A stretch of 50,472 nt of DNA. Source: an uncultured Bacilli bacterium. GTDB taxonomy: Bacteria > Bacillota_I > Bacilli_A > RF39 > UBA660. A program made the translations under genes and the position numbers. Every line of letters begins with the position of its first letter. The first letter of the stretch is position 1. The notes beneath the pieces were generated by a model. It was not told the DNA's origin and ran no database searches. It saw only the letters and a program-made list of their open reading frames with translations. Where the stretch lies: NCBI GenBank assembly GCA_944373065.1, contig CALWAJ010000001.1, positions 1-50,472 on the forward strand. Direction: 5' to 3'. Of the stretch, positions 1 through 50,472 are shown in pieces.

Positions 1-743
1 AATATTACATATTTATCATAATTAGGATTACTTCCTAACGTATTATTATACCAAGTATCTACTTCTTTCTTTATAAATGAATCCGTCCCATTATCATAGG
101 TATAACCACTATATTTAGCGTCATTTCTCTCTAAATTATATGGTACTTCCCCTACTACTCCTGATATTTCTTCTTCTTTAAATGATGAAGGGCCAACAGA
201 TATTTCTTGCAATCCAGGGCCATTATAAATTAGTCTTAAACTACCATCACCATTTACTCTTACTATCTTCCAGTACATCTTTTCTCCTTTAGATGCAATC
301 TTTAATGGCTGACAATATTCCTCATTACTTTCAACTTCTATACAACTCTCTTTTGTTTGATAATATACTTCCTTACTACCATACACATAATAATCTTCAT
401 CATATGTTCCAAATACTAAGTTATTATTATCTATATCTCCTCTATAATAATATGTTATTCCATCTTCATCACTACTACTATATAACCCATTGGTTATATA
501 ATCTGGATTTGCTTCTGAAGCTCTATACTGCATTCCATTACTTGCATAATTAAACATTTTTGGTATCTCAGTCTTTAATTCATTATCACTTAATATCTTA
601 TTTAAGACTAAGTTACTTGTATTTCCTGCCTTATATTCACTACTTTCTACTATTATCCTTTTATCAATCATTCCTAAATAATTTATATTTAGTGTTACTA
701 TAAATATAAACACTAACATTAATATCTTCTTTATTCTTTGCAT
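1..743 (-). CDS. Partial CDS (N-terminal ~247 codons, runs off the window start) of a secreted/surface protein; paralog of 11697..13238
   Basis: Hand translation of the minus strand from ATG 741-743 stays open to position 1 (MQRIKKILMLVFIFIVTLNINYLGMIDKRIIVESSEYKAGNTS...SNPNYDKYVI). It aligns with the first ~251 residues of the 513-aa ORF. It is absent from the ORF track because it has no in-window stop. Confidence 0.8.
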   Translation of the reverse strand, partial: MQRIKKILMLVFIFIVTLNINYLGMIDKRIIVESSEYKAGNTSNLVLNKILSDNELKTEIPKMFNYASNGMQYRASEANPDYITNGLYSSSDEDGITYYYRGDIDNNNLVFGTYDEDYYVYGSKEVYYQTKESCIEVESNEEYCQPLKIASKGEKMYWKIVRVNGDGSLRLIYNGPGLQEISVGPSSFKEEEISGVVGEVPYNLERNDAKYSGYTYDNGTDSFIKKEVDTWYNNTLGSNPNYDKYVI

Positions 744-802
744 AAAAACTTCCTCCTATTTTTAATAAGCCTACCCAATTATTTATATTTTATACTATTT
801 AA

Positions 803-831
803 ATTTTAACACATAAAGTCCTATATATCAA
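803..831 (-). promoter_or_regulatory. SigA-type promoter for the partial surface-protein gene (TTGATA-17 nt-TAAAAT on the minus strand)
   Basis: Minus strand reads TTGATA (826-831), a 17-nt spacer, then TAAAAT (803-808), ~60 nt upstream of the ATG. The same arrangement is conserved at 13298..13326. Confidence 0.5.
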
Positions 832-845
832 ATATTTTGACACAT

Positions 846-876
846 CAAAAAGAACAGAATACACTTATCCTGCTCT
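846..876 (-). terminator. Rho-independent terminator downstream of 979..1779
   Basis: 10-bp stem (agaacagaat / atcctgctct, with G-U pairs), 6-nt loop, T-run on the minus strand. The copy at 13341..13371 is identical. Confidence 0.6.
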
Positions 877-932
877 TATATCATAATGAAAGAAAGTATT
901 ATTAATGTTTAAACTATCATTTAGGTAATTTA

Positions 933-941
933 CCCCCCCCC
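933..941. repeat. Homopolymeric C9 tract (G9 on the coding strand)
   Basis: Nine consecutive C in ~25% GC DNA. A second C9 sits at the equivalent position of the duplicated module (13432..13440). Confidence 0.95.
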
Positions 942-978
942 AGGTAACAAATTGTAAACTCATAATAATACCCTCTTT

Positions 979-1779
979 CTAATATTCATTTCTTTCACAT
1001 TTATAACCATTACTCTCTAAATCTTTTTCTATCGCTCTAACACTCTGATCTAATTCATATTCTGGATAAAATCCTTCAAACTCTGCTATATTAGAAGAAA
1101 TAAAATCTAAATCTAATTTATTATAATCAATATTTTGAATAGTCTCTTGCATAGCAGCTGTAACATTACAACTAGCACTTATACCTATATCATTATCATC
1201 TAAAACTTCTTTTAACATTAAACAAGAATTTTGTCTTTCTTCTAAAATATCACTTTCAGTAGCATTATCAGAAAGTCTCGCTGTTGTTGTCGCTGTACTC
1301 TTCTTTAATTTGTTTTCAGTATAATTAAATTCTAATTTATAAGTATAATCTAAATTCTCAGTAGTATTAGACATAGTACAAGTCATATTACCACTCTTTA
1401 AATCATTCGCCCCTGTAACTTCATTTTTATAATTAGTTATAAAACTAGATATTTCTGGTAAAAAGAACACAAAAGCAAAAAGAATTATCATAAGTAAAAC
1501 TAAGAACACAGTTCTTCCTTTCTTAGGTTTTCCTGTACTATTTTCATCAATTGAAGCAGCAGTAGGAACTACATTATCAGTACCATTTTGATTATTAGAA
1601 CTAGCAACTTGTTGTTTTACTTCCTCAGTATTATTAACTTCTACAACTTGAGGTTTAACAGAAGAATCAGTTGATTGATTATTTATATTATTATCAGTTG
1701 GTGGAGTAACAACTTGTGGAGTCTCTACCTCTTTATTAACCTCATTATTGACATTAGTATTTTCATTTTTATTATCCAT
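979..1779 (-). CDS. Hypothetical membrane-anchored protein: Asn/Val/Gln-rich low-complexity N-terminus, one TM helix, Cys-containing C-terminal domain
   Basis: 266-aa ORF with hydrophobic segment VFLVLLMIILFAFVFFLPEI. No family recognised. Confidence 0.6.
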   Translation of the reverse strand: MDNKNENTNVNNEVNKEVETPQVVTPPTDNNINNQSTDSSVKPQVVEVNNTEEVKQQVASSNNQNGTDNVVPTAASIDENSTGKPKKGRTVFLVLLMIILFAFVFFLPEISSFITNYKNEVTGANDLKSGNMTCTMSNTTENLDYTYKLEFNYTENKLKKSTATTTARLSDNATESDILEERQNSCLMLKEVLDDNDIGISASCNVTAAMQETIQNIDYNKLDLDFISSNIAEFEGFYPEYELDQSVRAIEKDLESNGYKCERNEY

Positions 1780-1813
1780 AGTCTTCCTCCTATTCTAAAG
1801 ATAATTATATCAT

Positions 1814-2452
1814 TTAACTTTTAATGCGTAAACTATTAATTTGTTTTTGATAATCATCACTATCAAGAACATAACTACCACTAACTAAAATATCTGTATA
1901 ATTAATAATCTTACTAGCAACTACATCATTAACGCCACCATCTACACTAACCTTAAATTTAAAGTTGGGATATTCTTTTTTTAATACTCTCAACTCTTTT
2001 AATTTATCAATAGTCTTACTAATAAACTTCTGTCCTCCCATACCTGGATTAACTCCCATAACAAGTATTAAATCTATATATGGTAGATAAGGAATTAACA
2101 AACTAACTTCTTCATCTGGATTAATTGCAATACCTGCTTTAATACCATAACTCTTAATTAATTTTAAATTAGCAAGTAAATCTTCTTTTGTATCTAAATG
2201 TATAGATATATATTCTGTATTTAAACTAGCATAGTTCTTAATATATTTACTAGGAGACTCTACCATTAAATGAACATCTAATCTTTTATCAGTAAATTCA
2301 TAGATATGTTTCATCTCACTAAAAGGCAAAGTTTTATTATTAACATATTTTCCATCCATAACATCTAAATGTATAAACTCTGCATTTGTATCATTAAGTT
2401 TTTTTAAAGTTTTAGGAATATCTTTACTAGTTAGAAACGATACACTAATCAT
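1814..2452 (-). CDS. rpe: Ribulose-phosphate 3-epimerase
   Basis: HLDVMDGKYV motif, GMGGQKF, ~212 aa, and a position downstream of rsgA as in the Bacillus ylo cluster. Confidence 0.9.
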   Translation of the reverse strand: MISVSFLTSKDIPKTLKKLNDTNAEFIHLDVMDGKYVNNKTLPFSEMKHIYEFTDKRLDVHLMVESPSKYIKNYASLNTEYISIHLDTKEDLLANLKLIKSYGIKAGIAINPDEEVSLLIPYLPYIDLILVMGVNPGMGGQKFISKTIDKLKELRVLKKEYPNFKFKVSVDGGVNDVVASKIINYTDILVSGSYVLDSDDYQKQINSLRIKS

Positions 2453-3282
2453 TTACTTGCCTCCTCATAAAATTTTAAATAACTATTATAACGTGATTCC
2501 AATATTTCTTTATCATTGACTGCTTTTCTTATACTACATTCCTCTTCTTTCGTATGAGAACAATCTTTAAAAGGACAAGTATAATTAGAAAATTCTCTAA
2601 AAGCATTTTTAATATTTTCTTTTTTATATATAGAAAAATCTAAAGAAGAAAAACCAGGAGTATCAAGAACTTTACCATCTAAGAATTCATAAAGCTCAAC
2701 ATTTCTCGTAGTATGTCGGCCCCTTCCTAAAGCAAGAGAAACTTCTCCAGTTTTTAAATTAAAACTAGGATTTAATTTATTTAAAAGAGTACTCTTACCC
2801 GCTCCTGTTTGACCAATAAAGACATTAGTCTTATCTTTAATAAGTTCTTTTATTTTTTTAAGATCATTATTAGTAACAACATTATATCCCATATTATTAT
2901 AATATTGCATCACATCTTTAATTTTTTCATATTCTTTAGGACTAACTAAATCTATTTTTGTAAGACAAATAACAACGTCGATATTATTAAGTTCCATATG
3001 GGCAATAAATTTATCTAACAAACCTAAAGAAAAGTTAGGATTAACTAAACTTGTCACAATAAAAGCCCTATCTATATTACTTACCATCGGTCTATCAAAA
3101 GTATTTTTCCTAGGTAGTATTTCTTCTATAACAAGACTTTTATCATTAAAGTTAACGTAATCACCAACTTTAGGAATAAGTTTTTCTTTTCTAAATTTAC
3201 CTCGTGGAATAGTATTATAATAACATCCATTACTATAAATAACATGCCTATTACTACTTATTTTAACAATTTGTCCTTGCAT
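2449..3282 (-). CDS. rsgA: Ribosome small-subunit-dependent GTPase A (RsgA/CpgA/YloQ)
   Basis: Circularly permuted GTPase: LTKIDL (G4) precedes GQTGAGKSTLLN (G1). C-terminal Zn knuckle CPFKDCSHTKEEEC. Confidence 0.9.
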   Translation of the reverse strand: MQGQIVKISSNRHVIYSNGCYYNTIPRGKFRKEKLIPKVGDYVNFNDKSLVIEEILPRKNTFDRPMVSNIDRAFIVTSLVNPNFSLGLLDKFIAHMELNNIDVVICLTKIDLVSPKEYEKIKDVMQYYNNMGYNVVTNNDLKKIKELIKDKTNVFIGQTGAGKSTLLNKLNPSFNLKTGEVSLALGRGRHTTRNVELYEFLDGKVLDTPGFSSLDFSIYKKENIKNAFREFSNYTCPFKDCSHTKEEECSIRKAVNDKEILESRYNSYLKFYEEASK

Positions 3283-3284
3283 TA

Positions 3285-5054
3285 TTATTCACCTTGTGCA
3301 CTTGGAGTATCTGTACCTGAAGTATCATCTTCATCTTTTTTATCTTCCTCATCATCACTAGGTTTAGGATTAGTATTAGTCTTAACCAATCTACCTATTG
3401 TAATAGTTACACTATCATTATTTTTAACAGTAGAACCATTTGGACGAGACTGAGTAATAATTTTACCATCCAAACTAGCATCTGTTACATCTTGATAATT
3501 AGTAGTTACTGTTACACAAGCATTATTAGCCCAACTAGTAACAGCATCTTCTGTATGTAAATACCAATCTGGGAAAGTAATTGCTTTTAACACAGTTAAA
3601 GTTATTTCATCTCCACTTTTAACTTCACTACCTTCATCCAATGACTGAGAAATAACTAAATTTTGTCCTATAACACCACAAGTAGTAGAATCAGGTTCTA
3701 TCTCTTGAACTTTAACTTCTAAATCCATATCTTCAAGCAATTCTTTTACTTCATCAATATTCATATTAACATAATTTTCAAGCTTATATGTCTTAACTCC
3801 TGTAGATTTATATAGAGTTACTCTTGTTCCTTCTTTAACTGTACTACCACTCTTAGGATCTGTTCTAATAATTCTATTCTTTTTAACATCTTCACTACTT
3901 ACTTCTTCTATCTTACTATTAACAACAAGTCCTGCATCTTCTAAGGTATCTTCAGCTTTACTAACTGTCATACCACTAACATCTGGTACTTTAACATCTT
4001 TTTCGGCTGTTAAAGCAGGAATAATAAAGAACACTGCAAGTAGAGCTAGAACAATAACTCCTGCTATTATAGAAAGAGCAATTATTAATTTGTTAGATTT
4101 CTTAGTCTTTTCATCTGTAATAGGAGTAGCAATACCTTCTTCACTATCACTTATAGGTTCCATTATTTTTGTAGTTTCATCCACTTCATGTTCAGGATAA
4201 GGATATACATAAGGAGGTTCATTTATCCTATCATCATTTAAAGCTGTAAGTAAGTCATTATGCATACTCTTAGCATCATCATATCTATTTTTAGGATTCT
4301 TAGCTGTAGCTTTCAAAATAATATTTTCAATACTTTGTGGTATATCATTATTAAGTTTATGAACATCAGGTAAAGGCTCTTTCATTTGTTTTAAAGCAAT
4401 CTCTACAGCACTATCTCCTTTAAAAGGAAGTTCCCCTGTTAATAATTCATAGAAAATAATTCCCATTGAATAAATATCACTCTTAATAGTTGCCCCTTTA
4501 CCAGCTGCTTGTTCAGGAGGTAAATAATGAACTGACCCCATAACAGAATTAGTTTGTGTTAATTGTGTTGAATTAAGAGCCATAGCAATACCAAAATCTG
4601 TTATTTTAATCTGTCCATCATCTTGAATCATAATATTTTGAGGTTTCAAATCGCGATGAACTATATAAGAGTCATGTGCATGAGCCATACCATCTGTTAA
4701 TTGTAACATTATATCTATCGCTTCTGATAATGTAAGACTACCACGCTTTTTAAGTAATTGTTTTAAAGTCTTGCCTTCAACATATTCCATTACTATATAA
4801 TATAAGCCATCATCTTCACCTACATCATACATAGCAACTATATTAGGATGAGAAAGACTTGAAGCTGATAACGCTTCACGTTGAAACCGTCTAACAAACT
4901 TCTCATCATTTGCTAAATCTCCTCTTAATACTTTTATCGCTACATTTCTATCTAAAATAGTATCATATGCAAGATAGACATTAGCCATACCACCTTCGCC
5001 TATTGATTTAATTATCTCATAACGACCATTAATTTTTTGCCCCTTTGTCACCAT
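3285..5054 (-). CDS. prkC: Ser/Thr protein kinase with extracellular PASTA repeats (PrkC-type)
   Basis: Hanks kinase motifs (GEGGMANVY, HRDLKPQN, DFGIA), a central TM helix and C-terminal PASTA-like repeats. Synteny with prpC. Confidence 0.9.
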   Translation of the reverse strand: MVTKGQKINGRYEIIKSIGEGGMANVYLAYDTILDRNVAIKVLRGDLANDEKFVRRFQREALSASSLSHPNIVAMYDVGEDDGLYYIVMEYVEGKTLKQLLKKRGSLTLSEAIDIMLQLTDGMAHAHDSYIVHRDLKPQNIMIQDDGQIKITDFGIAMALNSTQLTQTNSVMGSVHYLPPEQAAGKGATIKSDIYSMGIIFYELLTGELPFKGDSAVEIALKQMKEPLPDVHKLNNDIPQSIENIILKATAKNPKNRYDDAKSMHNDLLTALNDDRINEPPYVYPYPEHEVDETTKIMEPISDSEEGIATPITDEKTKKSNKLIIALSIIAGVIVLALLAVFFIIPALTAEKDVKVPDVSGMTVSKAEDTLEDAGLVVNSKIEEVSSEDVKKNRIIRTDPKSGSTVKEGTRVTLYKSTGVKTYKLENYVNMNIDEVKELLEDMDLEVKVQEIEPDSTTCGVIGQNLVISQSLDEGSEVKSGDEITLTVLKAITFPDWYLHTEDAVTSWANNACVTVTTNYQDVTDASLDGKIITQSRPNGSTVKNNDSVTITIGRLVKTNTNPKPSDDEEDKKDEDDTSGTDTPSAQGE

Positions 5055-5794
5055 TATTCTTCACCTTCTCCTAAAATTAAGTATGCTACTGATATATTAT
5101 CAGTACCCCCTCTATTATTAGCTTTCCTAATTAATTTTATAACTTTATCTTCAATATCTCCTTCACTATTTAAGACTTTCTCAATAGATTCTTCTTCAAG
5201 CATATTAGTAAGTCCATCACTTGCTAAAAGTATTCCATCTATCTCCATATCACAATCAAAAATATCTATATCTATCGGATCATTAGCACCTAATGCTTTC
5301 ATCAAAACATTTTTCTTAGGATGATCCTTCGCTTCTTCTTCCGTTAACTCCCCAGCAGACACTAATAAGTTTACTAAAGTATGATCATATGTTACTTTAT
5401 GTAGTTTTTTATCTTTCATAACAAATCCTGAAGAATCTCCTATATTACCAAAAAGAATATAATTTTTTGTAATAATAGCTGTAACTAAAGTAGTTCCCAT
5501 ACCTTTACTTTCAGGATGAGTCTTCTCGTGTCTAAAAATACTATCATTTATTTCATTAACACTATCACGTAAAAAATTAACCGCTTCCATCTTAGTCATA
5601 TTATGAAATTTCTCATTAAAATCTTTCGCTAAATGAGTAATAGCAATGGAAGAAGCTACTTCTCCAGCAGAATGTCCTCCCATTCCATCAGCAATAGCCA
5701 TAAGGGTATCATTATCGCTATTATGAACTATTAAGACACTATCTTCATTATGATCTCTAACTTTTCCAGCATCAGTTAAATAAAATGATTTCAT
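5054..5794 (-). CDS. prpC: PP2C-family Ser/Thr phosphatase (PrpC/Stp)
   Basis: RDHNEDS, DGMGGHSAGEVAS, SDGL and GGTDNIS motifs. Its stop overlaps the prkC start. Confidence 0.9.
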   Translation of the reverse strand: MKSFYLTDAGKVRDHNEDSVLIVHNSDNDTLMAIADGMGGHSAGEVASSIAITHLAKDFNEKFHNMTKMEAVNFLRDSVNEINDSIFRHEKTHPESKGMGTTLVTAIITKNYILFGNIGDSSGFVMKDKKLHKVTYDHTLVNLLVSAGELTEEEAKDHPKKNVLMKALGANDPIDIDIFDCDMEIDGILLASDGLTNMLEEESIEKVLNSEGDIEDKVIKLIRKANNRGGTDNISVAYLILGEGEE

Positions 5795-6816
5795 AATTCC
5801 TCCTTCTTACTTCTAAGCTGGCCACAAGCAGCACTAATCATACCACCAAACTCTCGCCTAATCGTAACTGTAACATTGTTTTTCTTTAGTATATCATAAA
5901 ACTTAGCAATTGTTAAAGGTTTACTTCGTCTATACTGTAAAGCATCTGTTTCATTATATGGTATTAAATTGACATAGCAGTTTATTCCTTTAAGTAAATG
6001 AACAAGTTCTAAAGCATTTTCTTCACTATCATTTACGTTATCTATCATTATATATTCAAATGTTACTCTTCTATTAGTTTTTTCTAAATAAATTTTAATA
6101 GCATTAATTAAATCTTTTAAAGGATATACTTTAGCAATAGGCATAATTTCTTTTCTAAGTTCATCAGTTGGAGCATGAAGACTAATAGCAAGATTAACTT
6201 GATAAGGAAAGGAAGCAAATTCTAATATTTTAGGAACAAGTCCACAAGTAGAAACAGTAATATGTCTTGCCCCAATATTAAGGCCTTTAGGATGATTTAT
6301 GATTTTTATAAAGTTACAAATATTATCATAATTATCAAATGGCTCACCAATTCCCATAATAACAACATGACTTATTCTAATATCAGCATCACTTTCTACT
6401 TTTAGTATTTGTTCTACCATCTCTCCAGTAGTCAAATTACGTACTTTTTTCCTTCTACCAGACTCACAAAACTTACACCCCATATTACAACCAACCTGAC
6501 TAGAAATACAAAGACTATTACCATAATCATGATACATTAAAACGGCTTCAATATGCTCTTTATCGTTAAGTTTAAATAAATATTTTCTAACATCCTTAGC
6601 TTTTTCGACAGTAACAATAGAAATATCTGAAATAACAAAATCTTTTTTTAACCTATCTCTAACTTCTTTCTTTATATTAGTAGCATCATCAAAAGAAGTA
6701 ATTCTTTTATCTTTATTATAAAGCCAAGAAAAAAGTTCTGTAGCATAAAACTTTTTATCGTTATTATTTATAAAATATTCTATTAAGTCTTCAATTGTTA
6801 AATCATATATACTCAT
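5791..6816 (-). CDS. rlmN: 23S rRNA/tRNA (adenine-C2)-methyltransferase RlmN, radical SAM
   Basis: CNMGCKFC radical-SAM cluster motif and C-terminal conserved Cys (SAACGQL). Synteny with prpC. Confidence 0.9.
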   Translation of the reverse strand: MSIYDLTIEDLIEYFINNNDKKFYATELFSWLYNKDKRITSFDDATNIKKEVRDRLKKDFVISDISIVTVEKAKDVRKYLFKLNDKEHIEAVLMYHDYGNSLCISSQVGCNMGCKFCESGRRKKVRNLTTGEMVEQILKVESDADIRISHVVIMGIGEPFDNYDNICNFIKIINHPKGLNIGARHITVSTCGLVPKILEFASFPYQVNLAISLHAPTDELRKEIMPIAKVYPLKDLINAIKIYLEKTNRRVTFEYIMIDNVNDSEENALELVHLLKGINCYVNLIPYNETDALQYRRSKPLTIAKFYDILKKNNVTVTIRREFGGMISAACGQLRSKKEEL

Positions 6817-6881
6817 AACTAACCTCCGGTTATACGAACTTTTCTAGATATATTATACAGTAAATTTCAAAGAAATACATC

Positions 6882-6912
6882 AAAAAACTGATAAAACATA
6901 TCTATCAGTTTT
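6882..6912 (-). terminator. Rho-independent terminator after 6932..7783
   Basis: aaaactgata / tatcagtttt stem with a T-run on the minus strand. Confidence 0.6.
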
Positions 6913-6931
6913 GTAATATTTATTTTTTACT

Positions 6932-7783
6932 TTAATCAGTTAAGTTTTTTAATTCTTCTTCACTTAAACCTGTTACTTTAATTATATCTTCTTTAGATAT
7001 ACCTATATTAAGAAGTTTTTTAGCAATTTCTCTTTCTTTTGCCTTAGCTCCTTCTTCGATTCCATCTGCTTTGCCATCATCATATCCCCAGTTACGAGCG
7101 GTATTAATCATTTTTTTCTGCATCATCTCATTATCATAAACAACTCCAAATTTATCATCAAGTCCTAGTCTTTCTAACTCATCCACGATCTTTAATCCCT
7201 CCTTATCATTTCCTGCTATTTTTCTTAACTCTTCATAAGAAGTAGCAGTAAATAAAGATAGATATGCTTCTTCTTTATTGTCTCCATTATATCTTATTCC
7301 TTTGTAATTTTCAAGATACACTTCGTATATTTCAAAATCTTTTATTTCTCTATTAGTTACCTTATCCATTAAATAGAATGAACCTTTACTGACATAAGGA
7401 TGCTTTTCTTTATTAAAGTTTATTTGAATGACTTTCTTCTTCTTAATATCTTCACCACTATTTAGACTTTTAGCAAGCAAGGAATATATATATAGTCTAT
7501 CTTTATATTTTGTTTCTTCACTAGGAAACTGATTCATCTCTATTGATATAACTATATCAACCAGATTGCTTACAAGTAATATATCTAAACGATAATCGCG
7601 TTTTTCATTACCACTATTAAGTTCAGCATCATATAACTCAAAATCCTTAATATCCATATTTATAATAGGTTTAATAATAGTATTAAAGAATTCTTTATAG
7701 TCTTCTATTTTAAAGAAATGTTTAAAGGTAGTGTCACTTAAAAGACTAATGAATCGTTTCTCTTTCTTTTCTTCTTTTTTCAT
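6932..7783 (-). CDS. Rpn-family / PD-(D/E)XK nuclease-family transposase-like protein (YhgA-like)
   Basis: N-terminal pattern FKHFF...RDYRLDILL...IEMNQ resembles the PDDEXK_2 core. C-terminal repeat-like helical tail. It is a lone gene between two terminators. Confidence 0.55.
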   Translation of the reverse strand: MKKEEKKEKRFISLLSDTTFKHFFKIEDYKEFFNTIIKPIINMDIKDFELYDAELNSGNEKRDYRLDILLVSNLVDIVISIEMNQFPSEETKYKDRLYIYSLLAKSLNSGEDIKKKKVIQINFNKEKHPYVSKGSFYLMDKVTNREIKDFEIYEVYLENYKGIRYNGDNKEEAYLSLFTATSYEELRKIAGNDKEGLKIVDELERLGLDDKFGVVYDNEMMQKKMINTARNWGYDDGKADGIEEGAKAKEREIAKKLLNIGISKEDIIKVTGLSEEELKNLTD

Positions 7784-7917
7784 TAATAACCTCCATAAAT
7801 TAAATAATTTATCTGTACAGATGCCTACACTCTAGCATAAGTAAAAATATATTGCAATTTACGAAATTTAGTAATTAGAAGGATAAACTACCTTGAATTT
7901 TCAAAATTTCTCTAGAG

Positions 7918-7961
7918 AAAATTAAAAATTGACCCCTCTTTTAAAGTCAATTTTTAATTTT
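7918..7961 (-). terminator. Terminator after the sigma-factor gene
   Basis: Perfect ~15-bp inverted repeat (aaattaaaaattgac / gtcaatttttaattt) around a 12-nt loop. Confidence 0.55.
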
Positions 7962-7970
7962 TCAACAAAT

Positions 7971-8621
7971 TTAAGAAATTTGCATTCTAATTTTTTCTAA
8001 TATCTTTGTCTCCTTTCTACTAACTTGAACTTGACTAATTCCAAGAACTTCCGCTGTTTCTTTCTGAGTCATATCTTGATAGTATCTTGAATTAATTAGT
8101 TCTCTTTCACTTTCTTCAAGACCACTAATCGCTTCTTTTAAGTCCAATACTCCAACATCATAACCTTTTTCTATTAAAGCTATTTTATTATAGAGATTAT
8201 AATCATCATCTAAATAACTATTATCTAAACTATATGGAGTACTAACAGCATTAATAACACTTACTATCTTTTCTTCACTTTCTCCTAACATATAAGCTAT
8301 TTCCGAAGTAGTAGGTTCTCTTCCCAAATTTTGCGAAAGATATTCTCTAGTCTCTTTAATTTCTTTATTAAGTTTATAAGTATCACTAGAAACATGAATT
8401 TGAAAATCACAATTTATTGTCTTTAACACTTCTCCTTTTATCCAAAGATAAGCATAATCTGCAAAACTTGTCTCTTTACTTTCATCATATTTTGTTATAG
8501 CAAGTTGTAACCCCAACATTCCCGCTTGATACAAGTCATCATAATCACTTCTAAAATTATACTTACTAGTAATACTCCTAACTAAACCTTCATATTCTAA
8601 TATTTTATCATTCACTACCAA
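7971..8621 (-). CDS. Sigma-70 family sigma factor, sporulation/SigF-SigG-SigB-like subgroup
   Basis: Region 2 (DLYQAGMLGLQLAITKYD) and region 4 HTH (TQKETAEVLGISQVQVSRKETKIL). The ISQVQVSR signature is typical of SigF-type factors. No spoIIAA/AB-like genes are adjacent. Confidence 0.7.
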   Translation of the reverse strand: MVVNDKILEYEGLVRSITSKYNFRSDYDDLYQAGMLGLQLAITKYDESKETSFADYAYLWIKGEVLKTINCDFQIHVSSDTYKLNKEIKETREYLSQNLGREPTTSEIAYMLGESEEKIVSVINAVSTPYSLDNSYLDDDYNLYNKIALIEKGYDVGVLDLKEAISGLEESERELINSRYYQDMTQKETAEVLGISQVQVSRKETKILEKIRMQIS

Positions 8622-8705
8622 CCAGTCCTTTCTATCTTGCCTTAATAATAAAAAGTTTTTATTTAATTAACAACAGTTTCGACAGAACTAGTGCTTAATT
8701 TTCAC

Positions 8706-9806
8706 CTACAAATTTCTTAAAAATAATGTTTCAAACAAAAATCCCCAAATTACTCTTCCAAAAGATTTAGTCTTACCAACCCTTACTCTACTTTTAGAAG
8801 GATTATAACAATTAAAAGTAACATCAACTGTTTCTTTAAAATCTTTATATTTAATAACCAAATCAGTCTCACCACAATTATTTTCATAAATAAATTCTAA
8901 TTTACTAAGAGGAACAGTACTTCTTTTTATTACTTTATCTAAATCTAAATAACTATCAAGATTTATCTCATCAAAGACTTCAATTTCTTCTTTTCTATAT
9001 AAATAATACTTATCAAAAGTCCTAATAACCCTATAACCATCTAATATTTTAGTATCTATAACATTTTCATCTTTATAATACTGATAATATTTTTTACGAT
9101 AACGATAAAGCTTTTCTTTTTTTATTATATTTATATAAAAGTTATCAGAAACAGAACTAGCTTTAACAATTTTTTCATCATAAATAGTTTTAGAAAGACA
9201 GTTTATTAAAGCTATAGTTATATTGTTAATTCCTTTTGTAGTTACTTCTATCTTTTCTTTTATATAATTAGAATGCAAAACTTCAAAGCTTCCCTTCAAA
9301 TCTCCTTGATTCAAAAAGCATTTTACTTCTAAAGTTAAATACTCAGGACTATATTTTTTGGAGAGTTTTATTTTATAAACATCACTAGTTTTATCACAAT
9401 TATATATAACTTTATCTTTATATTTTAAAGTTACTTTACTAATCATAAGATTATTTATATTTTTAATTATTAAAGAATCAATCTTCTTTAATTCTTGATA
9501 ATAATAGATAGTTTTTACATCTTCATCTAAATTACTATTTTCTAACCTTTCTTTTTGATATTCTCCATACTCACCATATTTAACTTTATCTCCTTTAATT
9601 TTATACTCTTTAAAGGGTCTTTCTAAATATTTAAAATCTCTATTTATTTTCTCAAGTTCATAATAAGTAGCTTTCTCTATTCTTTCCTTATCGTTACACC
9701 TATAATTTGCATCTACTTCTTCTATTTTTAAATATGGCGTTGTTATAGTCTTAGCATCAACATTCATATAACAAAAAAATAATAATAGCAGTATTAATAT
9801 TTTCAT
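8706..9806 (-). CDS. Secreted hypothetical protein with a signal peptide
   Basis: MKILILLLLFFCYMNVDA signal-like N-terminus. Lys/Tyr-rich, no recognised domain. It lies between spoVAE and the sigma gene. Confidence 0.55.
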   Translation of the reverse strand: MKILILLLLFFCYMNVDAKTITTPYLKIEEVDANYRCNDKERIEKATYYELEKINRDFKYLERPFKEYKIKGDKVKYGEYGEYQKERLENSNLDEDVKTIYYYQELKKIDSLIIKNINNLMISKVTLKYKDKVIYNCDKTSDVYKIKLSKKYSPEYLTLEVKCFLNQGDLKGSFEVLHSNYIKEKIEVTTKGINNITIALINCLSKTIYDEKIVKASSVSDNFYINIIKKEKLYRYRKKYYQYYKDENVIDTKILDGYRVIRTFDKYYLYRKEEIEVFDEINLDSYLDLDKVIKRSTVPLSKLEFIYENNCGETDLVIKYKDFKETVDVTFNCYNPSKSRVRVGKTKSFGRVIWGFLFETLFLRNL

Positions 9807-9838
9807 AACTAACCTCCTACTATTATTATTTACACTAA

Positions 9839-10189
9839 CTAATCTTTTGCTTTAAAAATTAAAGTAAAAACAAAAGTAAAGATAATCGCTGCCGTTATTC
9901 CTGTCGCTGTCATATCAAACATCCCTATTAAAAGGCCAATAATACCATTAGACTCTGCAGCTAGTAAGGCTCCATGAATTAAAGAATGTCCAAAGCTTGT
10001 AATAGGAAGTAAGGCTCCACCTCCTACTTTAGCGATAAAAAAGTCATATATAGAAAAAGCATCTAAAGCTGCACCAATACATACAAACATCGCCGTTATA
10101 TGACCAGGAGTAAGTTTAGTATTATCTAAGATAATCTCGGCAATTAAACAAATAATTCCACAAAATAGAAATGAATTAATAAAGTACAT
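9839..10189 (-). CDS. spoVAE: Stage V sporulation protein AE (SpoVAEB-type, 116 aa)
   Basis: Small polytopic membrane protein following spoVAD. Start refined to the ATG at 10187-10189, preceded by GGAGG and overlapping the spoVAD stop (TAATG). Confidence 0.8.
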   Translation of the reverse strand: MYFINSFLFCGIICLIAEIILDNTKLTPGHITAMFVCIGAALDAFSIYDFFIAKVGGGALLPITSFGHSLIHGALLAAESNGIIGLLIGMFDMTATGITAAIIFTFVFTLIFKAKD

Positions 10190-19460: not shown

Positions 19461-19865
19461 GTGAATAATAAAGAAACTTGTTGTTTAGGAAAACTATTAA
19501 AGGTTATTGATATATTACAAAGGAATGCGAGTGGTAATGATTGTTTTGATGAATCTTGTACTAGACCATATTTAGGAAGTAGTCCTAATATTATTTGTTT
19601 TAATACAAGACCAGTTACATTCTATACAAGAAATGGAAATATTTTTACTACTACTTATACATTAAACAATGTAACTAATACTTCTTCTACATTTAGAGTA
19701 GAATCTGTAGATGATTGTTGTGTTAAATGTCGTGTTTTAAGACCTAATCCTGATACTACTGATACAACAAGAGCATTTCTTGCTACTAATGAATTCATAA
19801 CTATTAACCTAGATTGTATATGTGTCATCAGTTGTTTAGATGATATTATCATTGATAATTTATAA
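19461..19865 (+). CDS. Cys-rich spore coat/crust protein, CotY/CotZ family-like (GTG start)
   Basis: Pattern C(C)xxxLxxIxxLQ...DC...SC..P(Y/F)LG...NTRP(V/I)xFY...FR(V/L)E...CCxCRVL...INLDC(I/V)..(I/S)xCL resembles B. subtilis CotY/CotZ. RBS agaggtgg. Confidence 0.7.
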   Translation: MNNKETCCLGKLLKVIDILQRNASGNDCFDESCTRPYLGSSPNIICFNTRPVTFYTRNGNIFTTTYTLNNVTNTSSTFRVESVDDCCVKCRVLRPNPDTTDTTRAFLATNEFITINLDCICVISCLDDIIIDNL

Positions 19866-19879
19866 AAGGAGGATAATTT

Positions 19880-20278
19880 ATGTGTAATGATAAAAGTTGT
19901 TTAACATCCATTCTAGAGACTATTCTTTGCTTACAGAATGCTAAAGATGATGCTTGTGATGTCTTAGGATGTGATAAACCTTTTTTAGGTCCTACTCCTA
20001 ATTTAATATGCTATAATACAAGACCAATAAACTTCTATAACTGTACTACAGGAGAACTTTGGAGCTTTCCTTATACCTTAGGAACAGTTAGTGGAACATC
20101 TTCAGTTTTTAGATTAGAAAACTTAGAAGGTAATTGTTGTACTTGTAGAGTATTAGCAACTAATCCTGATACTAGTAGTAGTGAACCTTATGTTTTAACT
20201 AGTACATTCTTTACTATTAATTTAGATTGTGTATCTGCAATCAGATGCTTACCAGATGTCTTAGTTAGTGGTGTTTAA
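19880..20278 (+). CDS. Cys-rich spore coat/crust protein, CotY/CotZ family-like, tandem paralog
   Basis: Same Cys framework as 19461..19865. RBS aaaggagga 7 nt upstream. Confidence 0.7.
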   Translation: MCNDKSCLTSILETILCLQNAKDDACDVLGCDKPFLGPTPNLICYNTRPINFYNCTTGELWSFPYTLGTVSGTSSVFRLENLEGNCCTCRVLATNPDTSSSEPYVLTSTFFTINLDCVSAIRCLPDVLVSGV

Positions 20279-20282
20279 AAAA

Positions 20283-20310
20283 AGTCCATCTCTATTCTGA
20301 TGGGCTTTTT
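20283..20310. terminator. Bidirectional terminator between the convergent genes
   Basis: agtccatc / gatgggct stem flanked by an A-run and a T-run. It overlaps the stop of 20292..20618. Confidence 0.6.
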
Positions 20311-20618
20311 ATTTCTAAAGAAGTTATTGTCGATATTGGAATAACTTCATTATCTAAAGTTATAATAGAATCATTTTTCTTTAAAGCTAAATATGTATTA
20401 ACTTTTTTATTAGAAAAAGTAATTTCTACAGGAATATTAAATGCATATCCTCTAGTTTTAAAAATTTTATTTATTTTTTCTTCTATTGATAAATCATTAT
20501 CAATACTTTTTTCTTGTTTCTCTTCTTTTATTTTATTAGTTACTTTTTCATGATAGTACTTCTGATTAGTATCTTTTATATTATTACTAAGCTTAAATAT
20601 TGGTGGTAATTGTTTCAT
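20292..20618 (-). CDS. Hypothetical small protein
   Basis: 108-aa ORF with a plausible RBS (aggaggg). No family recognised. Confidence 0.5.
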   Translation of the reverse strand: MKQLPPIFKLSNNIKDTNQKYYHEKVTNKIKEEKQEKSIDNDLSIEEKINKIFKTRGYAFNIPVEITFSNKKVNTYLALKKNDSIITLDNEVIPISTITSLEIKSPSE

Positions 20619-20686
20619 AGTTTTCCCTCCTGTTATATTTTATGTTTTTTATATAATAAAATGTATTATTTTTTGATATAATAGTA

Positions 20687-21850
20687 ATGACTGCAAGAAG
20701 TACAATGAAAGGTAGTGATATAGTGCGAAAAAAACAAAAAATCGATTTAACTATTGTTATACCTATTATATTATTTTTTATCATAAGCATTGCAAGTATA
20801 TACAGTGCCATGACCTACCTCTCACCTGATAATGGTAACTTAGCTTTAAAACAAGCGATATGGTATTTAGTAGGTGTTATAATAATAGTCATTATCTTTA
20901 AACTTAAAAATGATTATTTATATAGGAATGCTTGGTTTTTATATATTTTAGGAAATATTTTATTAGTATGTCTTTTACTCTTCGCCCCGGAAATTAATAA
21001 TAGTAAGTGTTGGTTCGTTATTCCTTATATTGGTAGTTTCCAGCCAAGTGAATTTATGAAGATTTTTATTATGTTAGTCCTTGCTGTTATGATTTCTAAT
21101 TTTAGAGATACCACAAATCATCCTAGTATTAAAGAAGAGTTTATATTTATTTTAAAGACTTTAATAGTTGTCTTAATTCCAAGTATTTTAACCTTTTTAG
21201 AGCCTGATACAGGTTCTGTTATGATATATTTTATAATTTATTTCTGTATGATGTTTACATCAGGAATAAGGCTTAGATGGTTTGTTATTTTAGGAATTAT
21301 AATTGCTGTAATGCTAAGTTTAGTATTAGGATGTTATTTCTTAAATGAAAATTTATTTGTAAGTATCTTTGGTACTGATTTATATTATAGGTTTGATAGA
21401 ATCTTAGATTGGCAAAATGGTAGTGGCTTACAACTTGAAAATGCTTTAGCAGCGATAGGTTCTGCGGGAGTATTTGGACATGGATTTAACAAGACACCAA
21501 TATATTTTCCTGAGTCTGGTACTGACTTTATCTTTGCTGTCTTTGCTTCTAACTTTGGACTTTTAGGAGCGATAATTTTAATTGCCATTATCATTTTCTT
21601 TGATACAAGATTAATTAATATGGCTACTAAAAAAATAGCATCACGTGATAAATTTGTTCTAGCAGGAATAATCGGAATGCTTGTATTTCAGCAAGTACAA
21701 AATATAGGAATGACTGTTGGATTATTACCAATAACAGGAATTACTTTACCATTTATTAGTTATGGTGGTAGTAGTTTATTATCTTATTTAATATTAGTTG
21801 GTATTATTTTAAATATAGGTAATGAAAAAGAAAGAGAATATAACGTTTAA
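20687..21850 (+). CDS. SEDS-family peptidoglycan glycosyltransferase (RodA/FtsW/SpoVE)
   Basis: 10-TM protein with SEFMK, the periplasmic loop PDTGS and GLLPITGITLPFISYGGSS. The start is uncertain (the GTG at ~20723 has a better RBS). Confidence 0.85.
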   Translation: MTARSTMKGSDIVRKKQKIDLTIVIPIILFFIISIASIYSAMTYLSPDNGNLALKQAIWYLVGVIIIVIIFKLKNDYLYRNAWFLYILGNILLVCLLLFAPEINNSKCWFVIPYIGSFQPSEFMKIFIMLVLAVMISNFRDTTNHPSIKEEFIFILKTLIVVLIPSILTFLEPDTGSVMIYFIIYFCMMFTSGIRLRWFVILGIIIAVMLSLVLGCYFLNENLFVSIFGTDLYYRFDRILDWQNGSGLQLENALAAIGSAGVFGHGFNKTPIYFPESGTDFIFAVFASNFGLLGAIILIAIIIFFDTRLINMATKKIASRDKFVLAGIIGMLVFQQVQNIGMTVGLLPITGITLPFISYGGSSLLSYLILVGIILNIGNEKEREYNV

Positions 21851-21878
21851 AAGTCAGGCACTTAAACCTGACTTTTTT
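21851..21878 (+). terminator. Rho-independent terminator after the SEDS gene
   Basis: aagtcagg / cctgactt stem plus a T-run. Confidence 0.7.
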
Positions 21879-21947
21879 ATTATCTCACTACATTATTAAT
21901 ATCTATTTTTACACGTTTACTATTCTCATATACATAAGAACATGCAT

Positions 21948-22718
21948 CTAAAACTTTTCTAATTTATTTTTATCTTCTAATGTTTTAAATCCATTACGAC
22001 TCCATAACCACAAAGGAGTATGAATATCAATGGGTTTATACTTAGTTCCTTTAAATAGTTCATCCCATCTTTCAATAACTATCTCTTGAACATTACTCTT
22101 CTCTAGTTCTTCTTCAGAAATAAGTCCTAATCTGTATGTTGCCTTAATTACATGAGTATCAGGTGCTACTGTAAGAGCTTCTATATTTTTATAATCTCTA
22201 TCAGTATATTGCCATATTACATATAGCCAATAATTACAAATCTTTGTTCCACACAAATATGGAAATAATGATTTATTTTCTTTTTGAATATAGTTTTTAA
22301 TTTTAACTACATCATTATCAAATATATCAAATAATTTTCTAATATCTCCATCAAATAAACTTACAAATGTTTTACATAACTTAATCCATATTTCTGTCTG
22401 TTTATTTTTTTGAAGTGCTACTTTATATTTAACTAAAGCTTGTTGAACCTCTTCAAAAGTATGATTTAAAACTTCTTTAGGGTTAAATACAAAATTTGTT
22501 TCTTTATCTTTATATGTTTTGTTTGCATTTTCCCAAAGAGTATAAGAATTTCTTTGATAGTTTAAAGCCATAGGAAGAGTAAAATAAAGATAGTTTTCTA
22601 AAGAGCCTTTATCTAAATTAGGATTTTCATCTTCAGGCATTAATTCACTACCAAGTTCTCCTTCTTTCCACATTTTTTGCAGTATATTAACTTTTCTTAA
22701 AATTTTCTTTCTATCCAT
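21948..22718 (-). CDS. Hypothetical protein with an HhH-GPD/endonuclease III-like motif
   Basis: FPYLCGTKICNYW...VAPDTHVIKATYRLGLI resembles the HhH plus the (V)DTHV.RV..RLG segment of Nth-type glycosylases. This is a weak call made by eye. Confidence 0.4.
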   Translation of the reverse strand: MDRKKILRKVNILQKMWKEGELGSELMPEDENPNLDKGSLENYLYFTLPMALNYQRNSYTLWENANKTYKDKETNFVFNPKEVLNHTFEEVQQALVKYKVALQKNKQTEIWIKLCKTFVSLFDGDIRKLFDIFDNDVVKIKNYIQKENKSLFPYLCGTKICNYWLYVIWQYTDRDYKNIEALTVAPDTHVIKATYRLGLISEEELEKSNVQEIVIERWDELFKGTKYKPIDIHTPLWLWSRNGFKTLEDKNKLEKF

Positions 22719-22735
22719 TCTATCACCATATAATA

Positions 22736-23755
22736 TTAATTCTCTAATACTTCTTCATATACTTCTTTTAACTGTTTACCTACTGTCTTTATATCACAAG
22801 CTTCTGCTATCTTTCTAGCTCCTATACTTACACTTTTTAACTCACCATTCAAAAACATTTTTATTTTCTTTTCAAATTCATCTACATCTTTCGCTTTATA
22901 AACATTAACTCCATCCGTTAGATAATTAAATATTGGTATATCTCTTATTATCGTATTAGTCTCCATAGCACAAGCTTCAATAATAGGAATACCTTCAGTC
23001 TCTTCAAAAGTTGGAAATAAATATAAATCACATCCACCTAAAGCTTCTCTTATCATTTCTTGTGGTACATGACCAGGAAACTTAATATTAGGTAAGCTCT
23101 TTGATTCTTTCAAAGCTTTCTTAACATCACTAGTCGCTGCACTTATTGGACTAGAACCAAACCAAATAAATTGATACATTGGCAAACGTTTAGCAAGTTC
23201 TACAAAATCAACTATTCCTTTTCTTCTACTATATATTCCAATACCTACTATTACTTTATCATCTTTTTTATAATTATATCTTTTATAAAAAGAATCTTTA
23301 TATGACTTATTAGGCTTAAAGAAATCCAATTCTAAGCCATTAGATATAGCGACTATCTTTTTATTTTCTAAGCCCTTATAATGCTCTAAAATGTTTTTAG
23401 AATATTCTGTTGGCGTTACAATAATATCTCCTAAGCTATAACACTTAATTAACCACCATTTAAAAAACTTACTTGTTAAATGTCCAAAAATAAAACCATC
23501 ACGATAATCTTCTTCAGTTGAATGAGCATGATATACTATTTTTATTCCTTTCTTTTTTAACTTTTTAACAAGAAAATAAGATTTTAAAAAATATGTATTA
23601 ATATGAGCGATATCATAATTATCATTTATATCAGTTGTATAAGGAATATTCTCTAAATCTAAGGCTTTCATTTGATGCTTTATAGCTTTACCTAAACCAC
23701 TTACACCTATTACTTTTAAGCCTTCTGCATATAATAAAACTTTCATCTGTTTCAC
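22736..23755 (-). CDS. GT-B fold glycosyltransferase, family 4-like
   Basis: N-terminal GVSGLGKA loop and a C-terminal EX7E-type motif (ETEGIPIIEACAME). Confidence 0.8.
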   Translation of the reverse strand: MKQMKVLLYAEGLKVIGVSGLGKAIKHQMKALDLENIPYTTDINDNYDIAHINTYFLKSYFLVKKLKKKGIKIVYHAHSTEEDYRDGFIFGHLTSKFFKWWLIKCYSLGDIIVTPTEYSKNILEHYKGLENKKIVAISNGLELDFFKPNKSYKDSFYKRYNYKKDDKVIVGIGIYSRRKGIVDFVELAKRLPMYQFIWFGSSPISAATSDVKKALKESKSLPNIKFPGHVPQEMIREALGGCDLYLFPTFEETEGIPIIEACAMETNTIIRDIPIFNYLTDGVNVYKAKDVDEFEKKIKMFLNGELKSVSIGARKIAEACDIKTVGKQLKEVYEEVLEN

Positions 23756-23797
23756 TCCTTAAAATAATATTAACATATATTTTTTTACAAATAAATA

Positions 23798-23827
23798 TTG
23801 ACAAGCATTTTTTTACTGTGATATAAT
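23798..23827 (+). promoter_or_regulatory. SigA promoter for tRNA-Ala (TTGACA-18-TATAAT)
   Basis: Consensus hexamers at 23798-23803 and 23822-27, 20 nt upstream of the tRNA. Confidence 0.7.
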
Positions 23828-23846
23828 CAATTTGTTCTTAAGCAAT

Positions 23847-23922
23847 GGGGAATTAGCTCAGCTGGGAGAGCGTCACGTTTGCACCGTGAAGGTCAGGGGT
23901 TCGATCCCCCTATTCTCCACCA
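23847..23922 (+). tRNA. tRNA-Ala: tRNA-Ala (anticodon UGC), CCA encoded
   Basis: The cloverleaf folds by hand. Acceptor GGGGAAT/ATTCTCC includes the G3:U70 Ala identity pair. Anticodon loop TTTGCAC, T-loop GGTTCGATCC. Confidence 0.95.
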
Positions 23923-23933
23923 TATAGAAATTA

Positions 23934-23957
23934 AACGGCTTGTATAAAGTCGTTTTT
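23934..23957 (+). terminator. Terminator after tRNA-Ala
   Basis: aacggctt / aagtcgtt stem followed by TTTTT. Confidence 0.6.
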
Positions 23958-23978
23958 ATATACTAAAAAGGCCTATCC

Positions 23979-24605
23979 CTAGGCCTTTTTACTTTGTTTC
24001 TTTTTTCTTATTACAAACCAATAATACATTGCCACAACAAATATTATTACTAAGATTATTAAAATTATATTAGAGAAATTATCTAAGTATCCTACAATAG
24101 TTTCCCATTTATCTCCTACTATACTACCTACTACTATTAAAACAGAATTCCAAATTAAAGAACCTAAGATAGTATAGATTAAGAACTTTTGCATAGGCAT
24201 CTCACTCATACCAGCAGGAATAGATATTAGACTTCTTACAATTGGTATAAATCTACAGAAGAAAACTGTTTTATTACCTTTAGTATCAAACCACTTATCA
24301 GCTTTCTCTATATCACTAGCTTTCAATCTTAAAACTTTACCTATCTTCCCACTTATTATTCTTTTTAATCTCTCTTTATTAAAGATTTTCCCAATATAAT
24401 AAAGTACTATCGCTCCAAGAAGTGACCCTAACGTCGCCGCTACAATCATAATAGGAATATTAAGTGATGTATAAGTAGTCATAAATCCACCAAATACCAA
24501 TATTACTTCAGATGGTATTGGAGGAAAGATATTTTCTATAGCAATTAGAAGAAACACTCCTATATAACCAAATTGTTCCATTGCATTAATTATTATTTGT
24601 TCCAT
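23979..24605 (-). CDS. DedA-family membrane protein
   Basis: ~208 aa with FPPIPSEVIL..GG and the FxxRFIPxxR-like motif (FFCRFIPIVRSLISIPAG). Confidence 0.85.
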   Translation of the reverse strand: MEQIIINAMEQFGYIGVFLLIAIENIFPPIPSEVILVFGGFMTTYTSLNIPIMIVAATLGSLLGAIVLYYIGKIFNKERLKRIISGKIGKVLRLKASDIEKADKWFDTKGNKTVFFCRFIPIVRSLISIPAGMSEMPMQKFLIYTILGSLIWNSVLIVVGSIVGDKWETIVGYLDNFSNIILIILVIIFVVAMYYWFVIRKKKQSKKA

Positions 24606-24667
24606 ATTTTAGACTCCTTTATCTATTTTGTCCATTCCATTATAACATCTATATATAGGAAATGTCA

Positions 24668-25435
24668 CTATAATTTATTTCTATATTTTTTTAACAAGTA
24701 CTCTTCTTCTAAAAAATATTTATCGTTTATTTTTATTAAATGATGATAATCTCTTTTAAAATCCTTTGTTTCCTTTACAATTTTACTTTTTTTAAACTTA
24801 TATTTATGTAAATATCTCTCTAAAATAAATTTCTCTAAACAATAATGGATATTACTTTTTTCTATTATTAATTTTATTATTAAAAGGATTATAATTAATA
24901 GGATATTTAAGGTTGGATTATAGAAAAAGAAAATCGTAATAAGGCCAAGAAAGATAAATGATATAAAATATATTATTTTAAAGCTTAACTGATATGATGT
25001 TAAATAACATATTAGTATCTGCATTATTCTTCCACCATCTAAAGGATAAATAGGTAAAAGATTAAATAGTAAGATACTATAGTTTACAGTTTTAAGAATA
25101 TCTTGATAGTTATAAAAATATGTTATATTTTTTAAAATAAAATACCAAAAAAGTTGCATAAGAGGCCCCATCAAAAGAACTATTAATTCTTCTTTTAAAG
25201 GACAATTTACTTCATGATTAAATTTAGATATTCCTCCATAAGGATAAAAGACTATCCTATCTACTTCCCAATTAAAGAAATAAGCCGTAAAAAAATGACC
25301 ACATTCATGAATTAATAGAAGAATACTTATCATAGTAATTAAACTAAAATATCCTGAAACAAATGCTAAAACTATTAAAAAGTAACAACTAGGATGAATA
25401 TAAATCTTACTTAACATATTCTTTATAATCAACAA
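24668..25435 (-). CDS. M50 site-2 metalloprotease, SpoIVFB-like
   Basis: HECGHF (HExxH) in a TM helix and NLLPIYPLDGGR (NxxPxxxLDG). It sits downstream of an M23-like gene and mreCD, as spoIVFA-spoIVFB do in Bacillus. Confidence 0.75.
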   Translation of the reverse strand: MLIIKNMLSKIYIHPSCYFLIVLAFVSGYFSLITMISILLLIHECGHFFTAYFFNWEVDRIVFYPYGGISKFNHEVNCPLKEELIVLLMGPLMQLFWYFILKNITYFYNYQDILKTVNYSILLFNLLPIYPLDGGRIMQILICYLTSYQLSFKIIYFISFIFLGLITIFFFYNPTLNILLIIILLIIKLIIEKSNIHYCLEKFILERYLHKYKFKKSKIVKETKDFKRDYHHLIKINDKYFLEEEYLLKKYRNKL

Positions 25436-25982
25436 AATTACCTTCTTTTTGGAATGCTAAATAAAGTTTCTTATCTATAGTCTCTCCTATCAAAGAACCT
25501 TTTTCTATATAATCATACATATTGACACTAGCATTAACATTACCATAAAAAACATCTACGCCATCAACTTGTTGAACTATAACTGTCTTACCGTATTTAT
25601 CTTTTTCCCCAATAAACACAACAATACCACTATTTAAAGCTTTAACTAAATAATTATCATCAACTGTCAACTTAACTCCATTTTCATACATACTTTTATC
25701 AGTATATACTAAATCTTCATTAAAAACTTCTTTAGTATCATCATTTTCTTTACCTAAAAAATATTTATCATAAAGCTCTTTAAAATCAGTAAATGGTAAA
25801 GAGGTATTATAAACGTACTTATTAAAATTATTTTTAAAGTCTAAATTAACTTTAAAACTTATAAGTAAAATTAAAACGACTATAATAGTAAGTAAAATTT
25901 GATTTATAAAGCTTCTAATTACTTTTTTTATTTTATTATTAGAATTATTATTGTTATTATTATAAAATTTAGACTCTATCAT
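25407..25982 (-). CDS. Membrane-anchored LytM/M23-like (probably degenerate) domain protein, SpoIVFA-like by position
   Basis: N-terminal TM, C-terminal GVVVFIGEKDKYGKTVIVQQ.DGV...YGN...V..YD.IEKG..IG pattern. Synteny argument. Confidence 0.55.
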   Translation of the reverse strand: MIESKFYNNNNNNSNNKIKKVIRSFINQILLTIIVVLILLISFKVNLDFKNNFNKYVYNTSLPFTDFKELYDKYFLGKENDDTKEVFNEDLVYTDKSMYENGVKLTVDDNYLVKALNSGIVVFIGEKDKYGKTVIVQQVDGVDVFYGNVNASVNMYDYIEKGSLIGETIDKKLYLAFQKEGNFVDYKEYVK

Positions 25983-26040
25983 AAAATTCCTCTTTTCTCT
26001 AACTTAATAATATATATGTTTAAAGAAAAGAAAAAAGACG

Positions 26041-26541
26041 TTAGTTAAGTCGTCTTTTCGTAGGTAAATATTTACAAATTAAATATAACACTTCACCATA
26101 TATAACATTTAAAATAATACTGTGAAGTATTAAGTATAAAAATTTCTCAAAGTTAATAGGAACTACATTAAATATAAACAAACATAAAACAAAAATAGCA
26201 TGATAAATAACTAAAGACAATATTACTATAAAAATATTAGTTAACAAGTTAAGAGCCATTTTTTTATAAAGAAAACTAATGATATATGTAACAAGTAAAA
26301 AGAAAATAGTATTAGCGAATAAGAGATTAGTATAGAATAAATCGTAAAGAAAACCTGTTATGCCTACAAGGATATAATAATTTTTAAGTTTTTTTACAAA
26401 TAAAGGATATATTATAATAATACTAACTAAAGTAAAATATAGTGTAAATAATGACAAATCACCTAACATATATGGTAAATAGTTAGAAAGAATTCCATCT
26501 AACAAAAAGGATATAATTACTATTATTAAAGGAATAATCAC
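26041..26541 (-). CDS. mreD: Rod shape-determining protein MreD
   Basis: 166-aa polytopic protein immediately after, and overlapping, mreC. Confidence 0.65.
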   Translation of the reverse strand: MIIPLIIVIISFLLDGILSNYLPYMLGDLSLFTLYFTLVSIIIIYPLFVKKLKNYYILVGITGFLYDLFYTNLLFANTIFFLLVTYIISFLYKKMALNLLTNIFIVILSLVIYHAIFVLCLFIFNVVPINFEKFLYLILHSIILNVIYGEVLYLICKYLPTKRRLN

Positions 26542-27353
26542 TTTGTCTCCTCCTTAAGAATTGTAACATAGTGAATATTATTAAAGTTCTGATTCATTCT
26601 AACACCTAAAGTTTTACTTAAACCATATTTATCATTAGTTATAGTCTCTACTTCACCTATATATATTCCTCTTGGAAACATTCCCCCTAAACCACTTGTA
26701 GTAACAACATCCCCTACATTAATTTCCACTAAACTATCAACACCGCTAATTAATACTAAATTATTATCTTTATCATAGCCACTAAGAATAGCCGTTGTCT
26801 CTCCAGATGTAGTTGCAATAGAAACAGAGACTTTATTATTAATATCATTAGCAGTTATAAGTTTAATTTCACTAGAATAATTAGTAACTTTTTGAATCTT
26901 ACCAATCAAACCATCTTTAGTAATAGCAACCATGTTCTTTTTTAATCCATCTTTCTTTCCTTTATCTATTGTTAAAGTCTGATACCAATAACTCTTATTT
27001 CTATTAATAACAGTTGCATTAACTACATCATAACCTGTCAATGTCTGATTTAAATCAAGTGCATCTCTAAGTTGTTCTATCTCTTCTTCTAAATGAACAT
27101 TAAGATTCTTTTGAATCACATAACTTTCAGTCAAATCACTATCTTTATCAGCATTAAGAGAAGTAAATGGCAACATTACCCCCTTCATAACTACTGATGC
27201 TACATCTTTAAAGAATGATTCTACAACTGTCATTTTTCTATTAGAAGAAAGTGAATAAAATAATAGGAAAAAAGAACAAAAAACAATGATAATAATTATT
27301 ATAATTTTCTTTTTTTTCTTATTTTTTCTGTACATAATTATAATTCCTTTCAA
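26538..27353 (-). CDS. mreC: Rod shape-determining protein MreC
   Basis: N-terminal TM, a coiled-coil segment, and C-terminal beta domains with GLIGKI...V..I and TSGLGGMFPRGIYIGEV. Confidence 0.85.
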   Translation of the reverse strand: MKGIIIMYRKNKKKKKIIIIIIIVFCSFFLLFYSLSSNRKMTVVESFFKDVASVVMKGVMLPFTSLNADKDSDLTESYVIQKNLNVHLEEEIEQLRDALDLNQTLTGYDVVNATVINRNKSYWYQTLTIDKGKKDGLKKNMVAITKDGLIGKIQKVTNYSSEIKLITANDINNKVSVSIATTSGETTAILSGYDKDNNLVLISGVDSLVEINVGDVVTTSGLGGMFPRGIYIGEVETITNDKYGLSKTLGVRMNQNFNNIHYVTILKEETK

Positions 27354-27389
27354 ATCTAGTATACTAACTTCTCAATATTTTTTCAATTA

Positions 27390-28064
27390 TCATAGTAAAT
27401 TATTATCTAAAAAACTAAAATAATTATCATCACTCACGATAATATGATCATAAATATAAACACCATGTAACATTCCTAATTTTACAAGATAAGTTGTAAA
27501 CTCAATATCTTTAGAACTAGGATTAACATTACCTGAAGGATGATTATGTAAGCATACAATATAACTAGCATCTTCTTTATAAGCTTCTTTAAATATTTCT
27601 CTAGGATGTACACTACTCTTATTAATAGTTCCTTTAAACAATAATTTCATCGTTAGTATTTTCTTATTACTATCTAAGTACAAAGCATAAAAGCATTCTT
27701 GTTTAACCCCATAAAAAAATACTTTAGCATAATTATAGATATCTTTAGGATTATTAATTTTAATCTTATTAGCTTCTTCCTCTAAAAATATTCTCTTTCC
27801 AAGTTCTACCGTTGCTAATATCTTTGTAGCTTTAACTTCTCCTATTCCTTTAATCTTAGTTAACTCTAAAAAAGATAAATTAACAAATTCATGAATATTA
27901 CCTACTTCTTTTAATAGTTTAAAAGCGAGTTCATTAGCATTAACATCTTTAATACCACCTTGCAAAATAATAGCTAATAATTCACTAGTAGAAAGACTAT
28001 CAGCTCCTTTTTTTATTAACTTTTCTCTTGGTCTTTCACTAACTGGTATTTCTTTTATTTTCAA
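27390..28064 (-). CDS. radC: RadC-family JAMM domain protein
   Basis: N-terminal HhH (ELLAIILQGG, IKGIGEVKA) and the JAMM motif HNHPSG. Confidence 0.9.
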   Translation of the reverse strand: MKIKEIPVSERPREKLIKKGADSLSTSELLAIILQGGIKDVNANELAFKLLKEVGNIHEFVNLSFLELTKIKGIGEVKATKILATVELGKRIFLEEEANKIKINNPKDIYNYAKVFFYGVKQECFYALYLDSNKKILTMKLLFKGTINKSSVHPREIFKEAYKEDASYIVCLHNHPSGNVNPSSKDIEFTTYLVKLGMLHGVYIYDHIIVSDDNYFSFLDNNLL

Positions 28065-28105
28065 ATTAACACCCCCTATTTTTATTATATACAGTAAATT
28101 TAAAT

Positions 28106-28558
28106 TTACTCTAATACAAATTCCTGATAATTAGCAAGTACAACCTCATTAACTGCTAATATTTCATCTTGAGAGGTAGTTTTATCAATAAGTAAATCCA
28201 TCTGCTCTAAAGTAGCTAAAAACTCTTCATTATCTATACTCATCTTCTTTATTGTTGTATTAAGTTTTAAGTCATCATAAATTTTTTCTAATTTTTCTAA
28301 ATTATCATTACTCTTAGTAATAGCAAGATATACTACATAATTAGCATCTTCTTTAGTAATTAATTTAACTTCAATATCTTTAGTCGCTTCTTTAGCTTGT
28401 TCTAGTGTTCCATAACTTCCTTCCATAATAAAATAAATACTATTAACTTCTCTAACAACACTCTTATCTTCAAGTTTATATTGTTCAAACAAAAAATTAC
28501 CTAAAACAGCCCCTAAAAATATTGCAACTATCATTGTTATAAAAAAACTCTTAGTCAT
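28106..28558 (-). CDS. Hypothetical membrane-anchored protein
   Basis: 150 aa with an N-terminal TM helix. No motif recognised. Confidence 0.5.
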   Translation of the reverse strand: MTKSFFITMIVAIFLGAVLGNFLFEQYKLEDKSVVREVNSIYFIMEGSYGTLEQAKEATKDIEVKLITKEDANYVVYLAITKSNDNLEKLEKIYDDLKLNTTIKKMSIDNEEFLATLEQMDLLIDKTTSQDEILAVNEVVLANYQEFVLE

Positions 28559-28659
28559 ATTATCACCGTTTTAATATTAACAAAAACAACAATATTATTT
28601 TGTCGAATGCTGTAATAAGTTATTAAAAATTAATAATATATATAAAAGATTATATAAAA

Positions 28660-28693
28660 AATAAAATAATAAAACCCTTATAAAATAAGGGTT
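28660..28693 (-). terminator. Terminator downstream of the displaced tRNA-Phe 3' end (likely the original tRNA-Phe terminator)
   Basis: aacccttat / ataagggtt stem with a T-rich tail on the minus strand. Confidence 0.6.
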
Positions 28694-28704
28694 AAAAGTC
28701 TAAC

Positions 28705-28751
28705 TGGTGGCTCCAGCGGGAATCGAACCAGCGACACAAGGATTTTCAGTC
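28705..28751 (-). repeat. tRNA-Phe 3' fragment (tRNA nt 30-76 including CCA): element-distal att repeat
   Basis: 47/47 identical to 50182..50228. It ends inside the anticodon stem-loop. Confidence 0.9.
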
Positions 28752-28834
28752 TTTTACCTACTCTTTTTTATAGATTTAAGTAAATCCAAATATCTGACTA
28801 ATTCGGCCACAATTCGTTGTAATATGGGCATTTC

Positions 28835-28883
28835 TAAATTAATTTGAACTTTTGGATAATTTAGATAAATTCAAATTAATTTA
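28835..28883. repeat. Perfect 14-bp inverted repeat (taaattaatttgaa / ttcaaattaattta) in the att arm
   Basis: Read directly at 28835-28848 and 28870-28883. Confidence 0.8.
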
Positions 28884-28901
28884 ACTATTTCCCATTCATT
28901 C

Positions 28902-29050
28902 TGTCCACAGTTGTCCACAGATTTTTAGGGGAACTTTTCGTCCACAACTTATATCTGTTTCGCTTGGAACACATATAATATAACATAAAAATAATGGTTA
29001 TGCAACATATTTTCGATAAAAAATAAGAAAAGTGGATTTTTCGTCCACAA
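28902..29050. promoter_or_regulatory. Cluster of four YGTCCACAR motifs (integrase arm-type sites and/or DnaA-box-like sites)
   Basis: tgtccacag 28902-10, tgtccacag 28912-20, cgtccacaa 28939-47, cgtccacaa 29042-50. All are in the same orientation. Confidence 0.6.
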
Positions 29051-29053
29051 TAA

Positions 29054-30538
29054 TCATATTTCTATCTGTATTTCCCTACCAAATTGCCTCTTTACCTTTT
29101 CTAATATTTCTTCATTTGATAACTCACTATATTTATATTTTTCAATACTGCCTAAAGAAGGCATATTAGTAATTAGATAGTTCTTACTTTTATCAATAAT
29201 AGATGATAAATTAAAGAAATCAACATTTTCATTTGAAATTACCTCTAACGTTACTTTTAAATCTTCTAATTTAGATAATTCTGCTTTGCCAATTATGATA
29301 CTTGCAATATGTTCTACTGGAATAGTTAAAACATCATAACCATTTTTGAATAGACTTTCTTTTGAAAAACCATTAAATATACTAGTTGCATATTTTTCTA
29401 TTTTCTTTTTACTTGCATGAACATAACCTCTTGTTGTTCTTAAATCGGAATGACCTGCTAAATCTTGAACATCTCTTTCAGTTAATTTAGGATTATAGTT
29501 CATTTGATTAGTTAAATAATAATGTCTTATACCATGAAATGTAATATCAAGATTTATTTCTTCTCTTGTTCTGAAATCTTTCCAAGTTCTGCTTATTCTT
29601 GATGGTCTATAGAATCCCCCATACTGATTTAAGAATAAATTAGGTATTTCCTTATAATTAGGATTTTTTATTTTCAAATACTTAATAAAATTCTCTCTAT
29701 AAACTAAATACTCATCTAATACATCAAAAAATTCCTCTGGCATTGGTATTTCTCTAACACTACTTTCAGACTTTGGTTTATCTTCTATAAAATTACCATT
29801 TTCATCACGAACTATTACAGTATTAACACAAACTATCATTCTTTCACGATCAATATCTCTATCAAGATGTTGTCCGGCAACTTCTTCGGCTCTTAATCCA
29901 CCAAATAAAGCATACAAAAACTGTAGCCTATCTCTAATTTTTGCCTTCATTATCTTGTTTTTTATTTCGTCTAGTTGTTCAAATTCTGGAACTACTACCT
30001 CTTTAGCCTTAAAATCAGGTGCTTCAATATCACTCATTGGATTTACTCGTAACCAATTCCAGCGACAAAACCTATTAAATAAGATACTTAACATTGAATA
30101 CTCATGATGTAAAGTATTATCTGAAATAGTACCTCCTTGTCTTTTACCATTACCTCTTTTAGGACGTTTTTTCTCTTTAGCAAGTATTTTAGTCAAAAAA
30201 ATTGAATCTATATTAACTATGTCAACATTTCCTATAGCAATTTTCAATATTTCTATATATTTCTTATAACTGGTTATAGTTTGTGGTGCAGGTTTCTTTG
30301 TCTTATTTCTTAACCACTCAAGATATTCATCACAAGCATCAGAAAAGCCAATGTGCTTGACCTCATCGTGCATTCCTAAAGTGTTTTTAGCAAGATATTT
30401 TTCATTGGCTTCTGTTGCTTCTTCAAGTGTATCAAAACTTTCATCATAATCAATAGGAAATTTAGTTGACTTTTGATATCTAACTCTAAATTTACCACTA
30501 GCAGTTTTAGTAATATGTGCAGGTAATTTCTTTGTCAT
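29054..30538 (-). CDS. int: Tyrosine recombinase / phage-type integrase with a ~110-aa C-terminal extension
   Basis: Catalytic signature ...GLRAEE..., HGIRHYY, AGHSDLRTTRGYVH (R...HxxR...Y). 494 aa. Confidence 0.9.
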   Translation of the reverse strand: MTKKLPAHITKTASGKFRVRYQKSTKFPIDYDESFDTLEEATEANEKYLAKNTLGMHDEVKHIGFSDACDEYLEWLRNKTKKPAPQTITSYKKYIEILKIAIGNVDIVNIDSIFLTKILAKEKKRPKRGNGKRQGGTISDNTLHHEYSMLSILFNRFCRWNWLRVNPMSDIEAPDFKAKEVVVPEFEQLDEIKNKIMKAKIRDRLQFLYALFGGLRAEEVAGQHLDRDIDRERMIVCVNTVIVRDENGNFIEDKPKSESSVREIPMPEEFFDVLDEYLVYRENFIKYLKIKNPNYKEIPNLFLNQYGGFYRPSRISRTWKDFRTREEINLDITFHGIRHYYLTNQMNYNPKLTERDVQDLAGHSDLRTTRGYVHASKKKIEKYATSIFNGFSKESLFKNGYDVLTIPVEHIASIIIGKAELSKLEDLKVTLEVISNENVDFFNLSSIIDKSKNYLITNMPSLGSIEKYKYSELSNEEILEKVKRQFGREIQIEI

Positions 30539-30540
30539 AT

Positions 30541-30843
30541 TTAGATACCTCTAAACATTGCTTGATTATTTTTATTCTCTAACCATTTTTCTACACTTGA
30601 TTTAGGAAAAAATCTTTCTTTACCATCTTTGATAACTGGGAAATTTTCTTCCTTAATATATTTTGCAAGTTTATATTTAGAGAATATATTCGGATATAAA
30701 TCTATTAAATCCTTTGAAGTATAATATACCTCTTTTTCTTCATTGACAACGTTTATATTCAAATCATCATTTTGTACAACAATACGAATAACGTCTGCTA
30801 AAGTTATATTTTTTAACATATTATATGTTGCTAAATCTTTCAT
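30541..30843 (-). CDS. Excisionase-like / MerR-type HTH DNA-binding protein
   Basis: 100 aa immediately upstream of int. The C-terminal segment YYTSKDLIDLY...KYIKEENFPVIKDGKERFFPKSSVEKWLE resembles excisionase-family HTH proteins. Confidence 0.5.
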   Translation of the reverse strand: MKDLATYNMLKNITLADVIRIVVQNDDLNINVVNEEKEVYYTSKDLIDLYPNIFSKYKLAKYIKEENFPVIKDGKERFFPKSSVEKWLENKNNQAMFRGI

Positions 30844-30946
30844 TGTGTTTCACTCCTTTTCTGTATCATTTGTATATTTTGGTAAACACTTTGCTAATAT
30901 GTGATTTTACCAAAAGTAATAATATTTACAACCCCTGTATCAAGTT

Positions 30947-32347
30947 TTATTCTAATATATTATTTAATTCTAAACTACTTGGAAAAATATCTGATTTATT
31001 AATTATGTCTTTAGCAAAATCAAGATCAGAACGTAATATCTTATTTTCTTCTTTTTCCTTTTCAAGTAATGACTGAAAACTCTCCTCTGGTGCTTCTTCA
31101 TTTTTAATATGCCAATATTTATAATCTACTGGTACTGTTTTAGTATAATCAGAAGAATATCCATCGTATGACTGTAATACACTTATCTCAAATTTATTAG
31201 GATTTTTCCTATAAACATCAGCATATATAGAAAATATGTTATCTGATAGTACTTTAAGTTCTTTAGGAACATTATTCCGAACATCATATAAATAATAACT
31301 ATTTATAGTTGTTAATATTGATATTTTTCTTTCTGTTCCTAAAAGATTTCTAGCTTGGTTTTTCAAATACTTATAATACTCACTAATAATGGTATGTATA
31401 TTAGTAATGCTTCTTCTTCCATTATCAAGCTTCATTTGTGTAAAATCATCAATAACAATTAATGAGAGGCCAGCTCCTGTTGCCTTTAAGAATTTATCCT
31501 CTGCATAAGCAATTAATTTTTGCAAATTATAGCGAGTAGATATGATAAACTCTGACTCATCAAATAAGATTAAGTGCTTTAGATAATTCATTTTAAAATC
31601 AGTATAAACTTTTAGATAATTATCTTTATCATAATCTGAATAAGGATCATCAAAAGTAAATGGCTTATCAAATCTATTTACATCGCAAGAATGCCTTACA
31701 ATAAACCTTTTATATATTGTTTCTTTATTGTAACTTGGCGTTAAATATAGGACATTTTTACCTTGTAATATGGATTCATATGCAACATTAATTGCCCACA
31801 TACTTTTGCTAGTGTCATCTTCTCCGATAATCGTAGTCAAAGTGCCATCTTGTAATCCATAAACTTTCTCATCAATAAAATTTATACAAGATGATATATT
31901 GATTTCAACATCTTCTATTTTTCCTAAATTATCATAGGCATCATCATCTCTTATATTAATAATATCTACATATCTATCAAAAAATGCTTTAGTAGCATTT
32001 TTGCTAATTTCACCATGTTCTAACTCATTAATTAATAACTCTAGTAATTCATCTTCCTTTTCTTTTTTTCTTTCCTTAATAAACTCATCAATTTTACTTT
32101 CTAACTCTAATCGCTCATATGCTTCTATACTTTCAAAATCAGGTATGTCTTCTTTATCTAATAACTGTGTTAAAGACTTCTTTAAATCTATCGTATTAGT
32201 TAATTCAAGTTGTTCTAACATAGAATTACACATTTCTGATTCTTCAATAGTTAAGACATCTGCTTCCTTTAAATAATTAATGTTAGATATTAGTTCTTGA
32301 TTAGTAACATTAGTTTTAAAGATTCTTATAAATTCTTCTGAAACCAT
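30947..32347 (-). CDS. DnaB_C/RecA-fold ATPase (replicative-helicase-like) with an atypical Walker A
   Basis: IIGEDDTSKSMWAINVAYESILQGKNVLYLTPS (GxxxxSKS) and Walker B LSLIVIDDFTQM. Start refined to the ATG at 32345-47, preceded by AAGGAGG. Confidence 0.5.
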   Translation of the reverse strand: MVSEEFIRIFKTNVTNQELISNINYLKEADVLTIEESEMCNSMLEQLELTNTIDLKKSLTQLLDKEDIPDFESIEAYERLELESKIDEFIKERKKEKEDELLELLINELEHGEISKNATKAFFDRYVDIINIRDDDAYDNLGKIEDVEINISSCINFIDEKVYGLQDGTLTTIIGEDDTSKSMWAINVAYESILQGKNVLYLTPSYNKETIYKRFIVRHSCDVNRFDKPFTFDDPYSDYDKDNYLKVYTDFKMNYLKHLILFDESEFIISTRYNLQKLIAYAEDKFLKATGAGLSLIVIDDFTQMKLDNGRRSITNIHTIISEYYKYLKNQARNLLGTERKISILTTINSYYLYDVRNNVPKELKVLSDNIFSIYADVYRKNPNKFEISVLQSYDGYSSDYTKTVPVDYKYWHIKNEEAPEESFQSLLEKEKEENKILRSDLDFAKDIINKSDIFPSSLELNNILE

Positions 32348-32464
32348 GTTTACCTCCTTTTTTACCACTCTTATATGCAAGAAATTAGAACCGTATTTTC
32401 CTTATAATATAAGAGTTTTATAATATTCATTTGAACTTTATTTTCATCATTTTGAACTTTACTT

Positions 32465-33610
32465 TTATAAATGACTAATAGGACTATCTAAAGAAACTAT
32501 GAAACTAACATCAACATCTCTACCAATATCATCTAGTGTAAAATTATAAATAAGATTTCCATCTAAATCATAATCGTATTGATGCTTTTCTTGAAAATCC
32601 TCAGTTTCGTCGTAATTATATTTAATCTCATAGTCATATATAGTTTTATTTGAAACAAAGTCTGCTAATATTTCATTTATATACTTTAAAGTCATTTTAT
32701 AAGTTCTTAATTTATTAGGAAGACTTTTAAATCCATCGAGTTTAGAAGCAAGAGAATATCCTTTGCATTCGCCTTTCCTAGTTTCATAATGTACTTTTTG
32801 CAATATTGAATTGACATCTAACATAAATGAATTGGAATATTTCTTGTGTGGATCTTTTCTAATAAATATTTCGATTGCAATGAAATAAGCAATAACGTGT
32901 TTCATAGACTGATTCAATCGATACTGATAAAATTTAGGAAGCAAGATATTAGAATATCTGCGAGATAGCTTAATTATTTTACCAAACTGTGAAAAATGAT
33001 AAGAAAAAATAATATCATTTTTGCTCTTATAATATAAACTAGTAAAAGAAATTAGTTTTTGCTTTATCTTTAAATTGTTAACTCCATAATTTTTTCCACC
33101 TTGAGTCCTAAACTTTGGTTTAGTATCAATAATGATTTCTTTTTTAGATAATTTATTCAAAGTTGTAACATAACTCTTGTAATTAACATCAGAAATTTTT
33201 ATCTTTTTGGCTTTACCTCTCCTACGATAATTTCTTTCAAATTCAGTTAATGAAAAATCATAATCAAAATCTGTTTTTAAATATCTATCAAATAAGATAT
33301 TGCAAAATAGTATTTCAACATTACTAAAATATAAGTTGTCCTTCAATAAGTTAAATATTTCTTCTTGTGCTTCTGTAGATAACTCACTAAATTTGCATAT
33401 TTCACCATTAACAGTTAATAGTTCTTTTGGTATTTTTGCAATTAAACCTACGGTGTAATCCCTACCTGAAATCTGATTAATTAAATGTTCTTCTTCATTA
33501 ATAGTTTTAACAACAACGCTAGATAAATTTAATTGATAAAGATTAGCAAGAAGATTATCGTGAACAGTAATTATAGCTTTTTCGCTAAACCTGTTTTTTA
33601 TTTTAGTCAT
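32465..33610 (-). CDS. Hypothetical protein (possible replication initiator, by position only)
   Basis: 381-aa ORF directly upstream of the helicase-like gene. No motif recognised. Confidence 0.45.
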   Translation of the reverse strand: MTKIKNRFSEKAIITVHDNLLANLYQLNLSSVVVKTINEEEHLINQISGRDYTVGLIAKIPKELLTVNGEICKFSELSTEAQEEIFNLLKDNLYFSNVEILFCNILFDRYLKTDFDYDFSLTEFERNYRRRGKAKKIKISDVNYKSYVTTLNKLSKKEIIIDTKPKFRTQGGKNYGVNNLKIKQKLISFTSLYYKSKNDIIFSYHFSQFGKIIKLSRRYSNILLPKFYQYRLNQSMKHVIAYFIAIEIFIRKDPHKKYSNSFMLDVNSILQKVHYETRKGECKGYSLASKLDGFKSLPNKLRTYKMTLKYINEILADFVSNKTIYDYEIKYNYDETEDFQEKHQYDYDLDGNLIYNFTLDDIGRDVDVSFIVSLDSPISHL

Positions 33611-33611
33611 A

Positions 33612-33806
33612 CTATTTTATCCTTAAAGTTTGTTTTTGTGTTTTATTTCTAGTAACAGGCCATACTTCTAATGTAATTACTTGTGCAGTTCTTGTAAGTT
33701 TTGCTTTTACTTCTACATTGACTGTTTTGTCAGGTTTTTCTTCTGTTATTGTTCTTGTGATAAATTGCCTACAATTAGGGCAATTATTTTTTAGATTTTC
33801 CATCAT
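33612..33806 (-). CDS. Small hypothetical protein with an N-terminal CxxC
   Basis: 64-aa ORF, tightly packed between neighbours. Confidence 0.4.
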   Translation of the reverse strand: MMENLKNNCPNCRQFITRTITEEKPDKTVNVEVKAKLTRTAQVITLEVWPVTRNKTQKQTLRIK

Positions 33807-33818
33807 ACCAACTCCTTT

Positions 33819-34058
33819 CTATAAAAACCAATCTCTATTTTTGTTATAGGCTTCGTCTTTTGCTTCAAAGTAACACTTTTCACATAAACCTCTGTGATCT
33901 TTAGTTTTTGCTTTACCACATTTTAAGCATTCAGAATAAGTCTTACCATTCCTGTAATTGTAATAACAAGTATCACAACTTCTGTGCTTAAACCTAGTAA
34001 AGTATGTTTTACCACAATTAAGGCAAACACTTTCTTTAAAATCACCCATATCTTTCAC
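33819..34058 (-). CDS. Small Cys-rich Zn-ribbon protein (six CxxC pairs)
   Basis: CLNC...CDTC...CLKC...CEKC spacing in 79 aa. RBS aaaggag. Confidence 0.5.
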   Translation of the reverse strand: MKDMGDFKESVCLNCGKTYFTRFKHRSCDTCYYNYRNGKTYSECLKCGKAKTKDHRGLCEKCYFEAKDEAYNKNRDWFL

Positions 34059-34278
34059 TCCTTTCTGTATTTTTAAGCAATTATTTAAAAATCACTTAAA
34101 TCGAATATTAATAAAGTGAGTCTATTTTAAGACAATTTGAATAGAATTTTAGACTAATTGACTTTTTGAAGCTCTCACTTCGGATTCATTATTTCATAGT
34201 TTATATTAATTTACTATTGACAAAACGAGACCACTTTGAGACAATAATAAACAAATTTACACAGGGAGGTATAACAAA

Positions 34279-35310
34279 ATGAATTTTAAAGATTATTTAA
34301 AAGTGAGCACAGCTTATATACAAGTAAAGAATGTATATAAAATAGAAAAAGATTACAATATCAAAATTAAAGATTTTAAAAAATCATCAGCAGATGATGA
34401 GTATTATGATTTAATAATTGATAAAATAGAAAAAGGAGAAATAACTCAACATACTGATTTAGAAACTTTATTCTATAGTTATATTAAATTAGGGAAATCC
34501 TTGTATGAAATAAATAAAGATAATATAAATAAAATTAAAGTTTATAAACAAAATATATTTAATATTAACGTTGAGGCCAATCTAATCGTAAACAAAATAA
34601 ATAATAAATCTTTAAAAGTTTTAACAGAATGGTTAAATAATAATTTTATTCTTACAATAGATAAAGACCTAGATAAAGGATATTTTACTGAAACAACTAA
34701 ATTAATAGACTTATCTATATTTATGTATTTAGTAACACAGGCTTTTAAAACAGAGTTTGGAATTAAAAGTAATAGCAATAAAGTTTCCTTTAATATGTTT
34801 ATTGACTATAAAAATAGTAATCCAAATTATCTATCAATAATAGAAAAAGTAATTGATTTCTTTGAGGAATCATTATTACGTAAATATATTAAAGAAAAGA
34901 CAGAATTAATATATGATGAAGAAACTTCTTATCTAAAACCTTATAAAGTTTTTGACAATATATATAGTTTAATGTGGTATATCTTTAAATTATATTTATC
35001 TTTTTTAACAACGCAAGGAGTAGATACACCACTTTATACTTTATGTAAAGTTTGTGGTAGTAACACTGATAATTTTAAAAATAAATTATGCCCAAGTTGT
35101 AAAGAAAAATATGCAACTATAAGACGTGCATTAAATAGAGAAAATAAAAAGAATCTTGATAAAATTAAGATTCTAATAACAGGACAAACATTCCCATCTA
35201 ATTTACAAGAACGAATTGATATGATTTTAAACAAAAAGATTAAGCATGAGGATAATAATCTAATTAAACACTTATTGCGAGACATAGAAGAATATCTTAA
35301 TTTGGTATAA
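34279..35310 (+). CDS. Hypothetical protein with a C-terminal CxxC...CxxC Zn ribbon. The only long plus-strand gene in the element core.
   Basis: 343-aa ORF, RBS gggagg. CKVCGS...CPSCKEKY. Confidence 0.55.
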   Translation: MNFKDYLKVSTAYIQVKNVYKIEKDYNIKIKDFKKSSADDEYYDLIIDKIEKGEITQHTDLETLFYSYIKLGKSLYEINKDNINKIKVYKQNIFNINVEANLIVNKINNKSLKVLTEWLNNNFILTIDKDLDKGYFTETTKLIDLSIFMYLVTQAFKTEFGIKSNSNKVSFNMFIDYKNSNPNYLSIIEKVIDFFEESLLRKYIKEKTELIYDEETSYLKPYKVFDNIYSLMWYIFKLYLSFLTTQGVDTPLYTLCKVCGSNTDNFKNKLCPSCKEKYATIRRALNRENKKNLDKIKILITGQTFPSNLQERIDMILNKKIKHEDNNLIKHLLRDIEEYLNLV

Positions 35311-35318
35311 AAGTCTTT

Positions 35319-35942
35319 TTACTTACTTTCATATATCCTAATATTGTTATAAACAGTATTTCTACATTTTCCCCATAGCCTAGCAAACTCACATAAATTA
35401 ATTTGCTTTGCTTTATACTGTGCATAATATTTTATAAACATTGGATCTTCATCTAATGTTTTTTTAGTTTTAATTGGTCTACCAAACTTAACACCATTTG
35501 CTAAAGCTGCATTTATACCTTCAAGTTGACGTTGATTAATAAATCTCCTCTCCTGCTCTGCAACATAAGATAATATTTGTAATACTAAATCACTAATAAA
35601 AGTACCTAATAAATCTTTATTCTTTCTTGTATCTAATAATTCCATATCTATAACAACTATATCAGCTTTAATGTTTTTAGTAATATCTCTCCATTCATCC
35701 ATAATTTGATTATAATCTCTTCCCAAACGGTCAATACTTTTAATTACCAGTAAATCATTTTCCTTTAATTTACTCTTCATTATTTGATATTGCTTTCTAT
35801 TAAAATCTTTACCACTTTGTTTATCAATATAAATATTTTCTTTATCAATTCCATATTCTTTAAATGATAACAACTGACGAGCTTCATTTTGTGATATATC
35901 ACTTACTCGTCCATATGCCATTGTTTTATTTTTTGTTTCCAT
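35319..35942 (-). CDS. Serine recombinase (resolvase/invertase family)
   Basis: N-terminal AYGRVSDISQN catalytic-Ser motif, SIDRLGRD, and a C-terminal HTH. 207 aa. Confidence 0.85.
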   Translation of the reverse strand: METKNKTMAYGRVSDISQNEARQLLSFKEYGIDKENIYIDKQSGKDFNRKQYQIMKSKLKENDLLVIKSIDRLGRDYNQIMDEWRDITKNIKADIVVIDMELLDTRKNKDLLGTFISDLVLQILSYVAEQERRFINQRQLEGINAALANGVKFGRPIKTKKTLDEDPMFIKYYAQYKAKQINLCEFARLWGKCRNTVYNNIRIYESK

Positions 35943-36124
35943 TTTTGTATCCTTTCTAAATTCAAATGCCCAATAAAAGTCATCTTGACTTTATTGAACA
36001 ATTTTAATATAAATAACATCAATTTATGTAGATAATTAACTATCAATAGACTGCCCAAAAAAAGTATGCTTATATTGAACACCTAAAATTACAAATAAAG
36101 GCATCTATATAATGCCCTTATTAT

Positions 36125-36433
36125 CTAATAATTAGTTTTATTCAATTTCTCTGCATCTTCCTTTGAAGTTAAAAATGTTGCTTTATTAATAACTACTACC
36201 ATTTCATTATCAATAACTCGAAGTTGTCCTTTTACTCCTATTATCGAGTTAATGGCACAATACTCATTTATATACTTAACTTTCTCTTTAGGAACAATAC
36301 ATTTGATAAGATCTGCTTCATAAATACCATCTTTATTTTTTTCGCTACTTGGTATTCGCAATATCAGTATTACTTTATTATATTTTTGAATAAGTTCTTT
36401 AAACATTCCTACTAATATACACATATTAAGCAT
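36125..36433 (-). CDS. Short SSB-like OB-fold protein (no acidic C-terminal tail)
   Basis: MLNMCILVG..., EADLIKCIV, GVKGQLRV parallel the MLNRVVLVGRL / EADFINCV / VDGRLQ pattern of bacterial SSB. Confidence 0.55.
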   Translation of the reverse strand: MLNMCILVGMFKELIQKYNKVILILRIPSSEKNKDGIYEADLIKCIVPKEKVKYINEYCAINSIIGVKGQLRVIDNEMVVVINKATFLTSKEDAEKLNKTNY

Positions 36434-36434
36434 T

Positions 36435-36641
36435 TCATATACCTCCTTTCAAACTACCTTTTACGGTACTGTAAATGTTACCAAAGTTAATAGTAATTAC
36501 AAGATATACTGGAAAAATAATAAAAAATAACAACGTGTAAACGTTCTTTAGTTGATTAAACAATGAACTACCAAAAAAATAACACAAGAAACCGTTTAAA
36601 GTGGAAAAGAAAATTAGTATATGAAAAAAGAACTTTTGCAA
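36435..36641 (-). CDS. Small two-TM membrane protein
   Basis: 68 aa with two hydrophobic helices. Function unknown. Confidence 0.4.
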   Translation of the reverse strand: MQKFFFHILIFFSTLNGFLCYFFGSSLFNQLKNVYTLLFFIIFPVYLVITINFGNIYSTVKGSLKGGI

Positions 36642-36673
36642 GTTCTCTTAAATATTTAGTCACTAAATAATAT

Positions 36674-37225
36674 TTATAATTGATTACGATTTAAAGAATT
36701 AATTTTAATTATCAATCCCCAAAAGAATCTGACTTTTAGTCGTTCTTCGAACGATTCTAAATCCTTTGGAGCAATGTTAGATGCCAAAACTATTTGCTTA
36801 CTATTAGCATATAAACTATTAAATATATGGAAAAATTCCTTTTGTATTTCATAATTGCTACTTAAGTAATTAATATCATCAAAAAGTAATACATCTATAT
36901 CATTAAATTTATTGCTAAAGATAGAGTTATCTTCTTTCTTACTATTTTCAAAGTCATAAATAAATTGTTCTGATGAAATATAAAGAACTTTTAAATTGCT
37001 ATTATCTATAATGTAATTGCCAATGGCGTGCAAAAGATGTGTTTTCCCTGCATTGTTTTCTCCATATATAAATAGTGGATTATATATTTTACTTGGATCT
37101 TGAGCTACATTTAAAGCAAATTCATAAGCAACTTTATTATTCATTTCATCTATAACGAAATTGTCAAATGTATATTTATTATTAAAGTTAGATCTTACTT
37201 TTTCATTACTTTTAATTAATGTCAT
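36674..37225 (-). CDS. DnaA AAA+ domain III-only protein (no domains I/II, no lid, no DNA-binding domain IV)
   Basis: YTFDNFV...YNPLFIYGENNAGKTHLLHAIGNY (Walker A), DVLLFDDINYL (Walker B), KEFFHIFNSLYANSKQIVLASN, LKVRFFWGL (box VII Arg). Colinear with DnaA residues from the TFDNFV box to RFEWGL. Confidence 0.75.
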   Translation of the reverse strand: MTLIKSNEKVRSNFNNKYTFDNFVIDEMNNKVAYEFALNVAQDPSKIYNPLFIYGENNAGKTHLLHAIGNYIIDNSNLKVLYISSEQFIYDFENSKKEDNSIFSNKFNDIDVLLFDDINYLSSNYEIQKEFFHIFNSLYANSKQIVLASNIAPKDLESFEERLKVRFFWGLIIKINSLNRNQL

Positions 37226-37378
37226 AAACTCTTCATCTCCTTATGATATATTAAACTACTAACAGTAAACCCTTTAAAGACACAAATTAAACAAAAATGT
37301 CAAACTTTTATATATCATTACAATATACTATAAACCTTTTATTTATTGAAAGTTAAAAGGACCTTTTAACAAGTCCTT

Positions 37379-37663
37379 CTAATCTATAAATTTATATTCT
37401 CTTAAAAACGTTATTATTTCATCTTCTGAAATATCTCCTACCCTAGTATCAACAATACCATTTCCAACTATTATGAGTGTAGGTGTACCACTTAAATTAA
37501 ACCCATCTGTTTTGAATATTGCCTCTAATTCGTTAAGCTCATTTGAATTTAAACTACTAATATCCATTTCATATGAGAGTAATTTATTATTTTCTAACAC
37601 TTTAGTAAGTTTTTCCTTAAAGCTCTCACAATGTGAGCAACCTTTCTGACTTAAATATACCAT
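37379..37663 (-). CDS. Thioredoxin-fold protein with a CxxC (CSHC) active site
   Basis: GCSHCESFK...GTPTLIIVGNG pattern (cis-Pro loop). The frame stays open for 20 codons upstream to the TGA of the preceding gene. Confidence 0.7.
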   Translation of the reverse strand: MVYLSQKGCSHCESFKEKLTKVLENNKLLSYEMDISSLNSNELNELEAIFKTDGFNLSGTPTLIIVGNGIVDTRVGDISEDEIITFLREYKFID

Positions 37664-37723
37664 GTTATAACCATTAGCATTAATAATACTTTTAAACTCA
37701 TCAAAATCAACTTTTTTATTACT

Positions 37724-38923
37724 TCATTCATATTCAGTGGTTAAATCAAAATTATTAAGAAATACATTGACACTATTCATATCTTGATATCCCTCTAATA
37801 CGTCAATTATTTCACCATGACCTACTATTAACAATAAAGGAACTCCATATCCATCTTTAAAATAATCTTCATTTTCTGTTATTTTTTTCATATCTACTAT
37901 ATTAGCATTAAGACGATTAATTTCTATACCTCTAAGATAAGCAACATCTTCCATAACTTTATTCATCATATTGCAATATTCGCTTGAACCATCACTTCTT
38001 GTAATATATATTAAAGTTTGAGCATTTTGTTCTTTTAGTCTTATATAATCATCTGCATTTATATTTTTGAAAAAGGTTGGAGGTAAAGTTTCATTACTAT
38101 AAACGTTATCTTCTTGTTCTGATTCTTCTGGAATCTCAAAATTTATCCTTTCACAATACGTATTTTGTAATGCTTTAAATTCAGAATAAGGCATTTCTTC
38201 GCCATCATACATATATTTCCTTAATTCTACTTTTTCATTATTAATATCAAAAGACATTGTAATACCTGCATTTTCATCACTTCCACTTATTCCACTAACA
38301 GTTACAGTAACATTTCCTTGCATATCTATTTCACTTTGCCAGTCTTGATTAACTACGATGTTATTTATAAGTTCTTCATATGTACCATTATTACAAGAAT
38401 CAAGTTTATAATCATAGACTTGATCTATATATTTACTAGTATCAGTTAATAGAAATAAAGGATTAATTCTTAATATAATCATTACAATAAAAACAGTTGC
38501 CGATATTATCCATGCTATAAAATAACTTGGATTTTGATTTAATACTCTAAACCTTTTAAATAGATATTTTGGAATTATAATGTTATAAATTTTATTTATG
38601 CCTAAAGTGTTCTCATCTAAACCTAATTTATTTAGTTTCTTATAATCTAATACTATAAATAAAATACTGAATATACACATTATCAATATTAAAATTATAA
38701 TTCCTAGATAATAAGATTTAGTTAAATACCAAACTGATAAATATATTAAAATTGATATAATTGGTAAAAGTGAAACTAACCATATGAATTTATTGGATAC
38801 TTTTTTATTGTCTATTTTTGGTGTATCTTTCTTTTTATTTTTTAAAGGACAACCACAATGAATACAAACATCTAAAGTATCACTAACCTCTTTTCCACAT
38901 TCCTTACATTTTATTAAAGCCAT
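37724..38923 (-). CDS. Zn-ribbon / 3-TM membrane protein with an extracytoplasmic domain and a C-terminal monothiol thioredoxin-like domain
   Basis: MALIKCKECGKEVSD...CIHCG Zn ribbon and three TM helices. The C-terminus aligns by eye to the 94-aa Trx (YITRSDGSSEYC..., GVPLLLIVGHG). Confidence 0.7.
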   Translation of the reverse strand: MALIKCKECGKEVSDTLDVCIHCGCPLKNKKKDTPKIDNKKVSNKFIWLVSLLPIISILIYLSVWYLTKSYYLGIIILILIMCIFSILFIVLDYKKLNKLGLDENTLGINKIYNIIIPKYLFKRFRVLNQNPSYFIAWIISATVFIVMIILRINPLFLLTDTSKYIDQVYDYKLDSCNNGTYEELINNIVVNQDWQSEIDMQGNVTVTVSGISGSDENAGITMSFDINNEKVELRKYMYDGEEMPYSEFKALQNTYCERINFEIPEESEQEDNVYSNETLPPTFFKNINADDYIRLKEQNAQTLIYITRSDGSSEYCNMMNKVMEDVAYLRGIEINRLNANIVDMKKITENEDYFKDGYGVPLLLIVGHGEIIDVLEGYQDMNSVNVFLNNFDLTTEYE

Positions 38924-38936
38924 AATTAATTACCCT
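38392..38936. repeat. 545-bp direct repeat, copy A (100% identical to 39697..40241)
   Basis: Line-by-line comparison shows no mismatch. It covers the RBS plus the first ~178 codons of both genes. Confidence 0.9.
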
Positions 38937-38938
38937 TT

Positions 38939-40228
38939 CTATATTACCTCTACTAAAGAAAGTTTATTTCCTTCATGTATAAAAATGAGATTAGCAAATG
39001 TTGGATAACCTAAGTCTTCTTTATACACAATTGAGACATCTACTTGATACGCAAAACTGTCATTAAAGTCAGGATTATAATTATAATTTATATTTTCGAT
39101 TTTCTCGATAAAAACATCTGTTACTTCTGGTAATTCACTGACATCATAATCTTCATCGTCTAAATAATAATAAACGCCATTTTTTAAAATTCTTTCCATT
39201 TTATCTCTAACATTTGAATGGACAAAATCCATACCACCAATATCATCACTAGATGTTTTATCATTTAAAGTATATAAATCCATTATAAACATTTTACTTA
39301 TTTGTGTAATATAAGCTTTTTCATCAATTTCTTGCTCATTTAAAATTCTTTCTAATTGATGGAACATTTCTTTATACCTATCATTTCTTGTTGGTTTTAA
39401 AATATAGTCATAGCCTTCTATTTCTTCTGGCATTTCAAAGTTTACCATTTCACAATATGTATTTTGTAATGATTCATAATCTGAAATAGAATACTCATTT
39501 TCGTTTTCAAAAAACTCTTTTAATTTAACCTCTTCATTGTTGATAGAAAAGGACATTATAATATTGTTTCCTCCAGAGTTTCGTAAATTTGATATACCAT
39601 TAACAGTTACAGTAACATTTCCTTGCATATCTATTTCACTTTTCCAACTTTGATTAATAATAAGCTTATTGACAAGTTCTTCTACCGTACCATTACTACA
39701 AGAATCAAGTTTATAATCATAGACTTGATCTATATATTTACTAGTATCAGTTAATAGAAATAAAGGATTAATTCTTAATATAATCATTACAATAAAAACA
39801 GTTGCCGATATTATCCATGCTATAAAATAACTTGGATTTTGATTTAATACTCTAAACCTTTTAAATAGATATTTTGGAATTATAATGTTATAAATTTTAT
39901 TTATGCCTAAAGTGTTCTCATCTAAACCTAATTTATTTAGTTTCTTATAATCTAATACTATAAATAAAATACTGAATATACACATTATCAATATTAAAAT
40001 TATAATTCCTAGATAATAAGATTTAGTTAAATACCAAACTGATAAATATATTAAAATTGATATAATTGGTAAAAGTGAAACTAACCATATGAATTTATTG
40101 GATACTTTTTTATTGTCTATTTTTGGTGTATCTTTCTTTTTATTTTTTAAAGGACAACCACAATGAATACAAACATCTAAAGTATCACTAACCTCTTTTC
40201 CACATTCCTTACATTTTATTAAAGCCAT
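38939..40228 (-). CDS. Zn-ribbon / 3-TM membrane protein, paralog with a different C-terminal domain
   Basis: The first 178 aa are identical to 37724..38923. The middle domain is similar but clearly diverged (many substitutions by eye). The C-terminal ~170 aa is unrelated. Confidence 0.7.
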   Translation of the reverse strand: MALIKCKECGKEVSDTLDVCIHCGCPLKNKKKDTPKIDNKKVSNKFIWLVSLLPIISILIYLSVWYLTKSYYLGIIILILIMCIFSILFIVLDYKKLNKLGLDENTLGINKIYNIIIPKYLFKRFRVLNQNPSYFIAWIISATVFIVMIILRINPLFLLTDTSKYIDQVYDYKLDSCSNGTVEELVNKLIINQSWKSEIDMQGNVTVTVNGISNLRNSGGNNIIMSFSINNEEVKLKEFFENENEYSISDYESLQNTYCEMVNFEMPEEIEGYDYILKPTRNDRYKEMFHQLERILNEQEIDEKAYITQISKMFIMDLYTLNDKTSSDDIGGMDFVHSNVRDKMERILKNGVYYYLDDEDYDVSELPEVTDVFIEKIENINYNYNPDFNDSFAYQVDVSIVYKEDLGYPTFANLIFIHEGNKLSLVEVI

Positions 40229-40241
40229 AATTAATTACCCT
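39697..40241. repeat. 545-bp direct repeat, copy B
   Basis: See copy A. Offset 1305 bp. Confidence 0.9.
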
Positions 40242-40243
40242 CC

Positions 40244-40654
40244 TTATGAATACATAACTGCTCCCACTATGGAATTAATTAATGTGATTATAAAGAAAAT
40301 AATACTTAAAGCTAAACCAGTAATAGCCATTGCCTTTTTATTTGAATTTAAACCAAAGGAACTAAAAATAATTCCAAGTATTGTAGTAGGATAACCTACT
40401 AAAGGTAATAACCAAGTTATAATAGAGCAAAGTCCTAATATCATTCCTACTAAAGCATAAGTATTTCTTTTTTGAAAATTATCATTTTTATTAACAAGAT
40501 GAAAACCACAGTAGCTACATATAGTATCATCTTTACTAACACCTTTGCCACACTCAGGACAAACTCTTTGTTTCAATTCATAGCCACAATGAATACATAC
40601 TGTAGCTTGATCGCTTACTTCTTTTCCACATTCCTTACATTTTATTAGTGCCAT
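40244..40654 (-). CDS. Double Zn-ribbon small membrane protein (2 TM)
   Basis: MALIKCKECGKEVSD...CIHCG then CPECG...CSYCG, followed by two TM helices. Start refined to the second ATG (AAAGGAG 8 nt upstream). Confidence 0.65.
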   Translation of the reverse strand: MALIKCKECGKEVSDQATVCIHCGYELKQRVCPECGKGVSKDDTICSYCGFHLVNKNDNFQKRNTYALVGMILGLCSIITWLLPLVGYPTTILGIIFSSFGLNSNKKAMAITGLALSIIFFIITLINSIVGAVMYS

Positions 40655-41045
40655 TGTCATTACTCCTTTTTAAAGTATCTGTATATCCATCAGTATCTGT
40701 ACATCTGATTTTATCTTTATTCATTTCACACTCATATTTCTTTATATTGTTAGAATAAAGATTAAATTTTACTTTATTGCCAATTTTTGTAATATCTTCT
40801 GGAATATATGTATTATTATCTCCAAACTCAACATCTACTGGTTTGTTATAATCACTTGAATATCCAAATTTAACCTCATTGGCATTTACAACTATTTCTG
40901 CTGTTAAATAATACCCCTCTTGATAGAAATAAACATATTTATATTCATTTCTATATTCTTCTGGTATTGAAGACAATTGTTTACTATCATTACAGCCTGT
41001 CAGCATAACTGTAACTATTAATAAACATAAAATTTTCTTTATCAT
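40635..41045 (-). CDS. Lipoprotein
   Basis: Signal peptide with lipobox VMLTGC. 136 aa. Confidence 0.65.
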   Translation of the reverse strand: MIKKILCLLIVTVMLTGCNDSKQLSSIPEEYRNEYKYVYFYQEGYYLTAEIVVNANEVKFGYSSDYNKPVDVEFGDNNTYIPEDITKIGNKVKFNLYSNNIKKYECEMNKDKIRCTDTDGYTDTLKRSNDNGTNKM

Positions 41046-41145
41046 TAAACTACACCTCTCTATAATAATAGATTATCACAGAGAAGATATTTTTACAACT
41101 GGCAGGCGACATTATATACAATTTTTATGTAAAATAAAAAGACAA

Positions 41146-41394
41146 CTACTTGTTGTCATCATTAATATCATCAAATAATTGTCTTATATCAATATCTAAA
41201 GCATTAGCAAATTTACCTAAAGCTTCAAGAGTTGGTGTTTTATCTACTGAAAGGCATTCAAGATCTCTTACGTATTGATGAGTAAATCCTGCTCTATCAG
41301 CTAATTCTTGTAGAGTATAATTTCTCATTTTTCGATACTTTCTTATGTTCTTTCTTACTAGTATAGATAAAGTCATTTTGTCATAATTTCTCAT
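41146..41394 (-). CDS. XRE-family HTH transcriptional regulator
   Basis: LRKYRKMRNYTLQELADRAGFTHQYVRDLE is a classic Cro/CI HTH. 82 aa. Confidence 0.85.
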   Translation of the reverse strand: MRNYDKMTLSILVRKNIRKYRKMRNYTLQELADRAGFTHQYVRDLECLSVDKTPTLEALGKFANALDIDIRQLFDDINDDNK

Positions 41395-41558
41395 AGGTAA
41401 TCACCACATTTCATAATACTATTATTGCAAATATTTTTTAAAACGTATGTCGCCTATGAGTTTAGAGGGATTATTGTATTAATTAAACACGGTGTAAACG
41501 ATTTTTCTTTAAGTAAACCTATAACACTAAACTAAATCAAATTAAATTAGAATAGTAA

Positions 41559-41879
41559 CTAGTGGCTTAATTCATCTAACTTTTTAAATATAGTAATTAT
41601 AATATTTCTTGTTTTCTCACTACCATTTAGAAATTCTAGTGCTTCTTCTTCACTCATTGTTAGTGTTCTAAAGTTAGTTGCCATATACTTTAATAGATCA
41701 TTAATTGGTGTTACTTTATCTTCTTGATTATCTATATTATCTCTAACTTTGATTATTTTAAAAGTTAATAGAACTAATTGTAGATCTACATCTTTTAATG
41801 GTGGTTTGTTATTCCATACTTCCTCTTGAAAATACTGCTCTATTAACTGTATTAAATTATCTAATGATTCTTTCACCAT
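41559..41879 (-). CDS. Hypothetical protein
   Basis: 106-aa ORF with an RBS (aagtgaggtg). Helical, no motif recognised. Confidence 0.45.
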   Translation of the reverse strand: MVKESLDNLIQLIEQYFQEEVWNNKPPLKDVDLQLVLLTFKIIKVRDNIDNQEDKVTPINDLLKYMATNFRTLTMSEEEALEFLNGSEKTRNIIITIFKKLDELSH

Positions 41880-42020
41880 AACACCTCACTTTCTTATACT
41901 TTAAATAAACAAATTAATCCCCAGTTAAACGATATAATTATTTAAAACAATATACAATACGATAATACTAATTAAACCAAATGTAAACCAATGATACAAC
42001 TATATTCTTAATATAATAAA

Positions 42021-42521
42021 TTACTTTTCAGCTACTAAAATTATACTGCCTATACTTTCTATTATTGGAAATATAATCTCATCAACATCCCTCATTTTTA
42101 AAGCTACTACAATAGCTAGTCCTTCTTCTTTCAGCTCTTTCAATAATGAAAATACTGTTTCACTATTACTATTAAGTAAATATTGAAAATCATTAATTAT
42201 TAAGATATTAACATTACTAGTATTGACTACATCTTTTAATGATTTTATATCAGTATCTTTGACATTTTTATATGCTATATCATTATCTAGTGTTATATTT
42301 CTTTTACCAATATACATTATTCTATTGGATTCATGTAACATTTCTATTAATTTCAATAGTAATTCTTTTCTATACTGTTTAGAATCTTCAAGAATAAACG
42401 TAATATCATGAATAACATTTTTCAAATTATAATCAAAGTTTTTTTCTAATATATCACTATAATCAATAATGAACACAGTACCTTTTCTACAATTAATAGT
42501 TATTCTTCTTAAATCTTTCAT
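42021..42521 (-). CDS. Hypothetical alpha/beta protein (Walker-B-like or STAS-like strand, no P-loop)
   Basis: VNILIINDFQYLLNSNSETVFSLLKELKEEGLAIVVALK. Separated by only 2 nt from the upstream 287-aa gene. Confidence 0.45.
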   Translation of the reverse strand: MKDLRRITINCRKGTVFIIDYSDILEKNFDYNLKNVIHDITFILEDSKQYRKELLLKLIEMLHESNRIMYIGKRNITLDNDIAYKNVKDTDIKSLKDVVNTSNVNILIINDFQYLLNSNSETVFSLLKELKEEGLAIVVALKMRDVDEIIFPIIESIGSIILVAEK

Positions 42522-42523
42522 AA

Positions 42524-43387
42524 TTAATTTCCAAGTAATAAGTCATATTCTTCTTTAACAATTTTAATCATACCTTGATGACTCATTTGTTTATTAGGTA
42601 GTTTCTCACTAAACTTAACTTTTCTATCTTTAAATACAGTAAAATCATCATAGAAAATATATCCTTTAGCAAAAGATTCTTTTAATTCATCTTCGTTTAG
42701 GTTATATAACCCAACTGGATAATTTAATAAACTAGCAAATAGTTTCCACTCATTATCAGTAGTAGGTTTATCAAACATTTCATAACGTACTACATCACAT
42801 CCAGCCACAATTTCATTACCTTGCTTAAATAAAATCTTGCTACCGGGTACAATCTTATTATCTTTGAAAGTAGCATCAATTCCAAAAATATTTGTTTTAG
42901 TCCAATTATCAATAGTAAGCATTCCTGCCACATAAGGATTATAATTTAGGACTATATACTCTAAACTATCATTACTATCAGTAATTGTTTCTTGCTTTAT
43001 ATCAATATAGCCTTTTAATTCAATAACTTCAAGATTAGATTTTTTATACTCATCTCTAACTTTTTGTATAATATTGCAATTATCTTCATAACATACTAAT
43101 ACATAGTTACGTTCTGGGATCATAGAAAGAACGTGTCCATGATTAATAAAATTATCTGATGTGTATTCAAACTCTAGTGTTACTCTATGTCCTTTATATT
43201 CAATATCATCAATATCAAAACCTCTTGATTTAGATGGTACTAATTTAGGAAAATCTAATTCCTCATGTAGTTTAGCAAAAGCCATAACTACTCCCAATTC
43301 TTCTTTAATATTTCCGTACATTGCTATTTTTTCCATTTTGCCATTCACCTCTAGTGCTATATTACTACACCTGTGGTGGTTAATCAA
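42524..43387 (-). CDS. Hypothetical two-domain protein: N-terminal PD-(D/E)xK-like nuclease core plus C-terminal PUA-like (EVE/ASCH-type) domain
   Basis: EELGVVMAFAKL...SRGFDIDDIEYKGHRVTLEFEY resembles an E...D...ExK/E restriction-fold core. The C-terminus YIVLNYNPY...PGSKILFKQGNEIVAGCDVV resembles PUA-like readers. The true start is probably MEKIAMYG (M18). Confidence 0.4.
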   Translation of the reverse strand: MINHHRCSNIALEVNGKMEKIAMYGNIKEELGVVMAFAKLHEELDFPKLVPSKSRGFDIDDIEYKGHRVTLEFEYTSDNFINHGHVLSMIPERNYVLVCYEDNCNIIQKVRDEYKKSNLEVIELKGYIDIKQETITDSNDSLEYIVLNYNPYVAGMLTIDNWTKTNIFGIDATFKDNKIVPGSKILFKQGNEIVAGCDVVRYEMFDKPTTDNEWKLFASLLNYPVGLYNLNEDELKESFAKGYIFYDDFTVFKDRKVKFSEKLPNKQMSHQGMIKIVKEEYDLLLGN

Positions 43388-43446
43388 GTACCTAAGGTAT
43401 AAAACAAATACACTTCAAGTTGTTAAAATTAAGTTAGGTGAGGAAA

Positions 43447-43824
43447 ATGATTATAAACGATAGAGAAAATTATGATAAAATTAGAGCTTCTATTTCCATG
43501 GATAATTTGAAAAAAATTATAGATGCTAAAGGTTTTACTACAACCAAAGTTGCTGTAGAATCTAAAATAAGCGATTCAGCTATTATTTCTTATATCTCTG
43601 GAAATAAGATACCCAGTCTTCCAGTGTTGATAAGTATAGCAAACTACCTAAATTGTAATTTAGATTATCTTGTTGGAAGAACTGATAATCCAATAAAAAT
43701 AGATGATATGAGTAAGTCATATAATGATAAAGATTTAATGTTGTTACTACAGAATATAAATTCTTTACCTAAAGATAAACAAGAACTAGTTAAGGCTTAT
43801 GTAAAAGGATTAATGGATAATTAA
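43447..43824 (+). CDS. XRE-family HTH regulator, divergent from the 287-aa gene
   Basis: KGFTTTKVAVESKISDSAIISYISGNKIPSLPVLISIANYLNCNLDYLVGR. ATG at 43447 preceded by aggtgagg. Confidence 0.8.
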   Translation: MIINDRENYDKIRASISMDNLKKIIDAKGFTTTKVAVESKISDSAIISYISGNKIPSLPVLISIANYLNCNLDYLVGRTDNPIKIDDMSKSYNDKDLMLLLQNINSLPKDKQELVKAYVKGLMDN

Positions 43825-43832
43825 TATAGAGA

Positions 43833-43897
43833 AGAAATATTACATATTATAATAATTAGATAAATGTAATTATATAGTAATGTAGTATTTCTTTTTT
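43833..43897 (+). terminator. Long hairpin terminator after the XRE gene
   Basis: agaaatattaca / tgtagtatttct stems plus TTTTTT. Confidence 0.55.
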
Positions 43898-43939
43898 GTT
43901 TGGAAAACGATTCTTAATTAGGATTTTACAACAATTAAA

Positions 43940-44605
43940 CTAATTTGCAACAGTTTTTAGAAAATATTCCCATTTATTTAGTTTTAGGTTTGGTACTATA
44001 TCACTGTTATTAAACTTGTTCCAATAATTAAGAATATCTTTGATATAAAGTAAACTTGGTAGTTTTTCATTCACTGCTACTTTTAAGGCTTTAAGGACTA
44101 AAGTAGCATTGTAAGTTTTAATTAATGTGTTAATTATAGTTTTTTCTTCATTAGTTAGAAATCGATAAAATGCTTCTTCAAATTCATCATAAACTTTTAT
44201 TTCTTCACTTATAAAATTTTTGTTATGTATGAAACTTTTAGAGTGGTTATTTACATTTTTGATGATGAAAAGTAATTTATCATAATAAGGACTAATTATT
44301 TTAAGTACATCATTAGTAATATAATGTGATGTTCCTCTACTTGTGTTATTAATTCTAATAATAAACTTACCTTCTCTATTCTTTAAACATCTTTTGTTTT
44401 TAGCAAGAAAAGGACGGACATTTTCAATAATAGTTCTAATTTTAGTCATAGTTTCTTCATTTAATTGGAATAGTTTTTCACCTTTATTAGGACCATAAAC
44501 TATTCCATTATCATAAACAGTTATTTTATAGTATTGATTTAGTTGTAAACTGATATACCATTTGTTAGTTCTCATATTGATTCTTCCTTTCATAGTATCG
44601 TGCAA
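43940..44605 (-). CDS. DnaD-domain-like replication protein
   Basis: The C-terminal ...TLVLKALKVAVNEKLPSLLYIKDILNYWNK resembles the DnaD/DnaB_2 C-terminal motif (YI..IL..W). Confidence 0.4.
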   Translation of the reverse strand: MHDTMKGRINMRTNKWYISLQLNQYYKITVYDNGIVYGPNKGEKLFQLNEETMTKIRTIIENVRPFLAKNKRCLKNREGKFIIRINNTSRGTSHYITNDVLKIISPYYDKLLFIIKNVNNHSKSFIHNKNFISEEIKVYDEFEEAFYRFLTNEEKTIINTLIKTYNATLVLKALKVAVNEKLPSLLYIKDILNYWNKFNNSDIVPNLKLNKWEYFLKTVAN

Positions 44606-45212
44606 CGTGTAACCACATTTGCACCAGTTGTAACAAAGTTAATTATAAGTTAGATATAACACTATATAAGTGTTAGTAATAAACAGGATTAGCCCATAAT
44701 ATAAACGTGAATGTTAGTTGCACGATTTAGTTTCTGATTTTTAGTTATAATTGTTATTAAACTAGTTGTTAGTTTCATAACTGTTATTGTTATTAGTAAT
44801 AGTTAAATTATTAGTTTTAGTAGTGTTATTGTTAAGTTAACTCTCTTTAGTATTAATATTATAAGGTTTGTGGTAAGCTGTGCCTTGAAAATTGCAGATC
44901 CGTTTCATGGACGTACCTAATCCACGGCGAGCCGGCATCGATAACCCTTATTTTATTCAATTTGTTTACCACAAAATAAACAAGTGTAACAAAGTTTGAT
45001 TATTTAGTAGTATAAACCATCGAGATTTTAGTTTTACACCAAATTCAACAGTTTATGAACAAATTGAAAGCCATATCTGCGTCTGGCAAATTTAAAATAC
45101 CCATTTGTATTGAATATTTTAAACTTACTTTAAAAGGTTTTTGTTTTTAATAATGTTAATACTGATATTAGTATTATTAGTATTGTTGTTTTTATTTCAA
45201 CCAGCATTAATA
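44606..45212. other. ~600-bp non-coding region: candidate element origin and/or structured RNA
   Basis: No credible ORF. AT-rich iterated tagt/ttatt runs. A 26-nt direct repeat (44852-44877 and 45206-45231). A ~50% GC island at 44877-44945 bracketed by the inverted repeat tttgtggtaa / ttaccacaaa. Confidence 0.5.
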
Positions 45213-45369
45213 TTATAAGGTTTGTGATAAGTAGTGCTGTTTTCGAGTTAGCTCTCGCCAAAGTTGTAAATCAATCGTTGATATATGTGGATAATTACTA
45301 TCTTTGATTAAAAGTTTTATGATAATAACTATCACTTCACTAATATATATGAAACATTTATATAATATC

Positions 45370-45666
45370 TTAACTTTTTGATATTTTTTCAACAATAAGT
45401 TTTTCTTTATCTGTAATCTTTAAGTGATACTTTTCTTTTAATGTCTTGTCTATGAGATAATATAACAAATTCTTTCCTTTATCATCTGTTAAGTAATATT
45501 CTTTAGAATCGTTAATAATTCCATCTAAACTCATATAATTTCTATTATTAAACCTAGTATAGAAAGCATTGATATTGCTTGCTACTAAAGAAGCAAAGAA
45601 AAACATATAATTAGTTTCCAAAGCATTTACATAGTCATCTATTGTATCTATAACTGCACTATCCAT
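45370..45666 (-). CDS. Hypothetical protein
   Basis: 98-aa ORF downstream of the PcfJ-like gene. Confidence 0.45.
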   Translation of the reverse strand: MDSAVIDTIDDYVNALETNYMFFFASLVASNINAFYTRFNNRNYMSLDGIINDSKEYYLTDDKGKNLLYYLIDKTLKEKYHLKITDKEKLIVEKISKS

Positions 45667-45682
45667 AACTTGCTCCTTTCTC

Positions 45683-47119
45683 CTATCTTATATATGAATT
45701 GTTGGAATAAATCATCTTGTTTTTTGCCCATTTATTAATAAAATTCATTTGTTCATTGTTTGGAAGATAATTATCCTTTATTCTACATTGAACTACTCTA
45801 TTGTTTTTAACTTCTATTGTAACAAGTGATTTTTCTTTATGCTCTATTTCTCTCATAAAATAAATATCAGTTTCTGCTAAAGCATAATCATCAATATATG
45901 TCTTAACACAATTGTTTTGTTGTTTTGACTCATCAAGTAAACTCTCTACTGAATTAGCTGCAAAGACTACATACTTTTTATCATTATAAGTAAACTTATC
46001 TAATAGTTTAGCACGTTCTTTAATTAATTTATCATTTGACTCATTAAGAACTAACTTTAATAAATTAATAGCCTTATCATGTGCTTCCTTAAGATTTTTA
46101 GGATATAATACCCTACTATTTTTCATATCATATTCTAATCTTACACAAGCCTTAAGATAGTCCAAATATTCATATTCACTATTATAATTAATAGATAAAA
46201 CTTTCTTATAAGCCTTTTCTAAATTAACATAATTAGATAGTTCTTTTAAATTACCTATCCCTTTAAGTTTATCAATTAACTTTATATCTTCTTTTTGTAT
46301 AATCTTCAATACTTCTAATTCCTGTCTATCAATATTATTTCTTTTCATAAATGGATAAAATGTTTTAGGTACTCCAAAAATCTCTTTAAATGTTTTTCCA
46401 CTATTGAAACTATCTGCTTCACGAGCTAAATTATAAAGTTTTAATTTTACTAACATTTCAAAACTATGATAATATGCTAGTCTTGTAAAATAGTAAATAA
46501 AATCTATATAACTCATCTTGGCTACAAACTTATCTAACTGCGAATATTTTAAGTCAGTATTTTTTAATAGCCTTTTTAAATTATACGGGCATACCATACC
46601 TTGAACATCTCTATAAGCCCAACGATAATTTCTACCTCGCCAATATTCAAACTCTTGATAATGTGCTATATACATATAACCCATATGGTTATGAACTTGG
46701 TTAGTTACAAAATCCTTAATCTCATTATTATCAATAATCGTTCTCATATATTCAGTTATTTTGTGGGTGGTATGAAACTGATTATAAGTAGAATATAATT
46801 CAAAAGTTCTTAAGATAAAGGTATCTTCAATTCTATCTAATAGTTGCAAGTTATCCTTAAATTCACATTGTTGTAAACGATCAGTTTTTACAAGTAATGT
46901 TTGCTTACAATTAGGACATTTGATTTCATCATTAACTTTTACTTTAGAGATAAAATGATAGTCACAATTAGTGCAATAACATTTACTATTCTTACTTTTA
47001 ATAATTAAATTATGAGTTTGTTCTTTTTCCTTAATAAATCTTTCAAAACAACTTGGAATTATAAACTTTTCATCTGCCAAAGATAATAGTCTTCTATACT
47101 TTTTCTTGATATATGTCAA
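45683..47119 (-). CDS. PcfJ-like protein with an N-terminal Zn ribbon
   Basis: CYCTNCDYHF...CPNCKQTL. The C-terminal ESKQQNNCVKTYIDDYALAETDIYFMR...SLVTIEV resembles the PcfJ-family HCV..Y core. It overlaps the PcfK-like gene. Confidence 0.5.
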   Translation of the reverse strand: MTYIKKKYRRLLSLADEKFIIPSCFERFIKEKEQTHNLIIKSKNSKCYCTNCDYHFISKVKVNDEIKCPNCKQTLLVKTDRLQQCEFKDNLQLLDRIEDTFILRTFELYSTYNQFHTTHKITEYMRTIIDNNEIKDFVTNQVHNHMGYMYIAHYQEFEYWRGRNYRWAYRDVQGMVCPYNLKRLLKNTDLKYSQLDKFVAKMSYIDFIYYFTRLAYYHSFEMLVKLKLYNLAREADSFNSGKTFKEIFGVPKTFYPFMKRNNIDRQELEVLKIIQKEDIKLIDKLKGIGNLKELSNYVNLEKAYKKVLSINYNSEYEYLDYLKACVRLEYDMKNSRVLYPKNLKEAHDKAINLLKLVLNESNDKLIKERAKLLDKFTYNDKKYVVFAANSVESLLDESKQQNNCVKTYIDDYALAETDIYFMREIEHKEKSLVTIEVKNNRVVQCRIKDNYLPNNEQMNFINKWAKNKMIYSNNSYIR

Positions 47120-47472
47120 AACTCTAACTCCAAAGATAATTGACCTGTCGGCTTATCTTCTTTCTTCTCTACTTTAGTTTTTAAAGTAATTGGTATAGGG
47201 TTATTTAACCCTAATTCTTCATTATCTTTTTGAAAATACTCTAAAGACCAATTATATACTATTTCATCTTCAATAACTGCTACATTATTTACTGCTTGTT
47301 CTTTAGCTTTACGATTAATATAACTCATCATTTGTGTTAAGTTCTTTTCTTGATTAAGATAAACATCACTCATATCTGGTACTTTGATTAGATATTCAAG
47401 AATAATACTTAAGGCATTATCATTTTTTCCATCATCTCTATATAACTGTTTTAGTCTTTCGTATCCATCCAT
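47116..47472 (-). CDS. PcfK-like protein (the family that includes the anti-CRISPR AcrIIA9)
   Basis: 118 aa. The pattern LEYLIK...MMSYINRKAKEQAVNNVAVIEDEIVYNWSLEYFQKDNEELG parallels PcfK-like proteins. Adjacent to a PcfJ-like gene, as on pCF10. Confidence 0.45.
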   Translation of the reverse strand: MDGYERLKQLYRDDGKNDNALSIILEYLIKVPDMSDVYLNQEKNLTQMMSYINRKAKEQAVNNVAVIEDEIVYNWSLEYFQKDNEELGLNNPIPITLKTKVEKKEDKPTGQLSLELEF

Positions 47473-47507
47473 TTCGTTAATCCTTTCACTGTGTCTATAC
47501 TAATTTT

Positions 47508-47768
47508 CTACTTGTAGTTTCTAAATGCCTCAATAGTCGCTTTAATTAACTTTTTATTAAATCTAAATTGCCCCGACAATTGGAAATATATATTTGGAAC
47601 ATATTTTACTGCTTCCATTGCTAGATTAATATTACTATTAATTAATTCAACTAATATAGGAGAAACTTCATAGATTTTAGTATCCTTACTCATTACTTTT
47701 AGTATTTCTATAGCATCATTTCCATTAATTATCTTTACACCTACTCCAACATCATCTTTAGTTTCCAA
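47508..47768 (-). CDS. Hypothetical small protein (TTG start)
   Basis: 86-aa ORF with a strong RBS, AAAGGAGGTG, 4 nt upstream. Confidence 0.45.
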   Translation of the reverse strand: METKDDVGVGVKIINGNDAIEILKVMSKDTKIYEVSPILVELINSNINLAMEAVKYVPNIYFQLSGQFRFNKKLIKATIEAFRNYK

Positions 47769-47972
47769 TTTGCACCTCCTTTAACTACTAGTTAAACACA
47801 GTGTAATTTATTTACAACCCCCTAACAAAAATTAACAAAGAATAACAAAAAAAGATTATATTATTCATACAATCTTTTCATTTATATATTATTTTTATAA
47901 AATATTCATATCTTGAACATCTGCATTTAATAATCTGTTTATAATTTCTTTTACAATAATACCTAAATTATT

Positions 47973-48527
47973 TTATTTACTAACGTTGAAAGAATACTCA
48001 ATGTATGTAAATATTATTCTATCTGGAATATTTGCATCTATAGAGACATTTTGTAAATGCTCCAATGTTGGTTTTATTCCATCCGCCTCTTTACGCAACT
48101 GTGAAAGTATAATAATTGGCACATTATATTCTACTGCAATTGATTTTAATTCTCGCAATACATCATTACTTTCTTGGATATTAAAACGAATTTCTAATAA
48201 TTCTATATAATCAATAATAACTATATCTATATCTTTAGATTCTTCAAGAAATTTTTTTATGTCGTTCATAGATTTCGTATCAAGTCCATTAATGATATTT
48301 AAATTTTCATTAAGATAACTGTCATTTAGTCTTTCTTTAATACGTGAATATAAAAATTCTAGTGAACTCTCAAAATTAAAAAATAATATTTTTTTATTAT
48401 TTTCACTTGCTATTTCACTTGCTAATTTCAAACTAAAAAATGTCTTACCAGTGTATGTTCTTCCTGCTACGAGTATTAAATCATTAGAATTAATTGTTTT
48501 TGCTAATTCGTTTATCTCTTTATTCAT
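47973..48527 (-). CDS. Small RecA/DnaB_C/KaiC-like P-loop ATPase
   Basis: Walker A LVAGRTYTGKTFFSLKLA, Walker B IVIIDYIELL, then IIILSQLRKE (DnaB-like). Confidence 0.6.
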   Translation of the reverse strand: MNKEINELAKTINSNDLILVAGRTYTGKTFFSLKLASEIASENNKKILFFNFESSLEFLYSRIKERLNDSYLNENLNIINGLDTKSMNDIKKFLEESKDIDIVIIDYIELLEIRFNIQESNDVLRELKSIAVEYNVPIIILSQLRKEADGIKPTLEHLQNVSIDANIPDRIIFTYIEYSFNVSK

Positions 48528-48708
48528 AATTACCTCACTTCCTTGCTACATATGTTACCACAATTAAATATGTAATACAAACCTATTTTAGATTTCTAGT
48601 ATAATACCAACTAGCTTGCCAGTTAAACCAACTCTAACCCACAAAAAAGAGATTGCCAATATGTTGGCAACCTTTTAATAAAATAACAAATTAAAACGTT
48701 TTAAAACG

Positions 48709-50055
48709 TTAATTATATATAATATCTAAACACATTAAATATATCTTCTCATCTTCTAATGTAATATTAGAATCTTTATTTTCACTTTTTATATGCCAGT
48801 ATATTGGATTAAGCTCTAAACAAGCCTTTATCATATCAGTTTTAATTAAATATTCTTCTTTTGAATATAACCTTCTATCGGTTATTATTTTATTCTTCAC
48901 TCTTTTCTTAACTTTTAAAAACTCACCCATAGTCATTTCATTTACTGCTAATGGATTTTCTATTCTAACACATTTACAAAATCTGCTCCTCATTGCTTCC
49001 GTAATATCACCTTTAGAACATAGAGCTATTAAAGGCCTTTTAGTTTCTTCAATAAACTTTAATAATGCTCCTTGCCCTACTTTAGAAATAAAAGATAAAT
49101 CTCCGAAAGCTACTGTTTTTTCTGTTTCAAAATCATAAGTTGAAATAAATTTAATAACATCATCTGGTGTTTTTAAAAAATAAATATCATCACTATATAA
49201 TTCTTTAAACAATTTACAACCTAGTTCTCCCATTATAATAGTAGTCATAAACTCTTTTGCACTATTAATAGAACTTATTACTTTTTGTTTTTTACTATCA
49301 ATAATCATACTCATATCAGTTTGTTCTTTTTTCATTAAACTATGAGTTAAATAATGACAATCATTACCATAGAATATATCATTAAATAAACTAAATAATC
49401 TTAAAGTAGGATCATTTAAACACCTGCATAATTTAAAATGATTTTTAATAGCATTAGGTAATTTTCGCTTATATAAATAACAAAACTTTTGTTGTTTAGA
49501 GTATAGCCAATTATTAGTTATACTACTTACTTTATTTTCAACACTATTTATAATAAACATTATTAACATTTCTTCAATTTTATTTACATTTTTATCATTA
49601 CAACATTTTAAAAGCATAGCAAGGAATAATCTAGGACAGTCTATAACCTCTAACAAAGAGTTTACTGCAAACTCTGATTCAATATATAAATTTGGTAGCT
49701 CACCACATATCCATAGATATTTAAAGTAATAAAGAAATTCATCATATTTAGTTGTCATCAAGAAATAGTTGCTACTTGTTGGTTTTTTATTATGTTTTTT
49801 ATAAGCTAATTCAAGTAACGTTTCCCTATCATCTAAATTATAATCACCTGAACTAGATACAATGATATATGGTACATCACTTTTTTTAACTAATTCAAAT
49901 ATTAAACCACTACCAGAATATATAAATGGCTTATTGGTATTAATAGAGTAAATAACATCTTCTTTAGTTTTTACTATTCTAAATTTAGGATACATAAATT
50001 GTATAATACCAACATCACTACATATAACTTGCTTATTTATTAATTCGTCAAGCAT
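48709..50055 (-). CDS. Hypothetical protein with a C-terminal clamp-loader (DNA pol III delta/delta')-like AAA+ remnant
   Basis: TVAFGDLSFISKVGQGALLKFIEETKRPLIALCSKGDITEAMRSRFCKC parallels the D..(M)...A.NALLKTLEEP...TI.SRC signature. No intact Walker A is seen. Confidence 0.4.
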   Translation of the reverse strand: MLDELINKQVICSDVGIIQFMYPKFRIVKTKEDVIYSINTNKPFIYSGSGLIFELVKKSDVPYIIVSSSGDYNLDDRETLLELAYKKHNKKPTSSNYFLMTTKYDEFLYYFKYLWICGELPNLYIESEFAVNSLLEVIDCPRLFLAMLLKCCNDKNVNKIEEMLIMFIINSVENKVSSITNNWLYSKQQKFCYLYKRKLPNAIKNHFKLCRCLNDPTLRLFSLFNDIFYGNDCHYLTHSLMKKEQTDMSMIIDSKKQKVISSINSAKEFMTTIIMGELGCKLFKELYSDDIYFLKTPDDVIKFISTYDFETEKTVAFGDLSFISKVGQGALLKFIEETKRPLIALCSKGDITEAMRSRFCKCVRIENPLAVNEMTMGEFLKVKKRVKNKIITDRRLYSKEEYLIKTDMIKACLELNPIYWHIKSENKDSNITLEDEKIYLMCLDIIYN

Positions 50056-50080
50056 ACTTTATCACTCCTTAAAAATAACT

Positions 50081-50134
50081 CTGTGGACAAAAATAGTATA
50101 CTGTGGACGAAAATTTCAAATATTTTGTGGACAA
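50081..50134. promoter_or_regulatory. Cluster of three TGTGGAC(A/G)A motifs, inverted relative to the left-end cluster
   Basis: ctgtggacaa 50081-90, ctgtggacga 50101-10, tgtggacaa 50126-34. Confidence 0.6.
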
Positions 50135-50167
50135 AAAAATCAACTACTTCTTCTAGAAGCGTTGATT
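50133..50167 (-). terminator. Rho-independent terminator immediately downstream of the intact tRNA-Phe
   Basis: aatcaac / gttgatt stem enclosing the palindrome cttctagaag, with a 7-nt T-run on the minus strand. Confidence 0.65.
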
Positions 50168-50181
50168 TTATTAGCTTTTAA

Positions 50182-50257
50182 TGGTGGCTCCAGCGGGAAT
50201 CGAACCAGCGACACAAGGATTTTCAGTCCTTTGCTCTACCGACTGAGCTATGAAGCC
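50182..50257 (-). tRNA. tRNA-Phe: tRNA-Phe (anticodon GAA), intact, CCA encoded
   Basis: The reverse complement folds as GGCTTCA-TA-GCTC-AGTCGGTA-GAGC-A-AAGGA-CTGAAAA-TCCTT-GTGTC-GCTGG-TTCGATT-CCCGC-TGGAGCC-A-CCA. There is one T-stem mismatch (U51/C63). Confidence 0.9.
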
Positions 50258-50314
50258 ATTTCGTTTAAATTAATCTAAATAGGAACAAGTGTGATAAAAT
50301 ACGTTTATTCTATT

Positions 50315-50335
50315 TTGTCCACACTCTGTCCACAG
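50315..50335. promoter_or_regulatory. Two more GTCCACA motifs between the intact and the decayed tRNA-Phe copies
   Basis: ttgtccaca 50315-23 and ctgtccacag 50326-35, in the same orientation as the left-end cluster. Confidence 0.55.
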
Positions 50336-50400
50336 ACTAATTTAAAGCTCTAGTTTATATATATCAAAGCTCCTTGAAATATAAGCATAAAACTTATATT

Positions 50401-50461
50401 GTGGCAGAACCTAGGACAAAGGATTTTCAGTCCTTTGCTCTACCGACTGAGCTATGAAGCC
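50401..50461 (-). pseudogene. Decayed tRNA-Phe copy: nt 1-43 are perfect, the 3' half is degenerate with a T-arm deletion
   Basis: 50419-50461 is identical to 50215-50257. Downstream it reads TGTCCTAGGTTC--TGCCAC, against GTGTCGCTGGTTCGATTCCCGCTGGAGCCACCA in the intact gene. Confidence 0.75.
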
Positions 50462-50472
50462 AAAAAAAATGG

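Follow-up and report, generated by a model that had tools for sequence, protein, structure and literature searches.

A genomic island of uncultured Bacilli that probably splits a host tRNA-Phe gene and carries an intact replacement

Three tRNA-Phe segments and the genes between them

Three segments derived from tRNA-Phe are found on the minus strand of the window (the whole 50,472-nucleotide stretch analysed), where a first-pass annotation had placed them. The intact one, copy (ii), occupies 50182–50257; it is the sole tRNA-Phe (GAA) called by ARAGORN, and it scores 66.7 bits in Rfam. Segment (i), at 28705–28751, is identical to 50182–50228 in 47 of 47 nt and comprises tRNA nt 76–30, which is the 47-bp direct repeat already recognized in that annotation. 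Copy (iii) consists of two parts: directly after the host tRNA-Asp, 50419–50461 is an exact match to tRNA nt 1–43, and its 3′ continuation at 50401–50418 reads TGTCCTAGGTTCTGCCAC in tRNA orientation. This copy is not called by ARAGORN, lacks a T-arm and does not fold into a cloverleaf; its Rfam score, 33.2 bits, is above the gathering score of 29. The stretch common to (i) and (iii) is GACTGAAAATCCTT, 14 nt of the anticodon stem-loop (nt 30–43), as had also been noted. This core is at 28738–28751 in the former and at 50419–50432 in the latter.

Segment (i), as the displaced nt 30–76 of the host tRNA-Phe, is taken here as the host side of attR, and nt 1–43 in copy (iii) as the host side of attL. 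On the element side of attR, the first DNA beside the core is a stretch named X (28752–28775, minus strand), which reads ...AAAAAGAGTAGGTAAAA in tRNA orientation and is identical in every attR copy, across two different host flanks (L005 and L016–L020). A derivation of X from a decayed tRNA 5′ part was considered and dropped, its likeness to nt 19–29 not being significant (p ~0.10). On the element side of attL, 50401–50418 appears to be an internally deleted, decayed remnant of a tRNA 3′ half. Its local-alignment likeness to that half is modest (p ~0.05 against shuffles), and the alignment keeps the register of the core. In the relative L025, the tRNA likeness of the decayed tail is no longer detectable (p ~0.7).

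Copies (ii) and (iii) are separated by a spacer of 143 bp (50258–50400, minus strand), not 145 bp as first counted, which contains an AT-rich hairpin and a tandem TGGACA pair at 50317–50334; the presence of this pair, reported earlier as GTCCACA motifs, was borne out. GTCCACA occurs 11 times against 1.4 expected, a number reached in none of 100 shuffles, and 9 of the 11 occurrences fall in three clusters. These are the spacer pair (plus strand), the integrase-proximal arm at 28903–29049 (plus strand; four sites, at 28903, 28913, 28940 and 29043), and three sites in the opposite orientation at 50082–50132 (minus strand), downstream of the element tRNA, which are kept in the relatives L021, L022, L023 and L025. 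The repeats are putative arm-type binding sites of the integrase. L033 and L034 keep the arrangement of a single site and a tandem pair, and the motif changes along with the integrase; in L046, whose integrase is 52% identical, the motif is TGTGGTCCA and the layout is unchanged. Between the core and the arm sites there is an inverted repeat, GGCCACAAT..ATATGGGC (28805–28829), and by alignment a hairpin stands at this position in the arms of the integrase relatives at 69% and 60% identity too; an accessory-protein site and an int terminator are both possibilities for it.

Copy (ii) is co-oriented with the host tRNA operon and lies 143 bp inside the left end of the element. It is followed, as first proposed, by an intrinsic terminator of its own (50133–50169, minus strand), with a hairpin of −12.8 kcal/mol (z = −4.5) and then a T run; a simple consensus terminator scan did not flag this hairpin. 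A promoter scan of the spacer returned only weak promoter-like sites, with 9-of-12 matches.

About 300 bp from attR lies the gene for a 494-aa tyrosine integrase (29054–30538, minus strand; PF00589, E = 1.8e-15; PHROG 1 'integrase', E = 4e-43), which by its domain would be the agent of recombination between attP and attB. The small HTH_17 protein beside it (30541–30843, minus strand; PF12728, E = 2e-4, under the curated cut-off) is a candidate excisionase or directionality factor, and a gene of about 100 aa is present next to int in all relatives examined. According to Pfam and PHROGs scans, the island body (30947–50055, minus strand) encodes DnaB-like ATPases, a small serine resolvase, a DnaA AAA+ fragment, zinc-ribbon paralogues, Cro/CI-type HTH regulators, a DnaD-like protein, PcfJ/PcfK, and a 448-aa protein without an assigned function. 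No conjugation genes were detected in the body by these scans, no capsid, tail or terminase domains in Pfam scans of 26 element ORFs, and no phage structural PHROGs in ten of the larger proteins, a set that took in those with no Pfam hit. IMG/VR yielded no relative of the 448-aa protein; a 33% relative (P0004) occurs in unrelated phage-like contexts with no tRNA and was set aside. A temperate phage was likewise rejected as the carrier, with no structural genes found and no IMG/VR match for the protein or the att patterns.

The search for integrase homologues returned 48, and all four loci at which the flank was read adjoin a tRNA-Phe 3′ fragment (69%, 60% and 52% identity; the 503-aa integrase of L005). 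In the relatives at 69%, 60% and 52%, attR is composed of element DNA, GACTGAAAATCC.. and the tRNA-Phe 3′ half. In the integrase cluster P0005 (93% identical), where the attR of host 2 was sought, the contig stops at the int stop codon.

Empty sites, host alleles and related arrangements

Two element-free contigs from the same host (L001 and L003) carry the tRNA cluster, a single tRNA-Phe and then the same RadC/MreC flank. Their cluster shares 99.4% identity with the one in the occupied contig L006, and their tRNA-Phe equals nt 1–43 of (iii) fused to (i), which is the empty site that the first-pass annotation had suggested looking for. In these contigs, as in L035–L044 from a second host, an intact tRNA-Phe stands exactly at the insertion position of the element. 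The host tRNA-Phe is the last gene of a ten-tRNA cluster, and segment (iii) joins this cluster just as the empty sites do.

A near-identical element is present in two other host species, at 98.5% and 94.6% identity. In host 2 (L007/L008) it is 98.5% identical over 11.7 kb, and alignment of the host DNA is confined to the tRNAs and a few pieces, with 70–89% identity. There, (iii) has G7 and T17, and (ii) has the A7 and C17 of the element. The native tRNA-Phe of host 2, a single copy with G7, C66 and a different T-stem, is found in 10 of 10 element-free contigs (L035–L044), and none of them contains the 204-bp scar described below. T17 is absent from these ten contigs; in L007/L008 it is either a strain difference or a later mutation. 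The third host (L021, MAG UMGS592) also has G7 in (iii) and A7 in (ii). Because the allele of the element, which is almost identical to that of host 1, is kept in hosts 2 and 3, copy (ii) lies inside the mobile unit. The spacer is identical in the three host species save one SNP in one scar copy, and 50401–50418 is the same in hosts 1, 2 and 3. In a further host (L018–L020), attR bears the host C42 after X and GACTGAAAATCC, which bounds the crossover to tRNA nt 30–41; the core is 14 nt long here and 12 nt in hosts with C42.

The arrangement of a broken copy, a spacer and an intact tRNA recurs in a relative whose neighboring protein is 46% identical, where it is seen in two different host contexts (L025/L028/L029 and L026/L030). 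Compared with the window, its (ii) is identical at 74 of 76 positions, its spacer at 110 of 144 (76%) and its decayed tail at 12 of 18. The conservation of (ii), including a compensatory change from A28:T42 to G28:C42, is consistent with a functional gene. Its spacer retains the second TGGACA site and the spacing, with a one-base difference in the first site (CTATGGACA). The broken copy (iii′) of this relative is a hybrid, because it has G28 but T42.

In L002, (iii), the spacer and (ii) are joined to the host flank and the island body is absent; thus, the body can be missing while 204 bp remain. L026 and L030 retain an older scar, and all three contigs are best read as remains after loss of the body across the 47-nt repeat; the comparison data are all metagenome assemblies, in which repeats of 44–47 nt allow occasional misassembly in states seen on a single contig. 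A related element in L023 immediately follows an intact tRNA-Phe in the host position, with neither (iii) nor a spacer, and arrays of decayed left-end modules occur in L022 (at ~7440–7600) and in L012. L013, a G27 variant, was considered as proof of a canonical junction and not accepted, the contig beginning at tRNA nt 18. A scan of GTDB genomes returned three loci only.

A split host gene with its replacement, and the alternatives

Interpretation starts from what is seen directly, namely the junction positions, the empty sites, the host-specific bases in (iii) and (i), and the presence of a conserved module in a diverged relative. We consider it probable, at roughly 85%, that a 21.7-kb element at 28752–50418 splits the host tRNA-Phe at the anticodon loop and carries an intact replacement. 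The first-pass annotation had put forward this possibility, and the empty sites and host-specific bases support it. The mobile unit would extend from about 28752 to 50418, with the 14-nt core at each end, and its tyrosine integrase would insert it into the anticodon stem-loop of the host gene by site-specific recombination. Its attachment site would share just ~12–14 nt with the target, GACTGAAAATCC[TT] (nt 30–41/43), and integrase cleavage probably takes place within the anticodon loop. Neither junction would rebuild a tRNA: attL would join the host 5′ part to the decayed, T-arm-less tail as (iii), and attR would hold the bare 3′ fragment (i). This loss would be covered by the complete tRNA-Phe (ii) with its own terminator, whose transcription may continue from the host operon or start at a weak promoter in the spacer. 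Copy (ii) would presumably be needed for the viability of integrants.

The three copies would form three pairs of direct repeats, and recombination within each pair would leave one working tRNA-Phe. Between (iii) and (i), over 14 nt, it would produce precise excision and restore the host gene; between (ii) and (i), over 47 nt, the body would be lost and the 204-bp scar would stay with a working tRNA; between (iii) and (ii), over 44 nt, 204 bp would be removed to give a canonical-looking island. The distribution of states suggests that excision proceeds through (iii) and (i). The circle expected from it would read X + GACTGAAAATCCTT + TGTCCTAGG, and a canonical circle would instead read X + 47 nt + TTAAAAGC. 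The circular junction of X, core and decayed tail was absent from all fetched contigs and from IMG/VR, scans of IMG/VR with both predicted attP junctions gave no match, and a JGI metagenome scan with the core and decayed tail matched only the UMGS592 contig. The earlier suggestion that dependency on the tRNA stabilizes the element was overstated, as all three deletions would leave an intact tRNA-Phe; an addiction-like role for (ii) is rejected, loss routes with a working tRNA being shown by the empty sites and the scar.

The locus could also be explained by an ordinary island, bounded by the 47-nt repeat of (ii) and (i) and with an attP that rebuilds the gene, if (iii) and the spacer were a fixed older remnant and the island had landed in the tRNA left behind by that earlier event. 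Entry into such a scar is possible in principle. L002 shows (iii), spacer and (ii) at the host flank without an island, L026 and L030 show that a tRNA remaining from an older scar can receive an element, the relative in L023 has the canonical arrangement, and three inverted TGGACA sites lie ~96–146 bp from the core of (ii), a plausible arm spacing. Nevertheless, this explanation is unlikely, since the decayed tail, spacer and (ii) travel together into three host species, host-specific bases are confined to the 5′ half of (iii), and 0 of the 10 element-free host-2 contigs have the scar. With the possible exception of L013, no contig puts the element straight after a host-type 5′ half, and the origin of the scar would itself still require a non-restoring integration.

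Clearly less probable again is the second possibility raised earlier, in which another, related element alongside has left (iii) and the spacer as its decayed end. Decayed left-end modules do form arrays in L022 and L012, and L026 and L030 have their older scar; but a tandem array should have the intact gene on the 5′ side and fragments downstream, whereas here the broken copy is 5′-most, the distance from (iii) to (ii) is only 143 bp, and the diverged relative keeps that stretch together as a unit. For the window, this possibility found no support. An ancestral tandem duplication of the host tRNA-Phe, with one copy decayed and no relation to the island, is scarcely credible, even though the tRNA cluster does end with two co-oriented tRNA-Phe-like sequences at a distance of 204 bp. 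Such a duplication in element-free DNA had been named beforehand as evidence against a split gene; instead, L001 and L003 in host 1 and all ten contigs of host 2 have a single tRNA-Phe. The sole exception, L002, has a spacer bearing the motif of the element. Moreover, the spacer contains the element's own arm motif and is identical between hosts with flanks only 70–89% identical.

If the host gene is split by an element with its own replacement, island finders that use an intact tRNA and a displaced 3′ fragment would set the boundary 204 bp too far in and would label the element's own tRNA as the host gene. As a whole tRNA is carried, just ~12 conserved target bases are needed by the island, and this design may account for the occurrence of a 98.5%-identical element in hosts with barely alignable flanks. 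The states on view in natural populations are the empty site, several occupied hosts, the scar and the re-targeted scar. A more doubtful extension is that the element replaces the host tRNA-Phe allele and carries its own landing site. If true, each integration would make the tRNA-Phe of the element, flanked by integrase arm sites, the working gene, and body loss across the 47-nt repeat would fix a chimeric or element-type allele together with the 204-bp scar. The scar tRNA would then be the target of the next element, as L026 and L030 appear to be. Over time, the tRNA-Phe allele and att site in these gut Bacilli would be set by island traffic and not by vertical descent, and a self-compatible whole tRNA would open any host that keeps just the 12-nt anticodon-loop core.

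Comparison with known systems

An anticodon-loop sublocation class was reportedly distinguished by Williams in 2002. In canonical tRNA-targeting islands and prophages, the gene gets its 3′ part back from the element (Islander database, PMC4383910). The present element resembles them in having a tyrosine integrase at one end, an anticodon-loop crossover and a displaced 3′ fragment at the far end, and at first sight its limits are an intact tRNA and a 47-nt direct repeat. Unlike in canonical islands, the intact tRNA is entirely element DNA, the actual junction lies 204 bp farther outward, in the broken copy, and the attP side meant to restore the gene has no T-arm. In effect, the direct repeat of the 3′ part is present and is not the outer boundary. 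Nor is (ii) the hybrid tRNA expected of canonical islands: in L007, L008 and L021 its 5′ half has A7, and the host G7 is in (iii). L046, an ICE with a 52% identical integrase, shares the tRNA-Phe target, the attR structure and the arm layout; it differs in its type IV coupling protein, sortase and arm motif, in a comparison that covers the attR end.

The closest parallel is tRNA-dependent lysogeny, described for actinobacteriophages such as Fionnbharth, LeBron and Gaia, with the Lactobacillus johnsonii prophage Lj965 also cited (Guerrero-Bustamante & Hatfull, mBio 2024; PMC10865867). In the phages, the logic has been proven experimentally, including the tRNA requirement, and the common core is 8–17 bp (PMC10865867). 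Both systems have a tyrosine integrase, an attB in a host tRNA gene and paired arm-type sites, putative here, on both sides of the core; because the core is short (8–17 bp in the phages, 12–14 nt here), no tRNA is rebuilt at either junction. In both, close relatives alternate between restoring and non-restoring forms. Unlike the phages, the element has no detected structural genes and no IMG/VR relatives (448-aa protein and att junctions), its target is tRNA-Phe, and its hosts are low-GC, spore-forming gut Bacilli known only as MAGs. Its replacement gene is 143 bp from the crossover and co-oriented with the host tRNA operon, whereas that of Fionnbharth is elsewhere in the genome, overlaps the protein-coding gene 37 and is driven by a strong promoter of its own. 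The near-identity of its allele to that of host 1 also differs from the phage system, and the tRNA requirement, experimentally proven in the phages, is inferred here. The element behaves like a member of the tRNA-dependent lysogeny family, yet it is not a prophage. This extends the 2024 phage finding to a genomic island of uncultured gut Bacilli that is not a phage, and its strategy matches one already known from phages.

The tRNA-Phe copies and the island in the window

The first-pass annotation described three tRNA-Phe-derived segments, which are borne out by direct alignment, ARAGORN and Rfam. The sole tRNA-Phe (GAA) called by ARAGORN in the window lies at 50182-50257 on the minus strand and scores 66.7 bits in Rfam, with a weak tRNA match (33.2 bits) at 50402-50461. 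By direct alignment, a 47-nt 3′ fragment at 28705-28751 is identical to tRNA nt 30-76, and the 5′ part of a broken copy, at 50419-50461, to nt 1-43; nt 30-43 (GACTGAAAATCCTT, here the core) are common to both partial copies. The broken copy ends in a short tail without a T-arm (50401-50418, TGTCCTAGGTTCTGCCAC), which may derive by decay from a tRNA 3′ half (support marginal, p about 0.05). The intact gene does have its own terminator, a hairpin (-12.8 kcal/mol, z = -4.5) and then a T run on its 3′ side. As for the spacer between intact gene and broken copy, it carries GTCCACA motifs as described, but measures 143 bp rather than 145 bp. This motif occurs 11 times against 1.4 expected, with nine copies in three clusters, at both inner island ends and in the spacer. 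The T-stem of the tRNA-Phe of the window species (host 1) and of the element (50182-50257) has a U51/C63 mismatch, and one element variant (L014, 1-30) has G51, which restores the pair. Some 5 kb outside the island, a lone tRNA-Ala (TGC; 23847-23922, plus strand) is surrounded by host genes and has no integrase or repeat near it.

A tyrosine integrase of 494 aa (29054-30538) adjoins the 3′ fragment and is followed by a small HTH_17 protein. The remaining island genes encode DnaB-like ATPases, a resolvase, a DnaA AAA+ fragment, DnaD-like, PcfJ and PcfK proteins, Cro/CI-type regulators and several unknowns. PHROGs gave no match to phage structural families among the island proteins searched, and the 448-aa protein encoded beside the intact tRNA has no relative in IMG/VR; thus, the element is treated as an integrative island, not a prophage. 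The DnaA fragment (183 aa, 36674-37225, minus strand) consists of the AAA+ ATPase domain alone (PF00308, E = 7.7e-52), without the N-terminal and DNA-binding domains, and may modulate replication. At 37724-40683 (minus strand), three adjoining paralogous genes (399, 429 and 138 aa) encode N-terminal zinc ribbons, and their DNA repeats reach 94% identity over 300 nt (families D1-D5).

Empty sites and element boundaries

Two explanations had been offered for the three-part layout: an element spanning 28752-50418 that splits the host tRNA-Phe and carries a replacement, or a decayed second element in tandem. Host-1 contigs were gathered through the host protein just left of the 3′ fragment. In two of them (L001 and L003), the cluster reads ...Met-Asp-Phe, with one intact tRNA-Phe and then directly the host flank GTTAGACTTTT. 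This tRNA-Phe is exactly nt 1-43 of the broken copy fused to the 3′ fragment, which is the empty site that the first explanation predicts. L001 and an occupied contig (L006) have tRNA clusters with 99.4% identity, so empty and occupied sites come from one species. In L002, the broken copy, spacer and intact gene are joined directly to the host flank and the island is absent (a scar), and L005 and L016 agree with the window at the integrase end.

Two other host species were found among contigs encoding the 448-aa protein. In host 2 (L007/L008), 11.7 kb of the element align at 98.5% identity, whereas matches between host DNA and that of host 1 are confined to tRNAs and a few short segments (70-89% identity). 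Here the 5′ half of the broken copy is GGCTTCGTAGCTCAGTTGG (G7, T17), the intact gene retains GGCTTCATAGCTCAGTCGG and, from the core inward, the sequence is identical to the window except for one SNP. The native host-2 gene was recovered through a neighbouring S1-domain protein: each of ten element-free contigs has a single tRNA-Phe, which carries G7, C66 and a T-stem of different sequence and precedes tRNA-Arg and tRNA-Pro. None of the ten has a scar or T17. In host 3 (L021, MAG UMGS592, labelled 'uncultured Tenericutes'), the broken copy has G7 and the intact gene A7, and in a further host (L018-L020) the attR fragment is GACTGAAAATCCCTG, with the host C42 on the host side. Combined, these sequence comparisons place the left boundary of the mobile unit inside the broken copy, indicate that the intact gene and spacer travel with the element, and put the exchange within tRNA nt 30-41. 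Together with the empty sites and the host-specific bases in the broken copy, this supports an element at 28752-50418 that splits the host tRNA-Phe and carries its replacement, to which we assign a probability of about 0.85; a decayed second element in tandem is not supported.

Several variants were observed at these sites. L004 (1-60) and 17 similar contigs have the host-1 flank with a G28:C42 tRNA-Phe allele and break at tRNA nt 19; this allele is that of the tRNA carried by a diverged relative (46%, see below). L013 (1-30) has a G27 variant upstream of the element. Such alleles could stem from scars that replaced the host allele, from polymorphism among strains or from canonical junctions. 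The tRNA cluster of host 2 is followed, just past its tRNA-Pro, by another tyrosine integrase (417 aa; L042 and L044, 5784-7037) whose neighbours (Peptidase_M78, HTH) are prophage-like; thus, this cluster is used by more than one element family. Some host-2 strains also have an IS element (HTH_Tnp_1 and rve) between genes on the upstream side of the cluster, and both orientations occur (L038, 1450-2696; L044, 1404-2653).

Proposed integration and loss routes

By analogy with other anticodon-loop integrases, strand exchange would most likely occur in the anticodon loop, with the stem halves as core sites. Since attP and attB have only 12-14 nt in common, no tRNA is formed at either junction. 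The lost function would be replaced by the tRNA-Phe of the element itself, which is co-oriented with the broken copy and lies 143 bp downstream of it. A weak hairpin (-7.9 kcal/mol, z = -1.2) follows the tail and the spacer has only weak promoter-like sites, which makes read-through from the host tRNA operon plausible. A tRNA-carrying mobile unit would give the circular junction ...AAAAAGAGTAGGTAAAA-GACTGAAAATCCTT-TGTCCTAGGTTCTGCCACAATATAAG..., canonical excision would give ...GGTAAAA-GACTGAAAATCCTTGTGTCGC...GGAGCCACCA-TTAAAAGC..., and the host-2 attR would read 28752-28775 (element DNA beside the attR core) + GACTGAAAATCCTT + GTGTCACAGGTTCGATTCCTGTCGGAGCCACCA + TTTATTT. No circular junction was found among the fetched contigs or in IMG/VR.

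Taken two at a time, the three tRNA copies make up direct repeats of 14, 47 and 44 nt. If the 14-nt pair recombined, the host gene would be restored, and the corresponding state was seen. The 47-nt pair would yield a scar with a working gene, seen in L002 and in the older scar of L026/L030, and the 44-nt pair an island of canonical appearance; L023 could be such a product, or else a canonical relative. The comparison sequences all come from metagenome assemblies; the scar is represented by one contig plus older scars in two assemblies, and the canonical-looking state by one MAG. The suggestion that dependency on the tRNA stabilises the element was overstated: these simple routes of loss are not lethal to the host, so the tRNA does not hold the element in place as claimed. 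Where the host's own allele differs, as in host 2, loss through the 47-nt pair would set A7 against C66, a mismatch, and some dependence is conceivable there.

Relatives and comparison with known systems

A relative with a 46%-identical neighbouring protein (P0003) has the same layout in two host contexts (L025/L028/L029; L026/L030). Compared with the window, its intact tRNA matches at 74/76 positions, the sole change being compensatory (A28:T42 to G28:C42), its spacer at 110/144 and its tail at 12/18. In the spacer, spacing is preserved, as is the second TGGACA site; one base differs in the first. Its broken copy is a hybrid, with G28 but T42, so exchange again occurred 5′ of nt 42. In L026 and L030, an older, partly deleted spacer-like scar precedes the module, which indicates that the tRNA left behind by one element was later entered by a new one. 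From these sequences, the three-part layout appears to be a family trait, not a one-off.

Related integrases form 48 clusters. Those at 69%, 60% and 52% identity all adjoin element DNA, GACTGAAAATCC.. and the tRNA-Phe 3′ half. The arm layout is conserved, and in the 52% relative the motif is TGTGGTCCA, a change that fits putative arm-type sites evolving along with the integrase. The element of this 52% relative (L046, 6751-11542) lies at tRNA-Phe, has the TGTGGTCCA arm repeats and is probably conjugative, as it encodes a type IV coupling protein and a sortase. In L012 (9830-9885), the left-end module (with its terminator, its three GTCCACA sites and the gene for the 448-aa protein) abuts, at ...GTTGTAGATAACTACGACAATGGCACCA/TTAAAAGC, mobile DNA of an unrelated kind that encodes a Mob_Pre relaxase and a 653-aa serine recombinase, and tRNA-Phe is absent; the contig may be misassembled or represent a recombinant element. 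In L022 (7440-7600) and L023 (near 15330), the first left-end module is followed, about 7.4 kb further downstream, by another, decayed one, itself preceded by the tRNA-3′-like ...TAATACCA; this suggests remnant arrays at this site in some genomes.

The exact precedent is 'tRNA-dependent lysogeny' (PMC10865867), in which phages, Fionnbharth among them, integrate by a tyrosine integrase at an attB located within a host tRNA. Their core, of 8-17 bp, does not rebuild the gene, and viable lysogens require a phage-encoded tRNA of the same isotype. Close relatives alternate between restoring and non-restoring forms; prophage Lj965 is cited as a possible Firmicutes case, and prevalence beyond actinobacteriophages is stated as unknown (PMC10865867). 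Judged by sequence, the window element shares four of the features that define this system, but its carrier is not a phage. Its particulars are a tRNA tightly linked to attP and in line with the host operon, a tail that is perhaps a decayed tRNA 3′ half, and a cycle of scar and re-targeting. This is a known kind of mechanism in a new carrier and host group.

Follow-up and report, generated by a model that had tools for sequence, protein, structure and literature searches.

The window, by which we mean the whole 50,472-nucleotide stretch of DNA analysed here, carries a real, intact and element-borne paralog of the DnaA base domain, a 183-aa protein in which the retained and the erased residues form a distinctive pattern. 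We propose, at a probability of about 40%, that this protein is a DnaA base-domain mimic that would act on host initiation through protein contacts, a function that we infer entirely.

The 183-aa protein corresponds to the base subdomain of DnaA domain III

36674..37225, minus strand: gene for the 183-aa DnaA-derived AAA+ base-domain (IIIa-only) protein, identified by profiles, AF2 and Foldseek

The open reading frame starts with ATG, ends with TAA and encodes 183 aa. Its borders are the same under genetic codes 4 and 11, as the ATG is preceded by an in-frame TAA at a distance of 15 nt; the choice of code matters since the hosts are Tenericutes-like Bacilli. In Pfam searches the protein matched Bac_DnaA with 176.2 bits (7.7e-52; cut-off 23), residues 15-173 being aligned to positions 2-161 of the 162-position profile, and IstB_IS21 with 34 bits (2.7e-8); no match to DnaA_N or Bac_DnaA_C was obtained. 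The NCBIfam DnaA model TIGR00362 gave 204.4 bits (3.3e-60) over profile positions 97-270 of 437 only, which falls short of the full-length equivalog cut-off of 343.9 bits. The Hda model TIGR03420 reached 70.6 bits (1.3e-19) against a cut-off of 194.8, the remaining NCBIfam Hda models at most 35 bits, and the NCBIfam loader models 28 bits (DnaI) and 22 bits (DnaC), at 1e-6 or weaker. PHROG families named 'DnaC-like helicase loader' were matched at 4e-20 and 7e-14, the latter with a 168-position profile. Sequence and fold place the protein in the Bac_DnaA domain family, as neither a DnaA equivalog nor an Hda.

The top PDB sequence match was B. subtilis DnaA (8bv3/8btg, 3e-49, residues 109-273). 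An AF2 model with a pLDDT of 89.6 and a pTM of 0.86 showed a compact, five-stranded alpha/beta fold with both initiator-specific-motif helices, preceded by about 14 disordered residues. With Foldseek the model was placed onto B. subtilis DnaA domain III with an rmsd of 1.1-1.2 A at 50% identity; Hda came second (TM 0.72, 15-17% identity) and DnaC/DnaI/IstB followed. The C-terminus lies 12 residues past beta5 (WGLIIKINSLNRNQL and the stop codon), leaving no lid IIIb with the sensor II arginine. When the window was searched by tblastn with five full-length Bacilli DnaAs, only their residues ~100-283 were matched, at 36695-37219, and no trace of domains I/II, the lid or domain IV was found in the window.

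A reading of the same DNA from its letters only (the sequence-only reading) had described an AAA+ core colinear with DnaA. Translation confirmed its Walker A, Walker B and box VII motifs and the profiles are those of the DnaA clade; the lack of domains I/II, of the lid with sensor II and of domain IV, also claimed there, is borne out by profile coverage and tblastn alike. That reading had called for an HMM comparison with DnaC/IstB and for a structure prediction. The former assigned the protein to the DnaA clade and not to DnaC/IstB (Bac_DnaA 176 bits vs. IstB 34), and the predicted model was nearest to DnaA domain III, with DnaC/DnaI/IstB ranking lower. A placement in DnaC/IstB was dropped on these profile scores and on the Foldseek ranking.

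Nucleotide-site residues are kept and ssDNA contacts are replaced

Residues were numbered through a HMMER alignment to B. subtilis DnaA, and conservation was assessed over 118 DnaA hits. The motifs, in the order of the protein, are as follows:

37040..37063, minus strand: Walker A/P-loop GENNAGKT; Lys61 and Thr62 kept, B. subtilis G154 and L155 replaced by Asn58 and Ala59
36902..36973, minus strand: initiator-specific-motif helices; N187 replaced by Y90, I190 by E93, I193 by K96, R202 by S104 and R206 by N108
36875..36889, minus strand: Walker B LLFDD; both Asp kept
36854..36856, minus strand: Asn124, at the position of B. subtilis DnaA Lys222 (essential ssDNA-phosphate contact)
36776..36778, minus strand: sensor 1 position, Asn150; Asp in 97% of DnaAs (D248 to N)
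36719..36742, minus strand: box VII RLKVRFFW; Arg162 and the arginine-finger Arg166 (B. subtilis R264) kept

Kept in the protein are Gly55, Gly60, Lys61 and Thr62 of the P-loop, Asp116 and Asp117 of Walker B, and also His133 (B. subtilis H231), Arg162, Arg166 (R264), Trp169 and Leu171 (L269). As judged from the alignment, the nucleotide-binding residues and the arginine finger for a neighbouring AAA+ site are retained. Altered near-invariant positions of DnaA comprise G154 (to N) and L155 (to A) in the P-loop and D248 (to N) in sensor 1, and further G123 (to D), A131 (to E), A132 (to F), Q217 (to N) and R206 (to N). The change of P-loop G154 to Asn, combined with the absent lid, may make nucleotide binding weaker.

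The residues that contact ssDNA in the DnaA-trio are essential in B. subtilis DnaA (BUS cryo-EM, PMC10721633; mutagenesis, PMC6669920). At these positions (N187, I190, I193, R202, K222 and E228) the 183-aa protein has Y, E, K, S, N and E, so that a single contact of the six, E228, is kept; in DnaAs the residue class is conserved at 76-95% of the ssDNA-contact positions. The R202 position holds Ser in the window allele and Arg in 6/17 variants. Outside the contacts, 80 of 98 other class-conserved positions are kept, vs. 1/6 for the contacts (Fisher p=0.0019). The segment with the initiator-specific-motif helices has a net charge of -4 and the whole protein one of -7, vs. a mean of -0.6 (sd 2.4) for DnaA base domains. 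Because of the unequal retention and the charge of -7, we read the loss of DNA contacts as selective and beyond general drift. DnaA-style ssDNA binding would be very unlikely, and recognition of DnaA boxes is predicted to be impossible because domain IV is absent. We infer from the sequence that the protein cannot act as an initiator.

Eight AAA+/AAA+ interface residues are essential in B. subtilis: R202, R206, F218, H231, R264, L269, G317 and R321 (PMC6669920). H231, R264 and L269 are kept in the 183-aa protein and F218 is Tyr; the change of R206 to N is fixed in the family, R202 is lost in the window allele, and G317 and R321 are gone with the lid. Both AAA+/AAA+ faces are altered (R206N, F128V, N187Y, missing lid). 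Canonical docking or co-assembly with DnaA is uncertain, because interface residues are changed or are absent with the lid.

The gene lies on a 21.5-kb integrative element

28705..28755, no strand: att direct repeat at the integrase end, a copy of the tRNA-Phe 3' 51 nt with 98% identity
29054..30538, minus strand: 494-aa tyrosine integrase (Phage_integrase 1.8e-15)
36125..36433, minus strand: 102-aa divergent SSB-like (putative OB-fold) gene, always downstream of the 183-aa gene and also present in variants without the DnaA-like gene
50182..50257, minus strand: tRNA-Phe(GAA), whose 3' 51 nt (50182-50232) form the other att repeat

The 21.5-kb element is integrated at tRNA-Phe and covers ~28756-50181, with the 51-nt direct repeats outside. 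That the gene is element-borne had been proposed in the sequence-only reading and is confirmed, the att repeats bracketing the gene and the exact protein occurring always in one element family. The chromosomal sequence beside the integrase varies from locus to locus, and the family has three different recombinase/helicase modules. Named hosts of the family are 'uncultured Tenericutes UMGS592' and Ca. Onthousia excrementipullorum; the element is an integrative one of uncultured low-GC gut Bacilli (Ca. Onthousia, 'Tenericutes' MAGs). It encodes DnaB-like ATPases of 477 and 184 aa (30947-32380 and 47973-48527), a DnaD/DnaB_2-domain protein (43940-44605; DnaD-like loader in PHROG), PcfJ, PcfK, a resolvase and variable cargo. 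The 183-aa gene is its sole initiator-clade AAA+ gene, and no conjugation or capsid genes were recognised in the element.

IMG/VR does not contain the element and returned no relative of the 183-aa protein, whether queried with the protein or with an alignment, and the phage and plasmid collections gave no DNA match and, in annotated records, no close relative of the protein. A viral origin was dropped on these results. The protein-level matches in the phage and plasmid collections were to full-length chromosomal dnaA of at most 50% identity in mislabelled or unverified records.

DnaA boxes (TTATCCACA with at most one mismatch) occur in the element at chance level, with 21 found vs. 17 expected. 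Repeats of the form TGTGGAC(A/G)A, one mismatch from the DnaA box, were found 11 times vs. 1.2 expected; they lie at both element ends and occur only with the 494-aa integrase module. Their interpretation as DnaA boxes or as an origin was dropped, and we read them as integrase arm-type sites because they are confined to that module, at fixed spacing.

The 102-aa product matched NCBIfam SSB models at 3.4e-5, far under their cut-offs, and the profile of its family retrieved SSBs only from the PDB (7e-6 to 1e-3); its AF2 model, built on a shallow alignment, had a pLDDT of 43. The SSB-like neighbour noted in the sequence-only reading is in this sense probably a weak but specific SSB relative. A 68-aa ORF that had been taken for a membrane protein is doubtful: its start and 3' end vary among element variants, one of which has a frameshift in it.

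The gene content of the element suggests the main rival explanation, in which the 183-aa protein would be an accessory for the element's own replication. After excision, the DnaA-derived module would replace a DnaC/DnaI-type loader or an organiser subunit; its partners would be the DnaD-like protein, the DnaB-like ATPases and the SSB-like protein that the element encodes. The presence of these genes, that for the SSB-like protein directly downstream, is consistent with such a role, as are the lack of any other initiator-clade AAA+ gene in the element and the PHROG loader matches (4e-20 and 7e-14). The protein, however, has 14 residues ahead of the AAA+ fold and no N-terminal helicase-binding domain, the ssDNA contacts that loaders use too are replaced, and the DnaC/DnaI HMM scores are far under that of DnaA. 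We regard this explanation as unlikely, also in view of the element variants and the transcriptional layout described below.

The gene is carried on a conserved 1.3-kb cassette

37353..37382, minus strand: hairpin and U-run ending the upstream thioredoxin-like gene (-13.9 kcal/mol, z -3.8), at the upstream cassette edge
37235..37241, minus strand: Shine-Dalgarno AAGGAGA, ~10 nt upstream of the ATG, read from the sequence
36620..36649, minus strand: terminator-like hairpin and U6 directly after the 183-aa gene
36094..36122, minus strand: terminator-like hairpin after the SSB-like gene, at the downstream cassette edge

Having its own RBS and being flanked by hairpin/U-run terminators at 37382-37353 and 36649-36626, the 183-aa gene looks monocistronic and moron-like. 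Comparison across loci showed that it belongs to a cassette of 1.3 kb (37378-36075) that has sharp homology borders and contains the intergenic region, the 183-aa gene, a 240-nt spacer, the 102-aa gene and the terminator. Upstream, homology breaks at 37378, where the cassette is adjoined by exchangeable cargo. In element variant L032 the 183-aa gene is missing and a different cargo gene is followed by a hairpin and directly by the 102-aa gene. In L033/L034 the upstream region is kept and the 183-aa gene is reduced to its first 38 nt, a ~65-nt hairpin-containing segment standing in place of 37187-36601. All three keep the SSB-like gene and the element backbone. The 183-aa gene is accessory and dispensable for the element backbone, since two kinds of variant lack it and keep the backbone. 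This argues against the replication-accessory role, as does the location of the gene in a separate transcription unit ~7 kb from the DnaD-like gene.

The gene is intact, under purifying selection and on a long branch

Exactly this protein occurs in 240 indexed blocks of the assembly collection, and its 90% cluster has 63 members. Among the variants examined, 17/17 are exactly 183 aa long and have GKT, DD, R162 and R166, with no frameshifts or stops. A divergent allele has 20 nucleotide and 8 residue differences (pN/pS 0.16) and a second allele 18 nucleotide and 6 residue differences. We conclude that the gene is intact and under purifying selection. At 12 loci the nucleotide sequence of the gene does not vary (100% identity), and the adjoining 102-aa gene differs at up to 16/309 positions; as these loci were selected for the exact protein, this identity points to a recently shared recombinant segment and not to selection. 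All known family members are at least 90% identical and belong to one element family, and within such a shallow family conservation says little.

The next relatives are full-length DnaAs of uncultured Bacilli, with 50-55% identity. As these DnaAs share 58-86% identity among themselves over the same region, the branch leading to the 183-aa gene is long. In homologous elements there is either the same 183-aa gene or none, never a full-length dnaA, which settles the concern of the sequence-only reading that the copy might be a truncated pseudogene. A pseudogene of a longer dnaA was dropped, tblastn being empty outside the ORF and homologous elements showing the same ORF or its clean absence.

The protein might instead be a functionless relic, a captured Bacilli dnaA fragment that hitch-hikes in a successful element. 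Its narrow, shallow distribution (one element family, members at least 90% identical), the deletion of the gene in some variants and the alteration of near-invariant DnaA residues (G123D, A131E, A132F, G154N, D248N) would agree with this. We consider it improbable: against decay stand the pN/pS of 0.16, the equal length of 17/17 variants without frameshifts or stops, and the survival of catalytic and arginine-finger residues on a branch along which about half of the positions changed. The losses are also concentrated on DNA contacts, an RBS and an own terminator are present, and the predicted fold is confident and compact.

Other short DnaA-like hits on long contigs were mostly frameshifted high-GC dnaA genes with junk tails, and P0192 (183 aa), a singleton on a 659-nt contig, is unreliable. 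This leaves P0110, P0047 and possibly P0021 as hits that look genuine. The structural borders of P0110 (172 aa) coincide with those of the 183-aa protein, and its context is mobile-element-like; P0047 (252 aa) is AAA+-only with a lid and lies in a phage-like polymerase module. Both are 42-48% identical to the 183-aa protein and on this basis represent separate lineages. Since I190 and K222 are kept in both, the erasure of DNA contacts is specific to the 183-aa family. The core-only P0110 adjoins Macro-domain and restriction-modification genes. Literature searches yielded no account of a mobile element coding for a DnaA-core-only protein.

The DnaA fold could also serve as a generic nucleotide-dependent module for an unrelated partner, in a defence/anti-defence switch or as a regulator of excision or transfer. 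The moron-like layout beside variable cargo and the gene neighbourhood of core-only P0110 fit this explanation, which we nevertheless hold to be quite unlikely, as the neighbourhood of the 183-aa gene indicates no specific partner and PADLOC yielded weak generic P-loop hits only. A defence system as such was dropped on the same PADLOC result.

Proposed function

Our preferred reading is that of a DnaA base-domain mimic, in which the 183-aa protein would work through nucleotide-dependent AAA+ protein contacts, the host initiation machinery being the most likely target. We favour it because an arginine finger is useful only at an AAA+/AAA+ interface and DnaA is the closest compatible partner. 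Mobile elements do target initiation proteins, as the precedents of YfdR (PMC4776307) and ORF104 (PMC4887207) indicate. By one route, the 183-aa protein would join host DnaA oligomers as a non-DNA-binding, non-propagating subunit, with the outcome that the filament is capped or poisoned or that ATP hydrolysis is promoted by the arginine finger; capping or poisoning of DnaA filaments would be plausible, although the changes on both AAA+/AAA+ faces leave canonical docking uncertain. By the other, it would titrate proteins that bind the DnaA base domain. Through either route the element could alter host chromosome initiation, in either direction. A more specific proposal is tentative and somewhat unlikely: a 'poison subunit' or decoy derived from DnaA would assemble together with host DnaA, or would titrate regulators that bind domain III, so that the element switches initiation off or on.

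If true, the poison subunit or decoy would be the first initiator-derived modulator of initiation in Bacillota and the first known on a mobile element. A DnaA base domain minimised by nature, with nucleotide site and arginine finger kept and DNA contacts lost, would provide a genetic tool for the study of DnaA filament dynamics and a template for initiation inhibitors. It would also exemplify how a mobile element can turn a fragment of the host initiator to the harm or the benefit of the host. Should the protein instead serve the replication of the element, a DnaA fragment would have been recruited to a loader-like role, in parallel to the proposed origin of DnaC-type loaders.

Comparison with known systems

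Over residues 109-273 of B. subtilis DnaA domain III (8BV3/8BTG) the 183-aa protein shows 50-51% identity and an rmsd of 1.1-1.2 A. The two have in common the Walker A Lys/Thr, Walker B, the box VII finger and the initiator-specific-motif helices. In contrast to DnaA, the 183-aa protein has the base subdomain only, its ssDNA contacts are replaced, and Asn occupies positions in sensor 1 and the P-loop.

Control of DnaA in Bacillota is known to rely on the unrelated proteins YabA, Soj, SirA and DnaD. No regulator of the Hda kind, derived from DnaA itself, is known from this phylum, and our literature searches found none. Hda/HdaA, the proteobacterial RIDA factor, is likewise a small AAA+ protein that is related to DnaA and lacks DNA-binding domains, and its R153/W156 are matched by R166/W169 of the 183-aa protein (the finger and a Trp three residues on). 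Hda consists of base and lid with sensor II and has an N-terminal QLSLF clamp-binding motif (PMC5397184). Lid, sensor II and clamp motif are all absent from the 183-aa protein, identity is 15-17%, and Hda is chromosomal whereas the 183-aa protein is element-borne. No QL[SD]LF-type clamp-binding motif was found at either end (N-terminus MTLIKSNEKVRSNFNNK). The box VII arginine finger R166, an Hda feature, is present and invariant in 17/17 variants; the other three of the four testable Hda-defining features are lacking. The 'Hda-like architecture' of the sequence-only reading is not upheld, there being no lid or sensor II, no clamp motif, and an Hda HMM score of 70.6 vs. 194.8 bits. A true Hda analogue would be tethered to the clamp and use its arginine finger to trigger DnaA-ATP hydrolysis as in RIDA. 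The conserved R166 and W169 and the rank of Hda as second-best relative by structure and HMM speak for such a role, yet it is very improbable given the missing motif, lid and sensor II, the HMM score below the cut-off, and an identity of 15-17% to Hda structures vs. 50% to DnaA.

HdaB resembles DnaA domain IV and not the AAA+ core, and is a chromosomal alphaproteobacterial gene; it represents a different DnaA-related fragment from the 183-aa protein. HdaB of Caulobacter, likewise short and related to DnaA, is reported to modulate the control of initiation and not to initiate (PMC7049699).

The DnaC/DnaI/IstB loaders and the phage DnaC-like families (phrog_50, phrog_3277) belong to the same AAA+ initiator clade, some phage versions are similarly short, and the element that carries the 183-aa gene has DnaD-like, DnaB-like and SSB-like genes. 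Their similarity to the 183-aa protein is far weaker (IstB 34 and DnaI 28 bits vs. 176-204 for DnaA), and their N-terminal helicase-binding domain is absent from it.

Finally, the prophage protein YfdR binds DnaA at domain I (PMC4776307), and ORF104 of phage 77 binds the AAA+ domain of DnaI (PMC4887207). Both are mobile-element proteins that modulate replication through a host initiation protein, which is the logic proposed here. They have unrelated folds, whereas the 183-aa candidate effector is itself derived from DnaA.

Replication proteins encoded by the element

The element encodes minimised versions of three replication proteins: the 183-aa DnaA core, the 102-aa SSB-like protein and a 184-aa ORF that consists of a DnaB-type RecA-like C-terminal domain and nothing else.

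47973-48527 (-), DnaB-type ORF, 184 aa (TIGR00665, 2.6e-21; NF004629, 2.7e-17)
36435-36641 (-), hydrophobic 68-aa ORF with a TTG start, in the spacer upstream of the SSB-like gene

Most element variants have the 68-aa reading frame open; both the start and the 3′ end of the frame are variable, and it is frameshifted in L032, a variant without the DnaA-like gene. As the spacer from position 36600 downward is kept also in variants lacking the DnaA-like gene, this part (<=36600) may contain the SSB-like gene's promoter or leader rather than a 68-aa ORF.

Probable mosaic recombination, and cargo genes

Comparison of window positions 36076-37378 with related loci (L001-L013, L020, L021) showed that the DnaA-like gene is identical at 552/552 nt across 12 loci, a figure that is partly a matter of ascertainment, since these loci were chosen by exact protein sequence. 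In the same 12 loci the adjoining SSB-like gene differs at up to 16 of 309 nt and the backbones are 93-97% identical. Such a combination of an identical DnaA-like gene with diverged surroundings points to mosaic recombination with a putative breakpoint near the 3′ end of the DnaA-like gene.

The element also carries three successive cargo genes, all of which start with a common zinc-ribbon N-terminus (MALIKCKECGKEVSD...).

37724-38923, first zinc-ribbon cargo gene
38939-40228, second zinc-ribbon cargo gene
40244-40660, third zinc-ribbon cargo gene

The first two are paralogs, with an almost identical N-terminal membrane part of about 170 aa, and they diverge in their C-terminal halves. Other element variants carry a 350-aa gene and a Flg_new-domain gene in place of this three-gene block.

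Repeats at the element ends

The motif TGTGGAC(A/G)A, one mismatch away from the DnaA box, occurs 11 times in the window (1.2 expected).

28903-29049, 50082-50132 and 50317-50334, TGTGGAC(A/G)A motif sites

Nine of the 11 form clusters, one at each element end, in mutually inverted orientation. Because the motifs accompany the 494-aa integrase module only and keep a constant spacing (103, 27 and 10 nt), they are probably arm-type sites of the integrase.

The 5′ part of tRNA-Phe is repeated at 50419-50462 (44 nt, 100% identity), 204 nt past the complete gene and close to the window end at 50472; it may be left over from an earlier integration or from a tandem element. Between the two copies, outside the element, lie two further TGTGGAC motifs.

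Comparison with other DnaA-like proteins

The top-scoring representatives of an exhaustive search (P0135-P0147) have 560-700 aa, or about 1900 aa in two cases, and contain a tandem pair of DnaA-type AAA+ domains. In P0135 and P0139, the two of these sequences that were read, there was no obvious domain IV, which binds DnaA boxes in full-length DnaA. Short DnaA-like proteins were also observed in mobile contexts: P0047 (252 aa, AAA+ with lid; L016-L019; 35 contigs) is flanked by Lactamase_B-like and split PolIII-alpha genes, and P0110 (172 aa; L014/L015), encoded next to Macro-domain and HsdM genes, comprises the core only.

Follow-up and report, generated by a model that had tools for sequence, protein, structure and literature searches.

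Candidate control region with a putative leader RNA upstream of a DnaD-like gene in an integrative element of uncultured gut Bacilli

The non-coding region that precedes the DnaD-like gene of an integrative element from uncultured gut Bacilli is a diverged tandem duplication with a unique GC-rich island between its two units. We tentatively favour the view, which we would not yet call probable, that it is the control region of this gene and comprises a promoter/operator and a structured leader RNA on the sense strand. The anatomy of the region, its duplication, purifying selection, a strand-specific folding potential and the non-coding nature of its core are established. At present, the region amounts to a clearly bounded candidate rather than a discovery.

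The window, i.e. the whole stretch of DNA analysed, is an entire 50.5-kb contig of a metagenome-assembled genome (1.19 Mb, 27% GC) in which the region is single-copy. The element of ~21.5 kb lies at window ~28.7-50.18 kb, and its genes are nearly all on the minus strand, as are those flanking the non-coding region (Table 1). It encodes a DnaA ATPase core and DnaB-like ATPases. The DnaD-like gene is its only DnaD-domain gene, and gene calls on all relatives agree on ATG 44575 as the start. The only family match of the protein is a DnaB_2/DnaD domain at residues 129-198; the N-terminal ~115 residues have no match in Pfam, PHROG or the PDB, and their relatives are only stand-alone proteins of ~110 aa that lack a family assignment. 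Among 1.84 billion representatives, all full-length forms fall into a single cluster at 50% identity. Reading the DNA with genetic code Table 4 did not improve the open frames and was rejected. A first-pass annotation of this DNA had described a 600-bp gene-free region; gene-free it is, but its actual span is 794 bp. The individual features named there were all found again, at their positions or 1-2 nt from them.

Table 1. Features of the non-coding region and of the element that contains it (window coordinates)
Feature	Position	Strand	Description
Partial tRNA copy (3' part)	28688-28765		attachment-site remnant; marks the integrase-side end of the element
Tyrosine integrase and excisionase-like gene	29.0-30.8 kb		
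DnaD-like gene	43940-44575	-	211 aa; ATG at 44575
Whole non-coding region	44576-45369	-	794 bp, from the stop of the 98-aa ORF to the DnaD-like ATG
Block D3a	44612-44640	-	AACTTTGTTAC..TGTGGT; ends 36 nt before the DnaD-like ATG
Palindrome TAACACT-N5-AGTGTTA	44657-44675		perfect 7-5-7; beside minus-strand TATAAT (44647-44642)
Proximal array	44782-44838	+	~19 trinucleotides T-A-N; minus strand G-free and ACTAA-rich
Block D2a	44849-44883	-	GCACAGCTTACCACAAACCTTATAATATTAATACT; TATAAT at 44863-44858
Conserved core	44849-45140	-	~290 nt; predicted multi-helix sense RNA ending in the GC hairpin
GC-rich imperfect hairpin (predicted)	44877-44934	-	18 pairs, 4 of them G-U
Block D3b	44966-44996	-	invariant in relatives; followed by AAGGG-N6-ATG (44938)
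10-bp direct repeat ACTAAAATCT	45028-45037 and 47672-47681	- (first copy)	bounds the L043 deletion
Distal array	45140-45202	+	~19 trinucleotides T-(A/G)-N; has indels and varies more than any other part of the region
Block D2b (distal copy)	45203-45237	-	TATAAT at 45217-45212; TAGAAT in some relatives
DnaA box	45286-45294	-	perfect consensus TTATCCACA; inside an AT-rich 15-bp inverted repeat
98-aa ORF	45370-45666	-	follows the PcfK- and PcfJ-like genes
tRNA-Phe	50182-50257		far end of the element

Some further sequences were seen at the ends of the element. A truncated, tRNA-Phe-like second copy (50402-50461) lies beyond the intact tRNA-Phe and hints at an earlier tandem insertion. Three direct repeats TTTT(T/C)GTCCACA with 22-nt spacing are located between tRNA-Phe and a 448-aa gene (50082-50134), two further GTCCACA boxes in inverted orientation follow past tRNA-Phe (50315-50335), and one TTGTCCACA is found near the integrase-side attachment site (28911-28919). 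These boxes resemble DnaA boxes with one mismatch; their location at both element ends suggests arm-type sites of the integrase/excisionase.

The duplication is best seen in the direct repeat 44849-44883 / 45203-45237, which is identical at 31 of 35 positions and includes an exact 21-mer, compared with a longest exact repeat of at most 15 nt in 300 shuffles. A 26-nt direct repeat with a 354-bp period, as had been reported in the first-pass annotation, is thus borne out and extended. It forms, together with the gtaacaaagtt pair (44630 and 44986) and a third block, the colinear parts of one diverged tandem duplication, with blocks 354-366 bp apart and a period of ~355 bp; the gtaacaaagtt copies are real, but do not stand as a separate motif. 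Aligned unit against unit, the duplication reaches z = 10.2 relative to shuffles. The stretches between the blocks show faint similarity only (z = 2.3), with ~50-55% identity outside the blocks, and the segment that follows the distal D2 block is unrelated to the GC island (z = 0.05). On the gene strand, the order is [D2b - tract - middle - D3b] - island - [D2a - tract - middle - D3a] - DnaD-like gene. Relatives reveal further duplicated sequence, for instance CAGAAACTAAATC in both units, and two alternative forms of the sequence after D2. Since all four unit combinations of these forms are present, the duplicated units still exchange sequence. The inverted repeat that had been described as enclosing the island (44867-76 / 44966-75) is present and perfect, but it is not significant: the count of perfect inverted repeats of at least 10 nt is 3 against 1.2 +/- 1.1 in shuffles, and 12% of the shuffles reach 3. 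Its left arm reads TTTCAAT in five relatives, with the other arm unchanged. A stem formed by this repeat around the island was therefore rejected as being at chance level and broken in relatives.

The GC-rich island itself, another feature of the first-pass annotation, was confirmed with 53% GC over 44880-44939. Of the 111 windows of the assembly that reach at least 50% GC, all but 16 belong to long open frames or tRNAs, and the other non-coding GC islands are rRNA pieces, the partial tRNA copy, repeat arrays, a few short unidentified stretches and a probable contaminant contig. This contig (C110) is high in GC throughout and probably a contaminant of the bin; GC-rich direct repeats that resemble arrays of the CRISPR or another type are found on three others (C28, C42 and C45). 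Several identities of the island could be discarded. A CRISPR-repeat mimic was rejected, as the island has no similarity to the repeat arrays of the assembly. ARAGORN finds no tRNA here, and searches of the island against the assembly (blastn-short and tblastx) gave chance matches only, which speaks against a tRNA, an attachment-site remnant or a copy of host DNA. A small frame with a ribosome-binding site does open within the island at 44938 on the minus strand (MPARRGLGTSMKRIC...), but it is not conserved, as a 1-nt indel puts the relatives 6:6 into two frames. This split and the absence of a period-3 signal from the core indicate that the core is not coding, and a protein-coding island was rejected on the same grounds.

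Selection on the region was assessed with 12 distinct versions of the locus from public metagenomes, whose DnaD-like proteins are 91-99% identical. All these relatives are close, and the conservation rests on the ~14% variability of synonymous sites: 87 of 609 third codon positions of the flanking genes are variable (14.3%), compared with 58 of 1217 first and second positions (4.8%). In the GC island (44877-44951, 75 nt), 1 site of 75 varies (p = 4e-4), and in the core (44877-45129) 14 of 253 (p = 2e-4). The AT tracts differ at 17-25% of their sites and have many indels. Two polymorphisms occur in the island, T/C at 44891 and the 1-nt indel at 44893, and both fall into a predicted internal loop. 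Judged by this variation, the island and ~250 nt of its surroundings are under purifying selection. This bears on the reading that the region is a neutral relic, consisting of a duplicated promoter region and a foreign GC-rich DNA fragment that are functionless now. The divergence of the units outside the blocks, the absence of an island homologue elsewhere in the collections searched and the loss of part of the region in a deletion variant would fit a relic. However, variation in island and core is much lower than at synonymous sites in spite of the AT-biased mutation expected at 27% GC, and the D2 and D3 blocks were kept in both copies while the rest decayed. We therefore consider a relic highly improbable.

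The conserved core is also the part of the region that is predicted to fold. The minus strand, which is the strand of the flanking genes, gives a fold of -68.6 kcal/mol against -50.8 +/- 4.1 kcal/mol for shuffled sequences (z = -4.3; none of 200 shuffles was as good), whereas the plus strand reaches z = -0.4. In four relatives the same helices are predicted, with z = -3.6 to -6.2 for the sense and 0 to -1.8 for the antisense strand. This fold is the most extreme among 108 windows of the element; 106 others have a mean z of -0.54 (sd 1.23), and three of them reach -3.4 to -3.8. The hairpin of the island would form on the minus strand only, because 4 of its 18 pairs are G-U, and taken alone it does not differ significantly from shuffles (z = -1.5). 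Since the island is unstable as single-stranded DNA, a DNA hairpin of the ssi or sso type was rejected. G-U pairs account for 20% of the predicted pairs of the core. The 87 predicted pairs show no compensatory change, three compatible one-sided changes and six broken cells, mostly at helix ends, in sequences too similar to weigh either way. Rfam had been proposed earlier as a check, and no RNA family was matched: cmscan with Rfam 15 on 44400-45500 returned, at E up to 10, only a chance match of 14.7 bits to mir-451 in an AT tract, and at the gathering score the whole window yields matches to the tRNA model only (three). A known RNA family was accordingly rejected for the region. The structured RNA suggested in the first-pass annotation is thus favoured indirectly, by the constraint, by the rarity of such GC islands and by the strand-specific fold of the core, but not by the hairpin alone, by Rfam or by covariation.

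Transcription of the core could come from the upstream operon. No intrinsic terminator was found in 44400-45500 on either strand; the minus-strand GC hairpin is followed by UUACCACAAACC, and an intrinsic terminator or attenuator, i.e. a GC stem with a U run, was rejected because this interval contains no such site. A search for the Rho_RNA_bind domain gave no Rho in this genome or in any of 12 genomes of the genus, several of which are more than 90% complete; the control genomes match, and two genomes of the class also have Rho. A Rho-dependent attenuator could therefore be dismissed. In the absence of both a terminator and Rho, read-through from the upstream operon is likely. Closer to the gene, ~70 nt before it, lies the window's only perfect copy of the 7-5-7 palindrome. 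In relatives the centre of the palindrome differs but its arms are preserved, and its half-site ATAACACTA recurs at 41521 and 44821. As far as sequence can tell, palindrome and TATAAT are likely the operator/promoter of the DnaD-like gene. Promoter-like matches in general number 4 as compared to 8.4 expected from shuffles, and promoter assignments are weak because consensus matches are fewer than chance. Consensus promoters inside the AT tracts were rejected for the same reason and because their spacing is not kept in relatives. Note that a TTACAC(N)GT-type motif occurs on the minus strand at 47806, 44989, 44612, 41497 and 36540, 30-105 nt upstream of genes that lead operons (an 86-aa ORF, the island ATG, the DnaD-like gene, an 82-aa HTH gene and a 102-aa ORF). 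TTACAC on this strand is intergenic in 5 of 9 matches, and a TTACAC-type motif is part of both D3 blocks. The motif may be a shared operator or promoter element.

The model that we favour combines these elements. Read on the gene strand, the control region would begin with a distal module of ~270 bp that consists of D2 with its TATAAT, a G-poor trinucleotide tract, the middle and D3. The unique GC-rich stem-loop of ~60-85 nt would come next, followed by the proximal copy of the module with the palindromic operator and a TATAAT and, finally, by the ribosome-binding site and the ATG of the DnaD-like gene. We assume that sense transcription enters the region by read-through and/or starts at the TATAAT elements, and that the core of ~290 nt folds into a multi-helix RNA that ends in the GC hairpin. 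This RNA would act in cis on processing, stability or translation and would thereby set the level of the DnaD-like protein and, in consequence, the replication of the element. Transcription, a function of the RNA and the operator are what we infer here. The tandem duplication, the constraint, the non-coding core, the folding, the composition, the presumed read-through and the putative operator all support a leader RNA, and on balance they make it a plausible but still doubtful assignment. Several observations stand against it: the z value of the fold is not unique, a fifth of the pairs are G-U, compensatory changes are absent, promoter matches are few and Rfam gives no match. The trinucleotide arrays are left unexplained by a leader RNA.

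Natural variants of the locus speak to this model in two ways. Homologues were sought in phage and plasmid collections, IMG/VR, species genomes, JGI metagenomes and 400 genomes of the family by blastn, by exact and gapped patterns and by a covariance model of the hairpin. None of 60 relatives contains the region, nor do the phage and plasmid collections. Exact and gapped island patterns matched three close relatives only, in the species genomes and JGI metagenomes, and nothing in IMG/VR; the hairpin model found no match in the 400 genomes of the family. Recovered were only close relatives (L045 and L046 with 94-96% and L084 with 92% identity), the DnaD-like proteins of which are at least 83% identical. 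Across all collections searched, the region is lineage-specific, with homologues only within a narrow lineage of uncultured gut Bacilli. Two variants, L043 and L044, have lost window 41114-43892, a block of genes with the order HTH-287-166-106-HTH. L043 is also devoid of 45033-47671 (2.64 kb), the PcfK/PcfJ block; the L044 contig is short, starts inside the region and leaves that part uncovered. Because they are lost in natural variants, 41114-43892 and 45033-47671 look like dispensable cassettes. L043 retains the proximal 457 bp together with the DnaD-like gene, a linkage that we cite for the leader RNA, but the same deletion takes away the 5' third of the predicted fold, which argues against it.

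The AT-rich iterated tagt/ttatt runs of the first-pass annotation are real and correspond to two period-3 trinucleotide arrays. T is found in 17 of 19 units, the period-3 power amounts to 4.6 (0.6 +/- 0.4 in shuffles), and ACTAA occurs 13 times on the minus strand where 4.3 copies are expected (z = 4.7). The whole assembly contains 28 such arrays; four are located outside long open frames, two of them in the present region. In the long open frames of the genome, most comparable arrays are read in another phase, as A-N-T codons. By nearest-neighbour stability, the helix of the AT tracts lies at the 88th-95th percentile of the window, and 15 other stretches are less stable. On the plus strand a hydrophobic frame runs through both units in 12 of 12 variants (e.g. 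MLLVIVKLLVLVVLLLS and MFLIMLILILVLLVLLFLFQPALIL), and most indels there are multiples of three. This has led us to consider a pair of tandem modules resembling type-I toxin-antitoxin loci, in which each unit would encode a very hydrophobic plus-strand peptide of 17-36 aa across its array and a minus-strand antisense RNA from the TATAAT of D2; the distal antisense RNA would have the conserved core as its body. Type-I loci commonly take the form of short tandem repeats in the intergenic DNA of mobile elements, and the minus-strand TATAAT overlaps the stop codon of the hydrophobic frame, both of which would be in agreement with such modules. The open frame, however, is not independent evidence, because a T at every third base of an array inevitably keeps that frame open, and the phase of most arrays in long open frames is a different one. 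No ribosome-binding site precedes the hydrophobic frames, although a clear one is seen before most of the element's annotated genes, and neither a promoter nor a terminator was found on the plus strand. Even between near-identical elements the peptide would differ in length, from 12 to 36 aa, and it would be encoded by the most variable stretch of the locus. Toxin-antitoxin-like modules are thus improbable in our view.

The same arrays are central to a further possibility, namely that the region serves the element as its vegetative origin. In this case the DnaD-like protein would bind boxes of the ACCACA type in D2 and D3, the T-A-N arrays would be opened and bound in single-stranded form, and host DnaA would bind at 45286; the arrays are likened to the DnaA-trios and to the TnnT motif of DnaD at oriC of B. 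subtilis. DnaD indeed binds TnnT pairs (PMC10201434). The region lies directly upstream of the only DnaD-domain gene, the product of which combines an unknown N-terminal domain with a DnaD domain in the layout of phage replisome organisers, and the element carries the genes for a DnaA ATPase core and DnaB-like ATPases. The order of box, AT tract, repeats, palindromic operator and replication gene resembles that of iteron-plasmid origins, and ACCACA boxes form inverted pairs around each AT tract. Furthermore, variable arrays next to conserved boxes and a conserved core are what one would expect of an unwinding region beside binding sites. What speaks most strongly for an origin is where the region lies, together with its two arrays of ~19 trinucleotides with T at every third base, a rarity outside long open frames.

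The specific tests for an origin gave a different picture. Iterons are defined by at least three direct repeats of ~17-22 bp at helical-turn spacing, but a repeat search and Tandem Repeats Finder detected only families of two copies, spaced 354-366 bp apart, and two very short AT repeats. With respect to a phage replisome organiser, neither a Phage_rep_org_N domain nor a repeat array was present inside 43940-44575. The DnaA box emphasised in the first-pass annotation exists and is the only perfect one in the window, but its significance is not upheld: the frequency of TTATNCACA is, by our own estimate, about that predicted from composition, boxes with at most one mismatch number 21 in the window against 17.3 expected and are thus not enriched, and the site reads TTATTCACA, TTATTCATT or TTACTCACT in relatives. 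Under the search rule of the basal unwinding system, three or more DnaA-trios (3'-NAN-5' with a conserved middle A) have to lie no more than 16 bp from a DnaA box (PMC8287927). Arrays are present here, but the sole perfect box is 88 bp away from the distal one, and it is T rather than A, the expected key base of the trio, that is the more constant in them. The D2 motifs TGTGGTAAG and TGTGATAAG are nearer, at 23-32 bp from the arrays, and differ at 3-4 positions from TGTGGATAA; several relatives carry three mutated positions in the D2a box. Fifteen other stretches of the window are less stable than the AT tracts, the island is not stable as a single-stranded DNA hairpin, and a pure DNA model assigns no role to the strand-specific folding of the core. 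The earlier conclusion from iterons and a DnaA box to an origin is consequently supported by none of the specific tests, as there are no iterons and no cluster of boxes, the AT tracts do not appear unusually unstable and the inverted repeat is at chance level. Altogether, we regard an origin as unlikely.

Leader RNA and origin are compatible with each other, since a transcribed leader can overlap an origin. They would be united in an RNA-coupled, oriC-like origin, in which the T-A-N arrays were landing pads for the DnaD-domain protein and the DnaA-core ATPase, and a sense RNA of ~290 nt primed or licensed initiation; we see this as a slim prospect. The probability remaining beyond the four readings goes to other functions. 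If the core is a cis-acting RNA, as we tentatively propose, it would be an unclassified structured RNA that controls the replication of a mobile element in poorly known, uncultured gut Bacilli with small genomes, and might represent a new RNA family. If the arrays bind the DnaD-domain protein as single strands, they would provide a compact natural system for strand choice by DnaD-type proteins, which is still an open question for chromosomal origins.

The region shares features with several known systems. Like the basal unwinding system of bacterial oriC (PMC8287927, PMC10201434), it has trinucleotides of constant T/A phase, which read as TnnT on one strand and as NAN on the opposite one, a DnaD-domain gene adjoins it, and a DnaA ATPase core gene is part of the element. 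In contrast to that system, its arrays comprise ~19 units and are hypervariable, the nearest true DnaA box is 88 bp away instead of at most 16 bp, and T is constant instead of the middle A. The succession of DnaA box, AT-rich tract, repeats, palindromic operator and replication gene is that of iteron origins (pSC101, F, P1 and RK2), and inverted boxes or repeats flank an AT-rich stretch as in SaPI/PICI origins. Unlike in those origins, two long repeats 354 bp apart take the place of at least three close iterons, the single DnaA box is unconserved and the AT tracts do not appear exceptional. In Gram-positive theta plasmids of the Inc18 group such as pIP501 and pAMbeta1, which have long structured leaders and countertranscript control, a few hundred non-coding bases precede the rep gene; they contain a repressor operator and a folded leader RNA that determines how much replication protein is made. 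The present region differs from these plasmids in lacking sequence or Rfam similarity, an attenuator terminator and an identifiable antisense promoter, in the DnaD-domain protein that replaces one of the RepR type and in the integrative nature of the element. It corresponds to them in having a non-coding stretch before a replication gene with an operator and a folded leader RNA, both putative here. In the origin of the lactococcal phage c2 and in RNA-primed origins of the ColE1 type, a non-coding, transcribed and folded region yields an RNA that takes part in initiation; an RNA-primed or RNA-regulated origin had also been raised in the first-pass annotation. There is no sequence similarity to these origins either, but the region is likewise non-coding, predicted to be folded and adjacent to replication functions.
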